Shown here: positions 1-41,865 of the stretch, piece after piece
Layout: every line of letters begins with the position of its first letter
How positions within the stretch are numbered: the stretch's first letter is position 1
DNA from: Bacteroidales bacterium
Lineage (GTDB): Bacteria; Bacteroidota; Bacteroidia; Bacteroidales; JAGOPY01
DNA length: 41,865 bases
Assembly (NCBI GenBank): GCA_046484945.1
Contig: JAWOHY010000198.1
Coordinates: 1 to 41,865, forward strand
Reading direction: 5' to 3'
Made by a program: the position numbers and the translations under genes
The notes under the pieces: model-generated
Database searches by the model: none
What the model was told of the DNA's origin: nothing
Seen by the model: the letters and a program-made list of their open reading frames with translations, nothing else

Positions 1-3000
1 ATGACAAATGTCGAATTACCGGGTTTCTGGCTTCCGAATGACGAGGGTTACCCTAACCTGCCCGGCGGAGGCCGCTACATTGCCATTCCGCAAGGATCTG
101 AACCGGTGTTGAAGATCGTTTATCAGCGGACGGAAACTTACCGCGATATTGAAATAGCGCCTGCGCCACGCATCCCGCTCGAAACTGAAACCGGGCCGCT
201 GGAATATCCTACCCGTACCGATGTTTACAGCAAGAATGCATTTTATCCTGAATCGCCTGTTAAATTATCGGATCCGTCCCGGTTCCGTGGGGTTGACGTT
301 GTCATGGTTGGCATAACCCCCTTCCAGTACAATCCTGTAACCAAAGAGCTGGTTGTATACCGGGACATTGAGATCGAGATTGAATTCCGCGGAGGCAACG
401 GTCAGTTCGGTGAAGAACGTTTCCGCAGCCGTTTCTGGGATCCCATCCTGGCCGATGCCATCCTCAACTTTGAAACGCTCCCTGCAGTGGATTATTCCCA
501 ACGTACTATTGCCCAACGCAGTTCCGAAGGATGTGAATACCTGATCATTATCCCTGACGGCCCCGATTACATTACATGGGCAAACCAGCTTAGAACCTTC
601 CGGATCAAACAAGGTATCTCCACTGAAATTGTCACCCTTTCAGAGATCGGGGGGAACAATACCACCATGATCAAATCTTATATCACCAACGCTTATAATA
701 ACTGGGACCCTGTTCCGGCCGCCATTCTTTTCATGGGCGACTACGGTACCAACCAGAATAACAATATCCTTTCCCCCATTTATAACAACTACTGCGTTTC
801 CGATAATATGTTCGTGGATATAAACAATGACCACATGCCCGATTTCGCCCACGCCAGGATGACGGCCAATGACAACGCGCAGCTGGAAACATTTGTTACC
901 AAGATCATTAATTATGAAACCAATCCACCGATCAATCCTGGTTTCTATGACAATCCGATTACCGCCCTGGGCTGGCAGACAGTACGCTGGTTCCAGATCT
1001 GTTCTGAATCGGTCGGTGGATATTTCAAGCATGTTCACGGAAAAAATCCCGTCCGGATCAATGAAATCTATGCCGGTAATCCCAATGTCGATCCCTGGTC
1101 GACAGCACAAAATACCTCAACTGTACTGGGGGTCTTTGGTCCGAGCGGACTGGGCTATATCCCTGAATCACCCCAAACACTGGGAGGATGGTCAGGCGGC
1201 AATGCTACGATGATCAACAATGCGATCAACAGCGGCGCTTTTATACTGCAACATCGTGACCATGGCAGCACAACAGGCTGGGGCGAGCCGGCTTACTCCA
1301 GTAACAATATTAACGGCCTGACCAATACCGATCTGACATTTGTCTTTTCTATCAATTGCCTGACCGGTAAATATAACCTGACCAGCGAATGTTTCACGGA
1401 GAAATTCCATCGTCACCGCCATAACAATATCAACAGCGGAGCGCTCGGGGTCAATGCCGCTTCCGAAACCAGCTATTCTTTTGTAAACGATACGTATGTT
1501 TGGGGGATGTTCGATAATATGTGGCCCGATTTTATGCCGCAATACGGCTCCAACCCGCCCGAAAGGGGACTCCTCCCCGCTTTCGGCATGGTGGCCGGGA
1601 AGTATTTCCTGCAGCAGTCGAGCTGGCCATATAATACCAATAACAAAGAAGTGACTTACCACCTGTTCCACCATCACGGCGGGGCATTCCAGACGCTCTA
1701 TTCAGAGGTCCCGCAAGACTTGGCAATTTTCCACGACGGGGTGATCCTGGCAGGCCTTAATGAATTTACCATCACTGCCGATGCCGGCTCCACCATATGC
1801 CTCACCGTGGGAAATAATATTATCGGATTGGCAGAGGGAACCGGAAATCCGGTGGTGATGACCATCACCCCGCAACCGGTCGGAACAACTGTTTCGCTTA
1901 CCGTGACTAAAACCAACTACTACCGTTATGAAGAACCCATTGAAGTGATCCCCGCTACCGGTGCTTATTGTATCTATGGGGCGCATGCCCTCAACGATTC
2001 CACAGGTAATAACAACGGCCTGCCCGATTACAACGAGACCATCAACCTGAGCCTGACCATCCGGAACGTCGGCCTGGCCAACGGCGAGGAGGTGACCGTT
2101 TACCTCACGACTACCGATCCGTATATTACAATTATTGACGGAGAAGAGTTCTACGGAGCTATCCCCTCCCAGCAATCTGTAACGATAGCAGACGGCTTTG
2201 AGTTTCATATTGCTGAAAATACACCCGATCAGCACCAGGTCATCTTCAATATTCAATCGACCGATGGAGCCAGTACCTGGAACAGCCTGTTTACCATCCG
2301 GGTGAATTCGCCGGTTCTGAATATCAACAGCCTGACAATCAACGATCAGATCAATGGGAATGGCAACGGCAAACTGGACCCGGGCGAGCAGGTGAAGATG
2401 ACCATTAATTACAACAATACCGGGCATGCCGTGGCTTATGGCATCGATGTTTACCTGGAAGGGCAGTCGGGATTTGTTGAAATCCTCAATCCCAACCAGC
2501 ACTTTAACTCCATAGGGTTCTTTGGCATGTTCAATAAAGTGTTCGACGTAGAAATTGATGAAGATGCCCCTGAGGGGATCCTGGTAAATTTCCTGAATGA
2601 ACTCTCCATGGGGATCTTCCAGGAGGATAGAATATTCTATGAGAAGATCAGCGCCAAGATGGAAAATTTTGAAACCGGCAATTTCACAAAATTCCCCTGG
2701 CAGCATGCCGGCGACCAGCCCTGGCAGGTCACCAACCAGTATCCCTACCAGGGGTTCTTCAGCGCCAGGTCCGGTGCAATTGGCGACAATCAATCCTCCG
2801 AATTGAAGCTTACCTATAACGTCATGACTGCCGATTCGATATCGTTCATCCGAAAAGTGTCATCCGAACCCAACGATAAACTGCAGTTTTTCATTGGCAA
2901 CGAAATGATGGGTGAATGGTCAGGAACCGGAACGGGATGGGTACGGGAGGCTTATCCGGTAAGCGCCGGCAACAAAACCTTCCGCTGGGTATATACGAAA

Positions 3001-3879
3001 AACTCCTCTGCCAGTGGCGGGGTAGACATGGCCTGGCTGGATAACATCGTTTTCCCGCCGCCGGTTTGCCTGACCCTCTGGGCCGGACCTGATTCAGAAG
3101 TCTGTTCCGGAGATACTTTCAAACCAGAGAAAGCTTACGGTACCGCTTACACAACCTGTGAATGGACCACCTCCGGAACCGGTACATTCAACAACAATAC
3201 CATCATCCAGCCGGTCTATACCCCGAGTGATGATGACATCGCTGCCGGAAGCGTGGAACTGACGCTTGACCTATGGAATGCCGGTGGTGACAATGTAACC
3301 GATGAAATGTTACTCACGTTCAAGTTTGCCCCTGAAGCGCCACCGGTTCCTGACGGGCCCGATTACATCGACCTTTACCTGACGACGACATCTGAATATA
3401 CAACCGCAGGTATTCCCGGATCCACTGATTACACTTGGTACCTGGAACCGGAAGAAGCAGGAGCTATCGAAGGCAATGGCATGACGTCTTTGGTCACCTG
3501 GGACCCGGATTACCTCGGAATGGCCTATGTTTCAGTCACTGCATCCAATGAGTGCGGCGAAGGAGAAGTATCAGAAGCTTTTGAAGTGACTGTCGATAAT
3601 ACGGTAGGTATTCCACAGACCATCGACGAAAGTTTTGGGGTTTCTGTTTTTCCGAACCCCGGCGATGGAAAATACCAGGTAACCGTCACGAGCGCTGATC
3701 GCGCAGACCTGAGCCTGAAAGTATTTAATGTTCTGGGAAGCCTGATATATGAAAGCCTGCAAACATCTGACGGTATCATCCATGAAACGCTCAACCTGGA
3801 AAATCTGCCCAATGGCATTTACTTCCTGGAAATCCGTCACCACGACCAGGTGATCACCAGGAAACTGATCAAGCGATAA
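1..3879 (+). CDS. C25 family (gingipain-like) cysteine peptidase with T9SS C-terminal domain; probably 5'-truncated by the window edge
   Basis: C25 propeptide motif PFQYNPVTKEL; catalytic dyad HRDHG and SINCLTG; Ig-like repeats (NNNGLPDYNE, GNGKLDPGE); CTD VFPNP...GIYFLEI...RKLIKR. No signal peptide, and the ORF starts at base 1. Confidence 0.88.
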   Translation: MTNVELPGFWLPNDEGYPNLPGGGRYIAIPQGSEPVLKIVYQRTETYRDIEIAPAPRIPLETETGPLEYPTRTDVYSKNAFYPESPVKLSDPSRFRGVDVVMVGITPFQYNPVTKELVVYRDIEIEIEFRGGNGQFGEERFRSRFWDPILADAILNFETLPAVDYSQRTIAQRSSEGCEYLIIIPDGPDYITWANQLRTFRIKQGISTEIVTLSEIGGNNTTMIKSYITNAYNNWDPVPAAILFMGDYGTNQNNNILSPIYNNYCVSDNMFVDINNDHMPDFAHARMTANDNAQLETFVTKIINYETNPPINPGFYDNPITALGWQTVRWFQICSESVGGYFKHVHGKNPVRINEIYAGNPNVDPWSTAQNTSTVLGVFGPSGLGYIPESPQTLGGWSGGNATMINNAINSGAFILQHRDHGSTTGWGEPAYSSNNINGLTNTDLTFVFSINCLTGKYNLTSECFTEKFHRHRHNNINSGALGVNAASETSYSFVNDTYVWGMFDNMWPDFMPQYGSNPPERGLLPAFGMVAGKYFLQQSSWPYNTNNKEVTYHLFHHHGGAFQTLYSEVPQDLAIFHDGVILAGLNEFTITADAGSTICLTVGNNIIGLAEGTGNPVVMTITPQPVGTTVSLTVTKTNYYRYEEPIEVIPATGAYCIYGAHALNDSTGNNNGLPDYNETINLSLTIRNVGLANGEEVTVYLTTTDPYITIIDGEEFYGAIPSQQSVTIADGFEFHIAENTPDQHQVIFNIQSTDGASTWNSLFTIRVNSPVLNINSLTINDQINGNGNGKLDPGEQVKMTINYNNTGHAVAYGIDVYLEGQSGFVEILNPNQHFNSIGFFGMFNKVFDVEIDEDAPEGILVNFLNELSMGIFQEDRIFYEKISAKMENFETGNFTKFPWQHAGDQPWQVTNQYPYQGFFSARSGAIGDNQSSELKLTYNVMTADSISFIRKVSSEPNDKLQFFIGNEMMGEWSGTGTGWVREAYPVSAGNKTFRWVYTKNSSASGGVDMAWLDNIVFPPPVCLTLWAGPDSEVCSGDTFKPEKAYGTAYTTCEWTTSGTGTFNNNTIIQPVYTPSDDDIAAGSVELTLDLWNAGGDNVTDEMLLTFKFAPEAPPVPDGPDYIDLYLTTTSEYTTAGIPGSTDYTWYLEPEEAGAIEGNGMTSLVTWDPDYLGMAYVSVTASNECGEGEVSEAFEVTVDNTVGIPQTIDESFGVSVFPNPGDGKYQVTVTSADRADLSLKVFNVLGSLIYESLQTSDGIIHETLNLENLPNGIYFLEIRHHDQVITRKLIKR

Positions 3880-3890
3880 ATAGCGGAATT

Positions 3891-4051
3891 TTACCAGTCC
3901 GACGACTTAAGCCGTCGATTCCAAATATACCAGGAACCAACGGCTTTAGTCGTTGGAGTAAGAATCTCTTTGGCTTCTGTCGTTGTGGCACAATCCAGAT
4001 CCAGGCAGTAAACCAGGAACCGACAGGTTTACCTGTCGGGAGAATAGTCAA
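3891..4051 (+). mobile_element. Non-autonomous IS200/IS605-like hairpin element (PATE/MITE-like)
   Basis: Three imperfect palindromes at 3900-3917, 3937-3956 and 4020-4039. TTAC at 3891-3894 precedes the first. The last reads GGAA-CCGACAGG-TTTA-CCTGTCGG-GAGAATAG-TCAA, resembling an IS608-type right end. Confidence 0.55.
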
Positions 4052-4094
4052 TCATCTGACGGGTAAACCCCTGCCATTAAAATTAAAAAATGCT

Positions 4095-4102
4095 TACTTT
4101 TG
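4095..4102 (+). promoter_or_regulatory. Bacteroidetes sigma-A -7 element (TACTTTTG)
   Basis: Matches TAnnTTTG, about 25 nt upstream of ATG 4127. Confidence 0.6.
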
Positions 4103-4126
4103 CATTTAGTACAATTTATTAACATT

Positions 4127-7100
4127 ATGAAAAACTTAACTGCGTTTTTTCTTTCCTTACTCTTTGTTATTCAATCATTTGCGAATGACTGGACCAATAT
4201 CCGCTCCGAATATCCCCGGCCGGCTGAAAAAGAACTGCTATCTTCCAATATGGAGATTTCCGTAATCCGGTTTTCCCTTGATGGTTTTCTGACACAAACT
4301 GTGACAACAGCTCTCGGTGAGGCAATGATCATCAGCCTCGACAAAGCCACCCCCATCCTTGAGCAGGGCGCACCCGATCTTCCGAAAATGACTGCCTCGG
4401 TCATCATTCCCGACCTGGCCCGGATGCAGATAGAAGTTACGGAAGCTTCTTACCGCGACTTTGAAAATGTTATCGTGGCACCATCTAAGGGAAACCTCAC
4501 CCGCGATATCGACCCGGCGACAGTTCCTTATGAATTCGGAACTGAATACCAGCAAAACGCTTTCTTTCCGGGAAAACTGGCCGATATGCGCGAACCATAT
4601 ATTATGAGGGATCATCGCGGCCAGACAGTGATCGTGTATCCGTTTCAGTATAATCCTGTCACCAGGACTTTGAGGGTTTATACAGATATTACGGTAAAAA
4701 TCAGCAAGGTTGATGACACCGGCATCAATCCACTGGTCCGTGCGCAGGAACCCGATGTGATCGATGCCCAGTTTCACCATTTGTATAACCGTCACTTTTT
4801 AAACGCCGGAAGTTCCAGCAGATATACACCAGTCAGCGAATTTGGCAATATCCTGGTCATCTCTTACGGGGCCTTTATGAATGCCATGGAACCCTACGTT
4901 CTCTGGAGAAAACAGGTAGGATACCCGATTGAAATGGTGGATGTGGGAACGATTGGCAATTCGACAGCGATTAAATCATTTATCGCCAATTATTATAATA
5001 CCAAAGGTTTGACATTCGTTTTGCTGGTTGGCGACGCCGCCCAGGTACCGACTTCTTCCACCTCGGCCGGGCATTCTGACGTCAATTACTCTTACATTGT
5101 AGGTAATGACCATTATCCCGACCTGTTTGTCGGCCGTTTCTCCGCTGAAAATATCGACCAGGTGAATACGCAGGTGCAACGAACGCTGACCTATGAACAA
5201 AACCCGCCGACAGAAGTAGACTGGTTTACGATCTGCACAGGGATTGCCTCCAACCAGGGGCCCGGAGATGATGGCGAATATGATTATCAACATATCCGCA
5301 ACATTCAGAACAACAAGCTGATCCCCTTCACCTACACTTACGGCAATGAACTGTATGATGGCAGCCAGGGCGGTAATGATGCATCGGGAAACCCGACCCC
5401 CACCATGGTAGCCACTGATGTCAACAACGGCACTGGCATCATCAATTACTGCGGTCATGGCAGCAACACTTCCTGGAGCACATCCGGTTTTTCCAACGGT
5501 GATGTCAATAACCTGGTGAATACAAACATGCTCCCCTTCATCTGGTCAGTGGCCTGTGTAAACGGGAATTTTGTCAATACCACCTGTTTCGCAGAAGCCT
5601 GGCTCAGGGCGACACACAACGGCGAGCCGACAGGGGCCATCGCTTTCCTGGGATCCACCATCAACCAATCATGGAACCCTCCCATGTGCGGGCAGGACGA
5701 AATGAACGACGTACTGGTGGAAACCTATCAGAACAATATCAACCGTACTTTCGGAGCCCTTTCCATGCACGGTTGCATGCAGATGAACGACGAATACGGC
5801 AGTGCCGGTTTTGAAATGACCGACACCTGGACATGCTTCGGGGATCCGAGCGTTATGGTGCGCACCGCCGTGCCACAAGACATGACCGTGATCCATGATC
5901 CGGTCATCTTAATTGGCGCCACACAAATGACCATCCTTTGCGATGCTGAAGGAGGAAGGGCTTCCCTGTCGATCGATGGTACATTGCTCTGTACCGAGAT
6001 CATTCAGGGAGGTTCGGTAACACTCAATTTCACTGCACTGAACAACCCGGGAAGCGTTACACTGACCATTACCGCCTTTAATTACATGCCTTATATCACT
6101 GAGATCGAAGTAATTCCCGCCTCGGGCCCTTATGTCGTCATGGATGCTTATCAGGTAAATGACCCCACCGGCAATAACAATGGCCTGCCAGATTACAACG
6201 AAACAATACACCTGACCATGACAATGAAAAACATGGGTGTCCTTGATGGAACGGATGTCATGGTGATCCTTTCCTCAAATGATCCTTACATTACAATTAC
6301 CGATTACAGCGAACTATTCCCGCTCATTCCCGCCGGCGGAACAGCCACCATCGCCGATGCCTTTACATTTTTTATCGCCAGCGATGTCCCTGACCAGCAT
6401 TCGGTTATTTTCAACCTTACTGCCGATGACGGATCAGACTCCTGGGAAAGTATGTTCATCATGGATATCAATGCCCCCGTCCTGAACATCAACAGCATTA
6501 CAATAAATGACAATTTATACGGTAACGGTAACGGTGAACTTGACCCGGGCGAACGGGCCGACATGACCATCAATTATACCAATTCCGGTCATGCGGTGGC
6601 TTATGATATAGGTGTCTACCTGGAAGGGCGCTCGGGATTTGTTGAAATCATCAATCCCACACAACATTTTAACTCCATTGGCTTCTTTGGGGCTTTTAAC
6701 AAAACCTTCACCGTTACGGTAGATGATGAAGCCCCCGCCGGTATTACCGTCGACTTTGTCAATGAACTGACCATGGGAGATCATTTCCAGGACAGGACCT
6801 TCCCGTTAAAGATCACTGCCAAATGTGAAGATTTTGAGACCGGTGATTTCACCCAATTCAACTGGCAGCATGGTGGAAATCAGCCCTGGCAGATCACCTA
6901 CCAGTACCCATACCAGGGATTTTACAGCATCCGCTCAGGCAATATAACCCACAATGAGACATCAGAGATATGGCTGACCTATGAGGTCATGTCGGCCGAC
7001 AGCATCATATTCATCCGCAAGGTTTCTTCAGAATCGTCAGACCATCTGAAATTTTATATTAACAACCAGTTGATGGGTGAATGGTCGGGTACGACCGGCG

Positions 7101-8050
7101 GATGGAAAAGAGAGGCCTTTGCCGTGAGCGGGGGCATGAAGACCTTCAAATGGGTTTATGAGAAGAATGGCATGGGTAGCGCAGGAACTGACTGTGGCTG
7201 GCTGGATAATATCATATTCCCCTCCCCTATGGTGCTGACCATCTGGGCGGGACCGGATGATAAGGTTTGTTCAGGCGAATCCTATCTGCTGTCCAGCGCT
7301 TACGGGACTGACTATGACCAGGCCGAGTGGAACACTTCCGGCACCGGAACGTTTAACGATCAAAACATCATTAACCCCCAGTATATTCCCAGCGATGATG
7401 ACATCACTGAGGGAGAGGTTCAGCTGACACTGACCCTCTGGGGAGATGGGGGAAACATGGTTTCCGATGAAATGAGCCTGGGGTTCAGGGCTGTGCCGGA
7501 AGCACCGCCCCCCCCCCAGGGCCCGGATTATATCGATGTTTCGGTTACTCAGGTTTCAGAATACCTGGTTACAGGCATTGCCGGAGCAGATGACTATACC
7601 TGGACGCTGGAACCGGATGAAGCCGGCACCATCATCGGGCAGGATACCAATGCCACGGTAAGCTGGAATGCCGGATTCACGGGAACCGCCCATGTCACGG
7701 TCGCGGGTTGGAATGAATGCGGGACCGGACCTGTTTCACCCGCGTTGGAAGTAGTGGTGGATAATACGTTGGTGACTGTTACGGATCCACTTCCTGATGG
7801 TTCATCCATCAAGATATATCCTAATCCTGCTTCCGGCATGCTTCACCTGGAATGGCCAGACTCAACCATCGAAAACATGTCCGTCAGTATTTATGGCCTG
7901 GCGGGCAACATAGTATTTAATCAGGAAAGCGCCAGGACTGCTGGCGGGCAGATCATGACCATCGACCTTACGGCATTCTCGCCGGGGATCTATGTCATCG
8001 CACTAACCGGCAACGGGTCCAGGTTCTTCCAGAAACTGATCATCAGATAA
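4127..8050 (+). CDS. C25 gingipain-like peptidase, Arg-gingipain (Rgp)-like catalytic domain, T9SS CTD
   Basis: Signal peptide MKNLTAFFLSLLFVIQSFA (ATG 4127 preferred to TTG 4100); NYCGHGS and SVACVNG dyad; IASNQGPGDDGEYDYQH resembles the RgpB S1 segment; CTD IYPNP...GIYVI...KLIIR. Confidence 0.9.
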   Translation: MKNLTAFFLSLLFVIQSFANDWTNIRSEYPRPAEKELLSSNMEISVIRFSLDGFLTQTVTTALGEAMIISLDKATPILEQGAPDLPKMTASVIIPDLARMQIEVTEASYRDFENVIVAPSKGNLTRDIDPATVPYEFGTEYQQNAFFPGKLADMREPYIMRDHRGQTVIVYPFQYNPVTRTLRVYTDITVKISKVDDTGINPLVRAQEPDVIDAQFHHLYNRHFLNAGSSSRYTPVSEFGNILVISYGAFMNAMEPYVLWRKQVGYPIEMVDVGTIGNSTAIKSFIANYYNTKGLTFVLLVGDAAQVPTSSTSAGHSDVNYSYIVGNDHYPDLFVGRFSAENIDQVNTQVQRTLTYEQNPPTEVDWFTICTGIASNQGPGDDGEYDYQHIRNIQNNKLIPFTYTYGNELYDGSQGGNDASGNPTPTMVATDVNNGTGIINYCGHGSNTSWSTSGFSNGDVNNLVNTNMLPFIWSVACVNGNFVNTTCFAEAWLRATHNGEPTGAIAFLGSTINQSWNPPMCGQDEMNDVLVETYQNNINRTFGALSMHGCMQMNDEYGSAGFEMTDTWTCFGDPSVMVRTAVPQDMTVIHDPVILIGATQMTILCDAEGGRASLSIDGTLLCTEIIQGGSVTLNFTALNNPGSVTLTITAFNYMPYITEIEVIPASGPYVVMDAYQVNDPTGNNNGLPDYNETIHLTMTMKNMGVLDGTDVMVILSSNDPYITITDYSELFPLIPAGGTATIADAFTFFIASDVPDQHSVIFNLTADDGSDSWESMFIMDINAPVLNINSITINDNLYGNGNGELDPGERADMTINYTNSGHAVAYDIGVYLEGRSGFVEIINPTQHFNSIGFFGAFNKTFTVTVDDEAPAGITVDFVNELTMGDHFQDRTFPLKITAKCEDFETGDFTQFNWQHGGNQPWQITYQYPYQGFYSIRSGNITHNETSEIWLTYEVMSADSIIFIRKVSSESSDHLKFYINNQLMGEWSGTTGGWKREAFAVSGGMKTFKWVYEKNGMGSAGTDCGWLDNIIFPSPMVLTIWAGPDDKVCSGESYLLSSAYGTDYDQAEWNTSGTGTFNDQNIINPQYIPSDDDITEGEVQLTLTLWGDGGNMVSDEMSLGFRAVPEAPPPPQGPDYIDVSVTQVSEYLVTGIAGADDYTWTLEPDEAGTIIGQDTNATVSWNAGFTGTAHVTVAGWNECGTGPVSPALEVVVDNTLVTVTDPLPDGSSIKIYPNPASGMLHLEWPDSTIENMSVSIYGLAGNIVFNQESARTAGGQIMTIDLTAFSPGIYVIALTGNGSRFFQKLIIR

Positions 8051-8084
8051 CAAACGTATTCCATCATTTCAACAGCCATGGGTC

Positions 8085-11000
8085 ATGAAAAATTTCATCG
8101 TCTCCTTTATCGTATTACTATCATTTTGCTTCAACCTGCAAGCCGGTAAGATCGAAATCCTGCCTGGCCGGTCAAATGACCTGAAAATCACCGAAAACAC
8201 CTGGCTCACATTCTCTTTCAGCCATATTGCTGCAGAAATCAGGACGCTGGATGTGAAAGCGGAAGGGAGGGATTTTACACAGCTGCTAATGGCTGGTTAT
8301 TCCAGGACCGGTATCATCGGAAGCCCCGAATTACCCGTCAGGAGGGAATTGCTTGAGGTGCCTCAGAATGCCGTTGTAAGACTGGAGATCACTCAGGCGC
8401 GATATACAGACCTTAACCTGGCGGAACTGGGATATCCTTACCCGGTCATGCCGGTACAGGCCCCCGCCATAAAAAGTGAAGAAAGGCACGACTTTGACTT
8501 TGATCCGGAGGCATATCTTTTAGATGCCTTCACCCCGGGCGATCCGGTGACGTTCGAGATCCTTGGCACCATGCGCAGTTACAGGATCGGACGACTGGAT
8601 ATACACCCCGTTCATTATAACCCTGTGACCCATACGCTGAGGGTATATGACCTGATCGAAGCCAGTATTTACTTTGAGCAGGCCGACATTCCGGCTACCC
8701 TGGCACTGAAAGAAAAGTATGAAAACTTCTATTTCCGGAACATCGGGAATACATTGTTGAACAGCCAGCCACCGGCCGGCCGCGATACGGTTGTCTCTTA
8801 TCCCATTACATACCTGATCGTTTCCGATCCGATGTTCGAGGCGCAACTGCAACCTTTCATCCAATGGAAAACCAAACAGGGGTACCATGTCATTGCCGCT
8901 TACACGAATGATCCCCAGGTCGGCACGTCAACCACTGCCATAAAAAACTACATCCAGGGCCAGTACAATAATCCTGCCCCCGGCAAACAACCGCCATCCT
9001 TCTGCCTTCTGGTAGGAGACATTCAGCAAATCCCGGCCTGGAACGGCGTTGCAGGAAGCCATGTTACAGACCTGTACTATTTCGAATACACGGGCGATAT
9101 CTTTCCCGAAATGTATTACGGCAGGTTCTCAGCCCAGAATACGACCCAGTTGCAGCCGCAAATCGATAAAACCATACAGTATGAAAAGTACACCATGCCT
9201 GATCCTACCTATCTGAATGAAGTGGTAATGGTAGCCGGGATGGATGGTTCCTACGGATATTCCCATGCCAACGGCCAGGTCAACTACGGTACGATCAACT
9301 ATTTCAATACTTCTAATGGCATTTTATCACATACATACCTGTATCCATCATCGGGCGGTCAGTCGGCAGCCATCATCCAGAATATCAGCAATGGCGTCAC
9401 TTATGGCAATTATACGGCCCATTGCGGCCCGAACGGTTGGAGTGACCCCTCTTTTACCACATCCAATATTCCATCTCTGCAGAATCAGGACAAGTATGGA
9501 CTGCTGGTGGGCAATTGCTGCCAGTCGAGCAAATTCAATGAAAATGAATGTTTTGCCGAAGCGCTGCTGAGGGCCGAAAACAAGGGAGCGGTCGGTTATA
9601 TTGGCGCTTCCAACAACACCTATTGGAATGAAGATTATTACTGGGCTGTGGGGGTAGGCCAGATTGCCGAAAACCCGCCTCCTTACGAGGAGACTACCCT
9701 GGGGATGTACGACCGGGCTTTTCACACCCATGGGGAGCCCTGGGAAGACTGGTATGCCACTGCCAGCCAGCATATCTATGCAGGGAACCTTGCCGTTACG
9801 CTGGGCGTTCCCAATTCTTCCACTTATTACTGGGAAGCTTACTGTCTCATGGGCGACCCCTCCCTGATGGTTTATTATTCACAACCACAGGCGATGAACG
9901 TATCCTACATCCCCCTGATGCCATTGAATTCCACTTCATTCACCGTGCAGGCCGATCCATATGCCTATGTGGGAATTTCTCTGAACGGGGAGCTGAAAGG
10001 CGCTGCGCTGGCTGATGCCTCTGGCACAGCCGTTGTGCCGCTGGATCCGATCACCACACCCGGAACGGCGGAGATCGTTGTTACGGCCCAGAACAGGCAG
10101 CCTTTTTTCGGAACGGTCATTGCCGCAAACCCCGAAGGTCCGTTCATCCTGGTCAATGACCACTCCTGGCAGGAACTGTCAGGATATCCCAATAACAAGA
10201 TTGAGCCCGGCGAGGTCATCGGGATAAATATAGAGCTGATCAATTACGGTATGAGCGCCGGGACCGATGTAGTGGCCACCCTCAGTACCATGGACGAGTA
10301 TGTTACCATTACCGACGCTTACGAATATTGCGGAGACATCGGGGCGCAATCGACCCAATCATACCAGAACGCATTTTCCGTCATTATTGCCGATTATGTT
10401 CCGAACGGGCACGAAGTGAAATTCATCGTCACAACCCAGGATCTCTCTCGGGAATCGTGGAGTTCAAACATCACACTGGGATTATCGGCACCGGTTCTGA
10501 AACTGAACAGCCTGACAGTGGATGATAGCCAGGGCGGGAACGGAAACGGCCGGATGGACCCGGGAGAAACCGTGAATCTCATAGCTACCTTTTCCAACGA
10601 AGGAAATGCCATCGGCCGGAATACCGTCGCCAGCCTGACAGCCCACAGCGGGTTTGTCAACATCCTCAACCCTGAGCAAACTATCGGAAATTTACCTTTC
10701 TTTGGAAATACACCGGTCATTTTCCAGGCAGAGATCGACAGTAAAGCGCCCGAAGGGATACTCGCCAATTTCGCAGTTAACCTGGTTTCCGAAGCGTATG
10801 AACTGGATGATATCTGCCCGATGAAAATCGGTCTGATCTGTGAAGATTTCGAAACAGGTGACTTCTCAAAATTTCCCTGGAATCACGGTGGCGACATGCC
10901 ATGGACCATTACAAACGTTTTCCCGCAGCAGGGTTTTTATTGCATACGTTCGGGGAATATAGACCATCTGCAATCCTCTGAAATTTCAGTTCATTACCAG

Positions 11001-12056
11001 GTAATGCAGCCCGACAGCATATCCTTTTACCGGAAAGTATCCTCGGCATCAGGCGACAGGTTGCAATTCCTGATCAACGGGCAGGTGGCCGGAGAATGGT
11101 CGGGGACCATGGGGGGCTGGAAACGGGAGAGTTTTTATGTTGGGGCTGGTAACCGGACATTCAAATGGATCTATATTAAAGATGGCAGTGGTACGGCCGG
11201 ATCGGACGCCGCCTGGATCGATTATATCATTTTCCCGCCAAAAAACGCCACCACCCTTTATGCCGGGGAAGATGCGACCATTTGCACGGCTTTTCATTAC
11301 CAGTGCCAGGGTCAGGCTACCAATTTCCAGTCCGTCAGCTGGAACACCTCCGGAACAGGAACCTTCAATAACAACCATATCCTTACTCCTCAATATACGC
11401 CCAGCAGCGATGACCTGGAAGCAGGACAGGTTGTGCTGACGATGAATATTATCGATAACCAGGGGGAAGCCTTTCATGATGAAATGACCCTTTCTTTTTC
11501 CGATACGCCCGCGCAACCTGATATGCCTGACGGTCCGGAAGAAGTGAACATTGATAACACCTTTGTCAGTGACTATTCGGTCAGTCCTGTGGAAGAGGCC
11601 ATAAGTTACCAATGGATCGTCAACCCGGCAGAAGCCGGGACCTTTGCCGGCACAGGTCCTACCGCAACGCTGGTCTGGAACCGGGATTTCGGAGGTGTTG
11701 CCATGATCGGTGTGGAAGCTGTCAATGATTGCGGGATTGGTCCGGCATCACCGGAATTAATGGTCATCGTGGACAATTCTTCGGTAAAGATCCCTGAAAC
11801 CAGATCCGCTTCCCTGAGCGTGACAACCTATCCGAACCCGGTAACAGAGATGTTATATATCCGGATAAATGGTGAAAGAAATAAAAAGATGGAAATCTGG
11901 CTGGTGAACCTGCTGGGCATGAAAATTGTTACAAAAGAGGTGTACCATACCGGAGAAACGGTCGGGATCCCCGTTGGCCACCTGCCACCGGGAATCTATC
12001 TGCTTTCTGTTGTGTCGGGTGACCGGATGGCCACACGTAAAATAATGATCAGGTAG
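8085..12056 (+). CDS. C25 gingipain-like peptidase, Lys-gingipain (Kgp)-like catalytic domain, T9SS CTD
   Basis: Signal peptide; EMYYGRFSA, QYEKYTMPD, NYTAHC, VGNCC and YWNEDYYWAVG resemble Kgp motifs; CTD TYPNP...GIYLL...RKIMIR. Confidence 0.9.
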   Translation: MKNFIVSFIVLLSFCFNLQAGKIEILPGRSNDLKITENTWLTFSFSHIAAEIRTLDVKAEGRDFTQLLMAGYSRTGIIGSPELPVRRELLEVPQNAVVRLEITQARYTDLNLAELGYPYPVMPVQAPAIKSEERHDFDFDPEAYLLDAFTPGDPVTFEILGTMRSYRIGRLDIHPVHYNPVTHTLRVYDLIEASIYFEQADIPATLALKEKYENFYFRNIGNTLLNSQPPAGRDTVVSYPITYLIVSDPMFEAQLQPFIQWKTKQGYHVIAAYTNDPQVGTSTTAIKNYIQGQYNNPAPGKQPPSFCLLVGDIQQIPAWNGVAGSHVTDLYYFEYTGDIFPEMYYGRFSAQNTTQLQPQIDKTIQYEKYTMPDPTYLNEVVMVAGMDGSYGYSHANGQVNYGTINYFNTSNGILSHTYLYPSSGGQSAAIIQNISNGVTYGNYTAHCGPNGWSDPSFTTSNIPSLQNQDKYGLLVGNCCQSSKFNENECFAEALLRAENKGAVGYIGASNNTYWNEDYYWAVGVGQIAENPPPYEETTLGMYDRAFHTHGEPWEDWYATASQHIYAGNLAVTLGVPNSSTYYWEAYCLMGDPSLMVYYSQPQAMNVSYIPLMPLNSTSFTVQADPYAYVGISLNGELKGAALADASGTAVVPLDPITTPGTAEIVVTAQNRQPFFGTVIAANPEGPFILVNDHSWQELSGYPNNKIEPGEVIGINIELINYGMSAGTDVVATLSTMDEYVTITDAYEYCGDIGAQSTQSYQNAFSVIIADYVPNGHEVKFIVTTQDLSRESWSSNITLGLSAPVLKLNSLTVDDSQGGNGNGRMDPGETVNLIATFSNEGNAIGRNTVASLTAHSGFVNILNPEQTIGNLPFFGNTPVIFQAEIDSKAPEGILANFAVNLVSEAYELDDICPMKIGLICEDFETGDFSKFPWNHGGDMPWTITNVFPQQGFYCIRSGNIDHLQSSEISVHYQVMQPDSISFYRKVSSASGDRLQFLINGQVAGEWSGTMGGWKRESFYVGAGNRTFKWIYIKDGSGTAGSDAAWIDYIIFPPKNATTLYAGEDATICTAFHYQCQGQATNFQSVSWNTSGTGTFNNNHILTPQYTPSSDDLEAGQVVLTMNIIDNQGEAFHDEMTLSFSDTPAQPDMPDGPEEVNIDNTFVSDYSVSPVEEAISYQWIVNPAEAGTFAGTGPTATLVWNRDFGGVAMIGVEAVNDCGIGPASPELMVIVDNSSVKIPETRSASLSVTTYPNPVTEMLYIRINGERNKKMEIWLVNLLGMKIVTKEVYHTGETVGIPVGHLPPGIYLLSVVSGDRMATRKIMIR

Positions 12057-12082
12057 TTATCTGTTTCACTTAATAATGTATA

Positions 12083-13882
12083 ATGAACCGCTCAGTCCCC
12101 GTCATAATCCTGCTTCTTTTCAGCGTTCTTTTCACTTACGGGCAGTTCCGGGTGGTGGATGCAACAAGGATGCAGGTTATGCCTGGTCGGCAATTCATCC
12201 CGGATGTGGAGGGCAAAGTGCTGGTCAGCGATGCGGTCTATGAGCAGATAGAACAGTATGAAACGGGCCAGGTTCCCACGGTTTATCCGCTCTGGCCGGT
12301 ATCAAGGACCGGAACCGTGGAAGAGGGAGGTGTCTGGGGCAATTGTGACAACGATCCGGACCTGGAGATCATTTACGCAGTGGGTAACCAGGTATATGCT
12401 TTTAACAGCAATGGCTCCCTGGTAAGCGGCTGGCCCCGAACGCTCGATTACCCAACCGACGGTGCCCCTGCTTTCGGAGATATCGATGGTGATGGTTACG
12501 GTGAAATCGTGGTAACCACCCACCAGCCCGCCACTTTTGCCGTTGGTTCTATTTATGCTTTCGAAATCAACGGGGCAAACGTGCAGGGCTTTCCCGTCAG
12601 CACTGTCGGCGGCGCGCTCCGCACACCGGTCCTGGCTGACCTTGACGGCGACGGCGCCCTGGAGATCATCGTCACCATCAGGAAACATCCGGAAGGGTTT
12701 ATCCATGTTTACAGGGGCAATGGCACCATGTTCCCCGGCTGGCCCCAGCGGATGGATTATGTACCAGGCTCAGCCGCCGCCGCGGGCGATATCACCGGAA
12801 ACGGTGTCCCGGAGGTTATTGCCCAATCTTACTACGGGCTCCATGCCTTTACCGCCGATGGAATGCTGATGCCCGGTTTCCCCTATTACCCCGGCACCAA
12901 CAGGGTTTTTTCATATTCGACTCCCGTACTGGCCGATATCAACCAGAACGGCCTCCGGGAGATCATCTGCGGCGACCATGCACTGGATTCCGGCAATGGC
13001 GCCATTCATGTTGTCAAAAACGATGGCACAGCCTTTCCGGGCTGGCCCAAATTCACCAACGCCTGGGTTTACGGCCCGCCTTCCGTGGGGGATATCGACG
13101 GTGACGGCCTGCTCGATATTGCCGTCGGCGACCAAATGATCTCCATTACACCGCAAAATAAAGTCTACGCCTGGACCGCTGTTACAAGCAACCCCCTGCC
13201 CGGCTTTCCCATCACCGGCATTTGGGCTGTGAATTCCCAGATCATGCTGGCCGACCTCGATGGCGACGGGATGATCGAACTGATTTTCGATGATAACACC
13301 TCCGTCGGAAAATACCAGGGATACAACCATGATGGCACACCCATGGAGGGATGGCCCCTGTACCTCAACGGCAGTACTTTTTACATCTCCCCGATGATCT
13401 TCGACGTCAAACTCGACGGGATGATGGACATCTCCGGCGCCGGTTATGTACAGGCCACGAATACGACCAATATCTACTTTTGGAATGCCCACGTTGCAAT
13501 GAACAGCGAACTGGCCATACTGCCCATACTGCAGTATAACACAAGGCACAGTGGCGTTTACGGAGATTATCTCATGGTAGGGTCCCCTGAGATCCGACCC
13601 GAACCGGAAGACACCTGGGTTATTTACCCGAATCCGGCCACCACCCGGCTGAATATCAACAGAGCAAATCACGAAGTGAATGGAAATGCCGATGCTGAAT
13701 GGCATATCCATGTTTTCAGCACTGCCGGGAAACTAGTTTATCAAAATTTCATCCCTGGAGGTAATACCTCTCTGGTCGTCCAAACCTCCAGCCTGTCCCC
13801 CGGGGTTTACTGGCTTGTGATCAGAACTGACGGAAAGGCTGCGTATGTGAAGAAATTCATTGTGTTACATCATTCGGGATAA
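12083..13882 (+). CDS. FG-GAP/VCBS repeat protein with T9SS CTD
   Basis: Repeated GWP...P...(G/A)DIDGDG..EI units; signal peptide; CTD IYPNP...GVYWL...KKFIV. Confidence 0.85.
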   Translation: MNRSVPVIILLLFSVLFTYGQFRVVDATRMQVMPGRQFIPDVEGKVLVSDAVYEQIEQYETGQVPTVYPLWPVSRTGTVEEGGVWGNCDNDPDLEIIYAVGNQVYAFNSNGSLVSGWPRTLDYPTDGAPAFGDIDGDGYGEIVVTTHQPATFAVGSIYAFEINGANVQGFPVSTVGGALRTPVLADLDGDGALEIIVTIRKHPEGFIHVYRGNGTMFPGWPQRMDYVPGSAAAAGDITGNGVPEVIAQSYYGLHAFTADGMLMPGFPYYPGTNRVFSYSTPVLADINQNGLREIICGDHALDSGNGAIHVVKNDGTAFPGWPKFTNAWVYGPPSVGDIDGDGLLDIAVGDQMISITPQNKVYAWTAVTSNPLPGFPITGIWAVNSQIMLADLDGDGMIELIFDDNTSVGKYQGYNHDGTPMEGWPLYLNGSTFYISPMIFDVKLDGMMDISGAGYVQATNTTNIYFWNAHVAMNSELAILPILQYNTRHSGVYGDYLMVGSPEIRPEPEDTWVIYPNPATTRLNINRANHEVNGNADAEWHIHVFSTAGKLVYQNFIPGGNTSLVVQTSSLSPGVYWLVIRTDGKAAYVKKFIVLHHSG

Positions 13883-13898
13883 AACAATCATCAAACTG

Positions 13899-16800
13899 AT
13901 GAAAAAACTGATTCTGCTACCATGGCTGTTTATGACCATCGGCATGATCTCCCAGGACATGCCTGATGCTTACCGGCTGTATGTTGAGAAGCACCCGCAA
14001 GGGCCCTCCCTGAACAAATGGGACTCCATCCGCCTGGTGAACGTGCCCGAAAAAACCCTTCCCGGTAACCTGAAAAACAGAACGCTTCCGCCCATCGTCG
14101 ATAACTCCGCATTGCCTTACCTCCGTCCGGTATTTAACCAGGAAGGCCCCAGTTGCGGGCAGGCGGCCATGATCGGATATAATTTTACATACGAAATAAA
14201 TTGCCTTCGGGATCTTTCTTCCCATGATTCAAGCAACCAATACCCCACCCACTTCACATTCAATTTCATGAATGGTGGTAACGGATGGTACGGTGTCAGC
14301 TACTTTCACAGCATAGAAATGCTGAAAGCAACCGGTTGCATGACTGTGCCAGAATACGGCGGGATGCACGATGATGGCCGCAGGTGGATAGACGGTTATG
14401 ATGTATATCATAGCGGCATGCACAACCGGATCAAAGACTTCTACAGTATTCACACCGGGACAACGGATGGCATCCTGGCGCTGAAAAACTGGCTGTACGA
14501 CCATATGGGAGATCAAGCGCACGGCGGTGTGGCCAGCTTCTATGCCAATGTCCCCTGGAATGCCAAAATATTGAACGATACCACACCCGAAGGCGGTAAA
14601 CATGTGATGACAGCCTGGTACCCGGCGGCTACCCATGCCATGACCATTATCGGTTATAACGACTCGATACGGTATGATTACAACGGCGACGGACTGTATA
14701 CCAACCACATCGATCTGAATGGCGACGGGATCATCGATGCCCGCGACTGGGAGATCGGTGGGGTGAAATTCATCAACAGCCATGGCATCGATGCACAGGA
14801 CAGCGGTTATTGCTATATGATGTATAAATGCCTGGCCGAAACCTTTGAAAACGGCGGCGTATGGAACCAGGCGGTACATATCCTTTACCCTTATGAGGAG
14901 TTCTCACCTTTAATGACGTACAAGGTCACCATCAAACATGATTACCGGGAAAAAGTGAAAGTGATGGCCGGGGTGTCGTCGGATACAAGCGACTTAATTC
15001 CCAGGTGGATCATGGACTTTCCCATCATCAATTACCAGGGGGGGGATCACTACATGCAGGGCCAGGACACCGCAGAATACCTGAAATACCTGGAATTCGG
15101 ACTGGATATCAGCCCATTGCTCACACATGTCAGCCCCGGGAATCCTGCAAAGTTTTTCCTGATTGTCGATGAGAATGATCCCTATGGCGAAGGTGACGGC
15201 GAAATCATCTCCTTCTTCCTGATCGATTATACCAGCGGAATGGTGGAAGTCATTTCTGATGAAGTACCGCTGACGCTGCTCAACCATAACCGAACAACTG
15301 CAGCGCTCGTTCATACGCCGGTTTTTGATAAAGTAGCCGTTACCACGGAGGTGCTGCCGGCATTCACAACGGATGACCCCTATCAATTCCAGCTCAATGC
15401 CACCGGTGGCACACCTGCGTATGACTGGACATTTCGGCATTATTACCGGATGGAACAGTCACAGACTTCATTTCCCATGATCATGGACAACCAGGTCCTG
15501 CCTGATACTTCAGGCGACTCACTTGTAGCGATCCCATTAGGCTTTGAATTTCCCTTCTTTGGAAAAAAATATGATACCGTCTATATTCACATTGATGGCC
15601 ATATTCAATTTGACAAAACACAATTGCCCTGGCCTTACCTGTTTGATTACGACCTGCATCTGCGGAGCAATCGTATCATCACCCCGATGACGCACCAAAA
15701 CTTCACCATTTTCGATGATGAGGATGGGGCGTGGTATGAAACAGACTCCATCTCAGCTACCTTCCGGTGGAAATTGTCATGGAGCCCAAAACCCATGTCC
15801 ACAGAGTTTAATTTTGCCGTTAAGCTCTGGCATGACGGCAAAACCGAATTTATATACGGCCCGGCCACCCTGGATGGATTGAAATGGATAGGTGGTATTT
15901 CGGCAGGAAATATGCTGGATTACTTTGAGTCGCCTTTATACAGGTCACATGCCATTTCCCCGGGGCACCGGGTTGCCTTCCTGCCGGCCCGCTTTCCGCA
16001 AGGACTGTCACTCTCGGATGATGGTTGGCTTGAAGCAGAAATGCTGGATGAAACTTACATCTATGACCTGTCGGTGAGGGTGACCGATAAAAACCGTGTC
16101 GCTGATGTAAAAGACTTCCAGTTGTCTTCCGGCCCCCTGGCTTGGTTTACCGTCCATTCTCAGGGCGACAGCCTGATCCATTACGGAGATTCCGTTATCC
16201 TGGATCTCAAATTACGGAATCATGGCGCCCAAACACTCGGGGAACTGATAATGAACATTTCCAGCCATGACGACTTCATCATCTTGCAGGATAGCAGTGT
16301 TGTCATAGGTGACCTGTTGCCCGGGGAGGAGATCATCATCTCTGGTGCTTTTTCTTTTCTGGTATCTGTGGAAGTGCCCGATCAGCATGATCTTTCTCTT
16401 TCGGCGGTATTGCTGTCCGACAGCAGTTCATGGCAAAAAGCGCTTCTTTTCAAAGCCCACGCCCCGGATCTCCGGATCAGGCAGGTAATAGTGGATGATG
16501 GGGATAACAACATCCTGGATCCGGGAGAAACAGCGGATTTCCTGGTCACGCTGCAAAATATGGGAACCGCCGGTATCCATGAAGTGATCGGGCAACTTGT
16601 ATCTCTCAATCCCGAATTGCAGGTATTGGGAAACCCGGTGCAGTCATATGGAACTTTTACAAAAGGCGCCACGATTTCCCGTTCATTCACCCTGTATGCC
16701 GAGGAATCAATACCCTGTGGATTCCCTGCAAAGCTTGTCTTCACCACCGGATCAGAACCCGGGCTTTCTTTCTCTGATACCCTTGAGATAAGGATCGGCA

Positions 16801-17732
16801 AGACGCCCGTCCTGCTGATCGATCTGGATCCAAACACTCATTCGGGCCCCGTGATCCGTGACATGCTGGATGATATGAATATTATCAATGTCTATAGCAC
16901 ATTCATCCCTGAAGGCATTGACCAATTCCAGTCTCTCTTCATCAGCCTGGGATACCACGGTTCGAACCATGTCCTGACATGGCATGAAGGCAGGGTGCTG
17001 GCAGATTACCTTGATGGCGGGGGCTATATTTACATGGAAGGGAAAAAGACCTGGAAAGACGACCCACAGACCCCTGTGCACAGCCGCTTCAACATTACCC
17101 CTTTGAATGGCGTTACCCTTTGCGATACCCTTTCCGGATCGGAAAATACATTTACCCATGGTATCCGTTTACTGAACAATGCCGAATTTCCGTTCAGTTT
17201 TTATTACCTGGACCCTATCTCACCCGCCTATGCCGTTCTGCACAATGGCTTACAGGGCAGGCCCTGCGCCGTTGCCCATGATGCAGGCTTTTTTAAAACT
17301 ATCGGATCGCTCTTTGAACTTGGTACACTCGGCGATCTCCCCCCTTCTACCACCTCAGAATTGCTGCAGCGATACCTGGATTTCTTCGGCATCTATGTCA
17401 ACCCAACCCGTATCGATGAAATCACCAGAGAAGCAAACGATTTTTCCATCAGCATTTACCCAAATCCTGCGAAACAGATAATTAATGTCAGCTTAGATTT
17501 AACGGCTAACGGCAAACGGCTAACGGCAAACGGCAAACGGCAAACGGCAAACGGGCAAACCTCGCTCATCATCACCGACCTCTTCGGCCGGACTCTGATG
17601 CAAATTCAAAATGTACAAAGTTTCCCCTTCCCGATTAATGTTTCATCGATCCCTGACGGATTACATATTATCCAGTTGATAACCACAGACGGGCAATCGG
17701 CTTCGGCAAAATTTATTAAGACTTCAGATTAG
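13899..17732 (+). CDS. Papain-like (C1) cysteine peptidase, multidomain, T9SS CTD
   Basis: NQEGPSCG (oxyanion Gln and catalytic Cys), HAMTIIGY (His), FINSHG (Asn); DDGDNNILDPGE Ig-like domain; IYPNP CTD. ATG 13899 gives a signal peptide. Confidence 0.82.
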   Translation: MKKLILLPWLFMTIGMISQDMPDAYRLYVEKHPQGPSLNKWDSIRLVNVPEKTLPGNLKNRTLPPIVDNSALPYLRPVFNQEGPSCGQAAMIGYNFTYEINCLRDLSSHDSSNQYPTHFTFNFMNGGNGWYGVSYFHSIEMLKATGCMTVPEYGGMHDDGRRWIDGYDVYHSGMHNRIKDFYSIHTGTTDGILALKNWLYDHMGDQAHGGVASFYANVPWNAKILNDTTPEGGKHVMTAWYPAATHAMTIIGYNDSIRYDYNGDGLYTNHIDLNGDGIIDARDWEIGGVKFINSHGIDAQDSGYCYMMYKCLAETFENGGVWNQAVHILYPYEEFSPLMTYKVTIKHDYREKVKVMAGVSSDTSDLIPRWIMDFPIINYQGGDHYMQGQDTAEYLKYLEFGLDISPLLTHVSPGNPAKFFLIVDENDPYGEGDGEIISFFLIDYTSGMVEVISDEVPLTLLNHNRTTAALVHTPVFDKVAVTTEVLPAFTTDDPYQFQLNATGGTPAYDWTFRHYYRMEQSQTSFPMIMDNQVLPDTSGDSLVAIPLGFEFPFFGKKYDTVYIHIDGHIQFDKTQLPWPYLFDYDLHLRSNRIITPMTHQNFTIFDDEDGAWYETDSISATFRWKLSWSPKPMSTEFNFAVKLWHDGKTEFIYGPATLDGLKWIGGISAGNMLDYFESPLYRSHAISPGHRVAFLPARFPQGLSLSDDGWLEAEMLDETYIYDLSVRVTDKNRVADVKDFQLSSGPLAWFTVHSQGDSLIHYGDSVILDLKLRNHGAQTLGELIMNISSHDDFIILQDSSVVIGDLLPGEEIIISGAFSFLVSVEVPDQHDLSLSAVLLSDSSSWQKALLFKAHAPDLRIRQVIVDDGDNNILDPGETADFLVTLQNMGTAGIHEVIGQLVSLNPELQVLGNPVQSYGTFTKGATISRSFTLYAEESIPCGFPAKLVFTTGSEPGLSFSDTLEIRIGKTPVLLIDLDPNTHSGPVIRDMLDDMNIINVYSTFIPEGIDQFQSLFISLGYHGSNHVLTWHEGRVLADYLDGGGYIYMEGKKTWKDDPQTPVHSRFNITPLNGVTLCDTLSGSENTFTHGIRLLNNAEFPFSFYYLDPISPAYAVLHNGLQGRPCAVAHDAGFFKTIGSLFELGTLGDLPPSTTSELLQRYLDFFGIYVNPTRIDEITREANDFSISIYPNPAKQIINVSLDLTANGKRLTANGKRQTANGQTSLIITDLFGRTLMQIQNVQSFPFPINVSSIPDGLHIIQLITTDGQSASAKFIKTSD
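17500..17555 (+). repeat. Eight (T/A)AACGGC heptamer units inside the C1 peptidase CTD coding region
   Basis: taacggc taacggc aaacggc taacggc aaacggc aaacggc aaacggc aaacggg; translates as LTANGKRLTANGKRQTANG. Confidence 0.95.
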
Positions 17733-17806
17733 CTATTGCTTATATTTCTCAGCGAGAAACTGAATAAAATTGATTGATTCTTTTTAATTTTAAAGAAAAA
17801 ATTAAA

Positions 17807-19657
17807 ATGAAACCAAATTATCTGATTTTCGCGCTTTTCTGCCTGATTGTCACAACAGGCGATCTCATCTCCCAAAAATATGATCCCAGTGCTCGCCAGC
17901 CGCTGGTCTACGTTCAATCCTCCAGCGGGATGGCGAGCCCGGAATGGGAAGGCGGACGTTCTGAGCTTGAATTTGCCGACATGAACCAGGATGGATTCGT
18001 TGATATTATTTCTATCGGTGATCACGGCAGCCCTTATATCAATGCCGGCATCCATGGCATCATGGTTTATTTCGGTGACGGGCAGGGTACCTGGAGCGTG
18101 CAAATGACCGGTAATTTTGGATATGGCGGCATCGCGGCGGGTGATGTGAACAACGACGGCCTCATGGATGTCGGATATGGCATGCACCATAACTATTCCG
18201 GTAATGACCTGGGCGATCAGTTGATTGAGGTGGCCCTGGGCGACGGTTCCGGGGTGAACTGGACCCCCTGGGATGACGGGTTGGCTACCAGCGGCGAAAC
18301 CTATGGCATGTTCGGCACCGATTTTGCCGATGTGGATAACGACGGCGACCTGGATCTCGGTAGCATCTCTTTCGGATGCTGCAACGGCGTCAGGGTTTAC
18401 CTGAACAATATGGACGGCACATGGAGCCCTGCATATAGCATGACAGGCGGTAATTCCGATATGATCTTCGAATTCGGTGATATCAATAATGATGGCTTCA
18501 TGGACTTCATTGCCAGCTATGAATATGGCACCGTATTTTTCGGAGACGGTACCGGTAATTTCACCATCAATGACCAGGGCCTGCCACCTGCAGGCAGTAT
18601 CGGGAGAAACGGCCCTTCCCTTGGAGACATCAATAACAATGGCTTTCTAGACCTGGCTTATACCAGTTATTCCGGGGGCGTGTTCGTTTATGCCTGGAAT
18701 GACAATGACCAGCAATGGGAAGACTGGTCAGGCAATCTCCCTTCTTCAGGAACCCATGAAATGACCCAGCTGGCCGATATGAATATGGATGGTTTCATTG
18801 ATCTGGCCGTTTTCGGCAGGGGAACATTCCAGCTCTACCTCGGCGATGGCACCGGTAACTGGACGCCCGATGCCACCTTTGCCTCCGGTTCACCAGGCTA
18901 TGCAAAGGCCTTCCGGGTCGGGGGAGATGTCGACCACAACGGGTATCCGGATATTGTCTTCCTGGAACAGGTAGGCACATGGATCAGTTACAAAAACCAC
19001 CTGAGGTGTTACCGTGAATCATCAGTCCCCCTAAGCCTTTATATCAAACCGGTCTTTCCCCGCGGGCATGAAGTGCTGTGGCAGGGCGCTGTTCGCTTTA
19101 TCGACTGGATAACAGCTGTGCCGGGAAGCTCCGGCTCGCAGGTTAAATTAGAGTATTCCTCCTCTGGGCCCGAAGGCCCGTGGACCCTCATCGCCGATGA
19201 CCTGCCGGATAACGGACGTTACCAGTGGCTTGTCCCGCCGGTTATATCCGATAATTGCTATATCCGCTATACCGTTACTTCCGGAGATCCTTCCCAAACC
19301 AGTGTCACCCCCGCAGCATTCACGATTACCGATGGCACGGTAGGTGTGAAAGAGAAGTCGAATCAATCATTTTTGCTGCAAGTCTATCCGAATCCTGCCG
19401 GCTCTAAAATTTTGGTCAGCGGTTGGCGGCCTGTCCTGAAGACGAAGTCTGAAGGATCGATGGGCAGCGCAGAGGACCTGCCAGTCGATCTTTGTGTTTT
19501 TGATATGATGGGACGAAAACTGAAATCTATTTCAGCGGTACAACATTTTCCTTTTGAGATTGATGTTTCCGATCTCCGGCAAGGATTTTATCAGCTTCGG
19601 GTGCAGTTTGAAAACGGCCGTTCATCCTCTGTAAAATTCCTGAAAATAAAAGAATAA
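17807..19657 (+). CDS. FG-GAP/VCBS repeat protein with Ig-like domain and T9SS CTD
   Basis: Several (A/G)D(M/V/I)NxDG..D repeats; signal peptide from ATG 17807; VYPNP...GFYQL...KFLK CTD. Confidence 0.85.
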   Translation: MKPNYLIFALFCLIVTTGDLISQKYDPSARQPLVYVQSSSGMASPEWEGGRSELEFADMNQDGFVDIISIGDHGSPYINAGIHGIMVYFGDGQGTWSVQMTGNFGYGGIAAGDVNNDGLMDVGYGMHHNYSGNDLGDQLIEVALGDGSGVNWTPWDDGLATSGETYGMFGTDFADVDNDGDLDLGSISFGCCNGVRVYLNNMDGTWSPAYSMTGGNSDMIFEFGDINNDGFMDFIASYEYGTVFFGDGTGNFTINDQGLPPAGSIGRNGPSLGDINNNGFLDLAYTSYSGGVFVYAWNDNDQQWEDWSGNLPSSGTHEMTQLADMNMDGFIDLAVFGRGTFQLYLGDGTGNWTPDATFASGSPGYAKAFRVGGDVDHNGYPDIVFLEQVGTWISYKNHLRCYRESSVPLSLYIKPVFPRGHEVLWQGAVRFIDWITAVPGSSGSQVKLEYSSSGPEGPWTLIADDLPDNGRYQWLVPPVISDNCYIRYTVTSGDPSQTSVTPAAFTITDGTVGVKEKSNQSFLLQVYPNPAGSKILVSGWRPVLKTKSEGSMGSAEDLPVDLCVFDMMGRKLKSISAVQHFPFEIDVSDLRQGFYQLRVQFENGRSSSVKFLKIKE

Positions 19658-19668
19658 CCATGGTTTCT

Positions 19669-19705
19669 CGCTGATTTTCGCGGATGAAAACGCAGATGAA
19701 CGCAA
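19669..19705 (+). repeat. Degenerate CGCnGAT repeat (10-12 nt spacing) downstream of the FG-GAP gene
   Basis: cgctgat 19669, cgcggat 19679, cgcagat 19691, cgcaaaa 19701. Confidence 0.55.
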
Positions 19706-19729
19706 AAAACAATATACCTGTTTATTTGT

Positions 19730-19737
19730 TATTTTTG
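19730..19737 (+). promoter_or_regulatory. Bacteroidetes -7 promoter element (TATTTTTG)
   Basis: TAnnTTTG about 20 nt before ATG 19758. Confidence 0.55.
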
Positions 19738-19757
19738 CAGCCCCAAGAATTAAAATT

Positions 19758-21755
19758 ATGAGAAACATCATACCTTTCCTGGTTATCATCTTCCTGATCC
19801 CATTATTGATCTCCCAAAAACCGGTCGGAAAAAATGAAAAACCTTATGTCGACGGTGAGATCATGGTGAAGATGCGTTCAGATATTTCACCGGTGCAGCA
19901 GGAAGAAATATTCCAGGCTTTCCTGAACGAATACCAGTATCTCGAAATCGAGCCCATCCGGAAATTATCCAATAGGCTGAATATACACCTGTTACGATTT
20001 AAAACCGGAATATTTAACGATGAAAGGGTCTTGCAGGAAATTAAAAACCACCCGTATGTGGAACTTGCCCAGTTCAACCATTTCATCGAACACCGCCAGC
20101 TGATCCCTTCGGATCAGTATTTCGACCTGCAATGGAACATGCACAATACCGGCCAGACAGGCGGCACTGACGATGCCGACATCGACGGACCGGAGGCATG
20201 GGAAATCGGCACTTCAGGGATCACAGCCACCGGCGACACGATTGTGATCGCCGTTATCGACGATGGATTTGACCTGACCCATGAAGACCTTCGTTTCTGG
20301 AAAAACTATCTGGAGATTCCCGGCAACGGTATCGACGATGACAGCAATGGGTATATTGATGATTACCATGGCTGGAATGTTTATTCCAATTCCGGGAATA
20401 TCATCGAAAGGGACCATGGTACGCATGTCACCGGGATTGCGGCGGCTAAAGGAAATAATGATAAAGGCGTGACAGGGGTGAACTGGAATGTCAGGGTAAT
20501 GCCGGTGGTTGGGTCAGGCACTGTGGAGTCGTACGTAGTGGCAGCTTACGCTTATGTGCTCGAGATGCGTGCCCGGTATAATGAAAGCGATGGCACAAAA
20601 GGGGCTTTCATTGCTTCGACCAATGCATCCTTTGGAGTTAATATGGGGCAGCCGGAAGATTTCCCTATCTGGGGAATGATGTATGATTCGCTGGGTGTGC
20701 TGGGTGTGCTGAGCGCCGGGGCAACGGCAAACGCCAACTGGAACATCGATGAAGTCGGCGATATCCCGACAGCATTCCCGAGCGAATTCCTGATCTCCGT
20801 CACAAATACGGATAATAACGACAACCTGAGTACTTTTGCCGGTTACGGCCTCACGACCATTGATCTGGGGGCGCCGGGCACCCAGGTCTATTCAACCCGA
20901 CAAGGCAATGCATATGGTAATAAAACGGGCACTTCGATGGCATCGCCGCACGTGGCAGGGGCCATTGCATATATGTTCTCCATTGCAGATACGGCTTTTA
21001 TGGAAGCCTATCACAACGATCCGGCCGGTATGGCGCTGGTCATCAAGCAGTACATTCTGGATGGCACCGACCCTCTTCCCACTTTGCTAGGCAAATCGGT
21101 TACCGGTGGCAGGCTTAATATTTACAACGCAGCCATGCGGATGCTCTATCCCGATATCATCTTCAGCCCGATGAGTATCCTGAAGCAGCTGCCTCCGGAT
21201 GAACAGGAAAGTGAGATGCTTTCGTTTACCAACAACACCGGCTCCACAATGAATTACTATATCACTTATCCCGATACACTGGAATGGATCAGCCTTAGCG
21301 GAACCCTTACCGGCACGCTGCCGGCCGGTGGAAATGGCAATATCACCGTTCATTTCGATTCGGAAGGAATTATATCAGACTCACTTTTAACGTACCTGAC
21401 ATTCATCTATGGAATCGACAGCCTGTTCAATGTGCCGGTGCATTTGTTTGTTAATCCGTTTGTGGGAGGCAGGGAATATGAGGGCATGGAGGCATGGGGG
21501 CAAGGAGGCATGGCATTATGGCCGAACCCGGCGAGAGAAGTGTTAAGGTTTAAGTTTTCAGGTTTAAGTTCGGGCAGTAATTATACTCTGAGCATAGTCA
21601 ACTCTTCCGGAACGATCCTGCAGGAAATCACGATTACAGGCGAACAGGCCGGATTACAACTAAATACCGGATCGTACCGTGCCGGAAGTTACTTCGTCAT
21701 CCTTAAACAGGGGAATAAGATGATCGATTCAAAAAAATTCATCATCCTCAAATAA
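19758..21755 (+). CDS. S8 subtilisin-like serine peptidase with T9SS CTD
   Basis: Catalytic triad AVIDDG, DHGTHVTG, GTSMASPHVAG; N-terminal propeptide; LWPNP...GSYFV...KKFIILK. Confidence 0.92.
   Translation: MRNIIPFLVIIFLIPLLISQKPVGKNEKPYVDGEIMVKMRSDISPVQQEEIFQAFLNEYQYLEIEPIRKLSNRLNIHLLRFKTGIFNDERVLQEIKNHPYVELAQFNHFIEHRQLIPSDQYFDLQWNMHNTGQTGGTDDADIDGPEAWEIGTSGITATGDTIVIAVIDDGFDLTHEDLRFWKNYLEIPGNGIDDDSNGYIDDYHGWNVYSNSGNIIERDHGTHVTGIAAAKGNNDKGVTGVNWNVRVMPVVGSGTVESYVVAAYAYVLEMRARYNESDGTKGAFIASTNASFGVNMGQPEDFPIWGMMYDSLGVLGVLSAGATANANWNIDEVGDIPTAFPSEFLISVTNTDNNDNLSTFAGYGLTTIDLGAPGTQVYSTRQGNAYGNKTGTSMASPHVAGAIAYMFSIADTAFMEAYHNDPAGMALVIKQYILDGTDPLPTLLGKSVTGGRLNIYNAAMRMLYPDIIFSPMSILKQLPPDEQESEMLSFTNNTGSTMNYYITYPDTLEWISLSGTLTGTLPAGGNGNITVHFDSEGIISDSLLTYLTFIYGIDSLFNVPVHLFVNPFVGGREYEGMEAWGQGGMALWPNPAREVLRFKFSGLSSGSNYTLSIVNSSGTILQEITITGEQAGLQLNTGSYRAGSYFVILKQGNKMIDSKKFIILK
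21483..21514 (+). repeat. Four GGCATGGA-like octamers in the S8 linker before the CTD
   Basis: ggcatgga ggcatggg ggcaagga ggcatggc; encodes GMEAWGQGGMA. Confidence 0.8.
21539..21574 (+). repeat. GGTTTAA-family arm copy inside the S8 CTD
   Basis: agtgttaaggtttaagttttcaggtttaagttcggg, 32/36 identical to 28614-28649. Confidence 0.85.
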
Positions 21756-21761
21756 CAAAAT

Positions 21762-21810
21762 CCCCAACTTAAACCTTAAACCTCAAACCTTAAACCTAAA
21801 ACTAAACACT
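21762..21810 (-). repeat. GGTTTAA heptamer array between the convergent S8 and thiolase genes
   Basis: Plus strand reads ccccaacttaaaccttaaacctcaaaccttaaacctaaaactaaacact; overlaps the thiolase stop codon. Confidence 0.9.
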
Positions 21811-23052
21811 TCCACGTTTATAAACCGCTGCGACAACCGTCACATCATCCCCACCCATATTGATGCTGAGTGCATAAGGTTTTTCAGGAGAAATAGCGAT
21901 CTGTGCATCGCCCGCTTTTCCGGTCAGTTGTTCCCATACGGTCACAGCCATGTGCACGCCGGTGCCGCCGGTCGGGTGCCCCCAGCCGATCAAACCGCCG
22001 GTAGTATTCATCGGGATCATGCCATCGCGGGAAGTGTGGCCTTCCGCCACAAACTGCGCCCCTTTGCCTTGTCCGGCAAAGCCGAGCGCTTCAGTGGCAA
22101 GGACTCCGGCAATGGAAAAGCAATCGTGCGTTTCGATCGTCGCCAGGTCTTGAATGCCAATGCCGGCATCTTCCAGTGCCCCCAAAGCAGCCTTTTTGAT
22201 CGTGATCAGTTCGGTCGGGTCGACAGGATCTTCCGTAAGATTACGTACTTTGTGGGCCCAGGAAACGATCTCTACCGCCTCGCTCTTCGGTATGCCGCAA
22301 CGCTTCAGCCCCTCTTCGGAACAAATTACCACGCATGAAGCCCCGTCGGAAACCTTGGAGCAATCCAGCACGTTCAGGTGGTCGACAAAAGCGGCGCCAT
22401 TAGGCTTCATCTTATTATACAGCGCCTCCAGGTCTTCGACCTTGTTTTCATACTCCTGTGCCGTGGGGCAAAGCCTGGCATTTTCGATCGCATTGCGGAA
22501 CCACCGTCCCATCCCCATCCGGGCATAATCCATGCCGTATTTCTCATAATATGCCCCTGCCCTGTCGCTGAACTGGCCCGGGAAGAAATAGGCATGCCCG
22601 TTTTTCCGCTTCTGGAACCAGCCGGCTCCCGCCAGGATATCCGCGCCGTAAATAGCTTTGACCGTGTTCTGCACTTCAATGCCGACTGTCAGTGAAACAT
22701 CCGCCGTGCCGGCCAGTACGTTCTTGATGCTGGTAACCAGTGCCAGGCCGCCGGAGGCGCAGGCCCCTTCCACCCGGAGCGCGGGTTTGAACTGCAATTC
22801 AGGATCAGCCATCGGGAAAAAGCCACCCAGGTGCGCCTGCTTGTTGAATCGTGCTGCCATAAAATTCCCCACCACGCACTCATCGACATGCTTCGCCCCG
22901 CCGATCTGTTTCAGCGTGCCCTGCACCGCTTCGTTAAAATAATGCTCAATGCCCGGACGGACCTTCTTCGGATTGAACTCGCGACGGCCGGTACCCATCG
23001 AAACCGTGTTGAACCCGGCTGCCAAATAGATTTTTTTATGTGGTTTGCTCAT
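21802..23052 (-). CDS. Thiolase (acetyl-CoA acyltransferase), SCP2-type
   Basis: EGACASG catalytic Cys, HDCF motif, GHPTGGTG; C-terminal NMGG instead of CxGGG. Confidence 0.88.
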   Translation of the reverse strand: MSKPHKKIYLAAGFNTVSMGTGRREFNPKKVRPGIEHYFNEAVQGTLKQIGGAKHVDECVVGNFMAARFNKQAHLGGFFPMADPELQFKPALRVEGACASGGLALVTSIKNVLAGTADVSLTVGIEVQNTVKAIYGADILAGAGWFQKRKNGHAYFFPGQFSDRAGAYYEKYGMDYARMGMGRWFRNAIENARLCPTAQEYENKVEDLEALYNKMKPNGAAFVDHLNVLDCSKVSDGASCVVICSEEGLKRCGIPKSEAVEIVSWAHKVRNLTEDPVDPTELITIKKAALGALEDAGIGIQDLATIETHDCFSIAGVLATEALGFAGQGKGAQFVAEGHTSRDGMIPMNTTGGLIGWGHPTGGTGVHMAVTVWEQLTGKAGDAQIAISPEKPYALSINMGGDDVTVVAAVYKRGSV

Positions 23053-23065
23053 TAGACTTTATTAT

Positions 23066-23107
23066 TTGTAATTCGTTGTAATTCGTTGTAATTCGTTGTA
23101 ATTACAA
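23066..23107. repeat. TTGTAATTCG 10-mer x3.8 ending in a short palindrome
   Basis: ttgtaattcg x3 followed by ttgtaattacaa. Confidence 0.9.
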
Positions 23108-23116
23108 TACTGCATC

Positions 23117-24451
23117 TTAGAAATACCCGTTCACCGGGCCGTAGGCATGGAAGAACCCTGTCAGCAGCACGGTATTGACGTCATCAGTGTTATGGGCCAC
23201 CTTGTCAGCCACCAGCTTTTTCCCTATCTCGTTCGAACGCCGGCCATATTCCGACGCCAGCCGGGCGCCGAGGGTATCCATCGACTTCATCTCTCCAAAA
23301 ATGCTGCCAAAGGCCTGGTCTTTCGCTTTGACCTTAACAGCCGCTTTCCACGGGATCAGGGAAGCCGGTGCGGGCCCCAGACGTTCATCACATTTTTCCC
23401 TGAAGCCGGCTATCTCAACATAGGCTTTGGTGTCCGGATCATAAATGGCCACCGGCTTACCCTTTTCATATTTAAGAAAACCGTCTCTCTGCGATCCGTC
23501 GGAGTATTGTCCGCCTGTAACACCGAGGGAGATCATCCGGTCCAGCAGGTCACTGTGGAGATCTTCATCCGGGAGGAAAGGGTTCATAACGTTCATGATG
23601 AAGGACACGACATCGATCCCCACATAATCAATCAATTGAAAGATACCCATGGGTCGGATGAGGAAATCCTGCGAAACGCGGTTCACCATGTAAACGGCCT
23701 CGGCAAACGGCATCTCTTTCGCCAGCTTTTCAGCGGCATGGATGCCATGGAGTGCATCGCGCATGAAATGTCCGTTACCAATAAAACCGGCAAAATCGTT
23801 GGCCAGAACCACCACCTTCCCCAGGCTTTTTGCATAAGCTTTCGCAAATGCGATCATTTCGGGATTGGTCTTGTCCGTCACGATCAGCTCCACCAGCTTC
23901 TGTATGGCCGGCGGGTTGTAAAAATGGAATCCCAGCACCCTTCCGCCCAATCCGGCCTCCTCATCGATCAGATGTATCGGAACCGAGGAGGTATTGGTGA
24001 AGAACCAGGGCTTTTCGGCATTGTTCTGATCGATCTGCGACAACAGCTTCACCTTCAATGCCCGGTTTTCGCTGACCGCTTCGAAGATGAGGGTGGAGTC
24101 GTATGCCGCTTCCAGACGGGTGGTAGGCCTGACCAGGCTCATCACATCGAAAATGTACTGGTTGATGATCTCTTCATTCTCGATCAGACCAGTACGGTCG
24201 GCATAAAGCTTTCGAAGCGCTACTGTTTTCTTTTCAGCAATTTTCTGCACCTGAGCCCTGAGGTACAGCATCAGCCCTGCCAGGCCATCCTTCGACACAT
24301 CCATCGCATGGAGAGCAAAGGCCTTCCCTCTGTTTTCAGGCTTCAGGCTTTGATCGGCCATCTCCACTGCCGTGAGCAACAGGATCCCGCTGCCCATTTT
24401 GCCCGCAGCGCCGAGGACAGTTACATTTTGTAGTTTTTCTGAGTAATCCAT
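23117..24451 (-). CDS. 3-hydroxyacyl-CoA dehydrogenase family protein
   Basis: Rossmann motif VLGAAGKMGSG; EAVSE, TNTSS, GFHFYNPP, GFIGN and PMGIFQLIDYVGID motifs. Confidence 0.9.
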   Translation of the reverse strand: MDYSEKLQNVTVLGAAGKMGSGILLLTAVEMADQSLKPENRGKAFALHAMDVSKDGLAGLMLYLRAQVQKIAEKKTVALRKLYADRTGLIENEEIINQYIFDVMSLVRPTTRLEAAYDSTLIFEAVSENRALKVKLLSQIDQNNAEKPWFFTNTSSVPIHLIDEEAGLGGRVLGFHFYNPPAIQKLVELIVTDKTNPEMIAFAKAYAKSLGKVVVLANDFAGFIGNGHFMRDALHGIHAAEKLAKEMPFAEAVYMVNRVSQDFLIRPMGIFQLIDYVGIDVVSFIMNVMNPFLPDEDLHSDLLDRMISLGVTGGQYSDGSQRDGFLKYEKGKPVAIYDPDTKAYVEIAGFREKCDERLGPAPASLIPWKAAVKVKAKDQAFGSIFGEMKSMDTLGARLASEYGRRSNEIGKKLVADKVAHNTDDVNTVLLTGFFHAYGPVNGYF

Positions 24452-24460
24452 ATTTTGATA

Positions 24461-25228
24461 TTAAAAGTTCGCTTTCCTTTTCTCTAAAAATGCCCGCATG
24501 CCTTCTTCGCCTTCGGCTTTGAACTGTGTTCCGAAGAATTCAGATTCGAGCTTGCTGCCTTCGTCGAGATGCATAAGCTGCCCGTTACGGGCTACGTATT
24601 TTACCTTTTTGACGGCCATCGGGCCTTTCGAGGCAATGATTTTTGCCATCTTCAGTGTCTCTTCCATCAGTTGTTCCGGTTCGGTAACCTTTTGTACCAG
24701 CCCGATCCGCAACGCCTCCTCAGCACCGATCATTTCACCGCTCATCAGCAGCATCAGCGCATCTCCGAGACCTACCAGCCTTGGCAAACGCTGGGTGCCG
24801 GCATAACCCGGGATCATACCCAGGTTCACCTCCGGCTGGCCGAACTTCGCCTTGTTGCTGGCGATGCGGAAATCACAGCCCATTGCCAGCTCCAGGCCAC
24901 CGCCCAACGCGAAGCCATTGATGGCGGCAATCACCGGGATATCCATCTTCTCCAGACTCCTGAACGTGTTCTGCCCTACCTTTGAAAAAGCAATTCCCTC
25001 CTCCGGGGTCATGTCAACCATTTCGGCAATGTCGGCGCCTGCCACAAACGCCTTCCCCTCTCCCGTTATGATCATCACCCGGATCTCCTCCATGCCGGAT
25101 ACCTGGCTGACCATGGCATCCATCTCCTTGAAAAATCGTGCATTCAAGGCATTCAGGGCTTGAGGCCGGTTGATTGTGACGATGGCAATGTTTTCATCAA
25201 CAGTTAATTGTAAGATTTCGTACTCCAT
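24461..25228 (-). CDS. Enoyl-CoA hydratase/crotonase
   Basis: NRPQALNAL, AFVAGADI, GGGLELA, FGQPEVNLG; both catalytic Glu present. Confidence 0.93.
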   Translation of the reverse strand: MEYEILQLTVDENIAIVTINRPQALNALNARFFKEMDAMVSQVSGMEEIRVMIITGEGKAFVAGADIAEMVDMTPEEGIAFSKVGQNTFRSLEKMDIPVIAAINGFALGGGLELAMGCDFRIASNKAKFGQPEVNLGMIPGYAGTQRLPRLVGLGDALMLLMSGEMIGAEEALRIGLVQKVTEPEQLMEETLKMAKIIASKGPMAVKKVKYVARNGQLMHLDEGSKLESEFFGTQFKAEGEEGMRAFLEKRKANF

Positions 25229-25255
25229 GGTTCAAAGGTTTTGTGATTGAAGTTT

Positions 25256-25263
25256 CAAATATA
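25256..25263 (-). promoter_or_regulatory. -7 promoter element (TATATTTG) of the crotonase operon
   Basis: TAnnTTTG on the minus strand, about 28 nt upstream of the ATG. Confidence 0.55.
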
Positions 25264-25275
25264 GGAAAATTCTTG

Positions 25276-25338
25276 AGAAGATAGAAGTCAGAAGTCAGTA
25301 GACAGAAGACAAAAAACACGAAACAAAAAACACGAAAC
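25276..25338 (+). repeat. Composite heptamer array: AGAAGTC-type then AAAAAAC/ACGAAAC-type
   Basis: agaagat agaagtc agaagtc agtagac agaagac aaaaaac acgaaac aaaaaac acgaaac. Confidence 0.85.
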
Positions 25339-25370
25339 AAACTTTTTCATCATATTCCAAACTTTATATG

Positions 25371-25378
25371 TATCTTTG
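25371..25378 (+). promoter_or_regulatory. -7 promoter element (TATCTTTG)
   Basis: Exact TAnnTTTG just upstream of ATG 25390. Confidence 0.6.
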
Positions 25379-25389
25379 TATCATCTCTC

Positions 25390-25869
25390 ATGAGAACCGT
25401 TGTGCAAAATACCAGTATCATCTTCCTGGCAGCCCTGCTGATCATGGCAACGGGCGGGTTTTCGGTTTATGAACACTTCTGCCGTTGTGCCGGGGAGAAA
25501 ACCGCTTCGATATTCGTGGAGGCCCCCTGTCACCATGAAAGTGAATCTTCAGCGGCTTCCTGCTGTATGATAGCTGATCATACATGCTGTGGCACTGATA
25601 AAACCGAAAAAAACTGCCATGACGACGATTGCTGCCAGACAACCGAAACCTATCTGAAAATCTCTGACGATTTTAATTATCAGTTTGATAAAATCTCTCT
25701 CAAATTCATTGTCAGCTTTGTGCAAATACTGACGGGCAGCAGCCTCCTGGCAGTCGAGCAGGATTATACCACACCCGTTCAAAAATTCAATGACATCCCT
25801 CCCCCGCTCTACGGCCGGGAGCTGGTGAACCATCTCCACCAGCTCAAAACAGACCATTGCCTGGTTTAA
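25390..25869 (+). CDS. HYC_CC_PP-like Cys/His-rich protein
   Basis: N-terminal hydrophobic helix, HFC, several CC pairs, C-terminal PPP; lies upstream of a TonB receptor and an HMA gene. Confidence 0.75.
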   Translation: MRTVVQNTSIIFLAALLIMATGGFSVYEHFCRCAGEKTASIFVEAPCHHESESSAASCCMIADHTCCGTDKTEKNCHDDDCCQTTETYLKISDDFNYQFDKISLKFIVSFVQILTGSSLLAVEQDYTTPVQKFNDIPPPLYGRELVNHLHQLKTDHCLV

Positions 25870-25872
25870 CCA

Positions 25873-25946
25873 CTCCGTGTAAATCTGTGTTTACAATCTG
25901 TGTAAATCTGTGAGAAATATTAATCTCTCACAGAGTTACACAAAGG
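25873..25946. repeat. CTGTGTAAAT-type repeats forming a 17-bp hairpin (REP-like)
   Basis: tgtgtaaatctgtgaga (25899-25915) pairs with tctcacagagttacaca (25926-25942), one mismatch; further direct copies lie upstream. Confidence 0.75.
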
Positions 25947-25981
25947 TTTCCTTATCATTCATCTAATAAAATCAGGTAATA

Positions 25982-28204
25982 ATGAAACTCAAATTGATCA
26001 TATCATTTATCATCATCCTGCTGTCAGGTCAAATCTCACCTGCACAATCCATCAAAGGATTTGTGTACGAGCTGAGCGCCAGCCAGGAGAAAACACCTCT
26101 TCCCGGAGCCAATGTGTTTTGGGAAGGAACCAGTCATGGCACAGCCACAGATAAGAACGGGGCATTCTCGCTTGAAACCGTCGGAAGCATAAATCATTAC
26201 CTGGTTGTAAGCTATGTCGGCTATATCAACGATACGCTCCATGCTCATCCAGGCGAATCGATTGAAGTGATCCTGCGGAACAACAAGACCCTGGCGGAGG
26301 TCGAAGTACTGGAAAGGGCTCCCGGGGCCCACATATCACGGAACGATCCGATCCTTACCCAGCAGATCACCATGGGCGAGCTGAAACGGGCCGCCTGCTG
26401 CAACCTGTCGGAAAGCTTCGAGACCAACGCCTCGGTGGATGTGAATTACAGCGATGCCATCACCGGGGCGAAGCAGATCAAACTGCTCGGTCTGGCGGGA
26501 AAATACAGCCAGATGCAGACTGAAAACATCCCCAATCTGCGGGGGCTTGCCTCTTCGTATGGTTTGTCATATATCCCCGGCTCCTGGATGGAGTCGATCC
26601 AGGTCTCCAAAGGAACCTCCTCGGTGAAAAACGGCTATGAATCAGTCACCGGCCAGATCAATGTCGAATACAAAAAGCCTGAAAACCAGGAAATGCTCTT
26701 TCTGAACCTGTACGTCAACCAGATAGGACGTGTAGAAGGCAATGTGAACAGCTCCATCCGGGTCAGCCCGCGCTGGAATACCGCTGTTTTTGGCCATATT
26801 TCCAATCAGGCTGCCACATTCGACCATAATCACGACGGTTTCATCGATGACCCCATGTTTACCCAGGTGAACCTGTTCAACCGCTGGAATTATAATTCCG
26901 AAGTAATGGAAGGGATGTTCGGCGTGAAATATCTGAACGAAGACCGGCAGGGAGGACAAATGGAATATTATAACAATAAAGAGCCGGGATCTGAAGATTT
27001 CTATGGGACCAGGATACTTACCAACCGCCTGGAGGCTTTCAGCAAAACGGGTTTCTTCCTGAACCGCCCCGAAAGCAGCATCGGCTGGATCAACTCGTAT
27101 ATTTACCACGACCTGGACGCATTCTTTGGGCTGAATACTTACGATGCCACTCAGCATAACTTTTACAGCAACCTGATGCTGCAAACCTGGATCGGGAACA
27201 CTGCACACACCATCACAACGGGGATCAGCTACAACCTGGACAATTTTGACGAAACCCTGAACGATTCGGCTTTTATCCGGACAGAGCACACTCCCGGCAT
27301 ATTCGCTGAATATTCCTGGGTAGTGCCTGACAAGTTCACCCTCCTGTTGGGACTGCGTGGCGATTACAACAGCCTGTTCGGCGTCTTCCTCACACCGAGG
27401 CTCCATCTCAAATACAACATCATGCCGAAGCTCGTGGCAAGGGTATCGGCAGGAAGGGGATCGCGCTCGGCCAGCGTCATCGCGGAAAACCTGTCGCTGC
27501 TCACCACATCACGCTATTTTATATTCACCGAAAAGCTCAAAATGGAGCATGCCTGGAATTATGGCATCAACCTGACACAATATGTGGATATCCTGGGACG
27601 TGAATTGAGCATCAGTGCAGAGTATTACCGCACCGGGTTCACGAGCCAGGTGATCATCGACAAAGAGCAGAACCTCGACCAGATCAGGGTCTATAACCTC
27701 GACGGCCCGTCTTATGCCAACACCTGGCAGGTGGAGATGAAGTATGAGCTGATCCGCCGGATGGATGTCACGCTTGCCTTCCGTTACAACGATGTGAAAA
27801 TGACCATCGATGAGCAGTTACAGCGTGAACCGCTGGTGAACAAATACAAAGGACTGGTTACGGCTTCCTATGCTACGAACTTGAGAAAATGGCAGTTCGA
27901 CGTGACCGCGCAATTCAACGGGCCTTCGAGGATCCCCTCTACTGCCATGTTCCCGGAACAATACCGGATGGAGTCTGAATCACCTTTTTATACTGTGCTG
28001 AATGCCCAGGTAACCAGATTTTACAAAAAATGGGAGTTTTACCTGGGAGGTGAAAACCTCGCAAACTACAAGCAAAATCATCCCATTATCGCCTCGGAAG
28101 ACCCCTTTGGTCCGCATTTCGATGCTTCCAATATCTGGGGGCCAATTTCGGGGATAAAAGTGTATCTCGGGGTGAGGTTCCTGTTGAAGCATGACAGACT
28201 GTAA
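25982..28204 (+). CDS. TonB-dependent receptor, probably heavy-metal related
   Basis: Carboxypeptidase-regulatory-like N-domain (PLPGANV..., SYVGY); plug motif AACCNLSESFETN and IQVSKG; beta-barrel ending YLGVRF. Confidence 0.88.
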   Translation: MKLKLIISFIIILLSGQISPAQSIKGFVYELSASQEKTPLPGANVFWEGTSHGTATDKNGAFSLETVGSINHYLVVSYVGYINDTLHAHPGESIEVILRNNKTLAEVEVLERAPGAHISRNDPILTQQITMGELKRAACCNLSESFETNASVDVNYSDAITGAKQIKLLGLAGKYSQMQTENIPNLRGLASSYGLSYIPGSWMESIQVSKGTSSVKNGYESVTGQINVEYKKPENQEMLFLNLYVNQIGRVEGNVNSSIRVSPRWNTAVFGHISNQAATFDHNHDGFIDDPMFTQVNLFNRWNYNSEVMEGMFGVKYLNEDRQGGQMEYYNNKEPGSEDFYGTRILTNRLEAFSKTGFFLNRPESSIGWINSYIYHDLDAFFGLNTYDATQHNFYSNLMLQTWIGNTAHTITTGISYNLDNFDETLNDSAFIRTEHTPGIFAEYSWVVPDKFTLLLGLRGDYNSLFGVFLTPRLHLKYNIMPKLVARVSAGRGSRSASVIAENLSLLTTSRYFIFTEKLKMEHAWNYGINLTQYVDILGRELSISAEYYRTGFTSQVIIDKEQNLDQIRVYNLDGPSYANTWQVEMKYELIRRMDVTLAFRYNDVKMTIDEQLQREPLVNKYKGLVTASYATNLRKWQFDVTAQFNGPSRIPSTAMFPEQYRMESESPFYTVLNAQVTRFYKKWEFYLGGENLANYKQNHPIIASEDPFGPHFDASNIWGPISGIKVYLGVRFLLKHDRL

Positions 28205-28205
28205 G

Positions 28206-28238
28206 GAATTTTGAATTTTGAATTTTGAATTTTGAATT
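28206..28238 (+). repeat. GAATTTT heptamer x4.7
   Basis: gaatttt x4 plus gaatt, directly after the receptor stop codon. Confidence 0.92.
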
Positions 28239-28246
28239 AATATGAG

Positions 28247-28609
28247 ATGAAAACAGAATTTTCAATAGTTGCTGTAATGATGATGATATCTCTGATGATC
28301 AGCGGTCCTGTGTTTGCACAGGAAAAGAAGAAGAATTACGAAGAAGTGGAAATCAAGACTTCGGCGGTATGTGGCATGTGCGAAGAACGGATCGAAGGCA
28401 ATATCGCCTTTGAAAGGGGAGTCAAAAAAGTGGACCTTGATGATGAGACCAAGGTGGTTACTATCGGTTATGATCCACGTAAAACCGACCCGGACAAGCT
28501 GCGCAAAGCCATCTCAAAACTGGGCTATGATGCCGATGATGTGGAAGCCGACCAGGTAGCACATGATAAGCTGCCGCAATGCTGCCAGAAGGGGAACGAT
28601 CCGCATTGA
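28247..28609 (+). CDS. Secreted heavy-metal-associated (HMA) domain protein
   Basis: Signal peptide; CGMC metal-binding motif; C-terminal LPQCC. Confidence 0.88.
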   Translation: MKTEFSIVAVMMMISLMISGPVFAQEKKKNYEEVEIKTSAVCGMCEERIEGNIAFERGVKKVDLDDETKVVTIGYDPRKTDPDKLRKAISKLGYDADDVEADQVAHDKLPQCCQKGNDPH

Positions 28610-28613
28610 TCTC

Positions 28614-28964
28614 AGTGTTGAGGTTTAGGGTTTAAGGTTTAAGTTCGGGAATTTTTTTAACAGAGTGGGTATATTTTTCATTTTTCTGGATTAATAGATA
28701 AAATCCATGAATTATGAAAGAAAGTATTGTTGGTGGTAAAGCATATTTTTATACAATGAGTATTATTCCGCTCTATCAAAAAATGTTACAACTTTCAAGA
28801 CCTTCTCAAAGAGATCGATGAAATCATTAAAATGCTAACAAAAATTGTTAAAACCACAAAATCTCAAGAAATAAAATAATAGCCCGAACCTAAACCTTAA
28901 CCCTTAAACCTCAACACTTTAAAATATTCCCCCACTTAAACCTTAAACCTTAAACCTTAAACCT
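28614..28964. mobile_element. Repeat-flanked four-helix-bundle cassette 1 (defective)
   Basis: 36-bp inverted arms 28614-28649 and 28883-28918 (33/36) made of GGTTTAA units; extra (CTTAAAC)n array about 28935-28964; AT-rich interior carrying a gene remnant. Mobility is inferred, not shown. Confidence 0.65.
28714..28879 (+). pseudogene. Internally deleted four-helix-bundle (23S rRNA IVP family) gene
   Basis: ATG 28714 gives MKESIVGGKAYFYTMSIIPLYQKM (family N-terminus). The +1 frame gives FQDLLKEIDEIIKMLTKIVKTTKSQEIK* (family C-terminus). The central Q..RS..S..AN..E core is missing. Confidence 0.75.
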
Positions 28965-28965
28965 A

Positions 28966-29670
28966 TCATGCAAGCCCTTTTACCCTCGGAATGCCGGGGA
29001 TAAAGTCCTTCAGGTAAAACGGTTCGAAGTAGGCCGTGTTTTCGAATTGCTGCCGGCGAAACTTCTCTTCCGCCAGGGGGATCATGAATTTGGCGGAAGG
29101 GCGGAAATCATCCAGGAAGACAGCATTGGGATGGTTTTGCAGCAGGGGCTTGCATTTTGCCGCACCATCGCCTGCAAAAACGACCGTATGATCCCTGAGT
29201 TCTTCCGTGAAGGATTCTTCCGTAATGATCTCGGCGAGGATTTCCCGGACGGGATGGAGTCCCTGGTCGTAAAGGGCACTGTAAACTTCCATCCGTTTCG
29301 CATCGATCATCGGGCAGAAGAGGGATGGAGTCCCTGTTGGCAGGGACTCCATCCCTGCCATCCCCGCCGCCATAGCCTGTAGCGTACCAATGGCAATCAA
29401 CGGTTTATCCAGCGCATAGCAAATACCTTTGGCGGTGGAAACACCAATCCGCAAACCGGTATAGGACCCCGGCCCCATGCTGACCGATACGGCGTCGAGT
29501 GAGATAAATGGCCAGCCGCTTTCACGCATCATCTCTTCGATAAAAACGGTGACCACTGAGGAATGAATATTTTTCTGACTGCTTTCACGCAGAAATTTGA
29601 GCTGTCCTCTCTCCGACAGGGCTAGCGAGCAGACCTGGGTGGCTGTTTCAATATGTAAGATTCGGGGCAA
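28966..29670 (-). CDS. tsaB: tRNA threonylcarbamoyladenosine biosynthesis protein TsaB
   Basis: ILHIETATQVCS, GPGSYTGLRIG, PMIDAKRMEVY, FEPFYLKDF. Confidence 0.95.
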   Translation of the reverse strand: MPRILHIETATQVCSLALSERGQLKFLRESSQKNIHSSVVTVFIEEMMRESGWPFISLDAVSVSMGPGSYTGLRIGVSTAKGICYALDKPLIAIGTLQAMAAGMAGMESLPTGTPSLFCPMIDAKRMEVYSALYDQGLHPVREILAEIITEESFTEELRDHTVVFAGDGAAKCKPLLQNHPNAVFLDDFRPSAKFMIPLAEEKFRRQQFENTAYFEPFYLKDFIPGIPRVKGLA

Positions 29671-29699
29671 CTGAATGGCGTATAAATTATGGCTGGCGT

Positions 29700-31043
29700 T
29701 TACTTACTTTCTTCGGCATAAAGCTCCTTCTTGTCAACCACTCTGATCGCATCCCCGTTTTTGAGACGTCTTGATACCGCCCGGTAGGGCCCGGTGATCA
29801 CCTCCTGCCCCTCTTCCAGCCCTTCTGTGATCTGGATATAGGTATTGTCCTGAACGCCGGTTTTTACTTCTGTCATCAGCGCCTGGCCATCATCCACAAG
29901 AAATACATATTCTTTCACCTCGCTTTTCAAAGCGGCCACTTCGATGTTGGCATCTTCCTCCTTCACCAAACCTGTAGTGTCTGCCCTGGTGGTGACGGCC
30001 TGGATCGGCACGGTAAGGGCATCAAAAACTGTAGCCGTCTGTATATCCACTGTAGCCGACATGCCCGGCCGGAAAGGCGACCTGATCTTACCCGAAGGAT
30101 CAACCATGTCCAGGTAAGATTCAGGTAATATCCGCACTTTAACATTGAAATTGGTGATCTGATCGGCGCTTACCCCCAATGTGGTGGCCGATGTGGCGAT
30201 CTCCGTCACAATTCCCTTGAATTCCCGGTTCAGGTAGGCATCGACTTCAATCACGCAGGTATCATTTAATGAAACCCGAACAATATCATTCTCATTTACC
30301 TCCACATTCACCTCCATGTTATCCAGGTTGGCGATGCGCATGATCTCAGTACCGGCTGAGAATTGCGATGCCCCGGTTACCCGTTCTCCTTTTTCCACAT
30401 TCAACTTGGAGACCGAACCATCACTGGGGGAACGGACGGAAGTCTTGACCAGGTTCTCCTCCGCTTCGGCCAGCGAAGCTTTGGCGCTTTCAACACTGTA
30501 CTGGGCGCTCTTCAGGGTTTGCAAAGCCGCCTCCTGTTCCGCTTTGGCCACCTCGTAAGAAGATTTTGCAGCATCAAACTCCGCATCTGAAATCACCTTC
30601 TGCTCCCATAAAGTCTTGCTCCGGTTAAAACTCAGCTCCGCATTGCGAAACTGGGCCTCCACCTGTGCCACCCGGGCCTGTGCATTGGCCTCCGACGCCT
30701 TCTGTGAATTCAGCATGGCCTTCATCCGGTCGTAATTGGCCCGGTAAATCTCAGGATCGATCCTGGCTAAAAGGTCTCCCATTTTCACCTGATCGCCCTC
30801 CTTAACAAACAGTTCTATTACCTCCCCCGAAATATACGGGCTGATCTTGATATCTTTCTCGGGCTGTATCTTTCCATTGGCTGAAACAATCTCGACGATC
30901 GTCCGATCCTGGGCCTTCTCTGCGGTGACCTTAATCCCGCTGCGGTCACTGCCCTTGTTGATCGCCAGGATGACCAAGACTGTCACAATCAGTATGCCGG
31001 ATACAACCAGAATAACGTTCCTTCTTTTTTTCAGGAATTTCAT
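29700..31043 (-). CDS. Efflux RND/MacA-like periplasmic adaptor subunit
   Basis: N-terminal TM helix; lipoyl halves VKEGDQVKMGDLL and SPSDGSVSKLNVEKGE; coiled coil; RPGMSA. Confidence 0.9.
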   Translation of the reverse strand: MKFLKKRRNVILVVSGILIVTVLVILAINKGSDRSGIKVTAEKAQDRTIVEIVSANGKIQPEKDIKISPYISGEVIELFVKEGDQVKMGDLLARIDPEIYRANYDRMKAMLNSQKASEANAQARVAQVEAQFRNAELSFNRSKTLWEQKVISDAEFDAAKSSYEVAKAEQEAALQTLKSAQYSVESAKASLAEAEENLVKTSVRSPSDGSVSKLNVEKGERVTGASQFSAGTEIMRIANLDNMEVNVEVNENDIVRVSLNDTCVIEVDAYLNREFKGIVTEIATSATTLGVSADQITNFNVKVRILPESYLDMVDPSGKIRSPFRPGMSATVDIQTATVFDALTVPIQAVTTRADTTGLVKEEDANIEVAALKSEVKEYVFLVDDGQALMTEVKTGVQDNTYIQITEGLEEGQEVITGPYRAVSRRLKNGDAIRVVDKKELYAEESK

Positions 31044-31075
31044 GTTGATAAGATTGTCAGGTATTCTTAATGCTT

Positions 31076-31083
31076 CAAATGTA
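31076..31083 (-). promoter_or_regulatory. -7 promoter element (TACATTTG)
   Basis: TAnnTTTG on the minus strand upstream of the adaptor gene. Confidence 0.5.
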
Positions 31084-31133
31084 TGGATTTTTGAGAGATT
31101 TTATACTTTTATAGACTTAAAATCAATTTGAAA

Positions 31134-33509
31134 ATGAAAATATTTTTTCCTTGTAAACCTTACCTAAAGATAGGTGTCCGGATGTTGGCTATCGTTCTTT
31201 TTCTGATCCCCGTTATCTTCCTTTCCGCTGCAAAAGGCCAATTACGCAGTCCTTCCGGTAATTTTGACGCCATACATTATGAGATCCGCCTCCATGACAT
31301 CAACTTTGAAAGCCACGAATTACTTGCCACCACAACCGTTTGGCTCACACCCCTTTCCGGGCCGGTGAATGAAATCAGCCTCGATCTCATTGACTTGACC
31401 GTCACGGCCGTCTGGGTTGATGCAATGGAAGTTACAGATTTCTATCAAACCGATAGTTTGCTGAACATTCCTTTGACAACAACCCTGATACCCGGCGACA
31501 CGGCAGCGGTAAAAATTGATTACCATGGAATTCCCTTTCACGAAAGCTGGGGCGGATTTCATTTTTCGGGAGAATATGCATTTAACCTCGGCGTGGGGTT
31601 TGTCTCCATTCCCCACAACCTTGGAAAAAGCTGGTTCCCGTGCATCGACAATTTCACCGATCGGGCCACCTATGATGTTTTCTGCACCCTTCCGGAAGGA
31701 AAAATCGCTGTGGCCGGCGGCGTCCTGATGGATGAAACGGTGAATACCAACGGTACCATCACCTACCACTGGCAGCTGAACCAGCCGGTCCCTACCTATC
31801 TGGCATCCATCGCTGCCGGCGACTACACCGTGGTTCGCGATACCTTTGCAGGCATCAACGGCCAGGTGCCGATCGATTACTATGTCAGGCCGCAGGACGC
31901 CGGCAAAGTGGCGGGCACTTTCGTGAACCTGAAAGAGATCCTGGCCATATTCGAGGATTGCATGGGCCACTATTCATGGGACCGCGTGGGCTATACCAGC
32001 ACAGCCATCGGCGCCATGGAACATGCTACCAATATTTTCGTCCCGCACAGCACCATCAACGGCAATACCACTTATGAGTGGTTAATGGCTCATGAGCTTA
32101 CCCACATGTGGATGGGAGACAAGGTCACCTGCTCCTCGGCAGAAGAGATGTGGATCAACGAGGGGTGGGCCACCTTTTTCGGTTCTTACTATGTAATACC
32201 GCTTTACGGCAACGAGTCGGCCTTCCGGCAGGATATGCGGGGAAAGCACGGCAGCGTGCTGCAATTTTGCCATACCCCCTCCGGCGACGGTTCCTATTTC
32301 CCCCTCAACCAGATCCCGCAGGAATATACCTATGGCATGTCGGCATACGATCGCGGGGCCACCGTCGTGCAGGCCCTGCGATTCTACCTGGGCGACAGCC
32401 TGTTCTTCGAAACGCTGAAAGCCTTTATCGGTGAATTTGCCTTCCAGCCCGCATCATCCTATGACATGCGCGACTTCATGACATCCTATACCGGGATTGA
32501 CATGGCCGGCTTTTTCGACAATTTCGTGCTGAATTCCGGGACGCCGCATTATTCGATCGACTCATTCAACGTTTCCCGGGCAGAAAATGAATATGAAGTG
32601 GCCGTCCACATGAAACAGAAACGCAAAGGGCCGGCATTCACCGGCAATGGGAATATTGTCGAATTACTCTTCATGGATGATGACTGGAACCACTTTGCCG
32701 ATACGGTCCATTTCAGCGGTTCAGTGGGAGTTTCAGCGAAAATTGTCCCTTTTCATCCATCTGTAATCCTCGTTGATCCCGAAGAAGAGATGTTCGATGC
32801 CACTACCGATAATTATAAAACCATCAAAAACACCGGGGAGTATACATTCGAAAACACGTTTTGCAACATTGAAGTCGGACAGGTCATCGATTCCGTTTTC
32901 CTCCAGGTCACGCACAACTGGGCGCCCCCCGACAGCCTGAAGAATGCTGTTCCGGGCTTAAGGCTTTCCGATTACCGCTACTGGCGGATCGATGGTATCG
33001 TGCCGGAGGGATTTCAGGCTACGGGAAAATTTTTCTATTCAAGGAACAATTATCTCGACAATACCCTGATTGTCACCTCCGCCGATACACTGGTCATCCT
33101 TTACCGGCCAGGGACGGCAGACGACTGGCAGGAGATTCCCTTTGAACGCCTGGGCCCATGGAATATCGGGAACATCATCGTCCCTGAATTGAAAACAGGA
33201 GAATATACCCTCGCCGTGAAAGAAATGTCAGTCGGCGGCCTGGAAAACCCTTCGCCGGGAAAAAACCAACTGAAGATTTACCCAAATCCTTCATCCGATA
33301 CTTTTGAAATATCAGTTGAAATCGAAAGGGCTGGGGAGATCAGGATTGTCAATGAACAGGGACTTCTTGTGAAAAGTTTCACAATTACTTCTGAATTAGA
33401 ACACCGGACCTGGAACCCGGAAGGACTTGCGGCCGGGGTTTATTTTGTTTCATTATGGAAGGAAAACCTTTCCGGTCCATTGATACAGAAGGCGGTTTAT
33501 GTGAAATAA
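31134..33509 (+). CDS. M1 family zinc aminopeptidase with T9SS CTD
   Basis: GAMEH, HELTH-x18-E (INEG), AYDRGA Tyr, IYPNP...GVYFV CTD. Start uncertain (31128, 31134 or 31182). Confidence 0.9.
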   Translation: MKIFFPCKPYLKIGVRMLAIVLFLIPVIFLSAAKGQLRSPSGNFDAIHYEIRLHDINFESHELLATTTVWLTPLSGPVNEISLDLIDLTVTAVWVDAMEVTDFYQTDSLLNIPLTTTLIPGDTAAVKIDYHGIPFHESWGGFHFSGEYAFNLGVGFVSIPHNLGKSWFPCIDNFTDRATYDVFCTLPEGKIAVAGGVLMDETVNTNGTITYHWQLNQPVPTYLASIAAGDYTVVRDTFAGINGQVPIDYYVRPQDAGKVAGTFVNLKEILAIFEDCMGHYSWDRVGYTSTAIGAMEHATNIFVPHSTINGNTTYEWLMAHELTHMWMGDKVTCSSAEEMWINEGWATFFGSYYVIPLYGNESAFRQDMRGKHGSVLQFCHTPSGDGSYFPLNQIPQEYTYGMSAYDRGATVVQALRFYLGDSLFFETLKAFIGEFAFQPASSYDMRDFMTSYTGIDMAGFFDNFVLNSGTPHYSIDSFNVSRAENEYEVAVHMKQKRKGPAFTGNGNIVELLFMDDDWNHFADTVHFSGSVGVSAKIVPFHPSVILVDPEEEMFDATTDNYKTIKNTGEYTFENTFCNIEVGQVIDSVFLQVTHNWAPPDSLKNAVPGLRLSDYRYWRIDGIVPEGFQATGKFFYSRNNYLDNTLIVTSADTLVILYRPGTADDWQEIPFERLGPWNIGNIIVPELKTGEYTLAVKEMSVGGLENPSPGKNQLKIYPNPSSDTFEISVEIERAGEIRIVNEQGLLVKSFTITSELEHRTWNPEGLAAGVYFVSLWKENLSGPLIQKAVYVK

Positions 33510-33574
33510 AAAATCGTAGTCCCACTTTAGTGGCGGTACAATTTTTTTATTGCCTATTTTTGCTGCATTCTTTT

Positions 33575-34837
33575 ATGGCATCAAAGCGCTTCATCAAAAA
33601 CCTGGTCAAGTACCTCATTATTCCCGTCGGGTTTGCCATCGGGATGACGATGGCCATTGTCTGGTCATCCGGGAATATCGTGCATGCCCCCCGACTCAAT
33701 CCGAAATACGCTTTCCCGGTCGATAGCCTCTTTATCGATCTCGACAGGATCGCCATGGATAAAAAAGGGTACATGATCGACAGTGTCTTCACTGCGCTGC
33801 AATTGCGGGCGGGGTTCAATGGTACGGTGCTGTATTCCGAAAAGGGAAGGTTGGTATTTAAAAAGGCTTACGGCTACGAAGATTTTAAAACCAGGAAAAG
33901 GCTTACCACCCAATCGGCATTTCAGCTGGCTTCGGTATCGAAAATGTTCACAGCCGCTGCCATTATGATCCTCCGGGAGGAAGGGTTGCTGAACTATGAC
34001 GATTCACTTGAGCTTTATATCCCTGGCTTACCCTATCCGGGAGTCACGATACGGCACCTGCTGATCCACCGTTCCGGAATACCTGATTATATGTATTTTT
34101 CAGATGAACACTGGGGCCAGAAAAGGCCGATCAGTAACGATGACATGATTTGGATCATGCAGAAAAAAAAACCGCCGCGTTTCTTTTCAGCCGGAAACGG
34201 CTTCGATTATTGCAACTCCAATTATGCCCTGCTGGCATCGGTGGTGGAACATATCACAGGGAAAGCGTTTGGGGATTTTCTCCGGGAAAGGATCTTCGAT
34301 CCGCTAGACATGCATGATTCTTTTCTCTACCGCCTGGAACCCGGTGAGTCGGTCCCCAGGGCAGTGCCGGTGGGTGTCCCCGGGCATCGCACCTACCGCG
34401 GCAGGACCATCGTGGAACAAAATTTCTATCAAAACGGTGTAGTGGGCGATAAAGGGATCTATTCAACCGTTGAAGATCTTTTCAAATTCGATCAGGCGCT
34501 TTACAATGGTCTCCTGGTAAGTGAAGAAACCCTGATGGAGGCTTTTACCCCCGGCAGCCCCAGAAGGTCGAGGCACAGGGATAACTATGGTTTTGGCTGG
34601 CGCCTGAAGGCGGGACGGTCTAACACAATATACCATTATGGCTGGTGGAAAGGATTCCGCACCTATTTCATCCGCGATATGGAACAGGAAAAAACGATCA
34701 TCGTATTGACAAACACAACCCGTCTGCTTTCTTCTGGCAGACTATATGGGATCCTCGACAATCAACAGTTCGAACTCGGTCCCATTTCCGCCATCGATCC
34801 CAAAGGCAGCAGGAAGTCGTTAGTCGTCAGTCGTTAG
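33575..34837 (+). CDS. Serine hydrolase, beta-lactamase class C/PBP-like
   Basis: SVSK (SxxK), YCN, LLIHRSG, YHYGWW; TM helix after ATG 33575; promoter-like TATTTTTG at 33555-33562. Confidence 0.88.
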   Translation: MASKRFIKNLVKYLIIPVGFAIGMTMAIVWSSGNIVHAPRLNPKYAFPVDSLFIDLDRIAMDKKGYMIDSVFTALQLRAGFNGTVLYSEKGRLVFKKAYGYEDFKTRKRLTTQSAFQLASVSKMFTAAAIMILREEGLLNYDDSLELYIPGLPYPGVTIRHLLIHRSGIPDYMYFSDEHWGQKRPISNDDMIWIMQKKKPPRFFSAGNGFDYCNSNYALLASVVEHITGKAFGDFLRERIFDPLDMHDSFLYRLEPGESVPRAVPVGVPGHRTYRGRTIVEQNFYQNGVVGDKGIYSTVEDLFKFDQALYNGLLVSEETLMEAFTPGSPRRSRHRDNYGFGWRLKAGRSNTIYHYGWWKGFRTYFIRDMEQEKTIIVLTNTTRLLSSGRLYGILDNQQFELGPISAIDPKGSRKSLVVSR

Positions 34838-34877
34838 TCATCAAGAAACAAAAAACAAGAAACAAGAAACAAGAAAC
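34815..34877 (+). repeat. Composite heptamer array: AGTCGTT-type x4 then AAGAAAC-type x5
   Basis: agtcgtt agtcgtc agtcgtt agtcatc aagaaac aaaaaac aagaaac aagaaac aagaaac. Confidence 0.9.
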
Positions 34878-34883
34878 GCCCCC

Positions 34884-35594
34884 CTAAGGCAGCACCAGCT
34901 TAAACCCGATCCCGTGCACGTTCAGCAGCTCGATGGAGGGATCTTCCCTGAGGTATTTTCTGAGTTTGGTGATATAGACATCCATGCTGCGGGCATTGAA
35001 ATAGCTGTCGTCCTGCCAGATGCGGTTCAGCGCCACGCTGCGGTCAAGCACGTCGTTGGCATTCTCGCACAGCAGCCGCAACAATTCAGCCTCTTTCGAG
35101 GTAAGCTTGTTTTCGCCGGCGGGAGACGTGAGCAGCTGCCGGTTGTAATCGAAAGAAAGCCTGCCCAGCCTGTACACTGCGGTTTTGCTGTCAGTTCCTG
35201 CATTGTCGCTGACCCGGCGCAGGATGGCCTTCATCCGCATCAATAGCTCCTCCATGCTGAAGGGTTTTGTGATATAATCATCGCCCCCCAGTTCAAAGCC
35301 CCTGATCTTGTCCTCCTGCATGGATTTCGCGGTAAGGAAAAGAATGGGTATGCGCTTGTCCAGCTTCCGGATCTCCTGTGCCAGCGTAAATCCGTCTTTT
35401 ACCGGCATCATCACATCAACAATGCAAAAATCAAACTTCTTCTTGTTAAAAGCATCAAAGGCCTCCTTGCCGTTGATGCAGAGGGTCGTCTGGTAACCCT
35501 TGGCTTCCAGGTAAGCTTTCAGCACAGCCCCCAGGTTCCTGTCGTCTTCTGCCAGTAGTACTTTAAATTCTGCAGATTCCATAATGCCGGTCAT
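34884..35594 (-). CDS. rprY: OmpR-family response regulator RprY
   Basis: AEDD, DVMMP, FLTAK, DDYITKPFSMEEL and YFNARSMDVYITKLRK, as in Bacteroides RprY. Confidence 0.88.
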   Translation of the reverse strand: MTGIMESAEFKVLLAEDDRNLGAVLKAYLEAKGYQTTLCINGKEAFDAFNKKKFDFCIVDVMMPVKDGFTLAQEIRKLDKRIPILFLTAKSMQEDKIRGFELGGDDYITKPFSMEELLMRMKAILRRVSDNAGTDSKTAVYRLGRLSFDYNRQLLTSPAGENKLTSKEAELLRLLCENANDVLDRSVALNRIWQDDSYFNARSMDVYITKLRKYLREDPSIELLNVHGIGFKLVLP

Positions 35595-37012
35595 TCATGA
35601 TGATTGGGAAGGAAAACCTCGAACCGGGTTCCCTTCCTGAGTTCGCTCTCCAGCTTTACCGTTCCGCCATGCTTTTCCACCACTGTCTTCACATAACTTA
35701 ACCCCAACCCGAAGCCTTTGAAATTATGCATGTTACCCTCCGGAACCCGGTACAGCTTGTCAAATATTTTCTTCTGGTCACCCTTGCTGATCCCTATACC
35801 GTTATCTTCCACCGTAAAGACAACCCCGCCGGTCGCATCCCTTGTGGAAACCACAATGTGCGGCTTCACCGGGGAATACATATTGGCATTGTCCAGCAAA
35901 TTCTGCACTACATTGACCATATGCATCCGGTCGATGGCCAGGATGCTGTCGCTGGCCCTGAAATCCTTGATGATCTGCCCGTCTTTGATCTCCACCTGTA
36001 TGCTGATATTGCGGATAACATCCGAGAGAATGTCATGCAGATCGGCCTTTTCCTTGTGGAGCAGCAGCTCGCCCTTCTCCAGCGCCGCCGATTGCAGGAT
36101 CCGCTCTGCCATCAAACCCAGTCGCCGGTTTTCCTGGCTGATGATGCTAATATAACTCTTGTAAAGTTCCTCCGACTTCTGGATATCTTTGTCGTTCAAA
36201 GCTTCACAGGCCAGCGAAATGGTCGAGACAGGCGTCTTGAATTCATGCGTCATATTGTTGATGAAATCCGTTTTCAGCTCCGAAAGCCTCCCCTGACGGA
36301 AAAACATGATCAGGGTGTAGATAAAAGAAAGGATGATGATGACGACCAGGATTACGGAGATCGTAACAAGGGGCCAGATCTGGCCGATGAGGTACTGCTC
36401 TTTATTCGGAAAATACAGGAGAAGATAATCCGGGTACAGGTGCATATCGTCAGGATAAAGCTCAAAATGGAAACTCACATCAGGGTTGAGAAGCTCATCC
36501 CGGTAATGGCTTTCATCCAGGAACTGAAACCGTCCGCTTTGAGGATTATAAATGGCATATGCCCACTCCGTATCCGTTTTCCGTTGTCTGAACTCATGGG
36601 CCAGTAATGAATCCAGCAACCCGACGTCGACCACCTTCCGGTGATGCCGTTCATCCATCCGCAGCATCCGCTCTTCCAATAACTCCCGGGCAATGAAAAA
36701 CTTATTGAAGAAAACCTCAAGATCCTTTCGGGTGGCGATCATCTGCATTTCCTGGAGAAGGACCTGGTTGATCGAGTCAACCGCATGGATCGCATTTTTC
36801 TCATCCAGGAAGGCGGGTTCCTGGTACCGCTTGATCATATCTATCTTTTCCAGTGTCAGGATCACATCGTGCGCCACTTCATTGACCGTCCGGATGAAAT
36901 TATCCTGCCTGATCTTGTAAGCGCTGAAAATCCAATACCCCTGTATGGCCATCAGCCCGCCCAGAGCGATGGATAACATGACAATGGCTAAGAATATCAT
37001 GCGCCGTTTCAC
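35591..37012 (-). CDS. rprX: Sensor histidine kinase RprX-like
   Basis: Two TM helices; H-box FINNMTHEFKTP; NLLDNA, DNGIGI, GFGLGL; 4-nt overlap with rprY. Confidence 0.82.
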   Translation of the reverse strand: MKRRMIFLAIVMLSIALGGLMAIQGYWIFSAYKIRQDNFIRTVNEVAHDVILTLEKIDMIKRYQEPAFLDEKNAIHAVDSINQVLLQEMQMIATRKDLEVFFNKFFIARELLEERMLRMDERHHRKVVDVGLLDSLLAHEFRQRKTDTEWAYAIYNPQSGRFQFLDESHYRDELLNPDVSFHFELYPDDMHLYPDYLLLYFPNKEQYLIGQIWPLVTISVILVVIIILSFIYTLIMFFRQGRLSELKTDFINNMTHEFKTPVSTISLACEALNDKDIQKSEELYKSYISIISQENRRLGLMAERILQSAALEKGELLLHKEKADLHDILSDVIRNISIQVEIKDGQIIKDFRASDSILAIDRMHMVNVVQNLLDNANMYSPVKPHIVVSTRDATGGVVFTVEDNGIGISKGDQKKIFDKLYRVPEGNMHNFKGFGLGLSYVKTVVEKHGGTVKLESELRKGTRFEVFLPNHHE

Positions 37013-37051
37013 AATCCAAAATTACTGAATTATAGAGGAGTAGAAGGCCCT

Positions 37052-37086
37052 TTAACATATTTTAACTTTCCTTAAAGTTCGTTAAC
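37052..37086 (+). promoter_or_regulatory. Four TTAA(C) direct repeats at exact 10-bp spacing; candidate OmpR-family (RprY) binding site
   Basis: ttaac 37052, ttaac 37062, ttaaa 37072, ttaac 37082, lying between divergent promoters. Confidence 0.5.
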
Positions 37087-37120
37087 AGTTGGCAGGATTT
37101 TTGTATTGTACTTTTGTAAT

Positions 37121-37237
37121 GTACAACCTGCCCATATGAATCGCGGGTTATACTGCGCGAATAAAGTCTGATTCATAATTTTGGTTTTTGGTTTATTGGG
37201 GAGTGCGGTCCGTCATCTGGCGGACCGTACTTTTTTT
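37121..37237 (+). ncRNA. Candidate small RNA of about 115 nt
   Basis: TACTTTTG promoter at 37109-37116; strong terminator 37203-37237; pgi has its own promoter-like TATTTTCG at 37241. Confidence 0.5.
37203..37237 (+). terminator. Intrinsic terminator
   Basis: Stem gtgcggtccgtc / ggcggaccgtac with a 4-nt loop, followed by T7. Confidence 0.8.
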
Positions 37238-37273
37238 GCCTATTTTCGCAGCGAAATTCAAAATTGTGATCCC

Positions 37274-38578
37274 ATGAACAATATCAAGATCGACCTCGAG
37301 CATATTTTCGGTTTTATACCGGAAGAAAGCCTGAATTCATTGCAGCCTGAGATCGACCATCATTATGCATCATTATGGCAAAAAACCGGGGCGGGAAATG
37401 ATTTCCTCGGCTGGATGGACCTCCCGTCGGTTTTTGATAAGGACCTTTTCCGGAGGATGGAGGAAGACGCCGCCCGGTTGCGTGAAAATTCGGAAATTTT
37501 CGTCGTCATCGGCATCGGGGGATCTTACCTGGGCGCCAGGGCGGTGATCGAGGCGCTGGGCCACCAGTTCTATGATCTTATGGAAAACCGGAAATACCCC
37601 TATATCATTTATGCGGGGCATAACCTGGGCGAAGATTACCATGCTGAACTGCTTGAACTTCTCGACAAAAAAGACTATTCCCTGGCGGTGATCTCCAAAT
37701 CGGGAACCACTACCGAACCGGCCATCGCCTTTCGTATTCTCAAAAACCACCTGGAAAAGAAGTACGGTAAAGCGGAAGCCCGGAAACGGATCATCGCGGT
37801 CACCGACAAAGCCAGAGGGGCGTTGAAAACCCTTTCCGACAGCGAAGGTTACCCCACTTATGTTGTGCCCGATGATGTCGGCGGAAGATATTCCGTTCTC
37901 ACGCCCGTCGGGCTCTTACCCATCGCCATGGCCGGCTTCGACATCAGGAAACTGGTCGAAGGGGCTGCTGAAATGGAGTCTTATTCCCGCCAGGCAAAAA
38001 CCATCGCCGATAACCCCGTCATGGCTTACGCCGCAGCCAGGAATGCCCTTTACCGCAAGGGTAAAACTATTGAAATACTGGTGAATTACCTGCCCAACCT
38101 GTATTATCTGACCGAATGGTGGAAACAATTATACGGCGAAAGCGAAGGAAAACAGGGCAAGGGCATTTTCCCGGCAGGGGCCGGCTTCACAACCGACCTC
38201 CACTCCATGGGGCAGTATATCCAGGATGGCATGCGAAATATTTTCGAGACGGTACTCTCGGTGGAAAATAGCAGCAAAACTTTAGTCATTCCGCGAATCA
38301 AAGATGATTCCGACAGTTTGAATTACCTGGCCGGAAAACGCATCGGCTATGTCAACCGGATGGCTGAGAAAGGGACGCTGATGGCGCATGTCGACGGCGG
38401 CGTGCCGAACATCCGGGTATCGGTGCCGGAGATCAATGAATACAACCTGGGGCAGCTCATTTATTTCTTCGAACTGGCCTGTGGACTGAGCGGTTACATG
38501 CTGGGCGTCAACCCGTTCGATCAACCGGGCGTGGAAGCGTATAAGAAGAATATGTTTGCGTTGCTGGGGAAAAAGTGA
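37274..38578 (+). CDS. pgi: Glucose-6-phosphate isomerase
   Basis: GIGGSYLG, SKSGTTTE, VGGRYSV, GESEGK, DLHSMGQ, NPFDQPGVEAYK. ATG 37274 preferred because TTG 37181 lies upstream of the terminator. Confidence 0.96.
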   Translation: MNNIKIDLEHIFGFIPEESLNSLQPEIDHHYASLWQKTGAGNDFLGWMDLPSVFDKDLFRRMEEDAARLRENSEIFVVIGIGGSYLGARAVIEALGHQFYDLMENRKYPYIIYAGHNLGEDYHAELLELLDKKDYSLAVISKSGTTTEPAIAFRILKNHLEKKYGKAEARKRIIAVTDKARGALKTLSDSEGYPTYVVPDDVGGRYSVLTPVGLLPIAMAGFDIRKLVEGAAEMESYSRQAKTIADNPVMAYAAARNALYRKGKTIEILVNYLPNLYYLTEWWKQLYGESEGKQGKGIFPAGAGFTTDLHSMGQYIQDGMRNIFETVLSVENSSKTLVIPRIKDDSDSLNYLAGKRIGYVNRMAEKGTLMAHVDGGVPNIRVSVPEINEYNLGQLIYFFELACGLSGYMLGVNPFDQPGVEAYKKNMFALLGKK

Positions 38579-38581
38579 ACA

Positions 38582-38623
38582 GTCGTTGGCCGTTGGCCGT
38601 TTGCCGTTTGCCGTTTACCGTTA
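38582..38623 (-). repeat. Six AAACGGC-family heptamers (GCCGTTT on the plus strand)
   Basis: gtcgttg gccgttg gccgttt gccgttt gccgttt accgtta. Confidence 0.9.
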
Positions 38624-38632
38624 TAAATAAAA

Positions 38633-39202
38633 ATGCATAATGATATGTTTCTTAACCTGGTAAAATCAAGGCAGAGTGTCCGCAAATATTCGGACAGGCC
38701 GGTGGAAGCGGAGAAACTGCAGCGTTGCCTGGAGGCGGCGCGGCTGGCGCCATCGGCGAGCAACAGCCAGCCTTGGTCGTTCGTGGTGGTGAACGAACCG
38801 GAACTGGTGAAGGCTGTGGCGAAGGAAACCTATGGCCCACTGGCCACATTCAACACCTTTGTTCCCCAGGCGCCGGTAATCATTGCGATCGTTATCGAAA
38901 AAATGAAAACCGTCACACAGGTCGGCGCCTACCTGAAAGACCGGGAATTCGCCCTGATCGATATCGGCATCGCCGCTGAGCACTTCTGCCTGCAGGCCGC
39001 CGAAGAAGGCCTCGGTACCTGCATGCTCGGCTGGTTCAACGAAAAACCGATAAAAAAACTGCTGAACATCCCGGAGAAAAAACGGATCGGCCTGCTCATC
39101 ACCCTGGGCTACCCACCGGAAGAATATACAGTGAGAGAGAAAAATAGAAAAGGGTTTAATGAAATAGTGACATTCAATACCTACCAAAAACCTGAGATAT
39201 AA
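38633..39202 (+). CDS. Nitroreductase family protein
   Basis: RQSVRKY, APSASNSQPW, DIGIAAEHFCLQAAEEGLGTC. Confidence 0.93.
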   Translation: MHNDMFLNLVKSRQSVRKYSDRPVEAEKLQRCLEAARLAPSASNSQPWSFVVVNEPELVKAVAKETYGPLATFNTFVPQAPVIIAIVIEKMKTVTQVGAYLKDREFALIDIGIAAEHFCLQAAEEGLGTCMLGWFNEKPIKKLLNIPEKKRIGLLITLGYPPEEYTVREKNRKGFNEIVTFNTYQKPEI

Positions 39203-39206
39203 TCAC

Positions 39207-39269
39207 CAAAAACAAAAAACACGAAACAACAAACACGAAACAATAAACACGAAACAAGAAACCAGATAC
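39207..39269 (+). repeat. ACGAAAC/AAnAAAC alternating heptamer array
   Basis: caaaaac aaaaaac acgaaac aacaaac acgaaac aataaac acgaaac aagaaac cagatac. Confidence 0.88.
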
Positions 39270-39293
39270 CCTATCTTTGCAAAAATTTTCTCC

Positions 39294-40226
39294 ATGCAAA
39301 AACCAATTAAAAAGATCGATTACGGCGAACTCCTGGAAGTCCTCAGGCACTACGACACCGAATCGATCTTCGACAAGGTCAACGTGATCCCCGATAGCGA
39401 AGACCTGCACGAAGCGATCTCGGAATTGATCAACCTCCGCTCCTTTGCCCGGCGATCAGTGCTGGGTATCGACATCTACCGCTATGGGATGTACAAACAC
39501 CTTGAGCAGGTGCTCATCCCGCCCCTATATAAAATCCTCTTTGAAAAAGCCATCCGGCTCTGCCTCGAAAACAACCAGTTCATCTTCCAGCGATATACAA
39601 AGGAAAAGATCGAAAATTCCTTCATCAGCACCGGCGACGGGGGATTTGTGATCTTCGACACACCATTGCACTCCCTGTTCTTCGCCATCAACTTCGAAAT
39701 GGTCGTCAGGGCTTATAACTCCTACCATCTTTTCCCGAAATTGAGGAATATCATTGGCAGTATCAGTTTGCGCTATGCCATCAGCTATGACACCGTCTTC
39801 CATTTTGACGATAATTTTTACGGCAGCGCCATCATCAACAATGCCCGCATCCTCGATAAAGACACCCTCAACCGCTGCCTCATCGACCAGCAAACATACG
39901 ACTGGTTCCTCATCAGCATCGACGGGCTGGAAAACCTGCAGATCCTTTCCATTGAGGAGATCGCCAATATATTCGATTTCCTTGATTATGACCGCAGTTT
40001 GCTTGACAAGGGCGAAAATGAAATTCTCGATAACAACACTTCCCGCCGGACAGGGATCATCAACTCAGACATTCTGAAAGTCGGCCAGATTCAATCGAAA
40101 CAAACACTCATTAACATCTACAACCTGCACCTGCAAGTCACAGCCCGCATCTATTCCGACCGGAAAGTGGAGAACAAGCGGACGATTACCGTAAGCCTGG
40201 GGAACCTTAATACGAGTGGGATTTAG
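39294..40226 (+). CDS. Hypothetical protein with class III nucleotidyl-cyclase-like motifs
   Basis: VLGIDIYRYG, STGDGGFVIF, LRYAISYD, YGSAIINNARI; own promoter TATCTTTG at 39272-39279. Confidence 0.6.
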   Translation: MQKPIKKIDYGELLEVLRHYDTESIFDKVNVIPDSEDLHEAISELINLRSFARRSVLGIDIYRYGMYKHLEQVLIPPLYKILFEKAIRLCLENNQFIFQRYTKEKIENSFISTGDGGFVIFDTPLHSLFFAINFEMVVRAYNSYHLFPKLRNIIGSISLRYAISYDTVFHFDDNFYGSAIINNARILDKDTLNRCLIDQQTYDWFLISIDGLENLQILSIEEIANIFDFLDYDRSLLDKGENEILDNNTSRRTGIINSDILKVGQIQSKQTLINIYNLHLQVTARIYSDRKVENKRTITVSLGNLNTSGI

Positions 40227-40233
40227 TTGTTGA

Positions 40234-40891
40234 AATGTTGTATGTTGTATGTTGTATGTATTATTTAATAAGGATTTGATAATAAGACAATTATCATAAA
40301 CTTAATACATATCACATAATACATACCACATACAACATCTTTCAGTCGTCTTTACGCCGCATCACTATTTCTTCTGGCGGTGTTTCTTGTTGCCATAAAA
40401 ATAGCGATCAACTCCTTGCATTCCACTAATTGGTTTTGCAGAACTACTGGGTCTTTACACAATTTCGCTTCCTCAACAACCTCAAGATTAACCTCAGTTT
40501 CTTTTAGCTCTTTCACAACAAGTCCGATCTTATGAATAAAATCTTTTCTTGTTTCTGCCATTTGTGCTTCGCCATAATTTAAAGCTGCTGAAGTTGAGGA
40601 CCTTACCATTTGCATGTAAAGATGCCTGGATGCAAAAACGGGTTTAAGAATTTGGTCAATAGAAACTATCCTGGCAGAAAACTGCACAAGCCTTTTTTGT
40701 AATTGCGTCTTCATACTATTCTTTCTCTGTTAATCAGGAAAGAAGCTGAAATATACCCGGTGATTTTGAAAAAAAATTAGGACTGTGGTATGCATGATGT
40801 GATATGTAGTATGTGATATGTAGTATGTGGTATTTATTAAGTATTTTAAATCCTTATAAAATACTACATACCACATACTACATACAACATT
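40234..40891. mobile_element. Repeat-flanked four-helix-bundle cassette 2 (intact gene)
   Basis: Nested inverted arms of TATGTnG heptamers: outer 40234-40277/40848-40891 (40/44) and inner 40300-40338/40804-40842 (34/39). Mobility is inferred, not shown. Confidence 0.7.
40352..40714 (-). CDS. Four-helix-bundle protein (23S rRNA intervening-sequence protein/Avd-like family)
   Basis: 120 aa; QMVRSSTSAALNYGEAQ...SRKDF-like TRKDFIHK...KELKET family signature. Confidence 0.92.
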   Translation of the reverse strand: MKTQLQKRLVQFSARIVSIDQILKPVFASRHLYMQMVRSSTSAALNYGEAQMAETRKDFIHKIGLVVKELKETEVNLEVVEEAKLCKDPVVLQNQLVECKELIAIFMATRNTARRNSDAA

Positions 40892-40902
40892 CCCCCTCCC
40901 TC

Positions 40903-41865
40903 TCATTTAACCCTAACCACTATCTTCCGCCAGTCGGGCCTCTCCCACGCCACAACCATCTCGCGGAACTTCTCCATATCCTCAGTTGAGATGATATTTG
41001 ATTGTAATTCCCAGGATCGCTTGATGGTGACGGTTTTCCCCCGCTGCATGATCTTGATCTCCATGTCGCCGAGGGTGTTTTTCACGAAAAAATCAGCCGG
41101 CGGGGTAACAAGTTCCCATCCGTCAGGCAATTCGATCTGGATGGAATAGCTCTCCCACAATTGATGGTCAAGTTTTACGGGGGTGTTGTCAGAACCAGTG
41201 AACTGGACAAGGTTCCAGGCATCGAATCCTGTTCTGTACCGGGGTAGTTCAATGGCGGTATAACCGCTGTAATCGGTTTTTAATGGATGAGATGCTAAAT
41301 TCACTTCCGTCCTGGCTTTCAGTTCCGTCAACTGGCCTTGTTTTACCTGCGTTGTCTGACCAGTGTTAATATCCCCGGTGATCATGGATTTCACATGCTC
41401 TCCATCCTTGTATAACCGTAAATAAGGGTTCGCCATTCCTTCCATGCGCAAGTCGAGTTTGCCGGAAAGGTTTCTCTCTGCGTCGATCTCAAGTTTCGCA
41501 TCCATCTGGAGAATATGATCGGCCCGCTTTTCCTGGAACGTGCGCATCGATTCCACCGCACCATCCAGTTGGATCATCGTTTTATCATCCAGGTTATAGA
41601 TCAGGTTCTGCGACTGCTTCCGGTTAACCGAAAGGTACATCCGGCCCGATTTTTTCGGGTTGACCTGTACCAGGAATCCGTCGAAAACGGCCAGGATGCC
41701 CAGCTCCCTGCTGAACCAACCGTTCGGAACAGTGGCCACAGGAGTGGCGTTGATATTGGCCATGATCAGCATCTCCGAAAGCAGGATAGCCTTTTCCAGC
41801 GATGTTGCGTTGGCGCTCTGCCACACTTCCCTCGGGGTCCGGACTTTGTACCCGGTATGGGCCAG
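40903..41865 (-). CDS. C-terminal part of a DUF3857/transglutaminase-like/DUF3858 protein (5'-truncated)
   Basis: Frame stays open to the window edge (LAHTGYKVRTPREVWQS...EKAILL); C-terminal IELPDGW...KNTLG beta domain typical of this family. Confidence 0.65.
   Translation of the reverse strand: MAHTGYKVRTPREVWQSANATSLEKAILLSEMLIMANINATPVATVPNGWFSRELGILAVFDGFLVQVNPKKSGRMYLSVNRKQSQNLIYNLDDKTMIQLDGAVESMRTFQEKRADHILQMDAKLEIDAERNLSGKLDLRMEGMANPYLRLYKDGEHVKSMITGDINTGQTTQVKQGQLTELKARTEVNLASHPLKTDYSGYTAIELPRYRTGFDAWNLVQFTGSDNTPVKLDHQLWESYSIQIELPDGWELVTPPADFFVKNTLGDMEIKIMQRGKTVTIKRSWELQSNIISTEDMEKFREMVVAWERPDWRKIVVRVK

Follow-up and report, generated by a model that had tools for sequence, protein, structure and literature searches.

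Hairpin cassettes with inverted tandem-unit arms around IVP genes and their probable link to dispersed heptamer arrays in a Bacteroidales genome

The window, i.e., the whole stretch of 41,865 nucleotides analysed here (contig JAWOHY010000198.1 of a Bacteroidales bacterium, genome G000), holds two cassettes with inverted heptamer arms around an IVP gene and heptamer arrays scattered at other places, which raises the question of what kind of element the cassettes are and whether the arrays descend from them. The initial annotation had described both, and all of its features were recovered in place by Tandem Repeats Finder (TRF), profile matches and the sequence itself, the IVP gene being intact in one cassette (40352-40714) and broken in the other (28714-28879). 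The parts of the two cassettes are as follows.

40227-40902: cassette 2, whole, intact copy
40227..40338 (no strand): low-coordinate hairpin of cassette 2, 3' of the IVP gene (sequence and TRF)
40352..40714 (minus): intact IVP gene, 120-aa four-helix-bundle protein (PF05635, TIGR02436, PDB 2rld)
40715..40778 (minus): IVP leader of cassette 2 with promoter-like GGGTATATTT (reverse complement of 40749-40758), a motif common to other cassettes
40779..40890 (no strand): high-coordinate hairpin of cassette 2, 5' of the IVP gene (sequence and TRF)
28614-28922: cassette 1, whole, internally deleted copy
28614..28649 (plus): left arm of cassette 1, degenerate heptads AGTGTTG AGGTTTA GGGTTTA AGGTTTA AGTTCGG G
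28650..28713 (plus): leader of cassette 1, with inner junction TTCGGGAATTTTTTT and promoter-like GGGTATATTT at 28667-28676
28714..28879 (plus): IVP pseudogene, frame broken; the C137 IVP gene copied without 193 internal bases
28883..28922 (plus): right arm of cassette 1, reverse complement of the left arm, with the end CCTCAACACTTTAA
28923..28965 (plus): extra half-element, ATTCCCCCA followed by CTTAAAC x4.3 (28935-28964)

Cassette 2 lies between convergent genes (39294-40226, plus strand; 40903-41826, minus strand). Its ORF at 40352-40714 on the minus strand matched PF05635 (E 1.5e-9; 38.4 bits, cut-off 33.8), TIGR02436 (61 bits, cut-off 24) and PDB 2rld (E 2e-9), an entry with five chains. 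Both flanks are hairpins in themselves. The low-coordinate one is built of an outer arm, ATGTTGT x3.6 (40235-40259, TRF), and an inner arm, ACATACC x4.6 (40307-40338), separated by a 47-nt loop, whereby the ATGT/ACAT core is invariant and the remaining three bases vary. The high-coordinate hairpin has an inner arm of about seven ATGTGAT/ATGTAGT units (40779-40833, including the TRF array TATGTAG x4.4 at 40803-40833), a loop of 27 nt and an outer arm, ATACTAC x4.3 (40861-40890).

Cassette 1, flanked by an HMA gene (28247-28609, plus strand) and a TsaB-like gene (28966-29670, minus strand), is a copy, shortened by a deletion, of the intact cassette C137 (C137, C175 and C229 are IVP cassette loci of G000 other than the two in the window). 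In the alignment with C137, which is located on another contig, identity was 94-95% on either side of the 193-nt deletion, and the longest ORF left in the pseudogene is 35 aa. Both arms are of the GGTTTAA type; in the RNA fold, the left one (AGGTTTA x3.3 by TRF) forms base pairs with 28883-28918. The outer terminus of the left arm, AGTGTTGAGG, recurs at C137 and also at the site orthologous to C137 in the relatives G004 and G008. The promoter-like GGGTATATTT, which may be a Bacteroidota -7 promoter element, was also spotted by visual inspection in front of the IVP genes of C229, C137 and cassette 2 and of 3/3 PDDEXK_3 genes. The site of cassette 1 is precisely empty in the closest relative, G004, which also lacks the extra half-element, and no target-site duplication is visible in this one clean filled/empty pair (G000 vs G004).

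The architecture is not peculiar to the window. Inverted arms of tandem 7-, 8-, 10- or 11-nt units are present on both sides of 17/20 IVP genes (PF05635/TIGR02436) in G000; two more genes are at contig ends, where the only side assembled has an array, and a single gene has none. Among relatives, 18/19 IVP loci had arrays on both sides. Across many phyla, an array was found within 350 nt of the IVP gene at 64 of 72 loci, with strictly inverted same-unit arms at 28 and a BLAST inverted repeat at 48; in Cyanobacteriota, 29/30 loci had arrays and 16/30 were strictly inverted. The density of period-7/8 arrays over 62 loci from many phyla was 3.19 per kb up to 250 nt from the IVP gene vs 0.23 per kb farther away. 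With a crude longest-ORF gene model of G000, arrays occupied 27/34 spacers adjoining IVP genes vs 335/2229 others (odds ratio 21.8, p 2.5e-16), and non-IVP ORFs of 90-160 aa had arrays on both sides in 8/288 cases. Genome-wide, TRF (score of at least 50) returned 357 arrays of period 7, whereas periods 6, 9 and 10 gave 6, 8 and 14 arrays, respectively. The hairpin-cassette architecture is therefore general across phyla.

Arm units track the protein lineage. At the many-phyla loci, the most frequent 4-mer at 7-nt spacing was GTGA upstream (107) and TCAC downstream (117). Within the 50 of 107 arrays (229 heptads) that have GTGA in their consensus, the only ones entered in this test, the mismatch to the own array consensus was 0.017, 0.004, 0.096 and 0.017 for core G, T, G and A, vs 0.188, 0.100 and 0.223 for the three spacer positions, and 24 different spacer triplets occurred. 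The comparison of protein phylogeny with repeat unit, proposed in the initial annotation, revealed clustering of GTGA on the tree, with 24 changes vs 33.2 in shuffles (0/500 shuffles as low), although this tree was a quick and poorly resolved one with 49/110 inner branches open. GTGA arms span Bacteroidota to Nitrospirota, Acidobacteriota and Pseudomonadota, and the IVP proteins of the loci L082 (Chitinophagaceae) and L104 (Nitrospirota) are near-identical, with the same arm unit, while within G000 five IVP subfamilies with differing units exist side by side. Thus, a GTGA core with three variable bases is kept across phyla in one subfamily; in this best-sampled subfamily, each unit combines free bases with a core of about 4 nt that is specific to the lineage, and the arms accompany the gene when it moves to new loci or into other phyla.

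Apart from the cassettes, the window contains these orphan arrays.

17501..17560 (plus): AACGGCA x8.4, within the 1290-aa ORF 13860-17732, where it is read in frame as part of the Por_Secre_tail domain (T9SS C-terminal sorting)
21768..21802 (plus): solo GGTTTAA-family arm, CTTAAAC x5, between convergent genes
23066..23103 (plus): TTGTAATTCG x3.8, the arm unit of the C175 IVP cassette; missing from G004
25276..25341 (plus): composite array of drifting heptads, AGAAGTC ... AGAAGAC ... AAAAAAC ACGAAAC
28206..28238 (plus): GAATTTT x4.7, in the 42-nt spacer that separates the HMA gene from a TonB-dependent receptor gene
34815..34877 (plus): AGTCGTT x3.6, then CAAGAAA x5.1, between convergent genes
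38584..38622 (plus): CGTTTGC x5.6, reverse complement of the 17501-17560 unit, 6 nt past the stop codon of the PGI gene
39210..39266 (plus): AAACAAG/AAACACG x8.1, between a nitroreductase gene and a 310-aa gene

Contrary to the initial annotation, the array at 17501-17560 is not gene-less; the AGTCGTT array overlaps the end of ORF 33455-34837. Several differ from their orthologs in G004: the array at 21768-21802, which has the inner junction TTGGGGA on one side, is two copies shorter there; the composite array (TRF units AGAAGAC and AAACACG) has 59 extra bases compared to G004, where only GAGAAGAT remains; and the array at 28206-28238 reads GAGTTTT in every copy in G004.

The derivation of such arrays from full elements, as the initial annotation supposed, can be followed in part. 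Besides cassette 1 as a deletion copy of C137, the inner cassette junction is kept on one side only in 20/28 GGTTTAA arrays, and on the outer side in 0/28. In G000 there are 50 short-loop inverted array pairs, about as many gene-less hairpins have arm units in common with resident cassettes, and at least eight AGTTCAA hairpins have 32-nt termini identical to those of the C229 IVP cassette. Decay by internal deletion thus leads to gene-less hairpins, single arms and short footprints. Units are shared between distant loci beyond chance: 219/578 orphan arrays have the exact unit of a resident IVP arm, and such units make up 12/1172 canonical heptamer classes. The array density follows the IVP copy number, being 0, 0, 2.5, 6.0, 15.9 and 22.5 heptamer arrays per 100 kb at 0, 3, 1 (weak), 6, 20 and 15 IVP matches, respectively, in a small series of six mutually related genomes; G013 had 3 IVP matches, yet zero heptamer arrays in the 100 kb sampled. 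On the other hand, only 111/477 heptamer arrays belong to an inverted pair, in each of seven other families just 0 to 6 solo arrays had a junction derived from a cassette, and several top orphan units, among them AAACAAG (31), AACATTC (19) and AAACACG (17), have no exact match to a resident IVP arm. Since most arrays are solo, and most solo arrays of the other families are without a cassette flank, many arrays may arise or spread by themselves.

Orthologous sites differ even between close species. The C137 site is empty or filled differently in 5/5 relatives: G007 is empty, G004 keeps a 15-nt terminus, G008 a gene-less remnant, G003 has a different hairpin and G005 1.1 kb of other sequence including a Y1_Tnp match. 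The cassette 2 site has an IVP cassette in G000 and three tandem cassettes in G005, whose IVP copies are at 73% amino acid identity; in G004 the IVP part is missing and a bare ATGT-core array remains, other hairpins or arrays are found in G006, G007, G008 and G009, and nothing in G003. Cassettes are gained or lost between close species, flip, and multiply in tandem. Arm enrichment around family genes, presence/absence polymorphism and units common to distant loci, on which the initial annotation had staked its proposal, were all examined and all found.

These results probably reflect IVS-like selfish hairpin cassettes that live outside rRNA and give rise to heptamer arrays as they decay. The full cassette comprises an IVP gene of about 120 aa (TIGR02436/PF05635) with its own leader inside inverted tandem-unit arms. 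The arrays then vary in copy number and homogenise, probably by replication slippage. By analogy with 23S rRNA IVSs, a read-through transcript over the cassette may fold into a long stem; the RNA folds gave -201.7 and -89 kcal/mol (z -10.2 and -6.1, respectively). Such a stem could be a substrate of RNase III and/or a barrier to read-through from one convergent gene into the other, so that insertion at gene ends would be tolerable or useful. The pentameric IVP would bind single-stranded RNA or DNA at the periodic cores, and this could account for the conservation of the cores as opposed to the spacer bases. A point against is the position of the IVP leader inside the arms, where the gene's own transcript may hold just one arm; the stem would therefore form in read-through RNA only. 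No mobilising enzyme was found for the cassettes.

The system had been proposed as a candidate undescribed one, and we found no general description of heptamer-armed IVP cassettes in the literature; nevertheless, it is partly known already, the cassettes being the non-rRNA form of the 23S rRNA IVS, with the gene family in common. For one such IVS, the accessible part of PMC4990558 records a 28-bp terminal stem and 2-3 tandem heptameric repeats of strain-variable number, the first repeat being the RNase III cut site, and cites a homopentameric toroid structure for the IVP family. The cassettes represent a widespread type of element that is apparently mobile, and may account for the origin of many bacterial 7-base repeat arrays.

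Four other explanations were weighed against IVS-like cassettes. An origin of the cassettes as remnants or components of diversity-generating retroelements, with IVP as the Avd beside a reverse transcriptase, is scarcely credible: the folds of IVP and Avd are homologous (PMC10053308, as far as its accessible part goes) and 2/5 proteins gave weak matches to the Avd equivalog model, but at 18.9-20 bits vs a cut-off of 80, while RVT_1 had zero matches in G000, G007 and G005 and no template/variable repeat pair was seen. Movement in trans as folded single strands by a Y1 HUH transposase whose gene lies at another genomic locus, as in REP/RAYT systems, is very unlikely. It would agree with the PF01797 (Y1_Tnp) matches in 5/5 genomes of the genus searched (3-10 each), one of them in the G005 sequence at the C137 site, and with hairpins without target duplications, a REP feature too. 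However, the best two Y1_Tnp genes of G000 have GC-rich 29- and 51-nt repeats alongside instead of heptamer arrays, and no array is close to the two weaker genes; one RAYT recognises one REP family, whereas the arm sequences here vary by cassette lineage, and the architecture occurs in many phyla, apparently irrespective of a Y1_Tnp gene. The REP/RAYT likeness drawn in the initial annotation is one of arrangement only.

A small chance is left to slippage, with the arrays as STRR-like microsatellites of a length favoured by the replication machinery, and the arms as host landing pads where IVP genes enter or are swapped by homologous recombination. The copy number variation, coming and going and homogenisation of arrays between G000 and G004, the gene-less ATGT-core array of G004 and the majority of solo arrays all fit, as does the statement of Mrazek et al. 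2007, cited in the accessible part of PMC4679880, that heptanucleotide repeats are the commonest long SSR class in most genomes. Against this, cores go with the protein subfamily and not with the host; at the cassette 1 site, where G004 is without any array, G000 acquired arms and gene jointly; variability within arrays is 5-50 times lower in the core than at spacer positions, which slippage alone does not predict; and relatives without IVP matches had zero heptamer arrays in 200 kb. It is similarly improbable that the hairpins mainly serve the host as bidirectional terminators or RNA-end stabilisers, with IVP as a domesticated RNA-binding factor and turnover as a swap of working hairpins. Arrays do lie close to upstream stop codons (median 14 nt) and are denser in convergent (2.4 per kb) and tandem (1.7) than in divergent (0.57) spacers; the cassettes fold very stably, and the cassette 2 junction is occupied in 7/8 species with both flanking genes found, by cassettes, hairpins or arrays of differing sequence. 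Yet fully empty sites exist in close relatives (G003 for cassette 2, G007 for C137, G004 for cassette 1), cassette 1 has decayed to a pseudogene, cassettes multiply within genomes and cross phyla, and some arrays adjoin start codons, with one inside a coding region. A terminator or stabiliser role is compatible with the selfish origin of the cassettes, not opposed to it.

The window forms contig C29 of a 3.08-Mb genome in 273 contigs (hereafter G000), and its genes appear Bacteroidota-like, with T9SS sorting domains and TonB-dependent receptors carrying a CarboxypepD_reg domain. The first part of the stretch (1-17732) is taken up by five big successive plus-strand genes (~600-1320 aa); the three that were scanned all have T9SS sorting domains, one together with peptidase C25 and another with FG-GAP repeats. 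Every array named in the initial annotation was recovered by TRF on the window. Its description of the arrays as gene-less had to be amended for one of them, since the AACGGCA array at 17501-17560 (8.4 copies, 60 nt) lies in frame within a 1290-aa protein; the others are present as described. There the array falls in the T9SS C-terminal sorting domain and gives an extra TANGKR-type peptide repeat. The two cassettes, i.e., genes for the four-helix-bundle protein of PF05635/TIGR02436 (IVP) enclosed by inverted arms of tandem units, are both located between convergent genes, as had been stated.

Cassettes of the window
28614-28922: cassette 1, GGTTTAA-type arms around a broken IVP gene remnant
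40227-40902: cassette 2, with an intact 120-aa IVP gene at 40352-40714, minus strand

The protein encoded at 40352-40714 (minus strand) scored 38.4 bits against PF05635 (cut-off 33.8) and 61 bits against TIGR02436 (cut-off 24), and it matched in sequence the PDB entry 2rld, which has five chains (E 2e-9). Both flanks of this gene are heptad hairpins, in which the core ATGT/ACAT is fixed and the remaining three bases are variable. The predicted RNA folding energies are -201.7 kcal/mol (z -10.2) for the whole of cassette 2, whose outer arms pair, and -89 kcal/mol (z -6.1) for cassette 1, where the arms pair likewise.

This architecture is the rule in G000. Profile search gave 20 PF05635 matches, 18 of them above the cut-off, and 17 of the 20 genes have arrays on both sides that are reverse complements of each other, whereby the unit (7, 8, 10 or 11 nt) varies from locus to locus. 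Two more genes are at contig ends with an array on the assembled side, and one (on contig C64) has none. According to a crude longest-ORF gene model made for this analysis, an array is present in 27 of the 34 spacers adjoining IVP genes versus 335 of 2229 other spacers (odds ratio 21.8, p 2.5e-16), and arrays on both sides were found for just 8 of 288 other small ORFs. Period 7 prevails genome-wide: at a TRF score of at least 50 it accounts for 357 arrays, period 6 for 6, period 9 for 8 and period 10 for 14, while periods 8 (91 arrays) and 11 (37) are raised too. A comparison of the 1684 non-redundant arrays with periods of 5-12 gave 87 inverted pairs that share a unit and are not more than 1.5 kb apart, and these pairs fall into four groups: 50 gene-less hairpins with a loop of 2-147 nt, 6 pairs with a gap of 179-293 nt (cassette 1 among them), 17 with a gap of 390-548 nt, which are the IVP cassettes, and 14 more widely spaced pairs, most of which enclose ordinary genes lying by chance between common arrays.

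The crude gene model makes G000 ~92% coding, yet 335 of 477 heptamer arrays (score of at least 40) are intergenic; 100 are in ORFs of that model and 42 at contig edges, heptamer arrays being places where short-read assemblies break. Convergent spacers contain 2.4 arrays per kb, tandem ones 1.7 and divergent ones 0.57. A median of 14 nt separates the arrays from the stop codon upstream, and solo arrays in G000 show no clear preference for either strand with respect to transcription. Different array families are often found side by side in one spacer. The array lengths peak at 25, 32 and 39 nt (7n+4), and the 32-nt peak, formed by 63 of the 477 arrays and mainly by two families, may reflect copied fixed-length arms rather than a molecular ruler.

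The cassettes are copied together with their arms. Cassette 1 is 94-95% identical, arms included, to the intact cassette on G000 contig C137, apart from an internal loss of 193 nt that disrupts the reading frame. Since orthologues shared by G000 and G004, the closest relative, are ~85-88% identical, the cassette 1 copy must be younger than the split between the two. G004 has a precise empty site at this position, with 3 bases between two stop codons as opposed to the 355-nt insert of G000. No target-site duplication was seen at this filled-versus-empty junction, which bears out what the window alone had indicated. In two of the cassette copies a TTAA adjoins the right end; it was considered as a target duplication and is better read as part of the terminal inverted repeat. 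The same kind of turnover is evident at two further sites compared among the genus relatives.

State of two cassette sites in G000 and relatives of the genus
Cassette 2 site, G000: IVP cassette
Cassette 2 site, G005: three tandem IVP cassettes, 529-nt spacing, orientation opposite to the neighbouring gene
Cassette 2 site, G004: ATGT-core array only
Cassette 2 site, G008 and G007: hairpins of other families
Cassette 2 site, G009 and G006: arrays of 9-10-mers
Cassette 2 site, G003: nothing
C137 site, G007: empty
C137 site, G004: 15-nt left terminus retained
C137 site, G008: gene-less remnant retained
C137 site, G003: GAATTTT-family hairpin
C137 site, G005: 1.1 kb of other sequence, including a Y1_Tnp match

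In the tandem trio of G005 (locus L026, G005:C4:213138-217205), an ATGTGGT/TACCACA hairpin separates each cassette. Homologues of the C137 cassette are present at other loci in G008, G007 and G003, and the C57 site is filled otherwise in all five relatives. The cassette 1, cassette 2, C137 and C57 sites are filled, empty or replaced among relatives, and this is the presence/absence polymorphism anticipated at the outset. Between G000 and G004, arrays also gain or lose copies, appear or vanish, and in one of them the same base differs in every copy (GAATTTT versus GAGTTTT). A GC-rich unit of ~100 nt adjoining the C137 cassette (L130:2197-2366) contains CCAACGACTAAAGCCGTTGG-type palindromes; the whole unit recurs at more than 20 places in G004 with 77-92% identity and represents a separate REP-like family.

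The proposal that gene-bearing cassettes are the full elements, with hairpins and arrays as their derivatives, was supported by the tests put forward with it: cassette 1 is a deletion copy of the C137 cassette, and remnants of cassette structure persist in one family of bare arrays. The inner junction of the cassette, scored as [CG]GGG within 8 nt, is kept on the inner side in 20 of 28 GGTTTAA arrays and on the outer side in none (0/28), against a background of 3.4%. It is weak in the GAATTTT family (6 of 53 arrays), and the idea of a junction common to all array families was rejected, with 0-2 cases in six other families. The units are shared between loci beyond chance, as had been supposed: of 578 orphan arrays with a 7- or 8-nt period, 219 match the arm unit of a resident IVP cassette exactly, those units being 12 of the 1172 canonical heptamer classes. 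Moreover, at least 8 AGTTCAA hairpins have 32-nt termini identical to those of the IVP cassette on contig C229, with dissimilar loops. Many bare arrays are unexplained by decay alone, for example the 32-nt GAATTTT units, which directly abut start or stop codons at ~50 loci across G000. An example of this family in the window is 28206-28238; it mostly consists of discrete 32-nt units (AATT...AATT).

Apart from G000, IVP genes were found in most relatives, with 0-22 matches per genome of the genus, family and order and at least one in 19 of 21 genomes. Arrays flank the gene on either side at 18 of 19 single-gene loci from the relatives, L012 having none; a two-gene locus (L017) was set aside. 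IVP copy number and heptamer-array density were compared in six genomes.

IVP matches and heptamer arrays in six genomes of the order
G018: 0 IVP matches; 0 arrays per 100 kb (200 kb sampled)
G013: 3 IVP matches; 0 arrays per 100 kb (100 kb sampled)
G014: 1 weak IVP match; 2.5 arrays per 100 kb (160 kb sampled)
G019: 6 IVP matches; 6.0 arrays per 100 kb (100 kb sampled)
G000: 20 IVP matches; 15.9 arrays per 100 kb (whole genome)
G007: 15 IVP matches; 22.5 arrays per 100 kb (200 kb sampled)

Array density rises with IVP copies in these six kin genomes of one order, with G013 as the exception, and the trend agrees with a link between the two.

The association reaches well beyond this order. A set of 80 loci was fetched from public genomes of many phyla by a 3-protein alignment of one IVP subfamily, so that the sample is biased to that subfamily. 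At 72 of these loci each flank extends for at least 300 nt; an array lies no more than 350 nt away at 64 of the 72, the arms are strictly inverted with one unit at 28, and BLAST detects an inverted repeat at 48. In the 62 of the 80 loci with long flanks, the density of period-7/8 arrays is 3.19 per kb up to 250 nt from the gene and 0.23 per kb beyond. The enrichment of inverted arms around PF05635/TIGR02436 genes that the initial annotation had proposed to test is evident in G000 (17/20 genes), in its relatives (18/19) and in the multi-phylum loci (64/72 with an array). Among Cyanobacteriota, the family is present in 35 of 81 sampled genomes, with arrays at 29 of 30 loci, strictly inverted at 16 of the 30. 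Five relatives were found on viral contigs, three of them with heptamer arrays on both sides, a set too small to bear on carriage by phages. On one 55-kb viral contig (L227), the IVP gene is flanked by GAAGGAA/TCCTTCT arms, and a second, gene-less hairpin of that unit is 700 nt off. An IVP homologue of another type (154-173 aa) has an extended N-terminus and lacks inverted arms at its flanks. It is encoded at C64:34286-34594 in G000 and at L012 in G007; these two cluster with each other on the tree, and this type may be a domesticated copy.

The arms have cores specific to the protein lineage and under constraint. Among 4-mers repeated at 7-nt spacing in the sampled subfamily, GTGA ranks first upstream of the gene (107) and TCAC downstream (117), and upstream chains of at least three at period 7 or 8 are formed by GTGA at 27 and by TCAC at 3 of the 80 loci. 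Because the arms are inverted, the GTGA-type arm is met first by a transcript from either side, which is a matter of geometry and adds no further observation. In the 50 of 107 arrays whose consensus contains GTGA, with 24 different spacer triplets among them, mismatches to the array's own consensus amount to 0.4-9.6% at the four bases of the core, compared with 10-22% at the three spacer bases. Five IVP subfamilies with differing units coexist in G000, and orthologous pairs of G000 and G007 keep the units GGTTTAA, AATTTTG and GAGTTCT. Setting the protein phylogeny against the repeat unit, as had been envisaged, we found the core labels clustered on a quick and poorly resolved IVP tree, with none of 500 shuffles as low. 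One Chitinophagaceae genome (L082) and one Nitrospirota genome (L104) encode IVP proteins that are nearly identical and share the arm unit CGTGAAA, a likeness that suggests either a recent whole-cassette transfer between phyla or a binning error.

As to how the cassettes move, no reverse transcriptase or transposase could be tied to them, in agreement with the initial reading of the window. RVT_1 matches were absent from G000, G007 and G005 by profile search, G008 has one match over the cut-off and G004 a split one. Y1_Tnp genes, considered as a mobiliser, were present in all five genomes searched, and were rejected as the leading candidate: the four matches in G000 are flanked by GC-rich repeats of 29 or 51 nt, or by none, and never by heptamer arrays. 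For two of these IS200/RAYT-like genes, the GC-rich repeats at the flanks are tandem ones, with units of 51 nt and 29 nt (C63:21074-21323 and C215:83-163). PADLOC defence models assigned no family to any of five IVP proteins; Rfam at gathering score had no match in window positions 17000-41865, and no rRNA/Rfam match appeared at any of 12 tested IVP loci from other phyla.

The arms enclose a second small cargo. In G000, the genes between arms are IVP or PDDEXK_3 alone, and all three of its PDDEXK_3/GxxExxY genes (PD-(D/E)XK superfamily) are inside inverted arms of repeated 8-10-nt motifs.

PDDEXK_3 cassettes of G000
C171:1527-2022
C184:5613-6265
C52:~1250-1800

These genes carry the GGGTATATTT leader motif, as do the IVP cassettes. 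In a Bacteroidota sample, inverted repeats flank 20 of 27 such genes, and arrays accompany 16 of the 27. PDDEXK_3/GxxExxY is a second cargo of the same cassette kind.

The closest described system is the 23S rRNA intervening sequence (IVS) with an S23p/IVP ORF, which occurs in Coxiella, Leptospira, Salmonella and others. The cassettes share with it the PF05635 protein, the location of the gene in the loop of a long terminal-inverted-repeat stem, and the heptads. They fail its defining feature, being placed between protein-coding genes rather than in a 23S rRNA helix, and differ further in numbering ~20 copies per genome, in having long arrays with lineage-specific cores as arms, and in leaving gene-less derivatives and orphan arrays. 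According to PMC4990558, the Coxiella IVS is 428 nt long, with a 28-bp terminal stem and an S23p ORF of the PF05635 family. Its arm on the upstream side of this ORF contains two or three tandem heptameric repeats, strain-variable in number, the first of which is cleaved by RNase III. The same paper relays older proposals of a transposon or mobile-element origin of IVSs and describes a Xanthomonas homologue as a homopentameric toroid (PMC4990558).

The REP/RAYT-like arrangement suggested initially stands in part. Like REP/BIME elements, the cassettes are short, palindromic and intergenic at gene ends, make no target duplications, and comprise a gene-bearing unit flanked by repeats together with many gene-less copies; the enclosed gene, however, encodes a 120-aa four-helix bundle and not a HUH enzyme, the arms are tandem heptads differing between cassette lineages, and the RAYT-like genes of G000 lie apart from heptamer arrays. 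MITEs are similar in their terminal inverted repeats, defined ends (the 32-nt AGTTCAA termini) and many short non-coding beside few gene-bearing copies. Unlike MITEs and their DNA transposons, the cassettes have no transposase and no target-site duplication, and the loops of gene-less AGTTCAA copies are not simple deletions of one master copy. Integron attC cassettes have a single 3' attC and are arrayed by intI, whereas those described here are solitary with two symmetric arms. Avd, the accessory protein of DGRs, forms a pentamer of four-helix bundles, binds nucleic acid and acts on a structured RNA. Avd and IVP are homologous (PMC10053308). In contrast to DGRs, the cassettes are without RT; an informal look revealed no template/variable repeat pair by them, and hits of IVP proteins to the Avd equivalog scored 18.9-20 bits against a cut-off of 80.

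The arrays themselves resemble STRRs (the cyanobacterial heptanucleotide tandem repeats), TAACTGA repeats and long SSRs in consisting of tandem 7-nt units, mainly intergenic and over-represented versus other periods. One IVP arm unit in G000 is CCCCAAT, which we take to be the STRR1 sequence, and we know of no explanation for the origin of such arrays in the decades since they became known. Heptamer repeats have been described as intergenic, often abutting start or stop codons and patchy in Cyanobacteria, Bacteroidetes and others, with TAACTGA in Beggiatoaceae, Cyanobacteria and five Bacteroidetes, and a survey cited there names the heptanucleotide as the commonest long SSR (PMC4679880). A literature search, mainly in journals that are free to read, found no text linking heptamer arrays to IVP genes or inverted arms and no general description of heptad-armed IVP cassettes outside rRNA, in accordance with the initial annotation, whose author knew of none.

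The cassettes are probably IVS-like selfish hairpin elements, the stem of which would act on read-through RNA and the protein of which would bind the periodic cores. The stem would lead to RNase III cutting or termination of the transcript, and the IVP protein would attach to the arm cores; the transposition step by which a cassette would move to a new site we infer as a whole. The periodic, lineage-specific arms point to a candidate activity of the protein, namely binding of a periodic 4-nt core. A wider proposition is offered tentatively and may well fail: heptad-armed cassettes might form a distinct pan-bacterial selfish class without a canonical transposase, in which a pentamer reads one lineage-specific 4-nt core per 7 nt on a single strand, 23S IVSs would be the special case that landed in rRNA hairpin loops, arm decay and slippage would be the main source of heptanucleotide arrays (STRR, long SSRs), and the PD-(D/E)XK (GxxExxY) cassettes would be a sister set. 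For the pentamer we drew on the span of five cores, 32 nt, which equals the modal array length, a doubtful match because that peak is dominated by two families.

To our knowledge, the very common family PF05635/TIGR02436, of which we know no function, has been met solely in rRNA inserts and as a relative of Avd. If the present results hold, it gains a defined genetic context, the cassette with periodic lineage-specific arms, and rRNA IVSs become linked to a more numerous set of non-rRNA elements. The results would also suggest a source for the heptanucleotide repeats of Bacteroidota, Cyanobacteriota and further phyla, and reveal a class of gene-end hairpins with fast turnover between species that could shape transcription termination and mRNA ends. 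As a minor observation, the "23S rRNA IVP" is listed among the proteins linked to CRISPR modules or arrays in a large screen (PMC10910872).

Follow-up and report, generated by a model that had tools for sequence, protein, structure and literature searches.

A dispersed heptamer repeat with one arm translated in the sorting domain of an S8 peptidase and an inverted arm past its stop codon

INTRODUCTION

REP/BIME sequences (with their RAYT transposases), Correia elements, and ERIC elements are extragenic hairpin repeats able to protect or terminate transcripts, and Correia elements are cut by RNase III. Repeats can also enter reading frames: Rickettsia palindromic elements (RPE) are reportedly inserted in frame in protein genes. 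In the intervening sequences of 23S rRNA, an open reading frame (ORF) of the PF05635 ("S23p") family is said to lie between inverted repeats, and diversity-generating retroelements (DGRs) are said to come with a four-helix-bundle protein, Avd.

A further class consists of heptanucleotide simple-sequence repeats (cyanobacterial STRR; LSSR, Mrazek et al. 2007, cited in PMC4679880), and passages of PMC4679880 describe TAACTGA repeats in Beggiatoaceae, Cyanobacteria, and some Bacteroidetes, mainly as direct repeats just upstream of start codons. Frame-invading repeats and heptamer arrays are both already known. Our literature search returned no hairpin repeat in which one arm is translated, the other lies in the spacer, and both switch family together at an orthologous gene, and it returned nothing relevant on heptamer arrays with PF05635 genes or T9SS sorting domains (the supplementary Bacteroidetes repeat tables of PMC4679880 lay outside this search). 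Here, we describe a locus at which a heptamer repeat has one translated arm and one arm in the spacer.

RESULTS

A heptamer arm is translated within the S8 sorting domain

The window (the whole 41,865-nt stretch of DNA that we analyzed) contains a gene for an S8 (subtilase) peptidase with a C-terminal T9SS sorting domain (CTD; Table 1). A Pfam profile search located PF00082 at residues 159-411 of the protein (E 2e-29), and its C-terminal end matched the T9SS type A sorting-domain profiles PF18962 (residues 587-663 of 665, 37.2 bits) and TIGR04183 (residues 588-663, 31.3 bits), both above their curated cut-offs of 27 and 23, respectively. The 130 PF18962 matches across the genome suggest a T9SS organism; the S8 protein may be secreted through, and cleaved by, such a system. 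Directly before the WPNPA motif of the CTD, a tandem array is translated in frame as the linker EGMEAWGQGGM, and the CTDs of two paralogs on contig C174 are preceded by the same array linker.

Table 1. Coordinates of the S8 locus and of related arrays in the window
Feature	Position	Strand	Remarks
In-frame array AACGGCA, 8.4 copies	17501..17560	+	within CTD of gene 13860-17732
S8 (subtilase) peptidase gene with C-terminal T9SS sorting domain	19758..21755	+	ORF, 665 aa
8/16-nt tandem array GGCATGGA	21478..21513	+	TRF rows 21483-21513, 21478-21513
T9SS type A sorting domain (CTD) coding region	21516..21746	+	PF18962 positions 1-75, 41.4 bits
Left (coding) arm, in-frame heptamer-arm copy	21539..21574	+	33/36 to consensus, encodes VLRFKFSGLSSG
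Interior between arms	21575..21761	+	CTD residues 607-665, stop codon, 6 nt; single copy in genome
Right arm, inverted heptamer array, seven units	21762..21810	-	fills 46-nt spacer between S8 and thiolase
Thiolase-domain (acetyl-CoA acetyltransferase-like) gene, convergent with S8	21802..23052	-	ORF; NF004936 match
Cassette 1	28614..28920	+	inverted arms 28614-28649 and 28885-28920 around decayed PF05635 gene
Solitary arm, GGTTTAA family	28929..28964	-	abuts stop of convergent gene 28966-29670 (-)
Second cassette, heptamer family ATGTTGT/ACATACC	40234..40891		inverted arms

Immediately after the PNPA motif, the reading frame runs through a heptamer-arm copy, which forms codons 595-606 of the ORF and extends from AGTGTT to AAGTTCGGG with both non-repetitive ends intact. 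A first-pass annotation of this DNA had reported that this left arm is identical at 32 of 36 positions to the first arm of cassette 1, both ends included, and that it is read in frame; direct reading of the letters bore out both statements. Since the arm follows PNPA in the Pfam match, and going by known CTD structures, the arm-coded residues presumably form the first beta strand and turn of the domain. From the genome-wide arm consensus, a fixed block of ~36 nt with the form AGTGTTG-(AGGTTTA)x3-AGTTCGGG, the coding arm differs by three substitutions, and many intergenic copies are equally close; with both ends kept, it belongs to the GGTTTAA arm family, which is defined by an outer AGTGTT, three to four GGTTTAA units, and an inner GTTCGGG. 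The coding arm is array-derived. Translation of the consensus in this frame gives VLRFKV*GLSSG, and it is precisely at the stop that the coding copy departs: its third unit is GTTTTCA instead of GGTTTAA, where the frame would give TAA, and two of the three substitutions abolish the TAA that a perfect array would place in frame. We infer that this CTD segment tolerates array-derived sequence.

The right arm begins 6 nt past the S8 stop codon. As the first-pass annotation had it, the coding arm pairs with this inverted array at 30 of 36 positions when the two are registered from their inner ends, and the bulk of the CTD lies between inverted arms; an inverted-repeat search placed the arms at 21543-21574 and 21762-21793 (32 nt, 88% complementary, 187 nt apart). 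The inner ends, TTCGGG on the left and CCCCAA on the right, point to the interior, so that the arms share the geometry of the PF05635 cassettes described below, i.e., the same unit family, inverted, with inner ends toward the interior. What lies between them is the in-frame remainder of the CTD and not a PF05635 gene or remnant. In a blastn search of the whole genome, the 187-nt interior matched only itself below E 0.01, and the protein identity of the S8 CTD to every other CTD of the genome was at most 38%.

At its outer end, the right arm reaches into the convergent thiolase-domain gene (NF004936, E 1.9e-73, under that model's curated cut-off). The thiolase ORF terminates ...KRGSV, and its last two codons and stop (AGT GTT TAG) are the reverse complement of 21802-21810, an assignment already made in the first-pass annotation; comparison of C termini showed the tail to be 1-2 residues longer than in 13 orthologs from outside the lineage. 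Among 113 CTD genes, S8 was the only one whose CTD start matched, when inverted, the 150 nt that follow the same gene, with a score of 20 compared to 11 for the next best gene and a maximum of 13 among 1,123 non-cognate CTD-start/downstream pairs. In the fold predicted for the 3' terminus of the mRNA, the arms pair with each other (MFE -74.7 kcal/mol, z -4.57), and none of 100 shuffles of the S8 3' end gave an equally stable fold; the earlier proposal that the arms fold this end of the mRNA thus stands as a prediction. No part of the window reached the gathering score of any Rfam family.

The arm belongs to a dispersed set of heptamer arrays

Upon scanning the genome with the arm consensus, we found 24, 34, and 46 copies at up to 4, 6, and 8 substitutions, respectively, while the reversed pattern, used as a control, gave zero matches at each threshold. 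Both ends, the outer AGTGTT and the inner GTTCGGG, were within one mismatch in 19 of the 46 copies. Within the window, GGTTTAAGGTTTAA occurred 14 times at up to two mismatches, whereas 100 shuffles gave 0.31 occurrences on average and never as many as 14; hence, its recurrence is not due to chance. With its length of ~36 nt, its kept ends, and its cassette-like orientation geometry, the arm is a discrete unit rather than random microsatellite sequence, as had been proposed.

The wider population of merged heptamer arrays comprised 504 arrays in 94 unit classes, 386 of which lay outside any ORF of at least 120 aa, and period 7 accounted for 663 of the 2,312 TRF rows. These are heptanucleotide simple-sequence repeats, i.e., tandem 7-nt units that are mostly extragenic and vary in copy number among relatives. 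A single arm is a direct tandem array with no self-complementarity, but we counted 57 inverted pairs of arrays up to 2 kb apart, and such pairs can form hairpins of ~30-35 bp that are closed by a short loop or enclose a gene of the PF05635 four-helix-bundle family. Inverted tandem arrays flanked 17 of 19 evaluable PF05635 genes in the genome. In the window, the second cassette carries an intact PF05635 gene at 40352-40714 (-) (E 1.5e-9), and cassette 1, which derives from an intact cassette on contig C137 via internal deletion, retains a 35-aa ORF (28714-28821) as a remnant. A DGR was rejected as a candidate system, as the 94.6% complete genome has no match to the reverse transcriptase family PF00078 and no template/variable repeat pair was seen. 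Y1 transposases were likewise rejected as mobilizers, their four PF01797 matches being flanked by unrelated hairpins or by none.

The S8 arm is one of several translated arrays, since the CTD of a neighboring gene holds an in-frame AACGGCA array (Table 1). A heptamer periodicity of at least 17/28 was present in 13 of 113 CTD starts, as against 70 of 18,753 background coding windows. Beyond CTDs, LeuRS contains an in-frame double array of 27 codons that its solved homologue does not have, so that repeats of this type are translated within conserved proteins in at least these two cases, S8 and LeuRS. A heptamer array also lies inside a histidine-kinase linker. Paralogous CTDs hold well-formed coding arms (lag-7 identity 15-20 of 28), yet no inverted partner was found at any paralog or orphan CTD module; hence, a partner is not required for maintaining a coding arm.

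Both arms switch heptamer family between species

We compared the locus across 10 genomes of the genus, G000 (the source genome) to G009, in which the S8 gene and its arm arrangement were inherited together. Both arms were found in 8 of the 10. The locus carries the GGTTTAA family in G000, G002, G004, and G008, whereas both arms are of the ATGTTGA family in G006 and G007 and of the ATTTTAA family in G009. In these relatives, the two arms have therefore moved jointly to another heptamer family; G003 is discordant, with a switched right arm and an unswitched left arm. In G001 and G005, which are without a right arm, the left (coding) arm has decayed, with lag-7 identities of 10 and 12 of 28 compared to 14-23 in the other eight genomes. 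The right arm varied between 5 and 7 units, and the CTD remained constant in length (231-234 nt across the 10 genomes).

In G000, 29 of 35 stem positions form Watson-Crick pairs, the 36th pair being A-T. Across the S8 orthologs, at least two types of Watson-Crick pair occurred at 14 of the 35 stem positions, and the cognate left-right pairing was exceeded by only 0.86% of 40,320 permutations. In G007 and G009, the left arm agreed with the right arm of the locus rather than with the family seen in that genome's paralogous CTD. Paralogous CTD arms, too, change heptamer family from species to species, so part of the left/right agreement could reflect genome-wide turnover of array families; matches to a GGTTTAA 22-mer numbered 59 in G000 and 171 in G008 as against 2, 6, and 0 in G006, G007, and G009. 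Because the sample consists of a few related species and the S8 gene tree is a near polytomy, these data represent two or three independent family switches at most. In every species, the third unit of the coding arm deviated at the point of the stop that a perfect array would contain, in G007 by a single base, and the right arm never compensated the stop-avoiding unit of the left arm.

Conflict between CTD and passenger-domain trees, which the first-pass annotation had looked to as a sign of CTD exchange, did not appear at any supported node: both trees are almost without resolution, G000+G004 being the sole grouping in both and G003+G005 a grouping of the passenger tree alone. In contigs of four sediment-metagenome runs, we found no excised or inverted form of the S8 locus; since rare variants are lost from contigs, this absence carries little weight. 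Candidate junctions at the arms in metagenome contigs had other letters between their sides and resembled hairpin copies from elsewhere. In one diverged contig, S8, arm, and thiolase followed in the same order, and the right arm was longer.

DISCUSSION

Origin and maintenance of the arm pair

We consider it probable, if by a modest measure, that the S8 arms are a 3'-end hairpin of repeat origin, the left arm of which has turned coding, with array copying and selection for an open frame keeping the arms alike. A dispersed 36-nt heptamer repeat would have been captured into the S8 reading frame within the CTD, and templated copying between arrays would then maintain the likeness, for which gene conversion or template switching through the hairpin and exchange with other genomic arrays are candidate routes. 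Selection would meanwhile purge stop codons from the coding copy. There may also be a reason for keeping the pair: it may be retained because it forms a putative 3'-end hairpin that acts in termination or RNA protection for both convergent transcripts, given that an intrinsic-terminator scan found no other terminator-like site in the S8-thiolase spacer. We regard the chances for and against such a role as about equal.

The pair could instead be neutral selfish or structural DNA, namely proliferating copies of a hairpin repeat that stay alike through DNA-level processes (quasipalindrome template switching and ectopic conversion among arrays) and have no RNA role, the coding copy persisting because the CTD segment tolerates it. 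This explanation, which we find possible but doubtful, accounts poorly for the right arm, which 8 of 10 species retain directly past the S8 stop even though its family turns over, and which stayed with S8 where the adjacent gene differed; the decay of the left arm in both species without a right arm also counts against it. Arrays are, moreover, over-represented between convergent genes: non-ORF arrays between convergent/tandem/divergent ORF pairs numbered 58/138/37, compared to a background of 110/473/175 (chi-square p 3e-4). It does fit well with stems that show no excess of G-U over A-C mismatches (5 versus 7 on the sense strand of ten PF05635 cassettes; ~8 versus ~10 across the S8 orthologs, by pair-table count) and with a stop-avoiding unit left uncompensated. 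Partnerless coding arms that persist in paralogs and follow the family repertoire of their genome, and arrays in many other contexts, including LeuRS and the histidine-kinase linker, agree with it as well.

A more far-reaching interpretation, to which we assign rather little probability, is that the arrays and their enclosed PF05635 (Avd-like) genes constitute an undescribed recombination system that rewrites short tracts and swaps CTD modules via array junctions. Tracts would then be rewritten at dispersed sites, including inside reading frames, with the orphan CTD-only copies as donors and the S8 locus as a junction that became fixed as a split coding/non-coding hairpin.

Very improbable, to our mind, is a mobile cassette, in which the arms bound CTD cargo and move or exchange CTD modules between genes, as the first-pass annotation had considered. 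The geometry is indeed that of the PF05635 cassettes (outer AGTGTT, inner TTCGGG/CCCGAA), and the S8 linker array is common to the C174 paralogs. The arm-bearing CTD subfamily is also attached to passengers that are unrelated to one another (S8, a 528-aa protein without a Pfam family, and a 1106-aa protein with a Reelin-B-like domain), and CTD-only orphan ORFs occur on contigs C84 (two) and C131. The DNA of one orphan, C84a, is 91-92% identical to the full-length C174 CTDs, with the homology starting at the YPNP motif that adjoins the arm, whereas the upstream sequence is unrelated (27% identical). CTD modules of this paralogous family thus duplicate apart from their passengers, and to this extent the earlier suggestion held. 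For S8 it did not: the arm pair is not a vehicle for the S8 CTD, because the interior is single-copy and there is no supported tree conflict. The low identity to other CTDs, the inheritance of the arrangement with the S8 gene at near-constant CTD length in 10 genomes, the missing inverted partner at all paralog and orphan modules, and, weakly, the absence of an excised or inverted form from the contigs point the same way.

Coincidence or protein-level convergence, in which a CTD strand needs such residues and low-complexity DNA mimics the arm, has a negligible chance, for although the arm peptide would suit the hydrophobic alternation of a beta strand and heptamer arrays are low-complexity sequence, the 33/36 match includes both non-repetitive ends, the reversed control gave nothing, and the whole peptide differs from species to species (VLRFKF, MLNVEG, ILNFKF) according to the heptamer family that the downstream arm carries, a pattern that protein-level selection would not give.

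If the coupling of the two arms in the hairpin reading is real, then the locus is a natural experiment on how a non-coding structure constrains protein sequence, in which the repeat family in use dictates twelve residues of a secretion signal. The S8 finding points to a genome-wide process that homogenizes short arrays at hundreds of sites, and the abundant, unexplained PF05635 proteins are candidates for a role in it. The locus also makes the role of the long-known bacterial heptamer repeats amenable to a tractable test.

Comparison with known systems

Like DGRs, the arrangement combines a four-helix-bundle accessory protein with sequence replacement in the 3' part of a target gene and a hairpin beyond the replaced stretch; it differs in having neither a reverse transcriptase (PF00078) nor a visible template/variable repeat pair. 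STRR, LSSR, and TAACTGA repeats resemble the present arrays in their tandem 7-nt units, mostly intergenic location, uneven distribution among lineages, and many unit types, whereas the blocks described here have a fixed length and conserved ends, are inverted around PF05635 genes, and occur in frame in CTDs. With REP/BIME, Correia, and ERIC elements, they share the many short 3'-end repeats, often in inverted pairs that form hairpins. A REP/BIME copy, however, is an extragenic imperfect palindrome, while the S8 arm is not self-complementary and its left copy is coding, and the Y1 transposase genes here adjoin other hairpins instead of heptamer arrays, unlike the RAYT situation.

The 23S intervening sequences come close to the cassettes, with PF05635 in the loop of a long inverted-repeat stem as at 17 of the 19 genes here, but they reside in rRNA, whereas the cassettes lie between protein-coding genes and have heptamer arrays as stems; at S8, moreover, the loop holds CTD codons in place of a PF05635 gene. 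The coding arm itself most recalls RPE: a dispersed hairpin-forming repeat in ORFs that is translated and tolerated in surface or linker segments. Yet, an RPE lies wholly within its ORF and is a unique sequence of 100-150 nt, whereas the S8 arm is a tandem heptamer block whose partner lies past the stop codon, and, unlike in RPE, the repeat family at the S8 site changes from one species to another.

The coding arm is a copy of a genomic repeat

By direct reading, the S8 coding arm is identical to the cassette-1 arm at 28614-28649 at 32 of 36 positions, the ends AGTGTT and AAGTTCGGG included, and it is read in frame as codons 595-606 (VLRFKFSGLSSG) of the 665-residue S8 peptidase. These codons lie inside the T9SS C-terminal sorting domain (CTD), which scores above the cut-off with both PF18962 (residues 587-663) and TIGR04183 (residues 588-663). 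When registered at the inner ends, the inverted array downstream and the coding arm are complementary at 30 of 36 positions. Read on the opposite strand, the outer end of this array spells AGT GTT TAG, i.e., the last two codons and the stop of a convergent thiolase-domain gene. All of this bears out the first-pass annotation. Chance can be excluded: the window contains 14 occurrences of the core arm pattern where 0.31 would be expected.

The window stems from a fragmented MAG (3.08 Mb in 273 contigs, with near relatives that are listed as uncultured Bacteroidales MAGs), so that repeat counts are lower bounds. The 36-nt arm consensus, AGTGTTG-(AGGTTTA)x3-AGTTCGGG, has 24, 34, and 46 copies genome-wide at up to 4, 6, and 8 substitutions, while the reversed consensus, used as a control, has none at any of these thresholds. 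Both ends were kept within one mismatch in 19 of the 46 copies; the arm is therefore a unit of fixed length with defined ends, in keeping with the proposal that it is a defined unit and no random microsatellite. The S8 coding arm is three substitutions away from this consensus, which would translate as VLRFKV*GLSSG in the S8 frame. Two of the three convert GTT TAA into TTT TCA, and the third, TTG to TTA, is silent. With stop-removing changes among only three substitutions, the coding arm is a repeat copy that was edited only as far as an open frame needs.

Coordinates of the features discussed (window positions unless a contig of the same genome is named)
Feature	Position	Remark
S8 gene	19758-21755 (+)
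Coding (left) arm	21539-21574 (+)
Right arm	21762-21810	inverted array
Thiolase-domain gene	21802-23052 (-)
10-nt tandem array	23066-23103	perfect, 3.8 copies of TTGTAATTCG, directly upstream of thiolase start
AACGGCA coding array	17501-17560	in frame, CTD of gene 13860-17732
Its best inverted match	38584-38630	47 nt, 83% complementary, 21 kb off
Compound two-unit arrays	25276-25341, 34815-34877, 39210-39266	A-rich end units (AAACACG, CAAGAAA, AAACAAG)
LeuRS arrays (locus L063)	C105:10846-10926	units GAGTTAT and TGACGGC
AACACGA arrays	C66:3546-3618, C66:10856-10928	10 copies, in frame as ETRNTKLETRNTKHETRNTKHE
Array-bracketed ordinary ORFs	C11:890-2470, C113:2055-3122, C241:26275-27475, C241:58724-59610, C264:6545-7886, C267:1774-2539, C42:24269-25200	C11 ORF has CTD match
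CTD-only orphan ORFs	C84 (two; C84:10208-10795), C131:7591-7875
C118 copy of the arm-bearing CTD	C118:~7950-8000
REP-like hairpins (CCAACGACTAAAGCCGTTGG)	e.g. CTD genes C64:57498, C24:15526, C91:14147	3' of several genes
Y1 transposase matches with own hairpins	C215:158-793, C41:7142-7872	scores 40 and 65

Both arms change together among species

The S8 gene is present in all 10 genomes of the genus, and from PNP to stop its CTD measures 231 nt in all but a single genome, where it has 234 nt. We observed that the left and right arms mostly belong to the same unit family within a species, while the family differs between species. Left-arm lag-7 identity (out of 28) stands at 10 in G001 and 12 in G005, as opposed to 14-23 in the other eight.

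S8 arm families in ten genomes, and genome-wide matches (within 2 mismatches) to two array 22-mers
Genome	Left arm	Right arm	GGTTTAA 22-mer	ATGTTGA 22-mer
G000 (genome of the window)	GGTTTAA	GGTTTAA	59	88
G008	GGTTTAA	GGTTTAA	171	5
G002, G004	GGTTTAA	GGTTTAA
G006	ATGTTGA	ATGTTGA	2	155
G007	ATGTTGA	ATGTTGA	6	113
G009	ATTTTAA	ATTTTAA	0	82
G003	GGTTTAA type	AATTTTR units
G001, G005	decayed	absent

In fixed register, 22-31 of the 35 pairs between cognate arms are Watson-Crick, with at least two pair types at 14 stem positions; 0.86% of the 40,320 partner permutations reach the observed pair total among these few, not independent relatives, and duplex energies yield the same blocks. The coding arm breaks with its array at the third unit in every species, at the very place where a stop codon would otherwise be read (in G007 a single base suffices), and the encoded peptide varies accordingly (VLRFKF, GLSVKV, MLNVEG, ILNFKF). 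Because the gene tree is nearly a polytomy, the independent switches number only two or three.

The neighboring gene has changed as well. S8 and thiolase are adjacent in G000 and G004 only; S8 is convergent on another gene, ending ...EWLA(R/K), in the seven of the eight other genomes (all but G003) in which this neighbor was read to its end. Beyond the conserved VYK (which is VFR in G012 and G013), the 13 thiolase orthologs outside G000 and G004 carry two (4 of 13) or three (9 of 13) residues, and those of G000 (RGSV) and G004 (RASV) carry four. The right arm remained with S8 through the rearrangement, and the thiolase gene now ends within it.

Local coupling adds to genome-wide turnover

Array families differ strongly among species, as the 22-mer counts illustrate, and the abundance of the reversed control pattern (GAATTTG units) in G006 (244 matches) and G009 (67), with none in G000, is a further sign of species-specific repertoires. 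In paralogous CTDs of the S8 subfamily, coding arms also change family between species, and we found no inverted partner there. Hence, the S8 arms agree in part because the repertoire as a whole turns over, and a coding arm can be kept without a partner. In G007 and G009, however, the S8 coding arm is of the family of its own right arm, which is not the one that the paralog in the same genome uses. Among the 113 CTD genes, moreover, S8 alone has a cognate inverted match downstream (with a score of 20, versus 11 for the runner-up and a maximum of 13 for non-cognate pairs). From these two comparisons we conclude that the S8 arms are locally coupled on top of genome-wide turnover.

Heptamer arrays occur throughout the genome and enter reading frames

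Period 7 is the dominant tandem-repeat period of the genome (663 of 2,312 TRF rows). The merged heptamer arrays number 504, in 94 unit classes; 386 lie outside any ORF of at least 120 aa, and many of the ORFs that hold the other 118 are artefacts of the arrays themselves. By crude ORF calls, non-ORF arrays are over-represented in convergent spacers and under-represented in divergent ones (58/138/37 convergent/tandem/divergent versus a background of 110/473/175, p = 3e-4). Neighboring arrays within 2 kb are inverted copies of each other in 57 of 331 pairs, with loops that are either short (12-150 nt) or ~440-480 nt, the latter containing a gene of 114-147 aa that matches PF05635, the 23S rRNA intervening-sequence (four-helix-bundle) family. 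Inverted tandem arrays flank 17 of the 19 evaluable PF05635 matches (20 in total), and cassette 1 derives by deletion from an intact one on contig C137. The 10-nt unit found upstream of the thiolase gene also makes inverted arms around a PF05635 gene on C175, and inverted arrays of one unit family bracket whole ordinary ORFs of 226-430 aa. The first compound array of the window (25276-25341) stops ~50 nt before the start of an ORF at 25390; the placement of these arrays recalls the start-proximal TAACTGA repeats described in PMC4679880. The REP-like hairpins form a separate family.

Heptamer periodicity of at least 17/28 in the first 90 nt was found in 13 of 113 CTDs (those over the Pfam cut-off, from 130 matches; the 13 are not independent, paralogs being among them), compared with 70 of 18,753 background coding windows. 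At least six unit families are represented (AGTTCAA, GAGTTCT, AACGGCA, CATTTCG, GGTTTAA-like, and others); the best inverted match of the AACGGCA array does not lie beside its own gene. In-frame arrays occur in housekeeping genes too: LeuRS (TIGR00396, 896 bits) reads two adjacent arrays over 27 codons, directly before the conserved TTRPDTLFGAT motif, where the Thermus thermophilus enzyme (1h3n) is gapped. Together, the CTD and LeuRS cases show that arrays get into reading frames and persist at sites where they are tolerated by the protein. The AACACGA arrays on C66 lie one in each of two paralogous ORFs of ~1,400 aa, probably sensor kinases, judging only by the motif LLIVEDNADL after the array.

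Independent duplication of CTD modules

The suggestion that the arms mobilize or exchange CTD modules did not hold for S8: The interior between its arms is single copy in the genome, the nearest CTD there is 38% identical in protein sequence, and inheritance looks vertical. In the paralogous family, the same arm-bearing CTD is found on unrelated passengers and in CTD-only orphan ORFs, which start (M/V)PCHCEMRN(D/E)YPNP, have GGTCATACG-type arrays upstream, and share the arm-like codons. The C118 copy ends its frame shortly past the arm, in sequence found 3' of the stop of a paralog gene in G004. Since the C84 orphan C84a and the C174 CTDs are 91-92% identical in DNA and 27% identical upstream, CTD modules duplicate independently, with homology from YPNP beside the arm.

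Possible mechanism and the 3'-end hairpin

At the level of sequence, we consider the array origin of the coding arm, its stop-avoiding edits, and the concerted change of both arms established. The arms would be kept alike by copying between arrays, by conversion or by template switching through the hairpin; exchange with other arrays of the genome would add to this, and selection on the reading frame would filter the copied tracts. The genome, 94.6% complete, gave no match to the reverse transcriptase family PF00078. Two of its four Y1 transposase matches sit between longer hairpins of their own, which bear no relation to the heptamer arrays, and we rejected Y1 transposases as array movers for want of a link to these arrays.

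The arms had also been suggested to fold the mRNA 3' end. In the predicted RNA fold, the long-range stem forms in both the MFE (-74.7 kcal/mol, z = -4.57) and centroid structures, and the 46-nt S8-thiolase spacer gave no terminator-like site in a terminator scan and no Rfam match. The prediction and the terminator-free spacer would fit a 3'-end hairpin common to the two convergent genes. We put the chances of this function at about even, for two reasons: G-U pairs are not in excess among the mismatches of the stem, and the edited left-arm unit has no compensating change in the right arm.

Comparison with known systems

In membership tests, the S8 split hairpin misses defining features of each family compared. 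In the way it works, it comes closest to in-frame palindromic repeats (RPE) and to hairpin repeats at 3' ends (REP, Correia). Its building blocks are heptamer arrays of the STRR/LSSR kind, and its arm geometry is common to the PF05635 cassettes, which resemble 23S rRNA intervening sequences. We class the locus as a split hairpin repeat in which one arm is coding and which co-varies across species.

Follow-up and report, generated by a model that had tools for sequence, protein, structure and literature searches.

Between two convergent protein genes lies a short stretch of DNA in which inverted heptamer arrays enclose what appear to be pieces of a gene. What is this element, how did it reach its site, and does it bear on the origin of similar arrays elsewhere in the genome? 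The DNA analyzed is a 41.9-kb contig of genome G000, a metagenome assembly of 273 contigs that is 94.6% complete; this whole contig is called the window, and coordinates given without a contig name refer to it. The element occupies the 356-nt gap between a forward-strand open reading frame (ORF) for a heavy-metal-associated (HMA) domain and reverse-strand tsaB. An earlier account made from the letters alone (the sequence-only reading) described it as an internally deleted four-helix cassette of the PF05635 family with both inverted arms retained, and as a "MITE-like" intermediate between an intact cassette and an orphan array.

Two puzzles meet at this locus. Intervening sequence (IVS) elements insert at helix 25 or helix 45 of 23S rRNA, are transcribed within the pre-rRNA, and are excised by RNase III. 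What PF05635, named "23S rRNA intervening sequence protein," does, and where the IVS came from and how they move, have been questions since the 1990s according to the accessible text of PMC4990558, which cites Ralph & McClelland 1993 and Afseth 1995 on the IVS and regards such elements as selfish and sporadically distributed. As described there, the 23S IVS of Coxiella burnetii is 428 nt long, with a 28-bp terminal inverted-repeat stem cut by RNase III and an ORF in the loop; upstream of the ORF, which is in reductive evolution, stands the heptamer GACAGAT in two to three tandem copies, variable among strains (PMC4990558). The second puzzle is the excess of period-7 arrays in some bacteria, unexplained in the accessible portions of two reports (PMC4679880, PMC4692102). 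The locus and its genome tie the two together, in that a PF05635 gene sits amid inverted heptamer arrays, outside rRNA, switching sites and passing through several stages of deletion. They also supply testable material: intact and deleted copies with same-type arms in one genome, and empty, hairpin-only, and footprint alleles in relatives.

RESULTS

The element is an internally deleted copy of an intact cassette

A PF05635 profile scan of G000 returned 20 matches. The paralogue relevant here, at C137:11814-12173, is a 120-codon (360-nt) gene whose 119-residue protein begins MKESIVGGKAYYY and scores 90.7 bits against PF05635 (cut-off 33.8) and 103.6 bits against TIGR02436 (cut-off 24). It is bounded by GGTTTAA-type arms like those of the window element, and the search for an intact GGTTTAA-armed copy in the same genome thus ended on contig C137. 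The full cassette there consists of a left arm, a promoter/leader module, the 120-codon four-helix-bundle gene, and a right arm. An AlphaFold model of the C137 protein (18 aligned sequences, pLDDT 92.4) places helices at residues 5-26, 31-51, 56-83, and 92-118, and the family profile of the paralogue matches PDB 2rld (E = 1.3e-37).

Table 1. Features of the element and its two neighbors in the window
Feature	Coordinates	Strand	Description
HMA (heavy-metal-associated) domain ORF, 120 aa	28247..28609	+	PF00403, 43.8 bits; 5' neighbor of the element
Left arm, 36 nt	28614..28649	+	AGTGTTG end, three GGTTTAA-type heptamers, inner clamp GTTCGGG; inverted pair with right arm
Promoter/leader-like module kept from the cassette	28650..28713	+	Alignment with C137 paralogue
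N-terminal gene fragment, codons 1-26, helix 1	28714..28791	+	23/26 residues identical to C137 residues 1-26, E = 3e-16
Residual 35-codon ORF	28714..28821	+	26 native codons, 9 out-of-frame codons, TGA; sole ORF within the gap
Deletion joint	28791..28792	+	C137:11891-12083 (193 nt) replaced by 2 nt; matched blocks 28644-28790 and 28793-28892
C-terminal gene fragment, codons 91-118 plus TAA stop, helix 4	28793..28879	+	Frame differs from that of the start codon
Right arm, 36 nt	28883..28918	-	Reverse complement of left arm; inverted pair
Third array, outer and right-arm-like	28929..28964	-	Clamp-like CCCCCAC plus about four AAACCTT units, without terminal CAACACT
tsaB, convergent 3' neighbor	28966..29670	-	PF00814; TIGR03725, 152.3 bits (cut-off 69.3); stop codon 28966-28968

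The window element begins 4 nt after the TGA stop of the HMA ORF and measures 305 nt from arm to arm (28614-28918; Table 1). It follows the C137 cassette on both sides of a single break: DNA identity is 95% between 28614-28790 and C137:11714-11890 and 94% between 28793-28922 and C137:12084-12213, and the translation of 28787-28876 agrees with C137 residues 89-118 at 25 of 30 positions (E = 4e-16). The left and right arms match those on C137 at 35/36 and 34/36 positions, respectively. They are no better conserved than the interior (94-95%), so that their retention may reflect youth and not selection. When recomputed, both 36-nt arms proved to have been kept and to be complementary at 33 of 36 positions (28614-28649 versus 28883-28918), as the sequence-only reading had claimed. 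The remnant is therefore a 35-codon stub and a loop of ~230 nt closed by a 36-bp stem. Folding of 28606-28968 as RNA gave a minimum free energy (MFE) of -89 kcal/mol; shuffles averaged -56.8 (z = -7.07), and 0 of 100 were as stable. The arm stem was present in both the MFE and the centroid fold.

The net deletion is 191 nt, or 53% of the 360-nt gene. Since 191 mod 3 is 2, the reading frame is shifted (28714 mod 3 = 1; 28877 mod 3 = 2). In the alignment with C137, no repeat or microhomology longer than 1 nt was found at the break. From the modeled helix limits and the span of the deletion, helices 1 and 4 were kept and helices 2 and 3 are gone; with only helix 1 in frame, helix 4 out of frame, and the two central helices deleted, the gene is a family pseudogene, and any protein made from it would be non-functional. 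The cassette deletion reported by the sequence-only reading was thus borne out against C137. Its assignment of the fragments to PF05635 held by way of the paralogue (90.7 bits) and not by direct search: a Pfam search with the fragments by themselves was empty at E ≤ 10, and the remnant was missed when G000 was scanned with PF05635 at E ≤ 1. Membership follows from the 23/26 and 25/30 residue identities to the C137 protein. We conclude that window positions 28614-28918 are a dead, internally deleted copy of a PF05635/TIGR02436 gene cassette.

This conclusion presupposes that the contig is correctly assembled. If the locus were really intact or empty, the 191-nt gap or the whole insert would have arisen from mis-joined reads of the C137 paralogue. 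The deletion is carried by one contig of a 273-contig metagenome assembly, the paralogue is 94-95% identical and shares exact stretches as long as about 57 nt, and patterns spanning the HMA-stop/left-arm junction and the deletion joint gave 0 hits in metagenome contigs, among which records of the genome itself were perhaps excluded. A search of sequencing runs for words of the stretch listed nine DNA runs: one contained 0.51 of the words and is possibly the source sample, seven contained 0.08-0.13, and a second run of that same sample contained almost none. No RNA run was listed. However, the window copy has substitutions of its own relative to C137 both to the left (9 in 177 nt) and to the right (8 in 130 nt) of the joint, and at about 5-6% these mean that the sequence does not come from reads of the C137 paralogue. 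The element also lies in the middle of the 41.9-kb contig with unique flanks on each side, and the break has no repeat that a graph assembler could collapse. As the k-mers of a contig derive from reads, the joint should itself have been sequenced. We therefore regard an assembly artefact as very improbable.

Upstream of the gene fragments, the promoter/leader-like module retains the boxes GGGTATATTTTT at 28667-28678 and CTGGATTAA at 28686-28694, the latter with a single C-to-T change relative to the paralogue; one base of the conserved CCGGATTAA box of the module is altered in the window copy. A sigma-70 consensus scan returned 8 promoter-like sites (shuffle mean, 2.0) and a terminator consensus scan found none in the element, but these scans were not relied on because Bacteroidota promoters deviate from the sigma-70 consensus. 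Given that module and start codon were kept and that the ORF is open over 35 codons, the ORF or the ~230-nt loop RNA might have gained a new role, acting as a small protein or sRNA. Such a gain is extremely improbable in our view. The whole element is absent from the closest relative (G004), and there is no second copy. Judged by eye, most differences from the paralogue alter an amino acid: 3 of the 4 N-terminal changes do so, as do at least 5 changes in the C-terminal fragment. The altered base in the CCGGATTAA box also counts against it, and an Rfam search of the window at the gathering threshold came back empty.

An array probably preceded the cassette at the HMA-tsaB junction

The third array, which the sequence-only reading placed against the tsaB stop codon, indeed ends 1 nt from it. 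It is 84% identical to the right arm (TRF period 7, 4.3 copies, 100% matches). When the junction was compared across relatives, the sites differed. In G004, the closest congener (85-88% nucleotide identity here), the junction is empty, with stop codons 3 nt apart and no array. G008 holds an empty hairpin of the same GGTTTAA arm type, beginning 4 nt past the HMA stop and abutting the tsaB stop. An array of a different unit occupies the junction in G007, an additional membrane-protein gene that in G005, G006, and G003 (with other-unit arrays in G005 and G003 too), and an unrelated short sequence that in G001 and G010. On the G008 hairpin, the end of the loop and the right arm align with the region of the third array (28919-28967); with arms this repetitive, the alignment accommodates orthology and paralogy alike.

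The window copy and its paralogue are 94-95% identical, compared with 85-90% for genes of G000 and their orthologues in G004, and the copy therefore probably arrived after the two genomes split. Taking these alignments together, at the HMA-tsaB junction an array probably preceded the cassette. The third array is best read as the right arm of a hairpin that already resided there, or as an outer nested arm whose left partner was lost.

Most PF05635 genes of G000 lie within inverted short-unit arrays

To place the element among its relatives, we aligned the upstream and downstream flanks of PF05635 loci in G000 that had flanks of at least 100 nt (n = 18; two loci at contig ends were omitted), with a score of at least 40 as the threshold. 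Inverted flanks reached the threshold at 16 of 18 loci, compared with 3 of 18 in direct alignment and 0 of 18 after shuffling; the two loci below it were those on C143 (score 38) and C64 (score 17). Array units differ from cassette to cassette; most are 7 nt long, and others are 8, 10, 11, or 14 nt. Across the 3.08 Mb of G000, TRF detected 923 tandem arrays, 453 of them of period 7 and falling into 85 unit classes. A PF05635 gene lies inside each of the 13 inverted pairs of same-unit arrays that are spaced 200-601 nt apart, whereas pairs at least 682 nt apart enclose ordinary genes.

The association extends beyond this genome. In a scan of one genome per species, the C137 protein had 518 relatives; the 80 best (49-83% identity) come from Bacteroidales, Flavobacteriales, Balneolaceae, Ignavibacteria, Nitrospira, Chloroflexia, cyanobacteria, and candidate-phyla lineages. 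Among the 67 of these best 80 that had full flanks, 27 showed inverted flanks at a score of at least 40, compared with 4 in direct orientation and 0 when shuffled, and the best arm period was 7 in 60 of the 67.

Cargo-less dispersed arrays are far more numerous than cassettes in G000. The GGTTTAA family comprises about 32 loci by blastn-short. Sorted by eye, they include 2 with cargo, one that encloses a T9SS C-terminal domain, about 6 hairpins (loops of 17-81 nt), and otherwise solo or doubled arms. A subgroup of GGTTTAA loci, also recognized by eye, is joined to another repeat. In the window itself, heptamer arrays also lie within T9SS C-terminal domains (17501-17560 and 21483-21574).

These proportions suggest an account in which arrays came first: the heptamer hairpins would be host-level or self-propagating palindromes (REP-like, possibly with a 3'-end or terminator role) and the gene a frequent passenger. 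Orphan arrays would then not be decayed cassettes, and the window element would say nothing about the origin of arrays. The 923 arrays, with 85 unit classes among the 453 of period 7, stand against about 20 PF05635 genes, only 2 of about 32 GGTTTAA loci carry cargo, and arrays often begin within 10 nt of stop codons. In the accessible text of PMC4692102, 70-75 convergent pairs of GGGAATC arrays in Xanthomonas are likewise described without gene cargo. Against this account, period-7 inverted arms also flank relatives of the gene in other phyla, and the rRNA IVS of Coxiella has tandem heptamers beside its ORF (PMC4990558, accessible text). Further evidence on both sides comes from the comparison of sites.

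Cassettes turn over among sites and decay in stages

Orthologues of the C137 gene (60-84% amino acid identity) with GGTTTAA-type arms occur in G008, G002, G007, and G003, and their neighbor genes differ among the four. At the site orthologous to that on C137, the gene is absent from all five relatives examined: there is nothing in G007, a 15-nt arm footprint in G004, a degenerate left arm in G008, a left arm plus a small hairpin in G002, and a hairpin of a different unit in G003. Arms can be nested or unequal in number; three pairs are nested in the G008 cassette and two in the G007 cassette, C137 combines two left arms with a single right arm, and at the window site a single left arm faces two right ones. 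A second decayed cassette in G000 (C54:21372-21760) is 5' truncated and retains both arms and the 3' half of the gene. The loops of 6 cargo-less hairpins were also compared with the cargo: 4 matched no better than shuffles, and 2 were weakly cargo-like, each equaled by 5 of 200 shuffles.

The series present thus comprises intact, internally deleted, 5'-truncated, hairpin, solo-arm, and footprint states, and its direction is directly shown only for the deletions. For the proposal that the element is an intermediate between cassette and orphan array, this outcome is mixed. The decay states are there (window, C54, the G004 footprint, hairpins, and solo arms), but the descent of arrays from cassettes was not supported: the G008 junction holds an empty hairpin, only 2 of 6 loops are even weakly cargo-like, and at the window site the array was probably first.

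The same comparisons bear on the priority of arrays. That the HMA-tsaB junction holds different-unit arrays in different species, and that empty hairpins occupy sites in G008 and G002 that carry cargo in G000, is as expected if arrays exist independently of the gene. On the other side, arm type accompanies the gene lineage to different loci in five species, and cargo deletion is directly seen twice (window and C54) and a footprint once (G004). On balance, we consider a general priority of arrays over cassettes possible but doubtful.

Tests of movement and of arm function

The promoter/leader module, GGGTATATTTT ... CCGGATTAA, precedes most PF05635 genes of G000, between the left arm and the start codon. 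It is also found upstream of unrelated genes, including radC-like, nth-like, and recJ-like genes, and is therefore a general promoter/leader of the organism and not specific to cassettes. Transcripts started at the module would carry right arms only, and the long stem would be possible only in read-through RNA or in DNA. Across 44 cassettes (2,170 arm positions), mismatches comprised 41 of the G-U type and 53 of the A-C type in addition to 165 transversions (P = 0.26). There is no sense-strand G-U excess, and the substitution pattern therefore gives an RNA-stem function no support; it fits copying or recombination of the arms at the DNA level.

No transposase is encoded in the window element or in its parent cassette, whose only product is the 120-aa four-helix protein. 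The genome has 4 matches to PF01797 (Y1 transposase), with the strong ones on C63 and C215; beside both of these genes stand short GC-rich REP-like hairpins of their own instead of heptamer arrays. The sole array within 1.5 kb of a PF01797 match was a TCCGGAA array near C215, and no link between arrays and Y1 genes was found.

These results weigh on the "MITE-like" label, which fitted the element in shape only. Like a MITE, the element is short (305 nt) and non-coding apart from the 35-codon stub, has terminal inverted repeats, and derives by internal deletion from a longer element of which an intact relative persists in G000. A true MITE would be a non-autonomous form still mobilized in trans by the protein of the intact cassette or by a host enzyme, and we judge this quite improbable. 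Unlike a MITE, the element has a parent without a transposase, and the deleted form is single-copy in G000, where cargo-bearing matches to it occur only at C137; the 23-mer across the joint had 0 hits in metagenome contigs (own-genome records perhaps excluded). No consistent target-site duplication was seen. The window element is flanked by TCTC on the left and TTTA on the right, and none was found at the G008 cassette. C137 has TTAA on both sides, which is palindromic with the ends and may merely extend the palindrome. The sole encoded protein is the four-helix bundle, for which we know of no transposase activity.

DISCUSSION

The best explanation as a whole, to which we assign a probability of roughly 85%, is that the element is a decayed copy of an IVS-like cassette that arrived at a resident hairpin after the split from the nearest relative and is now inert. 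The copy was likely made from a C137-type cassette after that split, and it likely entered a hairpin of the same arm family that was already present at the HMA-tsaB junction, by insertion or by recombination with it. The third array would then likely be the surviving outer right arm of that hairpin, or an arm of a nested pair as seen in congeners. At present, the element would persist as an inert palindromic spacer between convergent genes, although a long stem in read-through RNA, or a cruciform or hairpin in DNA, would still be open to it, as to the many cargo-less hairpins of its family. As an event, it is an ordinary pseudogene remnant, yet it is also a clean, datable intermediate of a little-described and apparently widespread class. 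Members of that class may be relatives of the rRNA IVS that reside in intergenic DNA, switch sites across species, and decay by deletion toward empty hairpins, solo arrays, and footprints. Homology-guided copying among same-unit arrays is our preferred guess at the route of movement, and the most economical one.

The closest known counterparts are the 23S rRNA IVS of Coxiella burnetii and Leptospira. In both settings, an ORF of the PF05635 family lies in an inverted-repeat loop (stem of 28 bp in Coxiella and 36 bp here), tandem heptamers stand beside the ORF, and the ORF decays. In contrast to the rRNA IVS, the window element lies between two protein genes and not in rRNA, its arms are themselves arrays that are sometimes nested or multiplied, a promoter-like module is present, and G000 has dozens of scattered arms of this family without cargo. 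The 23S genes of G007, G005, and G002, the relatives covered by this comparison (G000 and G008 have no assembled 23S), contain no IVS and are uninterrupted, at 2,911-2,925 nt over model positions 1-2925. In the openly accessible literature, we found no account of heptamer-array arms around PF05635 cassettes outside rRNA, and the accessible text of a Flavobacterium columnare paper lists the gene name only (PMC5524665).

Other repeat systems share single traits with the element. REP/BIME repeats associated with RAYT (Y1) proteins are, like the heptamer arrays, numerous palindromic intergenic repeats at gene ends; in contrast, the Y1 genes of G000 (C63 and C215) carry GC-rich hairpins of their own. 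Avd, the accessory protein of diversity-generating retroelements, belongs to the same four-helix-bundle superfamily, and the C137 protein matches NF033474 weakly at 20.3 bits. That score is below the cut-off of 80, however, the locus has no template/variable repeat pair, and no reverse transcriptase was found among the 20 window ORFs scanned.

More speculatively, PF05635 cassettes with short-unit arms could be cross-phylum, IVS-like mobile elements that reside mainly outside rRNA, with the protein recognizing its own arm arrays and promoting copying into same-unit arrays, with insertion and decay seeding intergenic heptamer arrays by the hundred in genomes such as G000, and with the rRNA IVS as a special case. 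We put this forward as a tentative and rather unlikely generalization. If it were true, the window element would be a snapshot of the pathway from cassette to array.

Dispersed heptamer arrays are also known from cyanobacteria, as the STRR heptamers. The accessible text of two reports describes others, namely, GGGAATC in Xanthomonas (70-75 convergent pairs; PMC4692102) and TAACTGA in Beggiatoaceae, Cyanobacteria, and Bacteroidetes (PMC4679880). As far as these texts go, the arrays of G000 resemble the published ones in their many intergenic period-7 copies, in convergent pairs capable of forming hairpins, and in the position of some copies a few nucleotides from start or stop codons. They differ in that one unit dominates each genome there, whereas G000 has 85 heptamer classes, and in that the accessible descriptions mention no gene cargo or link to PF05635, whereas here cassette-specific units enclose PF05635 genes.

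Short-unit arrays within sorting domains and intergenic gaps

Units of the cassettes, in which a PF05635 four-helix-bundle gene lies between inverted arrays (arms) of mostly heptamer units, also occur inside and beside genes of other kinds (see the table below). One subtilase encoded in the window has a T9SS C-terminal sorting domain that lies between two GGTTTAA-family arms, the left of which shares 33/36 identity with the arm of the intact paralogue on contig C137 of the same genome (G000). The left arm and the GCATGGRG array that precedes it are both translated in frame as part of the subtilase, and the right arm lies 3′ of its stop, adjoining the stop of a convergent thiolase gene. This architecture is also kept in the orthologue of the nearest congener, G004 (91% mean column identity). 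An AACGGCA array lying in frame within the Por_Secre_tail domain of a 1,290-amino-acid open reading frame (ORF) is a second instance of a heptamer array in a T9SS sorting domain.

Three cargo-less arrays in the window share their units with cassettes sited elsewhere in G000, and one of them, the GAATTTT array, takes up the entire gap between the stop of a TonB-dependent receptor gene and the start codon of the HMA ORF. Throughout the second half of the window, most intergenic gaps contain further heptamer arrays. Across the whole genome, 923 arrays were counted, with a period of 7 in 453.

Coordinates of arrays, cassettes and associated repeats
Feature	Location	Description
Subtilase ORF	window 19758-21755	Peptidase_S8 + Por_Secre_tail
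Arrays around sorting domain, left	window 21483-21574	GGTTTAA-family arm and preceding GCATGGRG array
Arrays around sorting domain, right	window 21766-21802	GGTTTAA family
AACGGCA array	window 17501-17560	8.4 copies, 60 nt; in ORF 13860-17732
Cargo-less array	window 28206-28238	GAATTTT, C113 cassette unit
Cargo-less array	window 23066-23103	TTGTAATTCG, C175 cassette unit
Cargo-less array	window 21483-21513	GCATGGGG, C203 cassette unit
Other heptamer arrays	window 25276-25341, 34815-34877, 38584-38622, 39210-39266	AGAAGAC, AAACACG, AGTCGTT, CAAGAAA, CGTTTGC, AAACAAG
Intact PF05635 cassette	window 40235-40890	gene 40352-40714, minus strand; 38.4 bits
Decayed cassette	G000 C54:21372-21760	GAGTTYT arms
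Arm remnant	G004 L125 (C167) ~305-350	
~50-nt module	G000 C148:2870-2922; C178:9366-9416; C78:16559-16594; C184:6129-6168; C106:239-280; C171:4887-4933; C53:8600-8653	
Y1 transposase genes	G000 C63:20300-21323; C215:1-900	PF01797
Hairpin-core repeat	L038 (C137 locus) ~2000-2170	

Intact and decayed cassettes

The window also carries an intact cassette, whose arms are nested and inverted, with units ATGTTGT and GTATGTR; both of its flanks are hairpins in themselves (inverted score 96, direct score 69). A second decayed cassette, on C54, retains both arms but lacks the promoter along with the gene's 5′ half; what is left is a 56-codon ORF that aligns with the 3′ half of the gene on C183. At the G004 site orthologous to that of the C137 cassette, just the first 15 nt of an arm are left, fused directly to the downstream flank; the remnant is a deletion footprint.

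Associated module and unrelated repeats

A conserved module of ~50 nt (in order, a T-run, AACAG, CCGGGTATATTTT, 8 to 10 nt, CCGGATTAA and an A-rich stretch) was found 5′ of PF05635 genes and of unrelated genes, including radC-like, nth-like and recJ-like genes. Within this lineage, the module might act as a promoter/leader that is either strong or mobile.

Tandemly repeated short GC-rich palindromes flank the Y1 transposase genes on C63 and C215; together, these constitute classical REP/RAYT-like sets, separate from the heptamer arrays. A further short repeat with a hairpin core lies immediately 5′ of the C137 cassette. Because this repeat recurs on ~30 G004 contigs (75 to 92% identity, query positions ~798-969), it represents a separate dispersed element family.

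Follow-up and report, generated by a model that had tools for sequence, protein, structure and literature searches.

Intervening sequences (IVS) in the 23S rRNA of Leptospira and Coxiella carry an ORF of the S23p/four-helix-bundle family, which was first recognised there, inside a stem of terminal inverted repeats; they are AT-richer than their host, sporadically distributed and, by the literature, about 430-760 nt long. To our knowledge no function has been established since 1993 for the IVS ORF or its "orphan" relatives, and we know of no catalytic activity for the four-helix-bundle fold. Avd and Xcc0516 are described as basic pentamers that bind nucleic acid. The IVS passages of PMC4990558 describe a 28-bp terminal stem that is cut by RNase III and refer to older suggestions that the IVS is left over from a transposition or is itself a mobile element with a mobility ORF. 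In the corresponding parts of PMC3936711, 18 genes of the family are located inside cas operons and RxxxSxxxNxxE is given as the conserved core motif of the proteins, and a passage of PMC10053308 notes the resemblance of Avd, a protein of diversity-generating retroelements (DGRs), to the PF05635 family. Dispersed repeats form a further point of comparison. RAYT genes of the REP/REPIN system are single small genes bracketed by a dispersed intergenic hairpin repeat, with one gene per repeat family. Heptanucleotide LSSRs such as GGGAATC of Xanthomonas are intergenic tandem 7-mers, often arranged as convergent inverted pairs near or overlapping stop codons (passages of PMC4692102, and of PMC4679880 citing Mrazek 2007), and according to a passage of PMC4679880 no long simple repeats are commoner in prokaryotes than heptanucleotide tandem repeats, which it ascribes to polymerase slippage. 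Eukaryotic foldback transposons (FB, Tetris) have long inverted repeats at their termini, composed of short tandem units, and many of their copies consist of arms only (PMC4079207, in part).

The locus described here lies in a window of 41,865 nt, the whole stretch of DNA that was analysed, which is contig C29 of the genome of an uncultured Bacteroidales bacterium (3.08 Mb, 273 contigs, 94.6% complete; G000). At the other end of the window, positions 1-17732 hold four very long ORFs of ~1290-1320 aa each, all in the same direction. Two convergent stops are separated by 676 nt, taken up by a 105-nt hairpin, a minus-strand ORF, a 69-nt spacer and a 108-nt hairpin. The left neighbour (39294-40226, plus strand, 310 aa) has no Pfam match and is conserved across the genus, and the right neighbour (40903-41865, minus strand) encodes a DUF3858 C-terminal domain and runs off the window. 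An earlier note on this DNA had placed the element next to a stop codon on either side, which was borne out, but its distances of 8 and 12 nt were each one too large, the gaps being 7 nt on the left (TAG 40224-40226 to 40234) and 11 nt on the right (40891 to the stop at 40903-40905). The left foldback repeat (40234-40338) consists of an outer arm (40234-40277) and an inner arm (40300-40338) with a small inner palindrome in the loop, and is positioned 3' of both the left neighbour and the four-helix-bundle gene. This gene (40352-40714, minus strand) is intact and encodes 120 aa plus stop. Ahead of it lie a promoter-like motif (40730-40758, minus strand; GGGTATATTT-N-CTGATTAA), a minus-strand run of 8 T (40769-40776) that immediately follows the right hairpin, and the right foldback repeat itself (40784-40891; inner arm about 40797-40842, outer arm 40848-40891).

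Heptamer arrays on both strands at each end, local hairpins at each end and matches across the ends had all been described before, and all were recovered. The unit TATGTNGTATGTNGTATGT was matched 13 times in the window with up to 2 mismatches, against 0 matches in 100 shuffles, and all 13 are confined to 40234-40339 and 40796-40891. Each end can fold on itself (40235-40283 with 40290-40338, 49 nt, 80%; 40797-40826 with 40861-40890, 30 nt, 90%). The outer arms 40234-40277 and 40848-40891 are complementary at 91% over 44 nt and the inner arms 40300-40338 and 40804-40842 at 87% over 39 nt, and these cross-end matches include ATAAGGATTT and ACTTAATA. Predicted folding of single ends gave -35.6 to -40.9 kcal/mol (z -4.2 to -6.7), equalled by 0 of 200 shuffles, whereas in the predicted fold of the 675-nt minus-strand RNA (MFE -201.7 kcal/mol, z -10.3) the two outer arms pair with each other, as do the two inner ones. 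Identity of the left end to the right end is 74.8% when the latter is reverse-complemented and 67.9% when it is read directly, which favours an inverted orientation only modestly. The claim that the ends are true terminal inverted repeats is weakly supported by the match between the outer arms, but in relatives of the window paralog the two hairpins are mostly direct copies and the orientation of the loop is a fragile marker. The cassette is indeed AT-richer than its flanks, its GC content being 0.336, as compared with 0.481 and 0.510 for the flanking genes and a genome-wide value of 0.485. A domain search found no transposase within the element, and an Rfam search of the region (E up to 1) returned sub-threshold microRNA-hairpin look-alikes only and no rRNA. 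A sigma-70/terminator scan, which is unsuited to long AT-rich hairpins and to Bacteroidota promoters, gave nothing above shuffle level.

The family assignment of the gene was confirmed by PF05635 (38.4 bits, cut-off 33.8) and TIGR02436 (61 bits, cut-off 24), and 2rld_A is a solved four-helix-bundle relative by sequence (E 2e-9, residues 7-111). The residues R38, S42, N46 and E49 constitute the RxxxSxxxNxxE core of the window protein, which has a pI of 9.2, and Q35, N46, E49 and E72 were invariant in an alignment of 17 paralogs. The orthologue in the congener G005 is identical at 85 of 120 positions, including a 39-residue identical block; dN between the two genes is 0.22 with dS saturated, which together with the identical block points to a working gene. 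The source genome yielded 20 PF05635/TIGR02436 matches, all solitary, and the paralog proteins are 14-42% identical to the window protein. In a sample of 81 Bacteroidota the family was found in 67, at 0-20 copies per genome, and among the control genomes Bacteroides thetaiotaomicron gave a TIGR02436 score.

As an architecture, the locus mirrors the 23S IVS as the earlier note had proposed: the protein family is the same, the arms are inverted, the predicted minimum free energy structure is a long enclosing stem and the length of 658 nt is within the range of IVS. It differs in that it is located between two protein-coding genes and not in a 23S rRNA helix (9, 25 or 45), in that a promoter-like motif lies inside the arms, and in that the arms are self-folding tandem heptamers of a dispersed repeat family; processing is known for the IVS only. 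Because the motif is inside the arms, the 5' arm would be missing from transcripts of the gene itself, and the stem would form only in read-through RNA. With RAYT genes the likeness is one of layout only, as the bracketed window gene is PF05635 and not PF01797 and has no HUH/Y1 motifs, and the window repeats are tandem heptamers and not the fixed palindrome of REP. A specific gene family is bracketed here, in contrast to the LSSRs, for which the passages of PMC4692102 and PMC4679880 mention no associated gene and in which "S23" and "four helix" occur 0 times. FB and Tetris are eukaryotic, with a transposase that is different or unknown, and no homology to them is implied. To the DGRs the window gene is linked by the related fold and family of Avd, but it is accompanied by neither a reverse transcriptase nor a TR/VR pair. 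As regards an IS or MITE, the arms are TIR-like, but the element has no transposase and inspection by eye revealed no target-site duplication.

The TATGTnG hairpin is also found elsewhere in the genome. Nine complete copies are present, two at this locus and the others on contigs C5, C23, C88, C137, C143, C184 and C186, besides 5 one-armed arrays. Eight of the nine are situated at most 16 nt from the stop of an ORF of 90 or more codons pointing at them, and the ninth at 46 nt. The cassette had been taken for the full form of the element, in agreement with the 7 solo complete copies and the one-armed arrays elsewhere, as a gene is bracketed only at the window site. No TATGTnG repeat was present near the other 19 family genes of the genome.

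The flanking genes are syntenic on both sides in seven congeners (G003-G009), and the search for an empty site that the earlier note had suggested was positive: at this intergenic site G004 and a metagenome contig have a single hairpin without a gene. G004 is the closest congener (flanks 92% identical), its single hairpin belongs to the same family, and no orthologue of the window protein was found anywhere in its genome, the best match being 45% identical. Among assembled contigs from four DNA runs, a sediment metagenome contig with a depth of 12 has position 40320 joined to 40873, leaving one hairpin without a gene, and the joint falls inside the repeated arms and has 6 ambiguous letters. 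The gene itself was present on low-depth contigs from that run. The one-hairpin form was bridged twice and is solid, and no single metagenome contig spans a hairpin of the filled form. At this site G005 has three 529-nt units, each composed of hairpin, T-run, promoter and gene, with 0 differences among them and a fourth hairpin closing the series, and its genes are oriented opposite to that of the window. G003 has two stops 5 nt apart, and G006-G009 have one hairpin each, built of a different short unit; the unit in G007, TTTACAG, also flanks G007's own relatives of this paralog. These comparisons show that a unit was gained or lost at the window site through the hairpins. On the assemblies as they stand, the unit was also multiplied and possibly inverted, G000 and G005 being short-read MAGs in which copy number and orientation between ~100-nt quasi-palindromes are prone to misassembly. 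Between these two genomes the cassette has 72% nucleotide identity and the flanking genes have 78% and 67%; since the divergence of the cassette about equals that of its flanks, this copy is long resident at the site and not a recent arrival. Comparison of filled and empty sites by eye revealed no target-site duplication.

The bracketed layout is a hallmark of the four-helix-bundle family. Arms were scored by local alignment of the upstream arm with the reverse-complemented downstream arm, for which 300 random positions gave a 99th percentile of 11.5, and counts of shared 7-mers were set aside as a weak statistic (null 95th percentile 10). Inverted arms with scores of 19-62.5 were present at 16 of the 18 testable paralog loci of the source genome (from 20 matches); the test failed only for a 173-aa variant on C64 and for a degraded copy on C54. 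For every paralog the arms are tandem repeats of a different unit of 7-11 nt, among them AAGGTTT, TTTTGAA, GAGTTYT, GGTTCTT, GTTCAAA, TAGGGCG, GCATGGGG and GAAGAGGG. In the clade of the window paralog, each end is mostly a whole hairpin and not a simple array, and the two are usually direct copies. Complementarity and the 7-8-nt periodicity of the arms are thus kept while their sequence is not, which suggests that the arms work through structure. In a Bacteroidota sample with one locus per genome, 19 of 29 loci passed the arm test and 10 were without clear arms. Five of eight loci passed in Neolewinella marina MKG-38 and three of four testable loci in a Gemmatimonadales MAG (3 partial loci excluded), and in Saprospiraceae and Chitinophagales relatives arms are visible by eye in the flanks. 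An unbiased scan of the source genome for inverted 9-mer-rich blocks yielded 72, of which about 15 have a gap of 420-540 nt and correspond to four-helix-bundle genes, about 40 are solo hairpins and about 6 surround ordinary genes. At 14 of 16 loci of the source genome and 18 of 19 of the phylum sample, the upstream (5') arm is rich in G and poor in C and the 3' arm the opposite; as an inverted repeat has the same polarity on both strands, this G>C bias is uninformative on gene orientation.

Other paralog elements occupy different loci in different congeners. In none of the five congeners searched did the syntenic site carry the C137 or the C183 element; the 15-150 nt present there include arm remnants, other hairpins or nothing, and whole-element homologues with arms were found at other loci in G003, G004, G007 and G008. 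The window itself contains a second four-helix-bundle cassette at about 28612-28965, with AAGGTTT-type inverted arms and the shared promoter motif but with the middle of the gene deleted; it is a copy of the C137 element (11640-12240), which is intact. A solo TTTTGAA hairpin in G003 retains TTCGG-AATTATTAA, the stretch found between arm and promoter in full elements, and such solo hairpins therefore look like deletion derivatives. At the C137 locus (L003/L070/L074 in G000, G004 and G008), the upstream gene differs between species in its last codons and stop, which are supplied by element ends or remnants, and in G004 and G008 the upstream ORF terminates in ...GTGTTGAGGTTTAA, a remnant of the arm.

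The motif upstream of the gene, GGGTATA[TA][AT]T-N6-18-GA[TA][TA]AA, has 41 sites genome-wide, including 40730-40758 (minus strand) and 28667 (plus strand) in the window. It precedes 14 four-helix-bundle genes or remnants, 3 Y1_Tnp genes and 2 PDDEXK_3 genes, as well as ssb, recJ, radC, comEC and comEA-like, comF-like and comM-like genes; further motif-bearing genes are topA (type IA topoisomerase), nth (endonuclease III), a RecQ-like helicase, an HTH_3+S24 repressor and a sigma-70-family gene. We read the shared motif as a putative promoter/operator. The Bacteroidota -7 element is a TAnnTTT box, and the box of the shared motif fits it. The motif-bearing genes look like a single DNA-uptake and repair regulon. 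The shared motif differs from the one published for LexA of Bacteroidetes. The right hairpin with its T-run resembles an intrinsic terminator, which would be that of the DUF3858 gene. A layout of hairpin, promoter, gene and hairpin is common to the Y1_Tnp and PDDEXK_3 genes of the source genome. The four Y1_Tnp (RAYT-like) genes (C41:7140-7870, C63:20350-21320, C215:1-900 and C146:7096-7740) each adjoin their own GC-rich REP-like hairpins, with the shared motif at three of them, and the two PDDEXK_3 (GxxExxY-type) genes (C184:5724-6104 and C171:1607-1981), which also have the motif, lie between inverted arms or hairpins.

Tandem arrays are dense in this genome. In its 3.08 Mb, TRF detected 912 arrays with periods of 5-16 that do not overlap, 529 of them of period 7 and 158 of period 8, and about 21 fall within the 41.9 kb of the window, where hardly an intergenic region lacks one (e.g. 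28206-28238, 39210-39266 and 17501-17560). Six of the seven commonest unit families, with 51, 31, 28, 26, 26 and 24 arrays, flank exactly one paralog locus each, and one of the six also has a deleted cassette copy. Abundant families without a paralog in the assembly are AAACAAG (31 arrays) and AAACACG (19). Counts in five congeners are rough, since matches in flank genes and unrelated ones are among them, and the five genomes are related to one another: among the matches listed, GAGTTYT occurred 37, 46 and 17 times in congeners with the element and 7 and 3 times in those without it, TTTTGAA 51 and 43 times with and 17, 9 and 7 times without, and TAGGGCG, the element of which is absent in all five, 8, 3, 2, 1 and 1 times versus 26 arrays in the source genome. 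One set of array counts was left out because its query carried an unrelated REP-like repeat. The remaining counts are suggestive of array number tracking the presence of the cognate element across congeners; an exception is G004, with at least 6 TATGTnG hairpin loci and no cognate gene. A separate REP-like hairpin family with the core GACGACTAAAGCCGTCGG has 48 exact copies in the source genome (C79:5280-6300, C139:60-420, C217:9420-9960 and C137:11480-11640), and hairpins with this core are very abundant in G004 also.

On balance, we consider it probable that the locus is a recombining, self-insulating cassette akin to the 23S rRNA IVS but outside rRNA, the arms of which act through structure. 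The cassette would consist of a four-helix-bundle gene with its own promoter between two foldback copies of ~105 nt, and would belong to a widespread class. The hairpin and 8-T run ahead of the promoter would stop transcripts of the DUF3858 gene from running on, and the four-helix-bundle transcript would end at the far hairpin, so that the insertion would be transcriptionally insulated. Any read-through RNA could form the long ORF-enclosing stem and might be processed by RNase III in analogy to the 23S IVS, and removal of the stem would render the insertion harmless at any landing site. Harmlessness wherever the element lands would fit the cas operon genes reported in part of PMC3936711. Movement and rearrangement would proceed via recombination between the foldback arms, and no recombinase encoded by the element was seen. 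The basic, probably pentameric protein would bind nucleic acid, plausibly its own repeats. Several observations weaken this reading: such inverted arrays, built of the same units, are found around about 6 ordinary genes as well, at a density of 912 arrays in 3.08 Mb some association of genes with arms would be due to chance, and clear arms are missing at 10 of the 29 phylum loci.

The presence of hairpins at sites without a gene could be explained differently if the arms derived from the target. The arrays would then be host or independent 3'-end features, and promoter and gene would land in hairpin loops or be copied between arrays of the same family by homologous recombination, for instance after DNA uptake. 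Such an origin would agree with the solo hairpin of G004, which resembles the window left arm plus loop plus right outer arm, with the unrelated solo hairpins of G006-G009 at the same site, with the solo hairpins that make up about 40 of the 72 inverted blocks, with the metagenome joint and its 6 ambiguous letters within repeated arms, and with a promoter motif that the four-helix-bundle genes have in common with comEC, comEA, comF, comM, ssb, recJ and radC. We nevertheless think it unlikely, as genes of one type keep the same arms at unrelated loci and in different species (C137 and 28612-28965; the G007 and G008 matches), and as solo hairpins that retain the arm-to-promoter sequence (G003, TTCGG-AATTATTAA) fit deletion derivatives better than virgin targets. 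An ordinary small gene caught between independent terminator-like or REP-like hairpins of two convergent neighbours is disfavoured and very unlikely. TATGTnG hairpins do follow stop codons wherever they are found, and nearly every intergenic region of the window has arrays (about 21 in 41.9 kb), but mere neighbourhood does not account for matched inverted arms above the random 99th percentile at 16 of 18 own and 19 of 29 phylum loci, for the single hairpin of gene-less sites or for the hairpin repeated with every gene unit in G005. That same G005 series, hairpin-gene-hairpin-gene-hairpin-gene-hairpin, recalls an integron, with hairpins as attC-like structure-specific sites for a recombinase encoded elsewhere, and so do the 90-110-nt size of hairpins that vary in sequence and keep their structure and the one hairpin left at the empty site. 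However, the cargo is always of one gene family with its own promoter and a hairpin 5' of the gene, inspection by eye revealed no attC core-like motif, and most paralogs end in simple inverted arrays and not in hairpins, all of which makes an integron-like cassette highly improbable. The resemblance of Avd to PF05635 (a passage of PMC10053308) would allow the gene to be the Avd of a DGR remnant, a reading with next to no probability in view of the missing template/variable repeat pair and of 20 paralogs that are all solitary, and it was rejected because the source genome, 94.6% complete, has 0 RVT_1 matches.

The match between paralogs and repeat units raises another possibility, namely that each four-helix-bundle paralog is a master gene that recognises its own repeat unit and drives its birth and spread, as a RAYT does for REPINs, with the window cassette as the master copy of the TATGTnG hairpin family. 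Consistent with this are the one paralog locus in each of six of the seven commonest unit families, congener array counts for GAGTTYT, TTTTGAA and TAGGGCG that follow the cognate element, the syntenic solo hairpin of G007 that shares TTTACAG with the arms of its paralog relatives, the RAYT-like genes of this genome with the same layout and promoter motif, and the character of Avd and Xcc0516 as basic, nucleic-acid-binding pentamers. A fold without known catalytic activity is difficult to reconcile with such a role, as are the TATGTnG hairpins of G004 without a cognate gene and the abundance of AAACAAG and AAACACG without a paralog. The match counts are moreover impure and the congeners not independent, and a gene that merely needs arrays to hop would give an identical correlation, so that we regard master genes as a rather doubtful explanation. 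Equally tentative is a joint reading, in which 23S-IVS/Avd-like four-helix-bundle proteins would be the master genes of intergenic heptanucleotide repeat families in many bacteria: an oligomer with about 7-8 nt per subunit might recognise and propagate its own unit, the arms would yield the self-insulating recombining cassette, and the classical 23S IVS would be the same element in an rRNA helix.

An IVS-like cassette outside rRNA, recombining through its arms, remains the reading that we prefer. IVS with an ORF and inverted ends are known, as are, from the relevant passages of PMC4692102, heptanucleotide arrays including inverted pairs by stop codons in Xanthomonas. What is new, as far as could be found, is the connection of the gene family with repeat arms as cassettes outside rRNA; a full-text literature search, covering few subscription journals, returned no paper that links the family to tandem-repeat arms or to bracketed cassettes outside rRNA. 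In the cautious reading, these loci represent small gene cassettes of a widespread class, the ends of which are defined by structure. The cassettes reshape the 3' ends of genes and alter the C-termini of their neighbours; they also disrupt short-read assembly and can be confused with repeat systems of other kinds. Beyond that, two old puzzles may meet here, the ORF family of the IVS, for which we know of no established function, and the heptanucleotide tandem repeats, and if the gene family and the repeats are truly two halves of one system, both puzzles would become testable.
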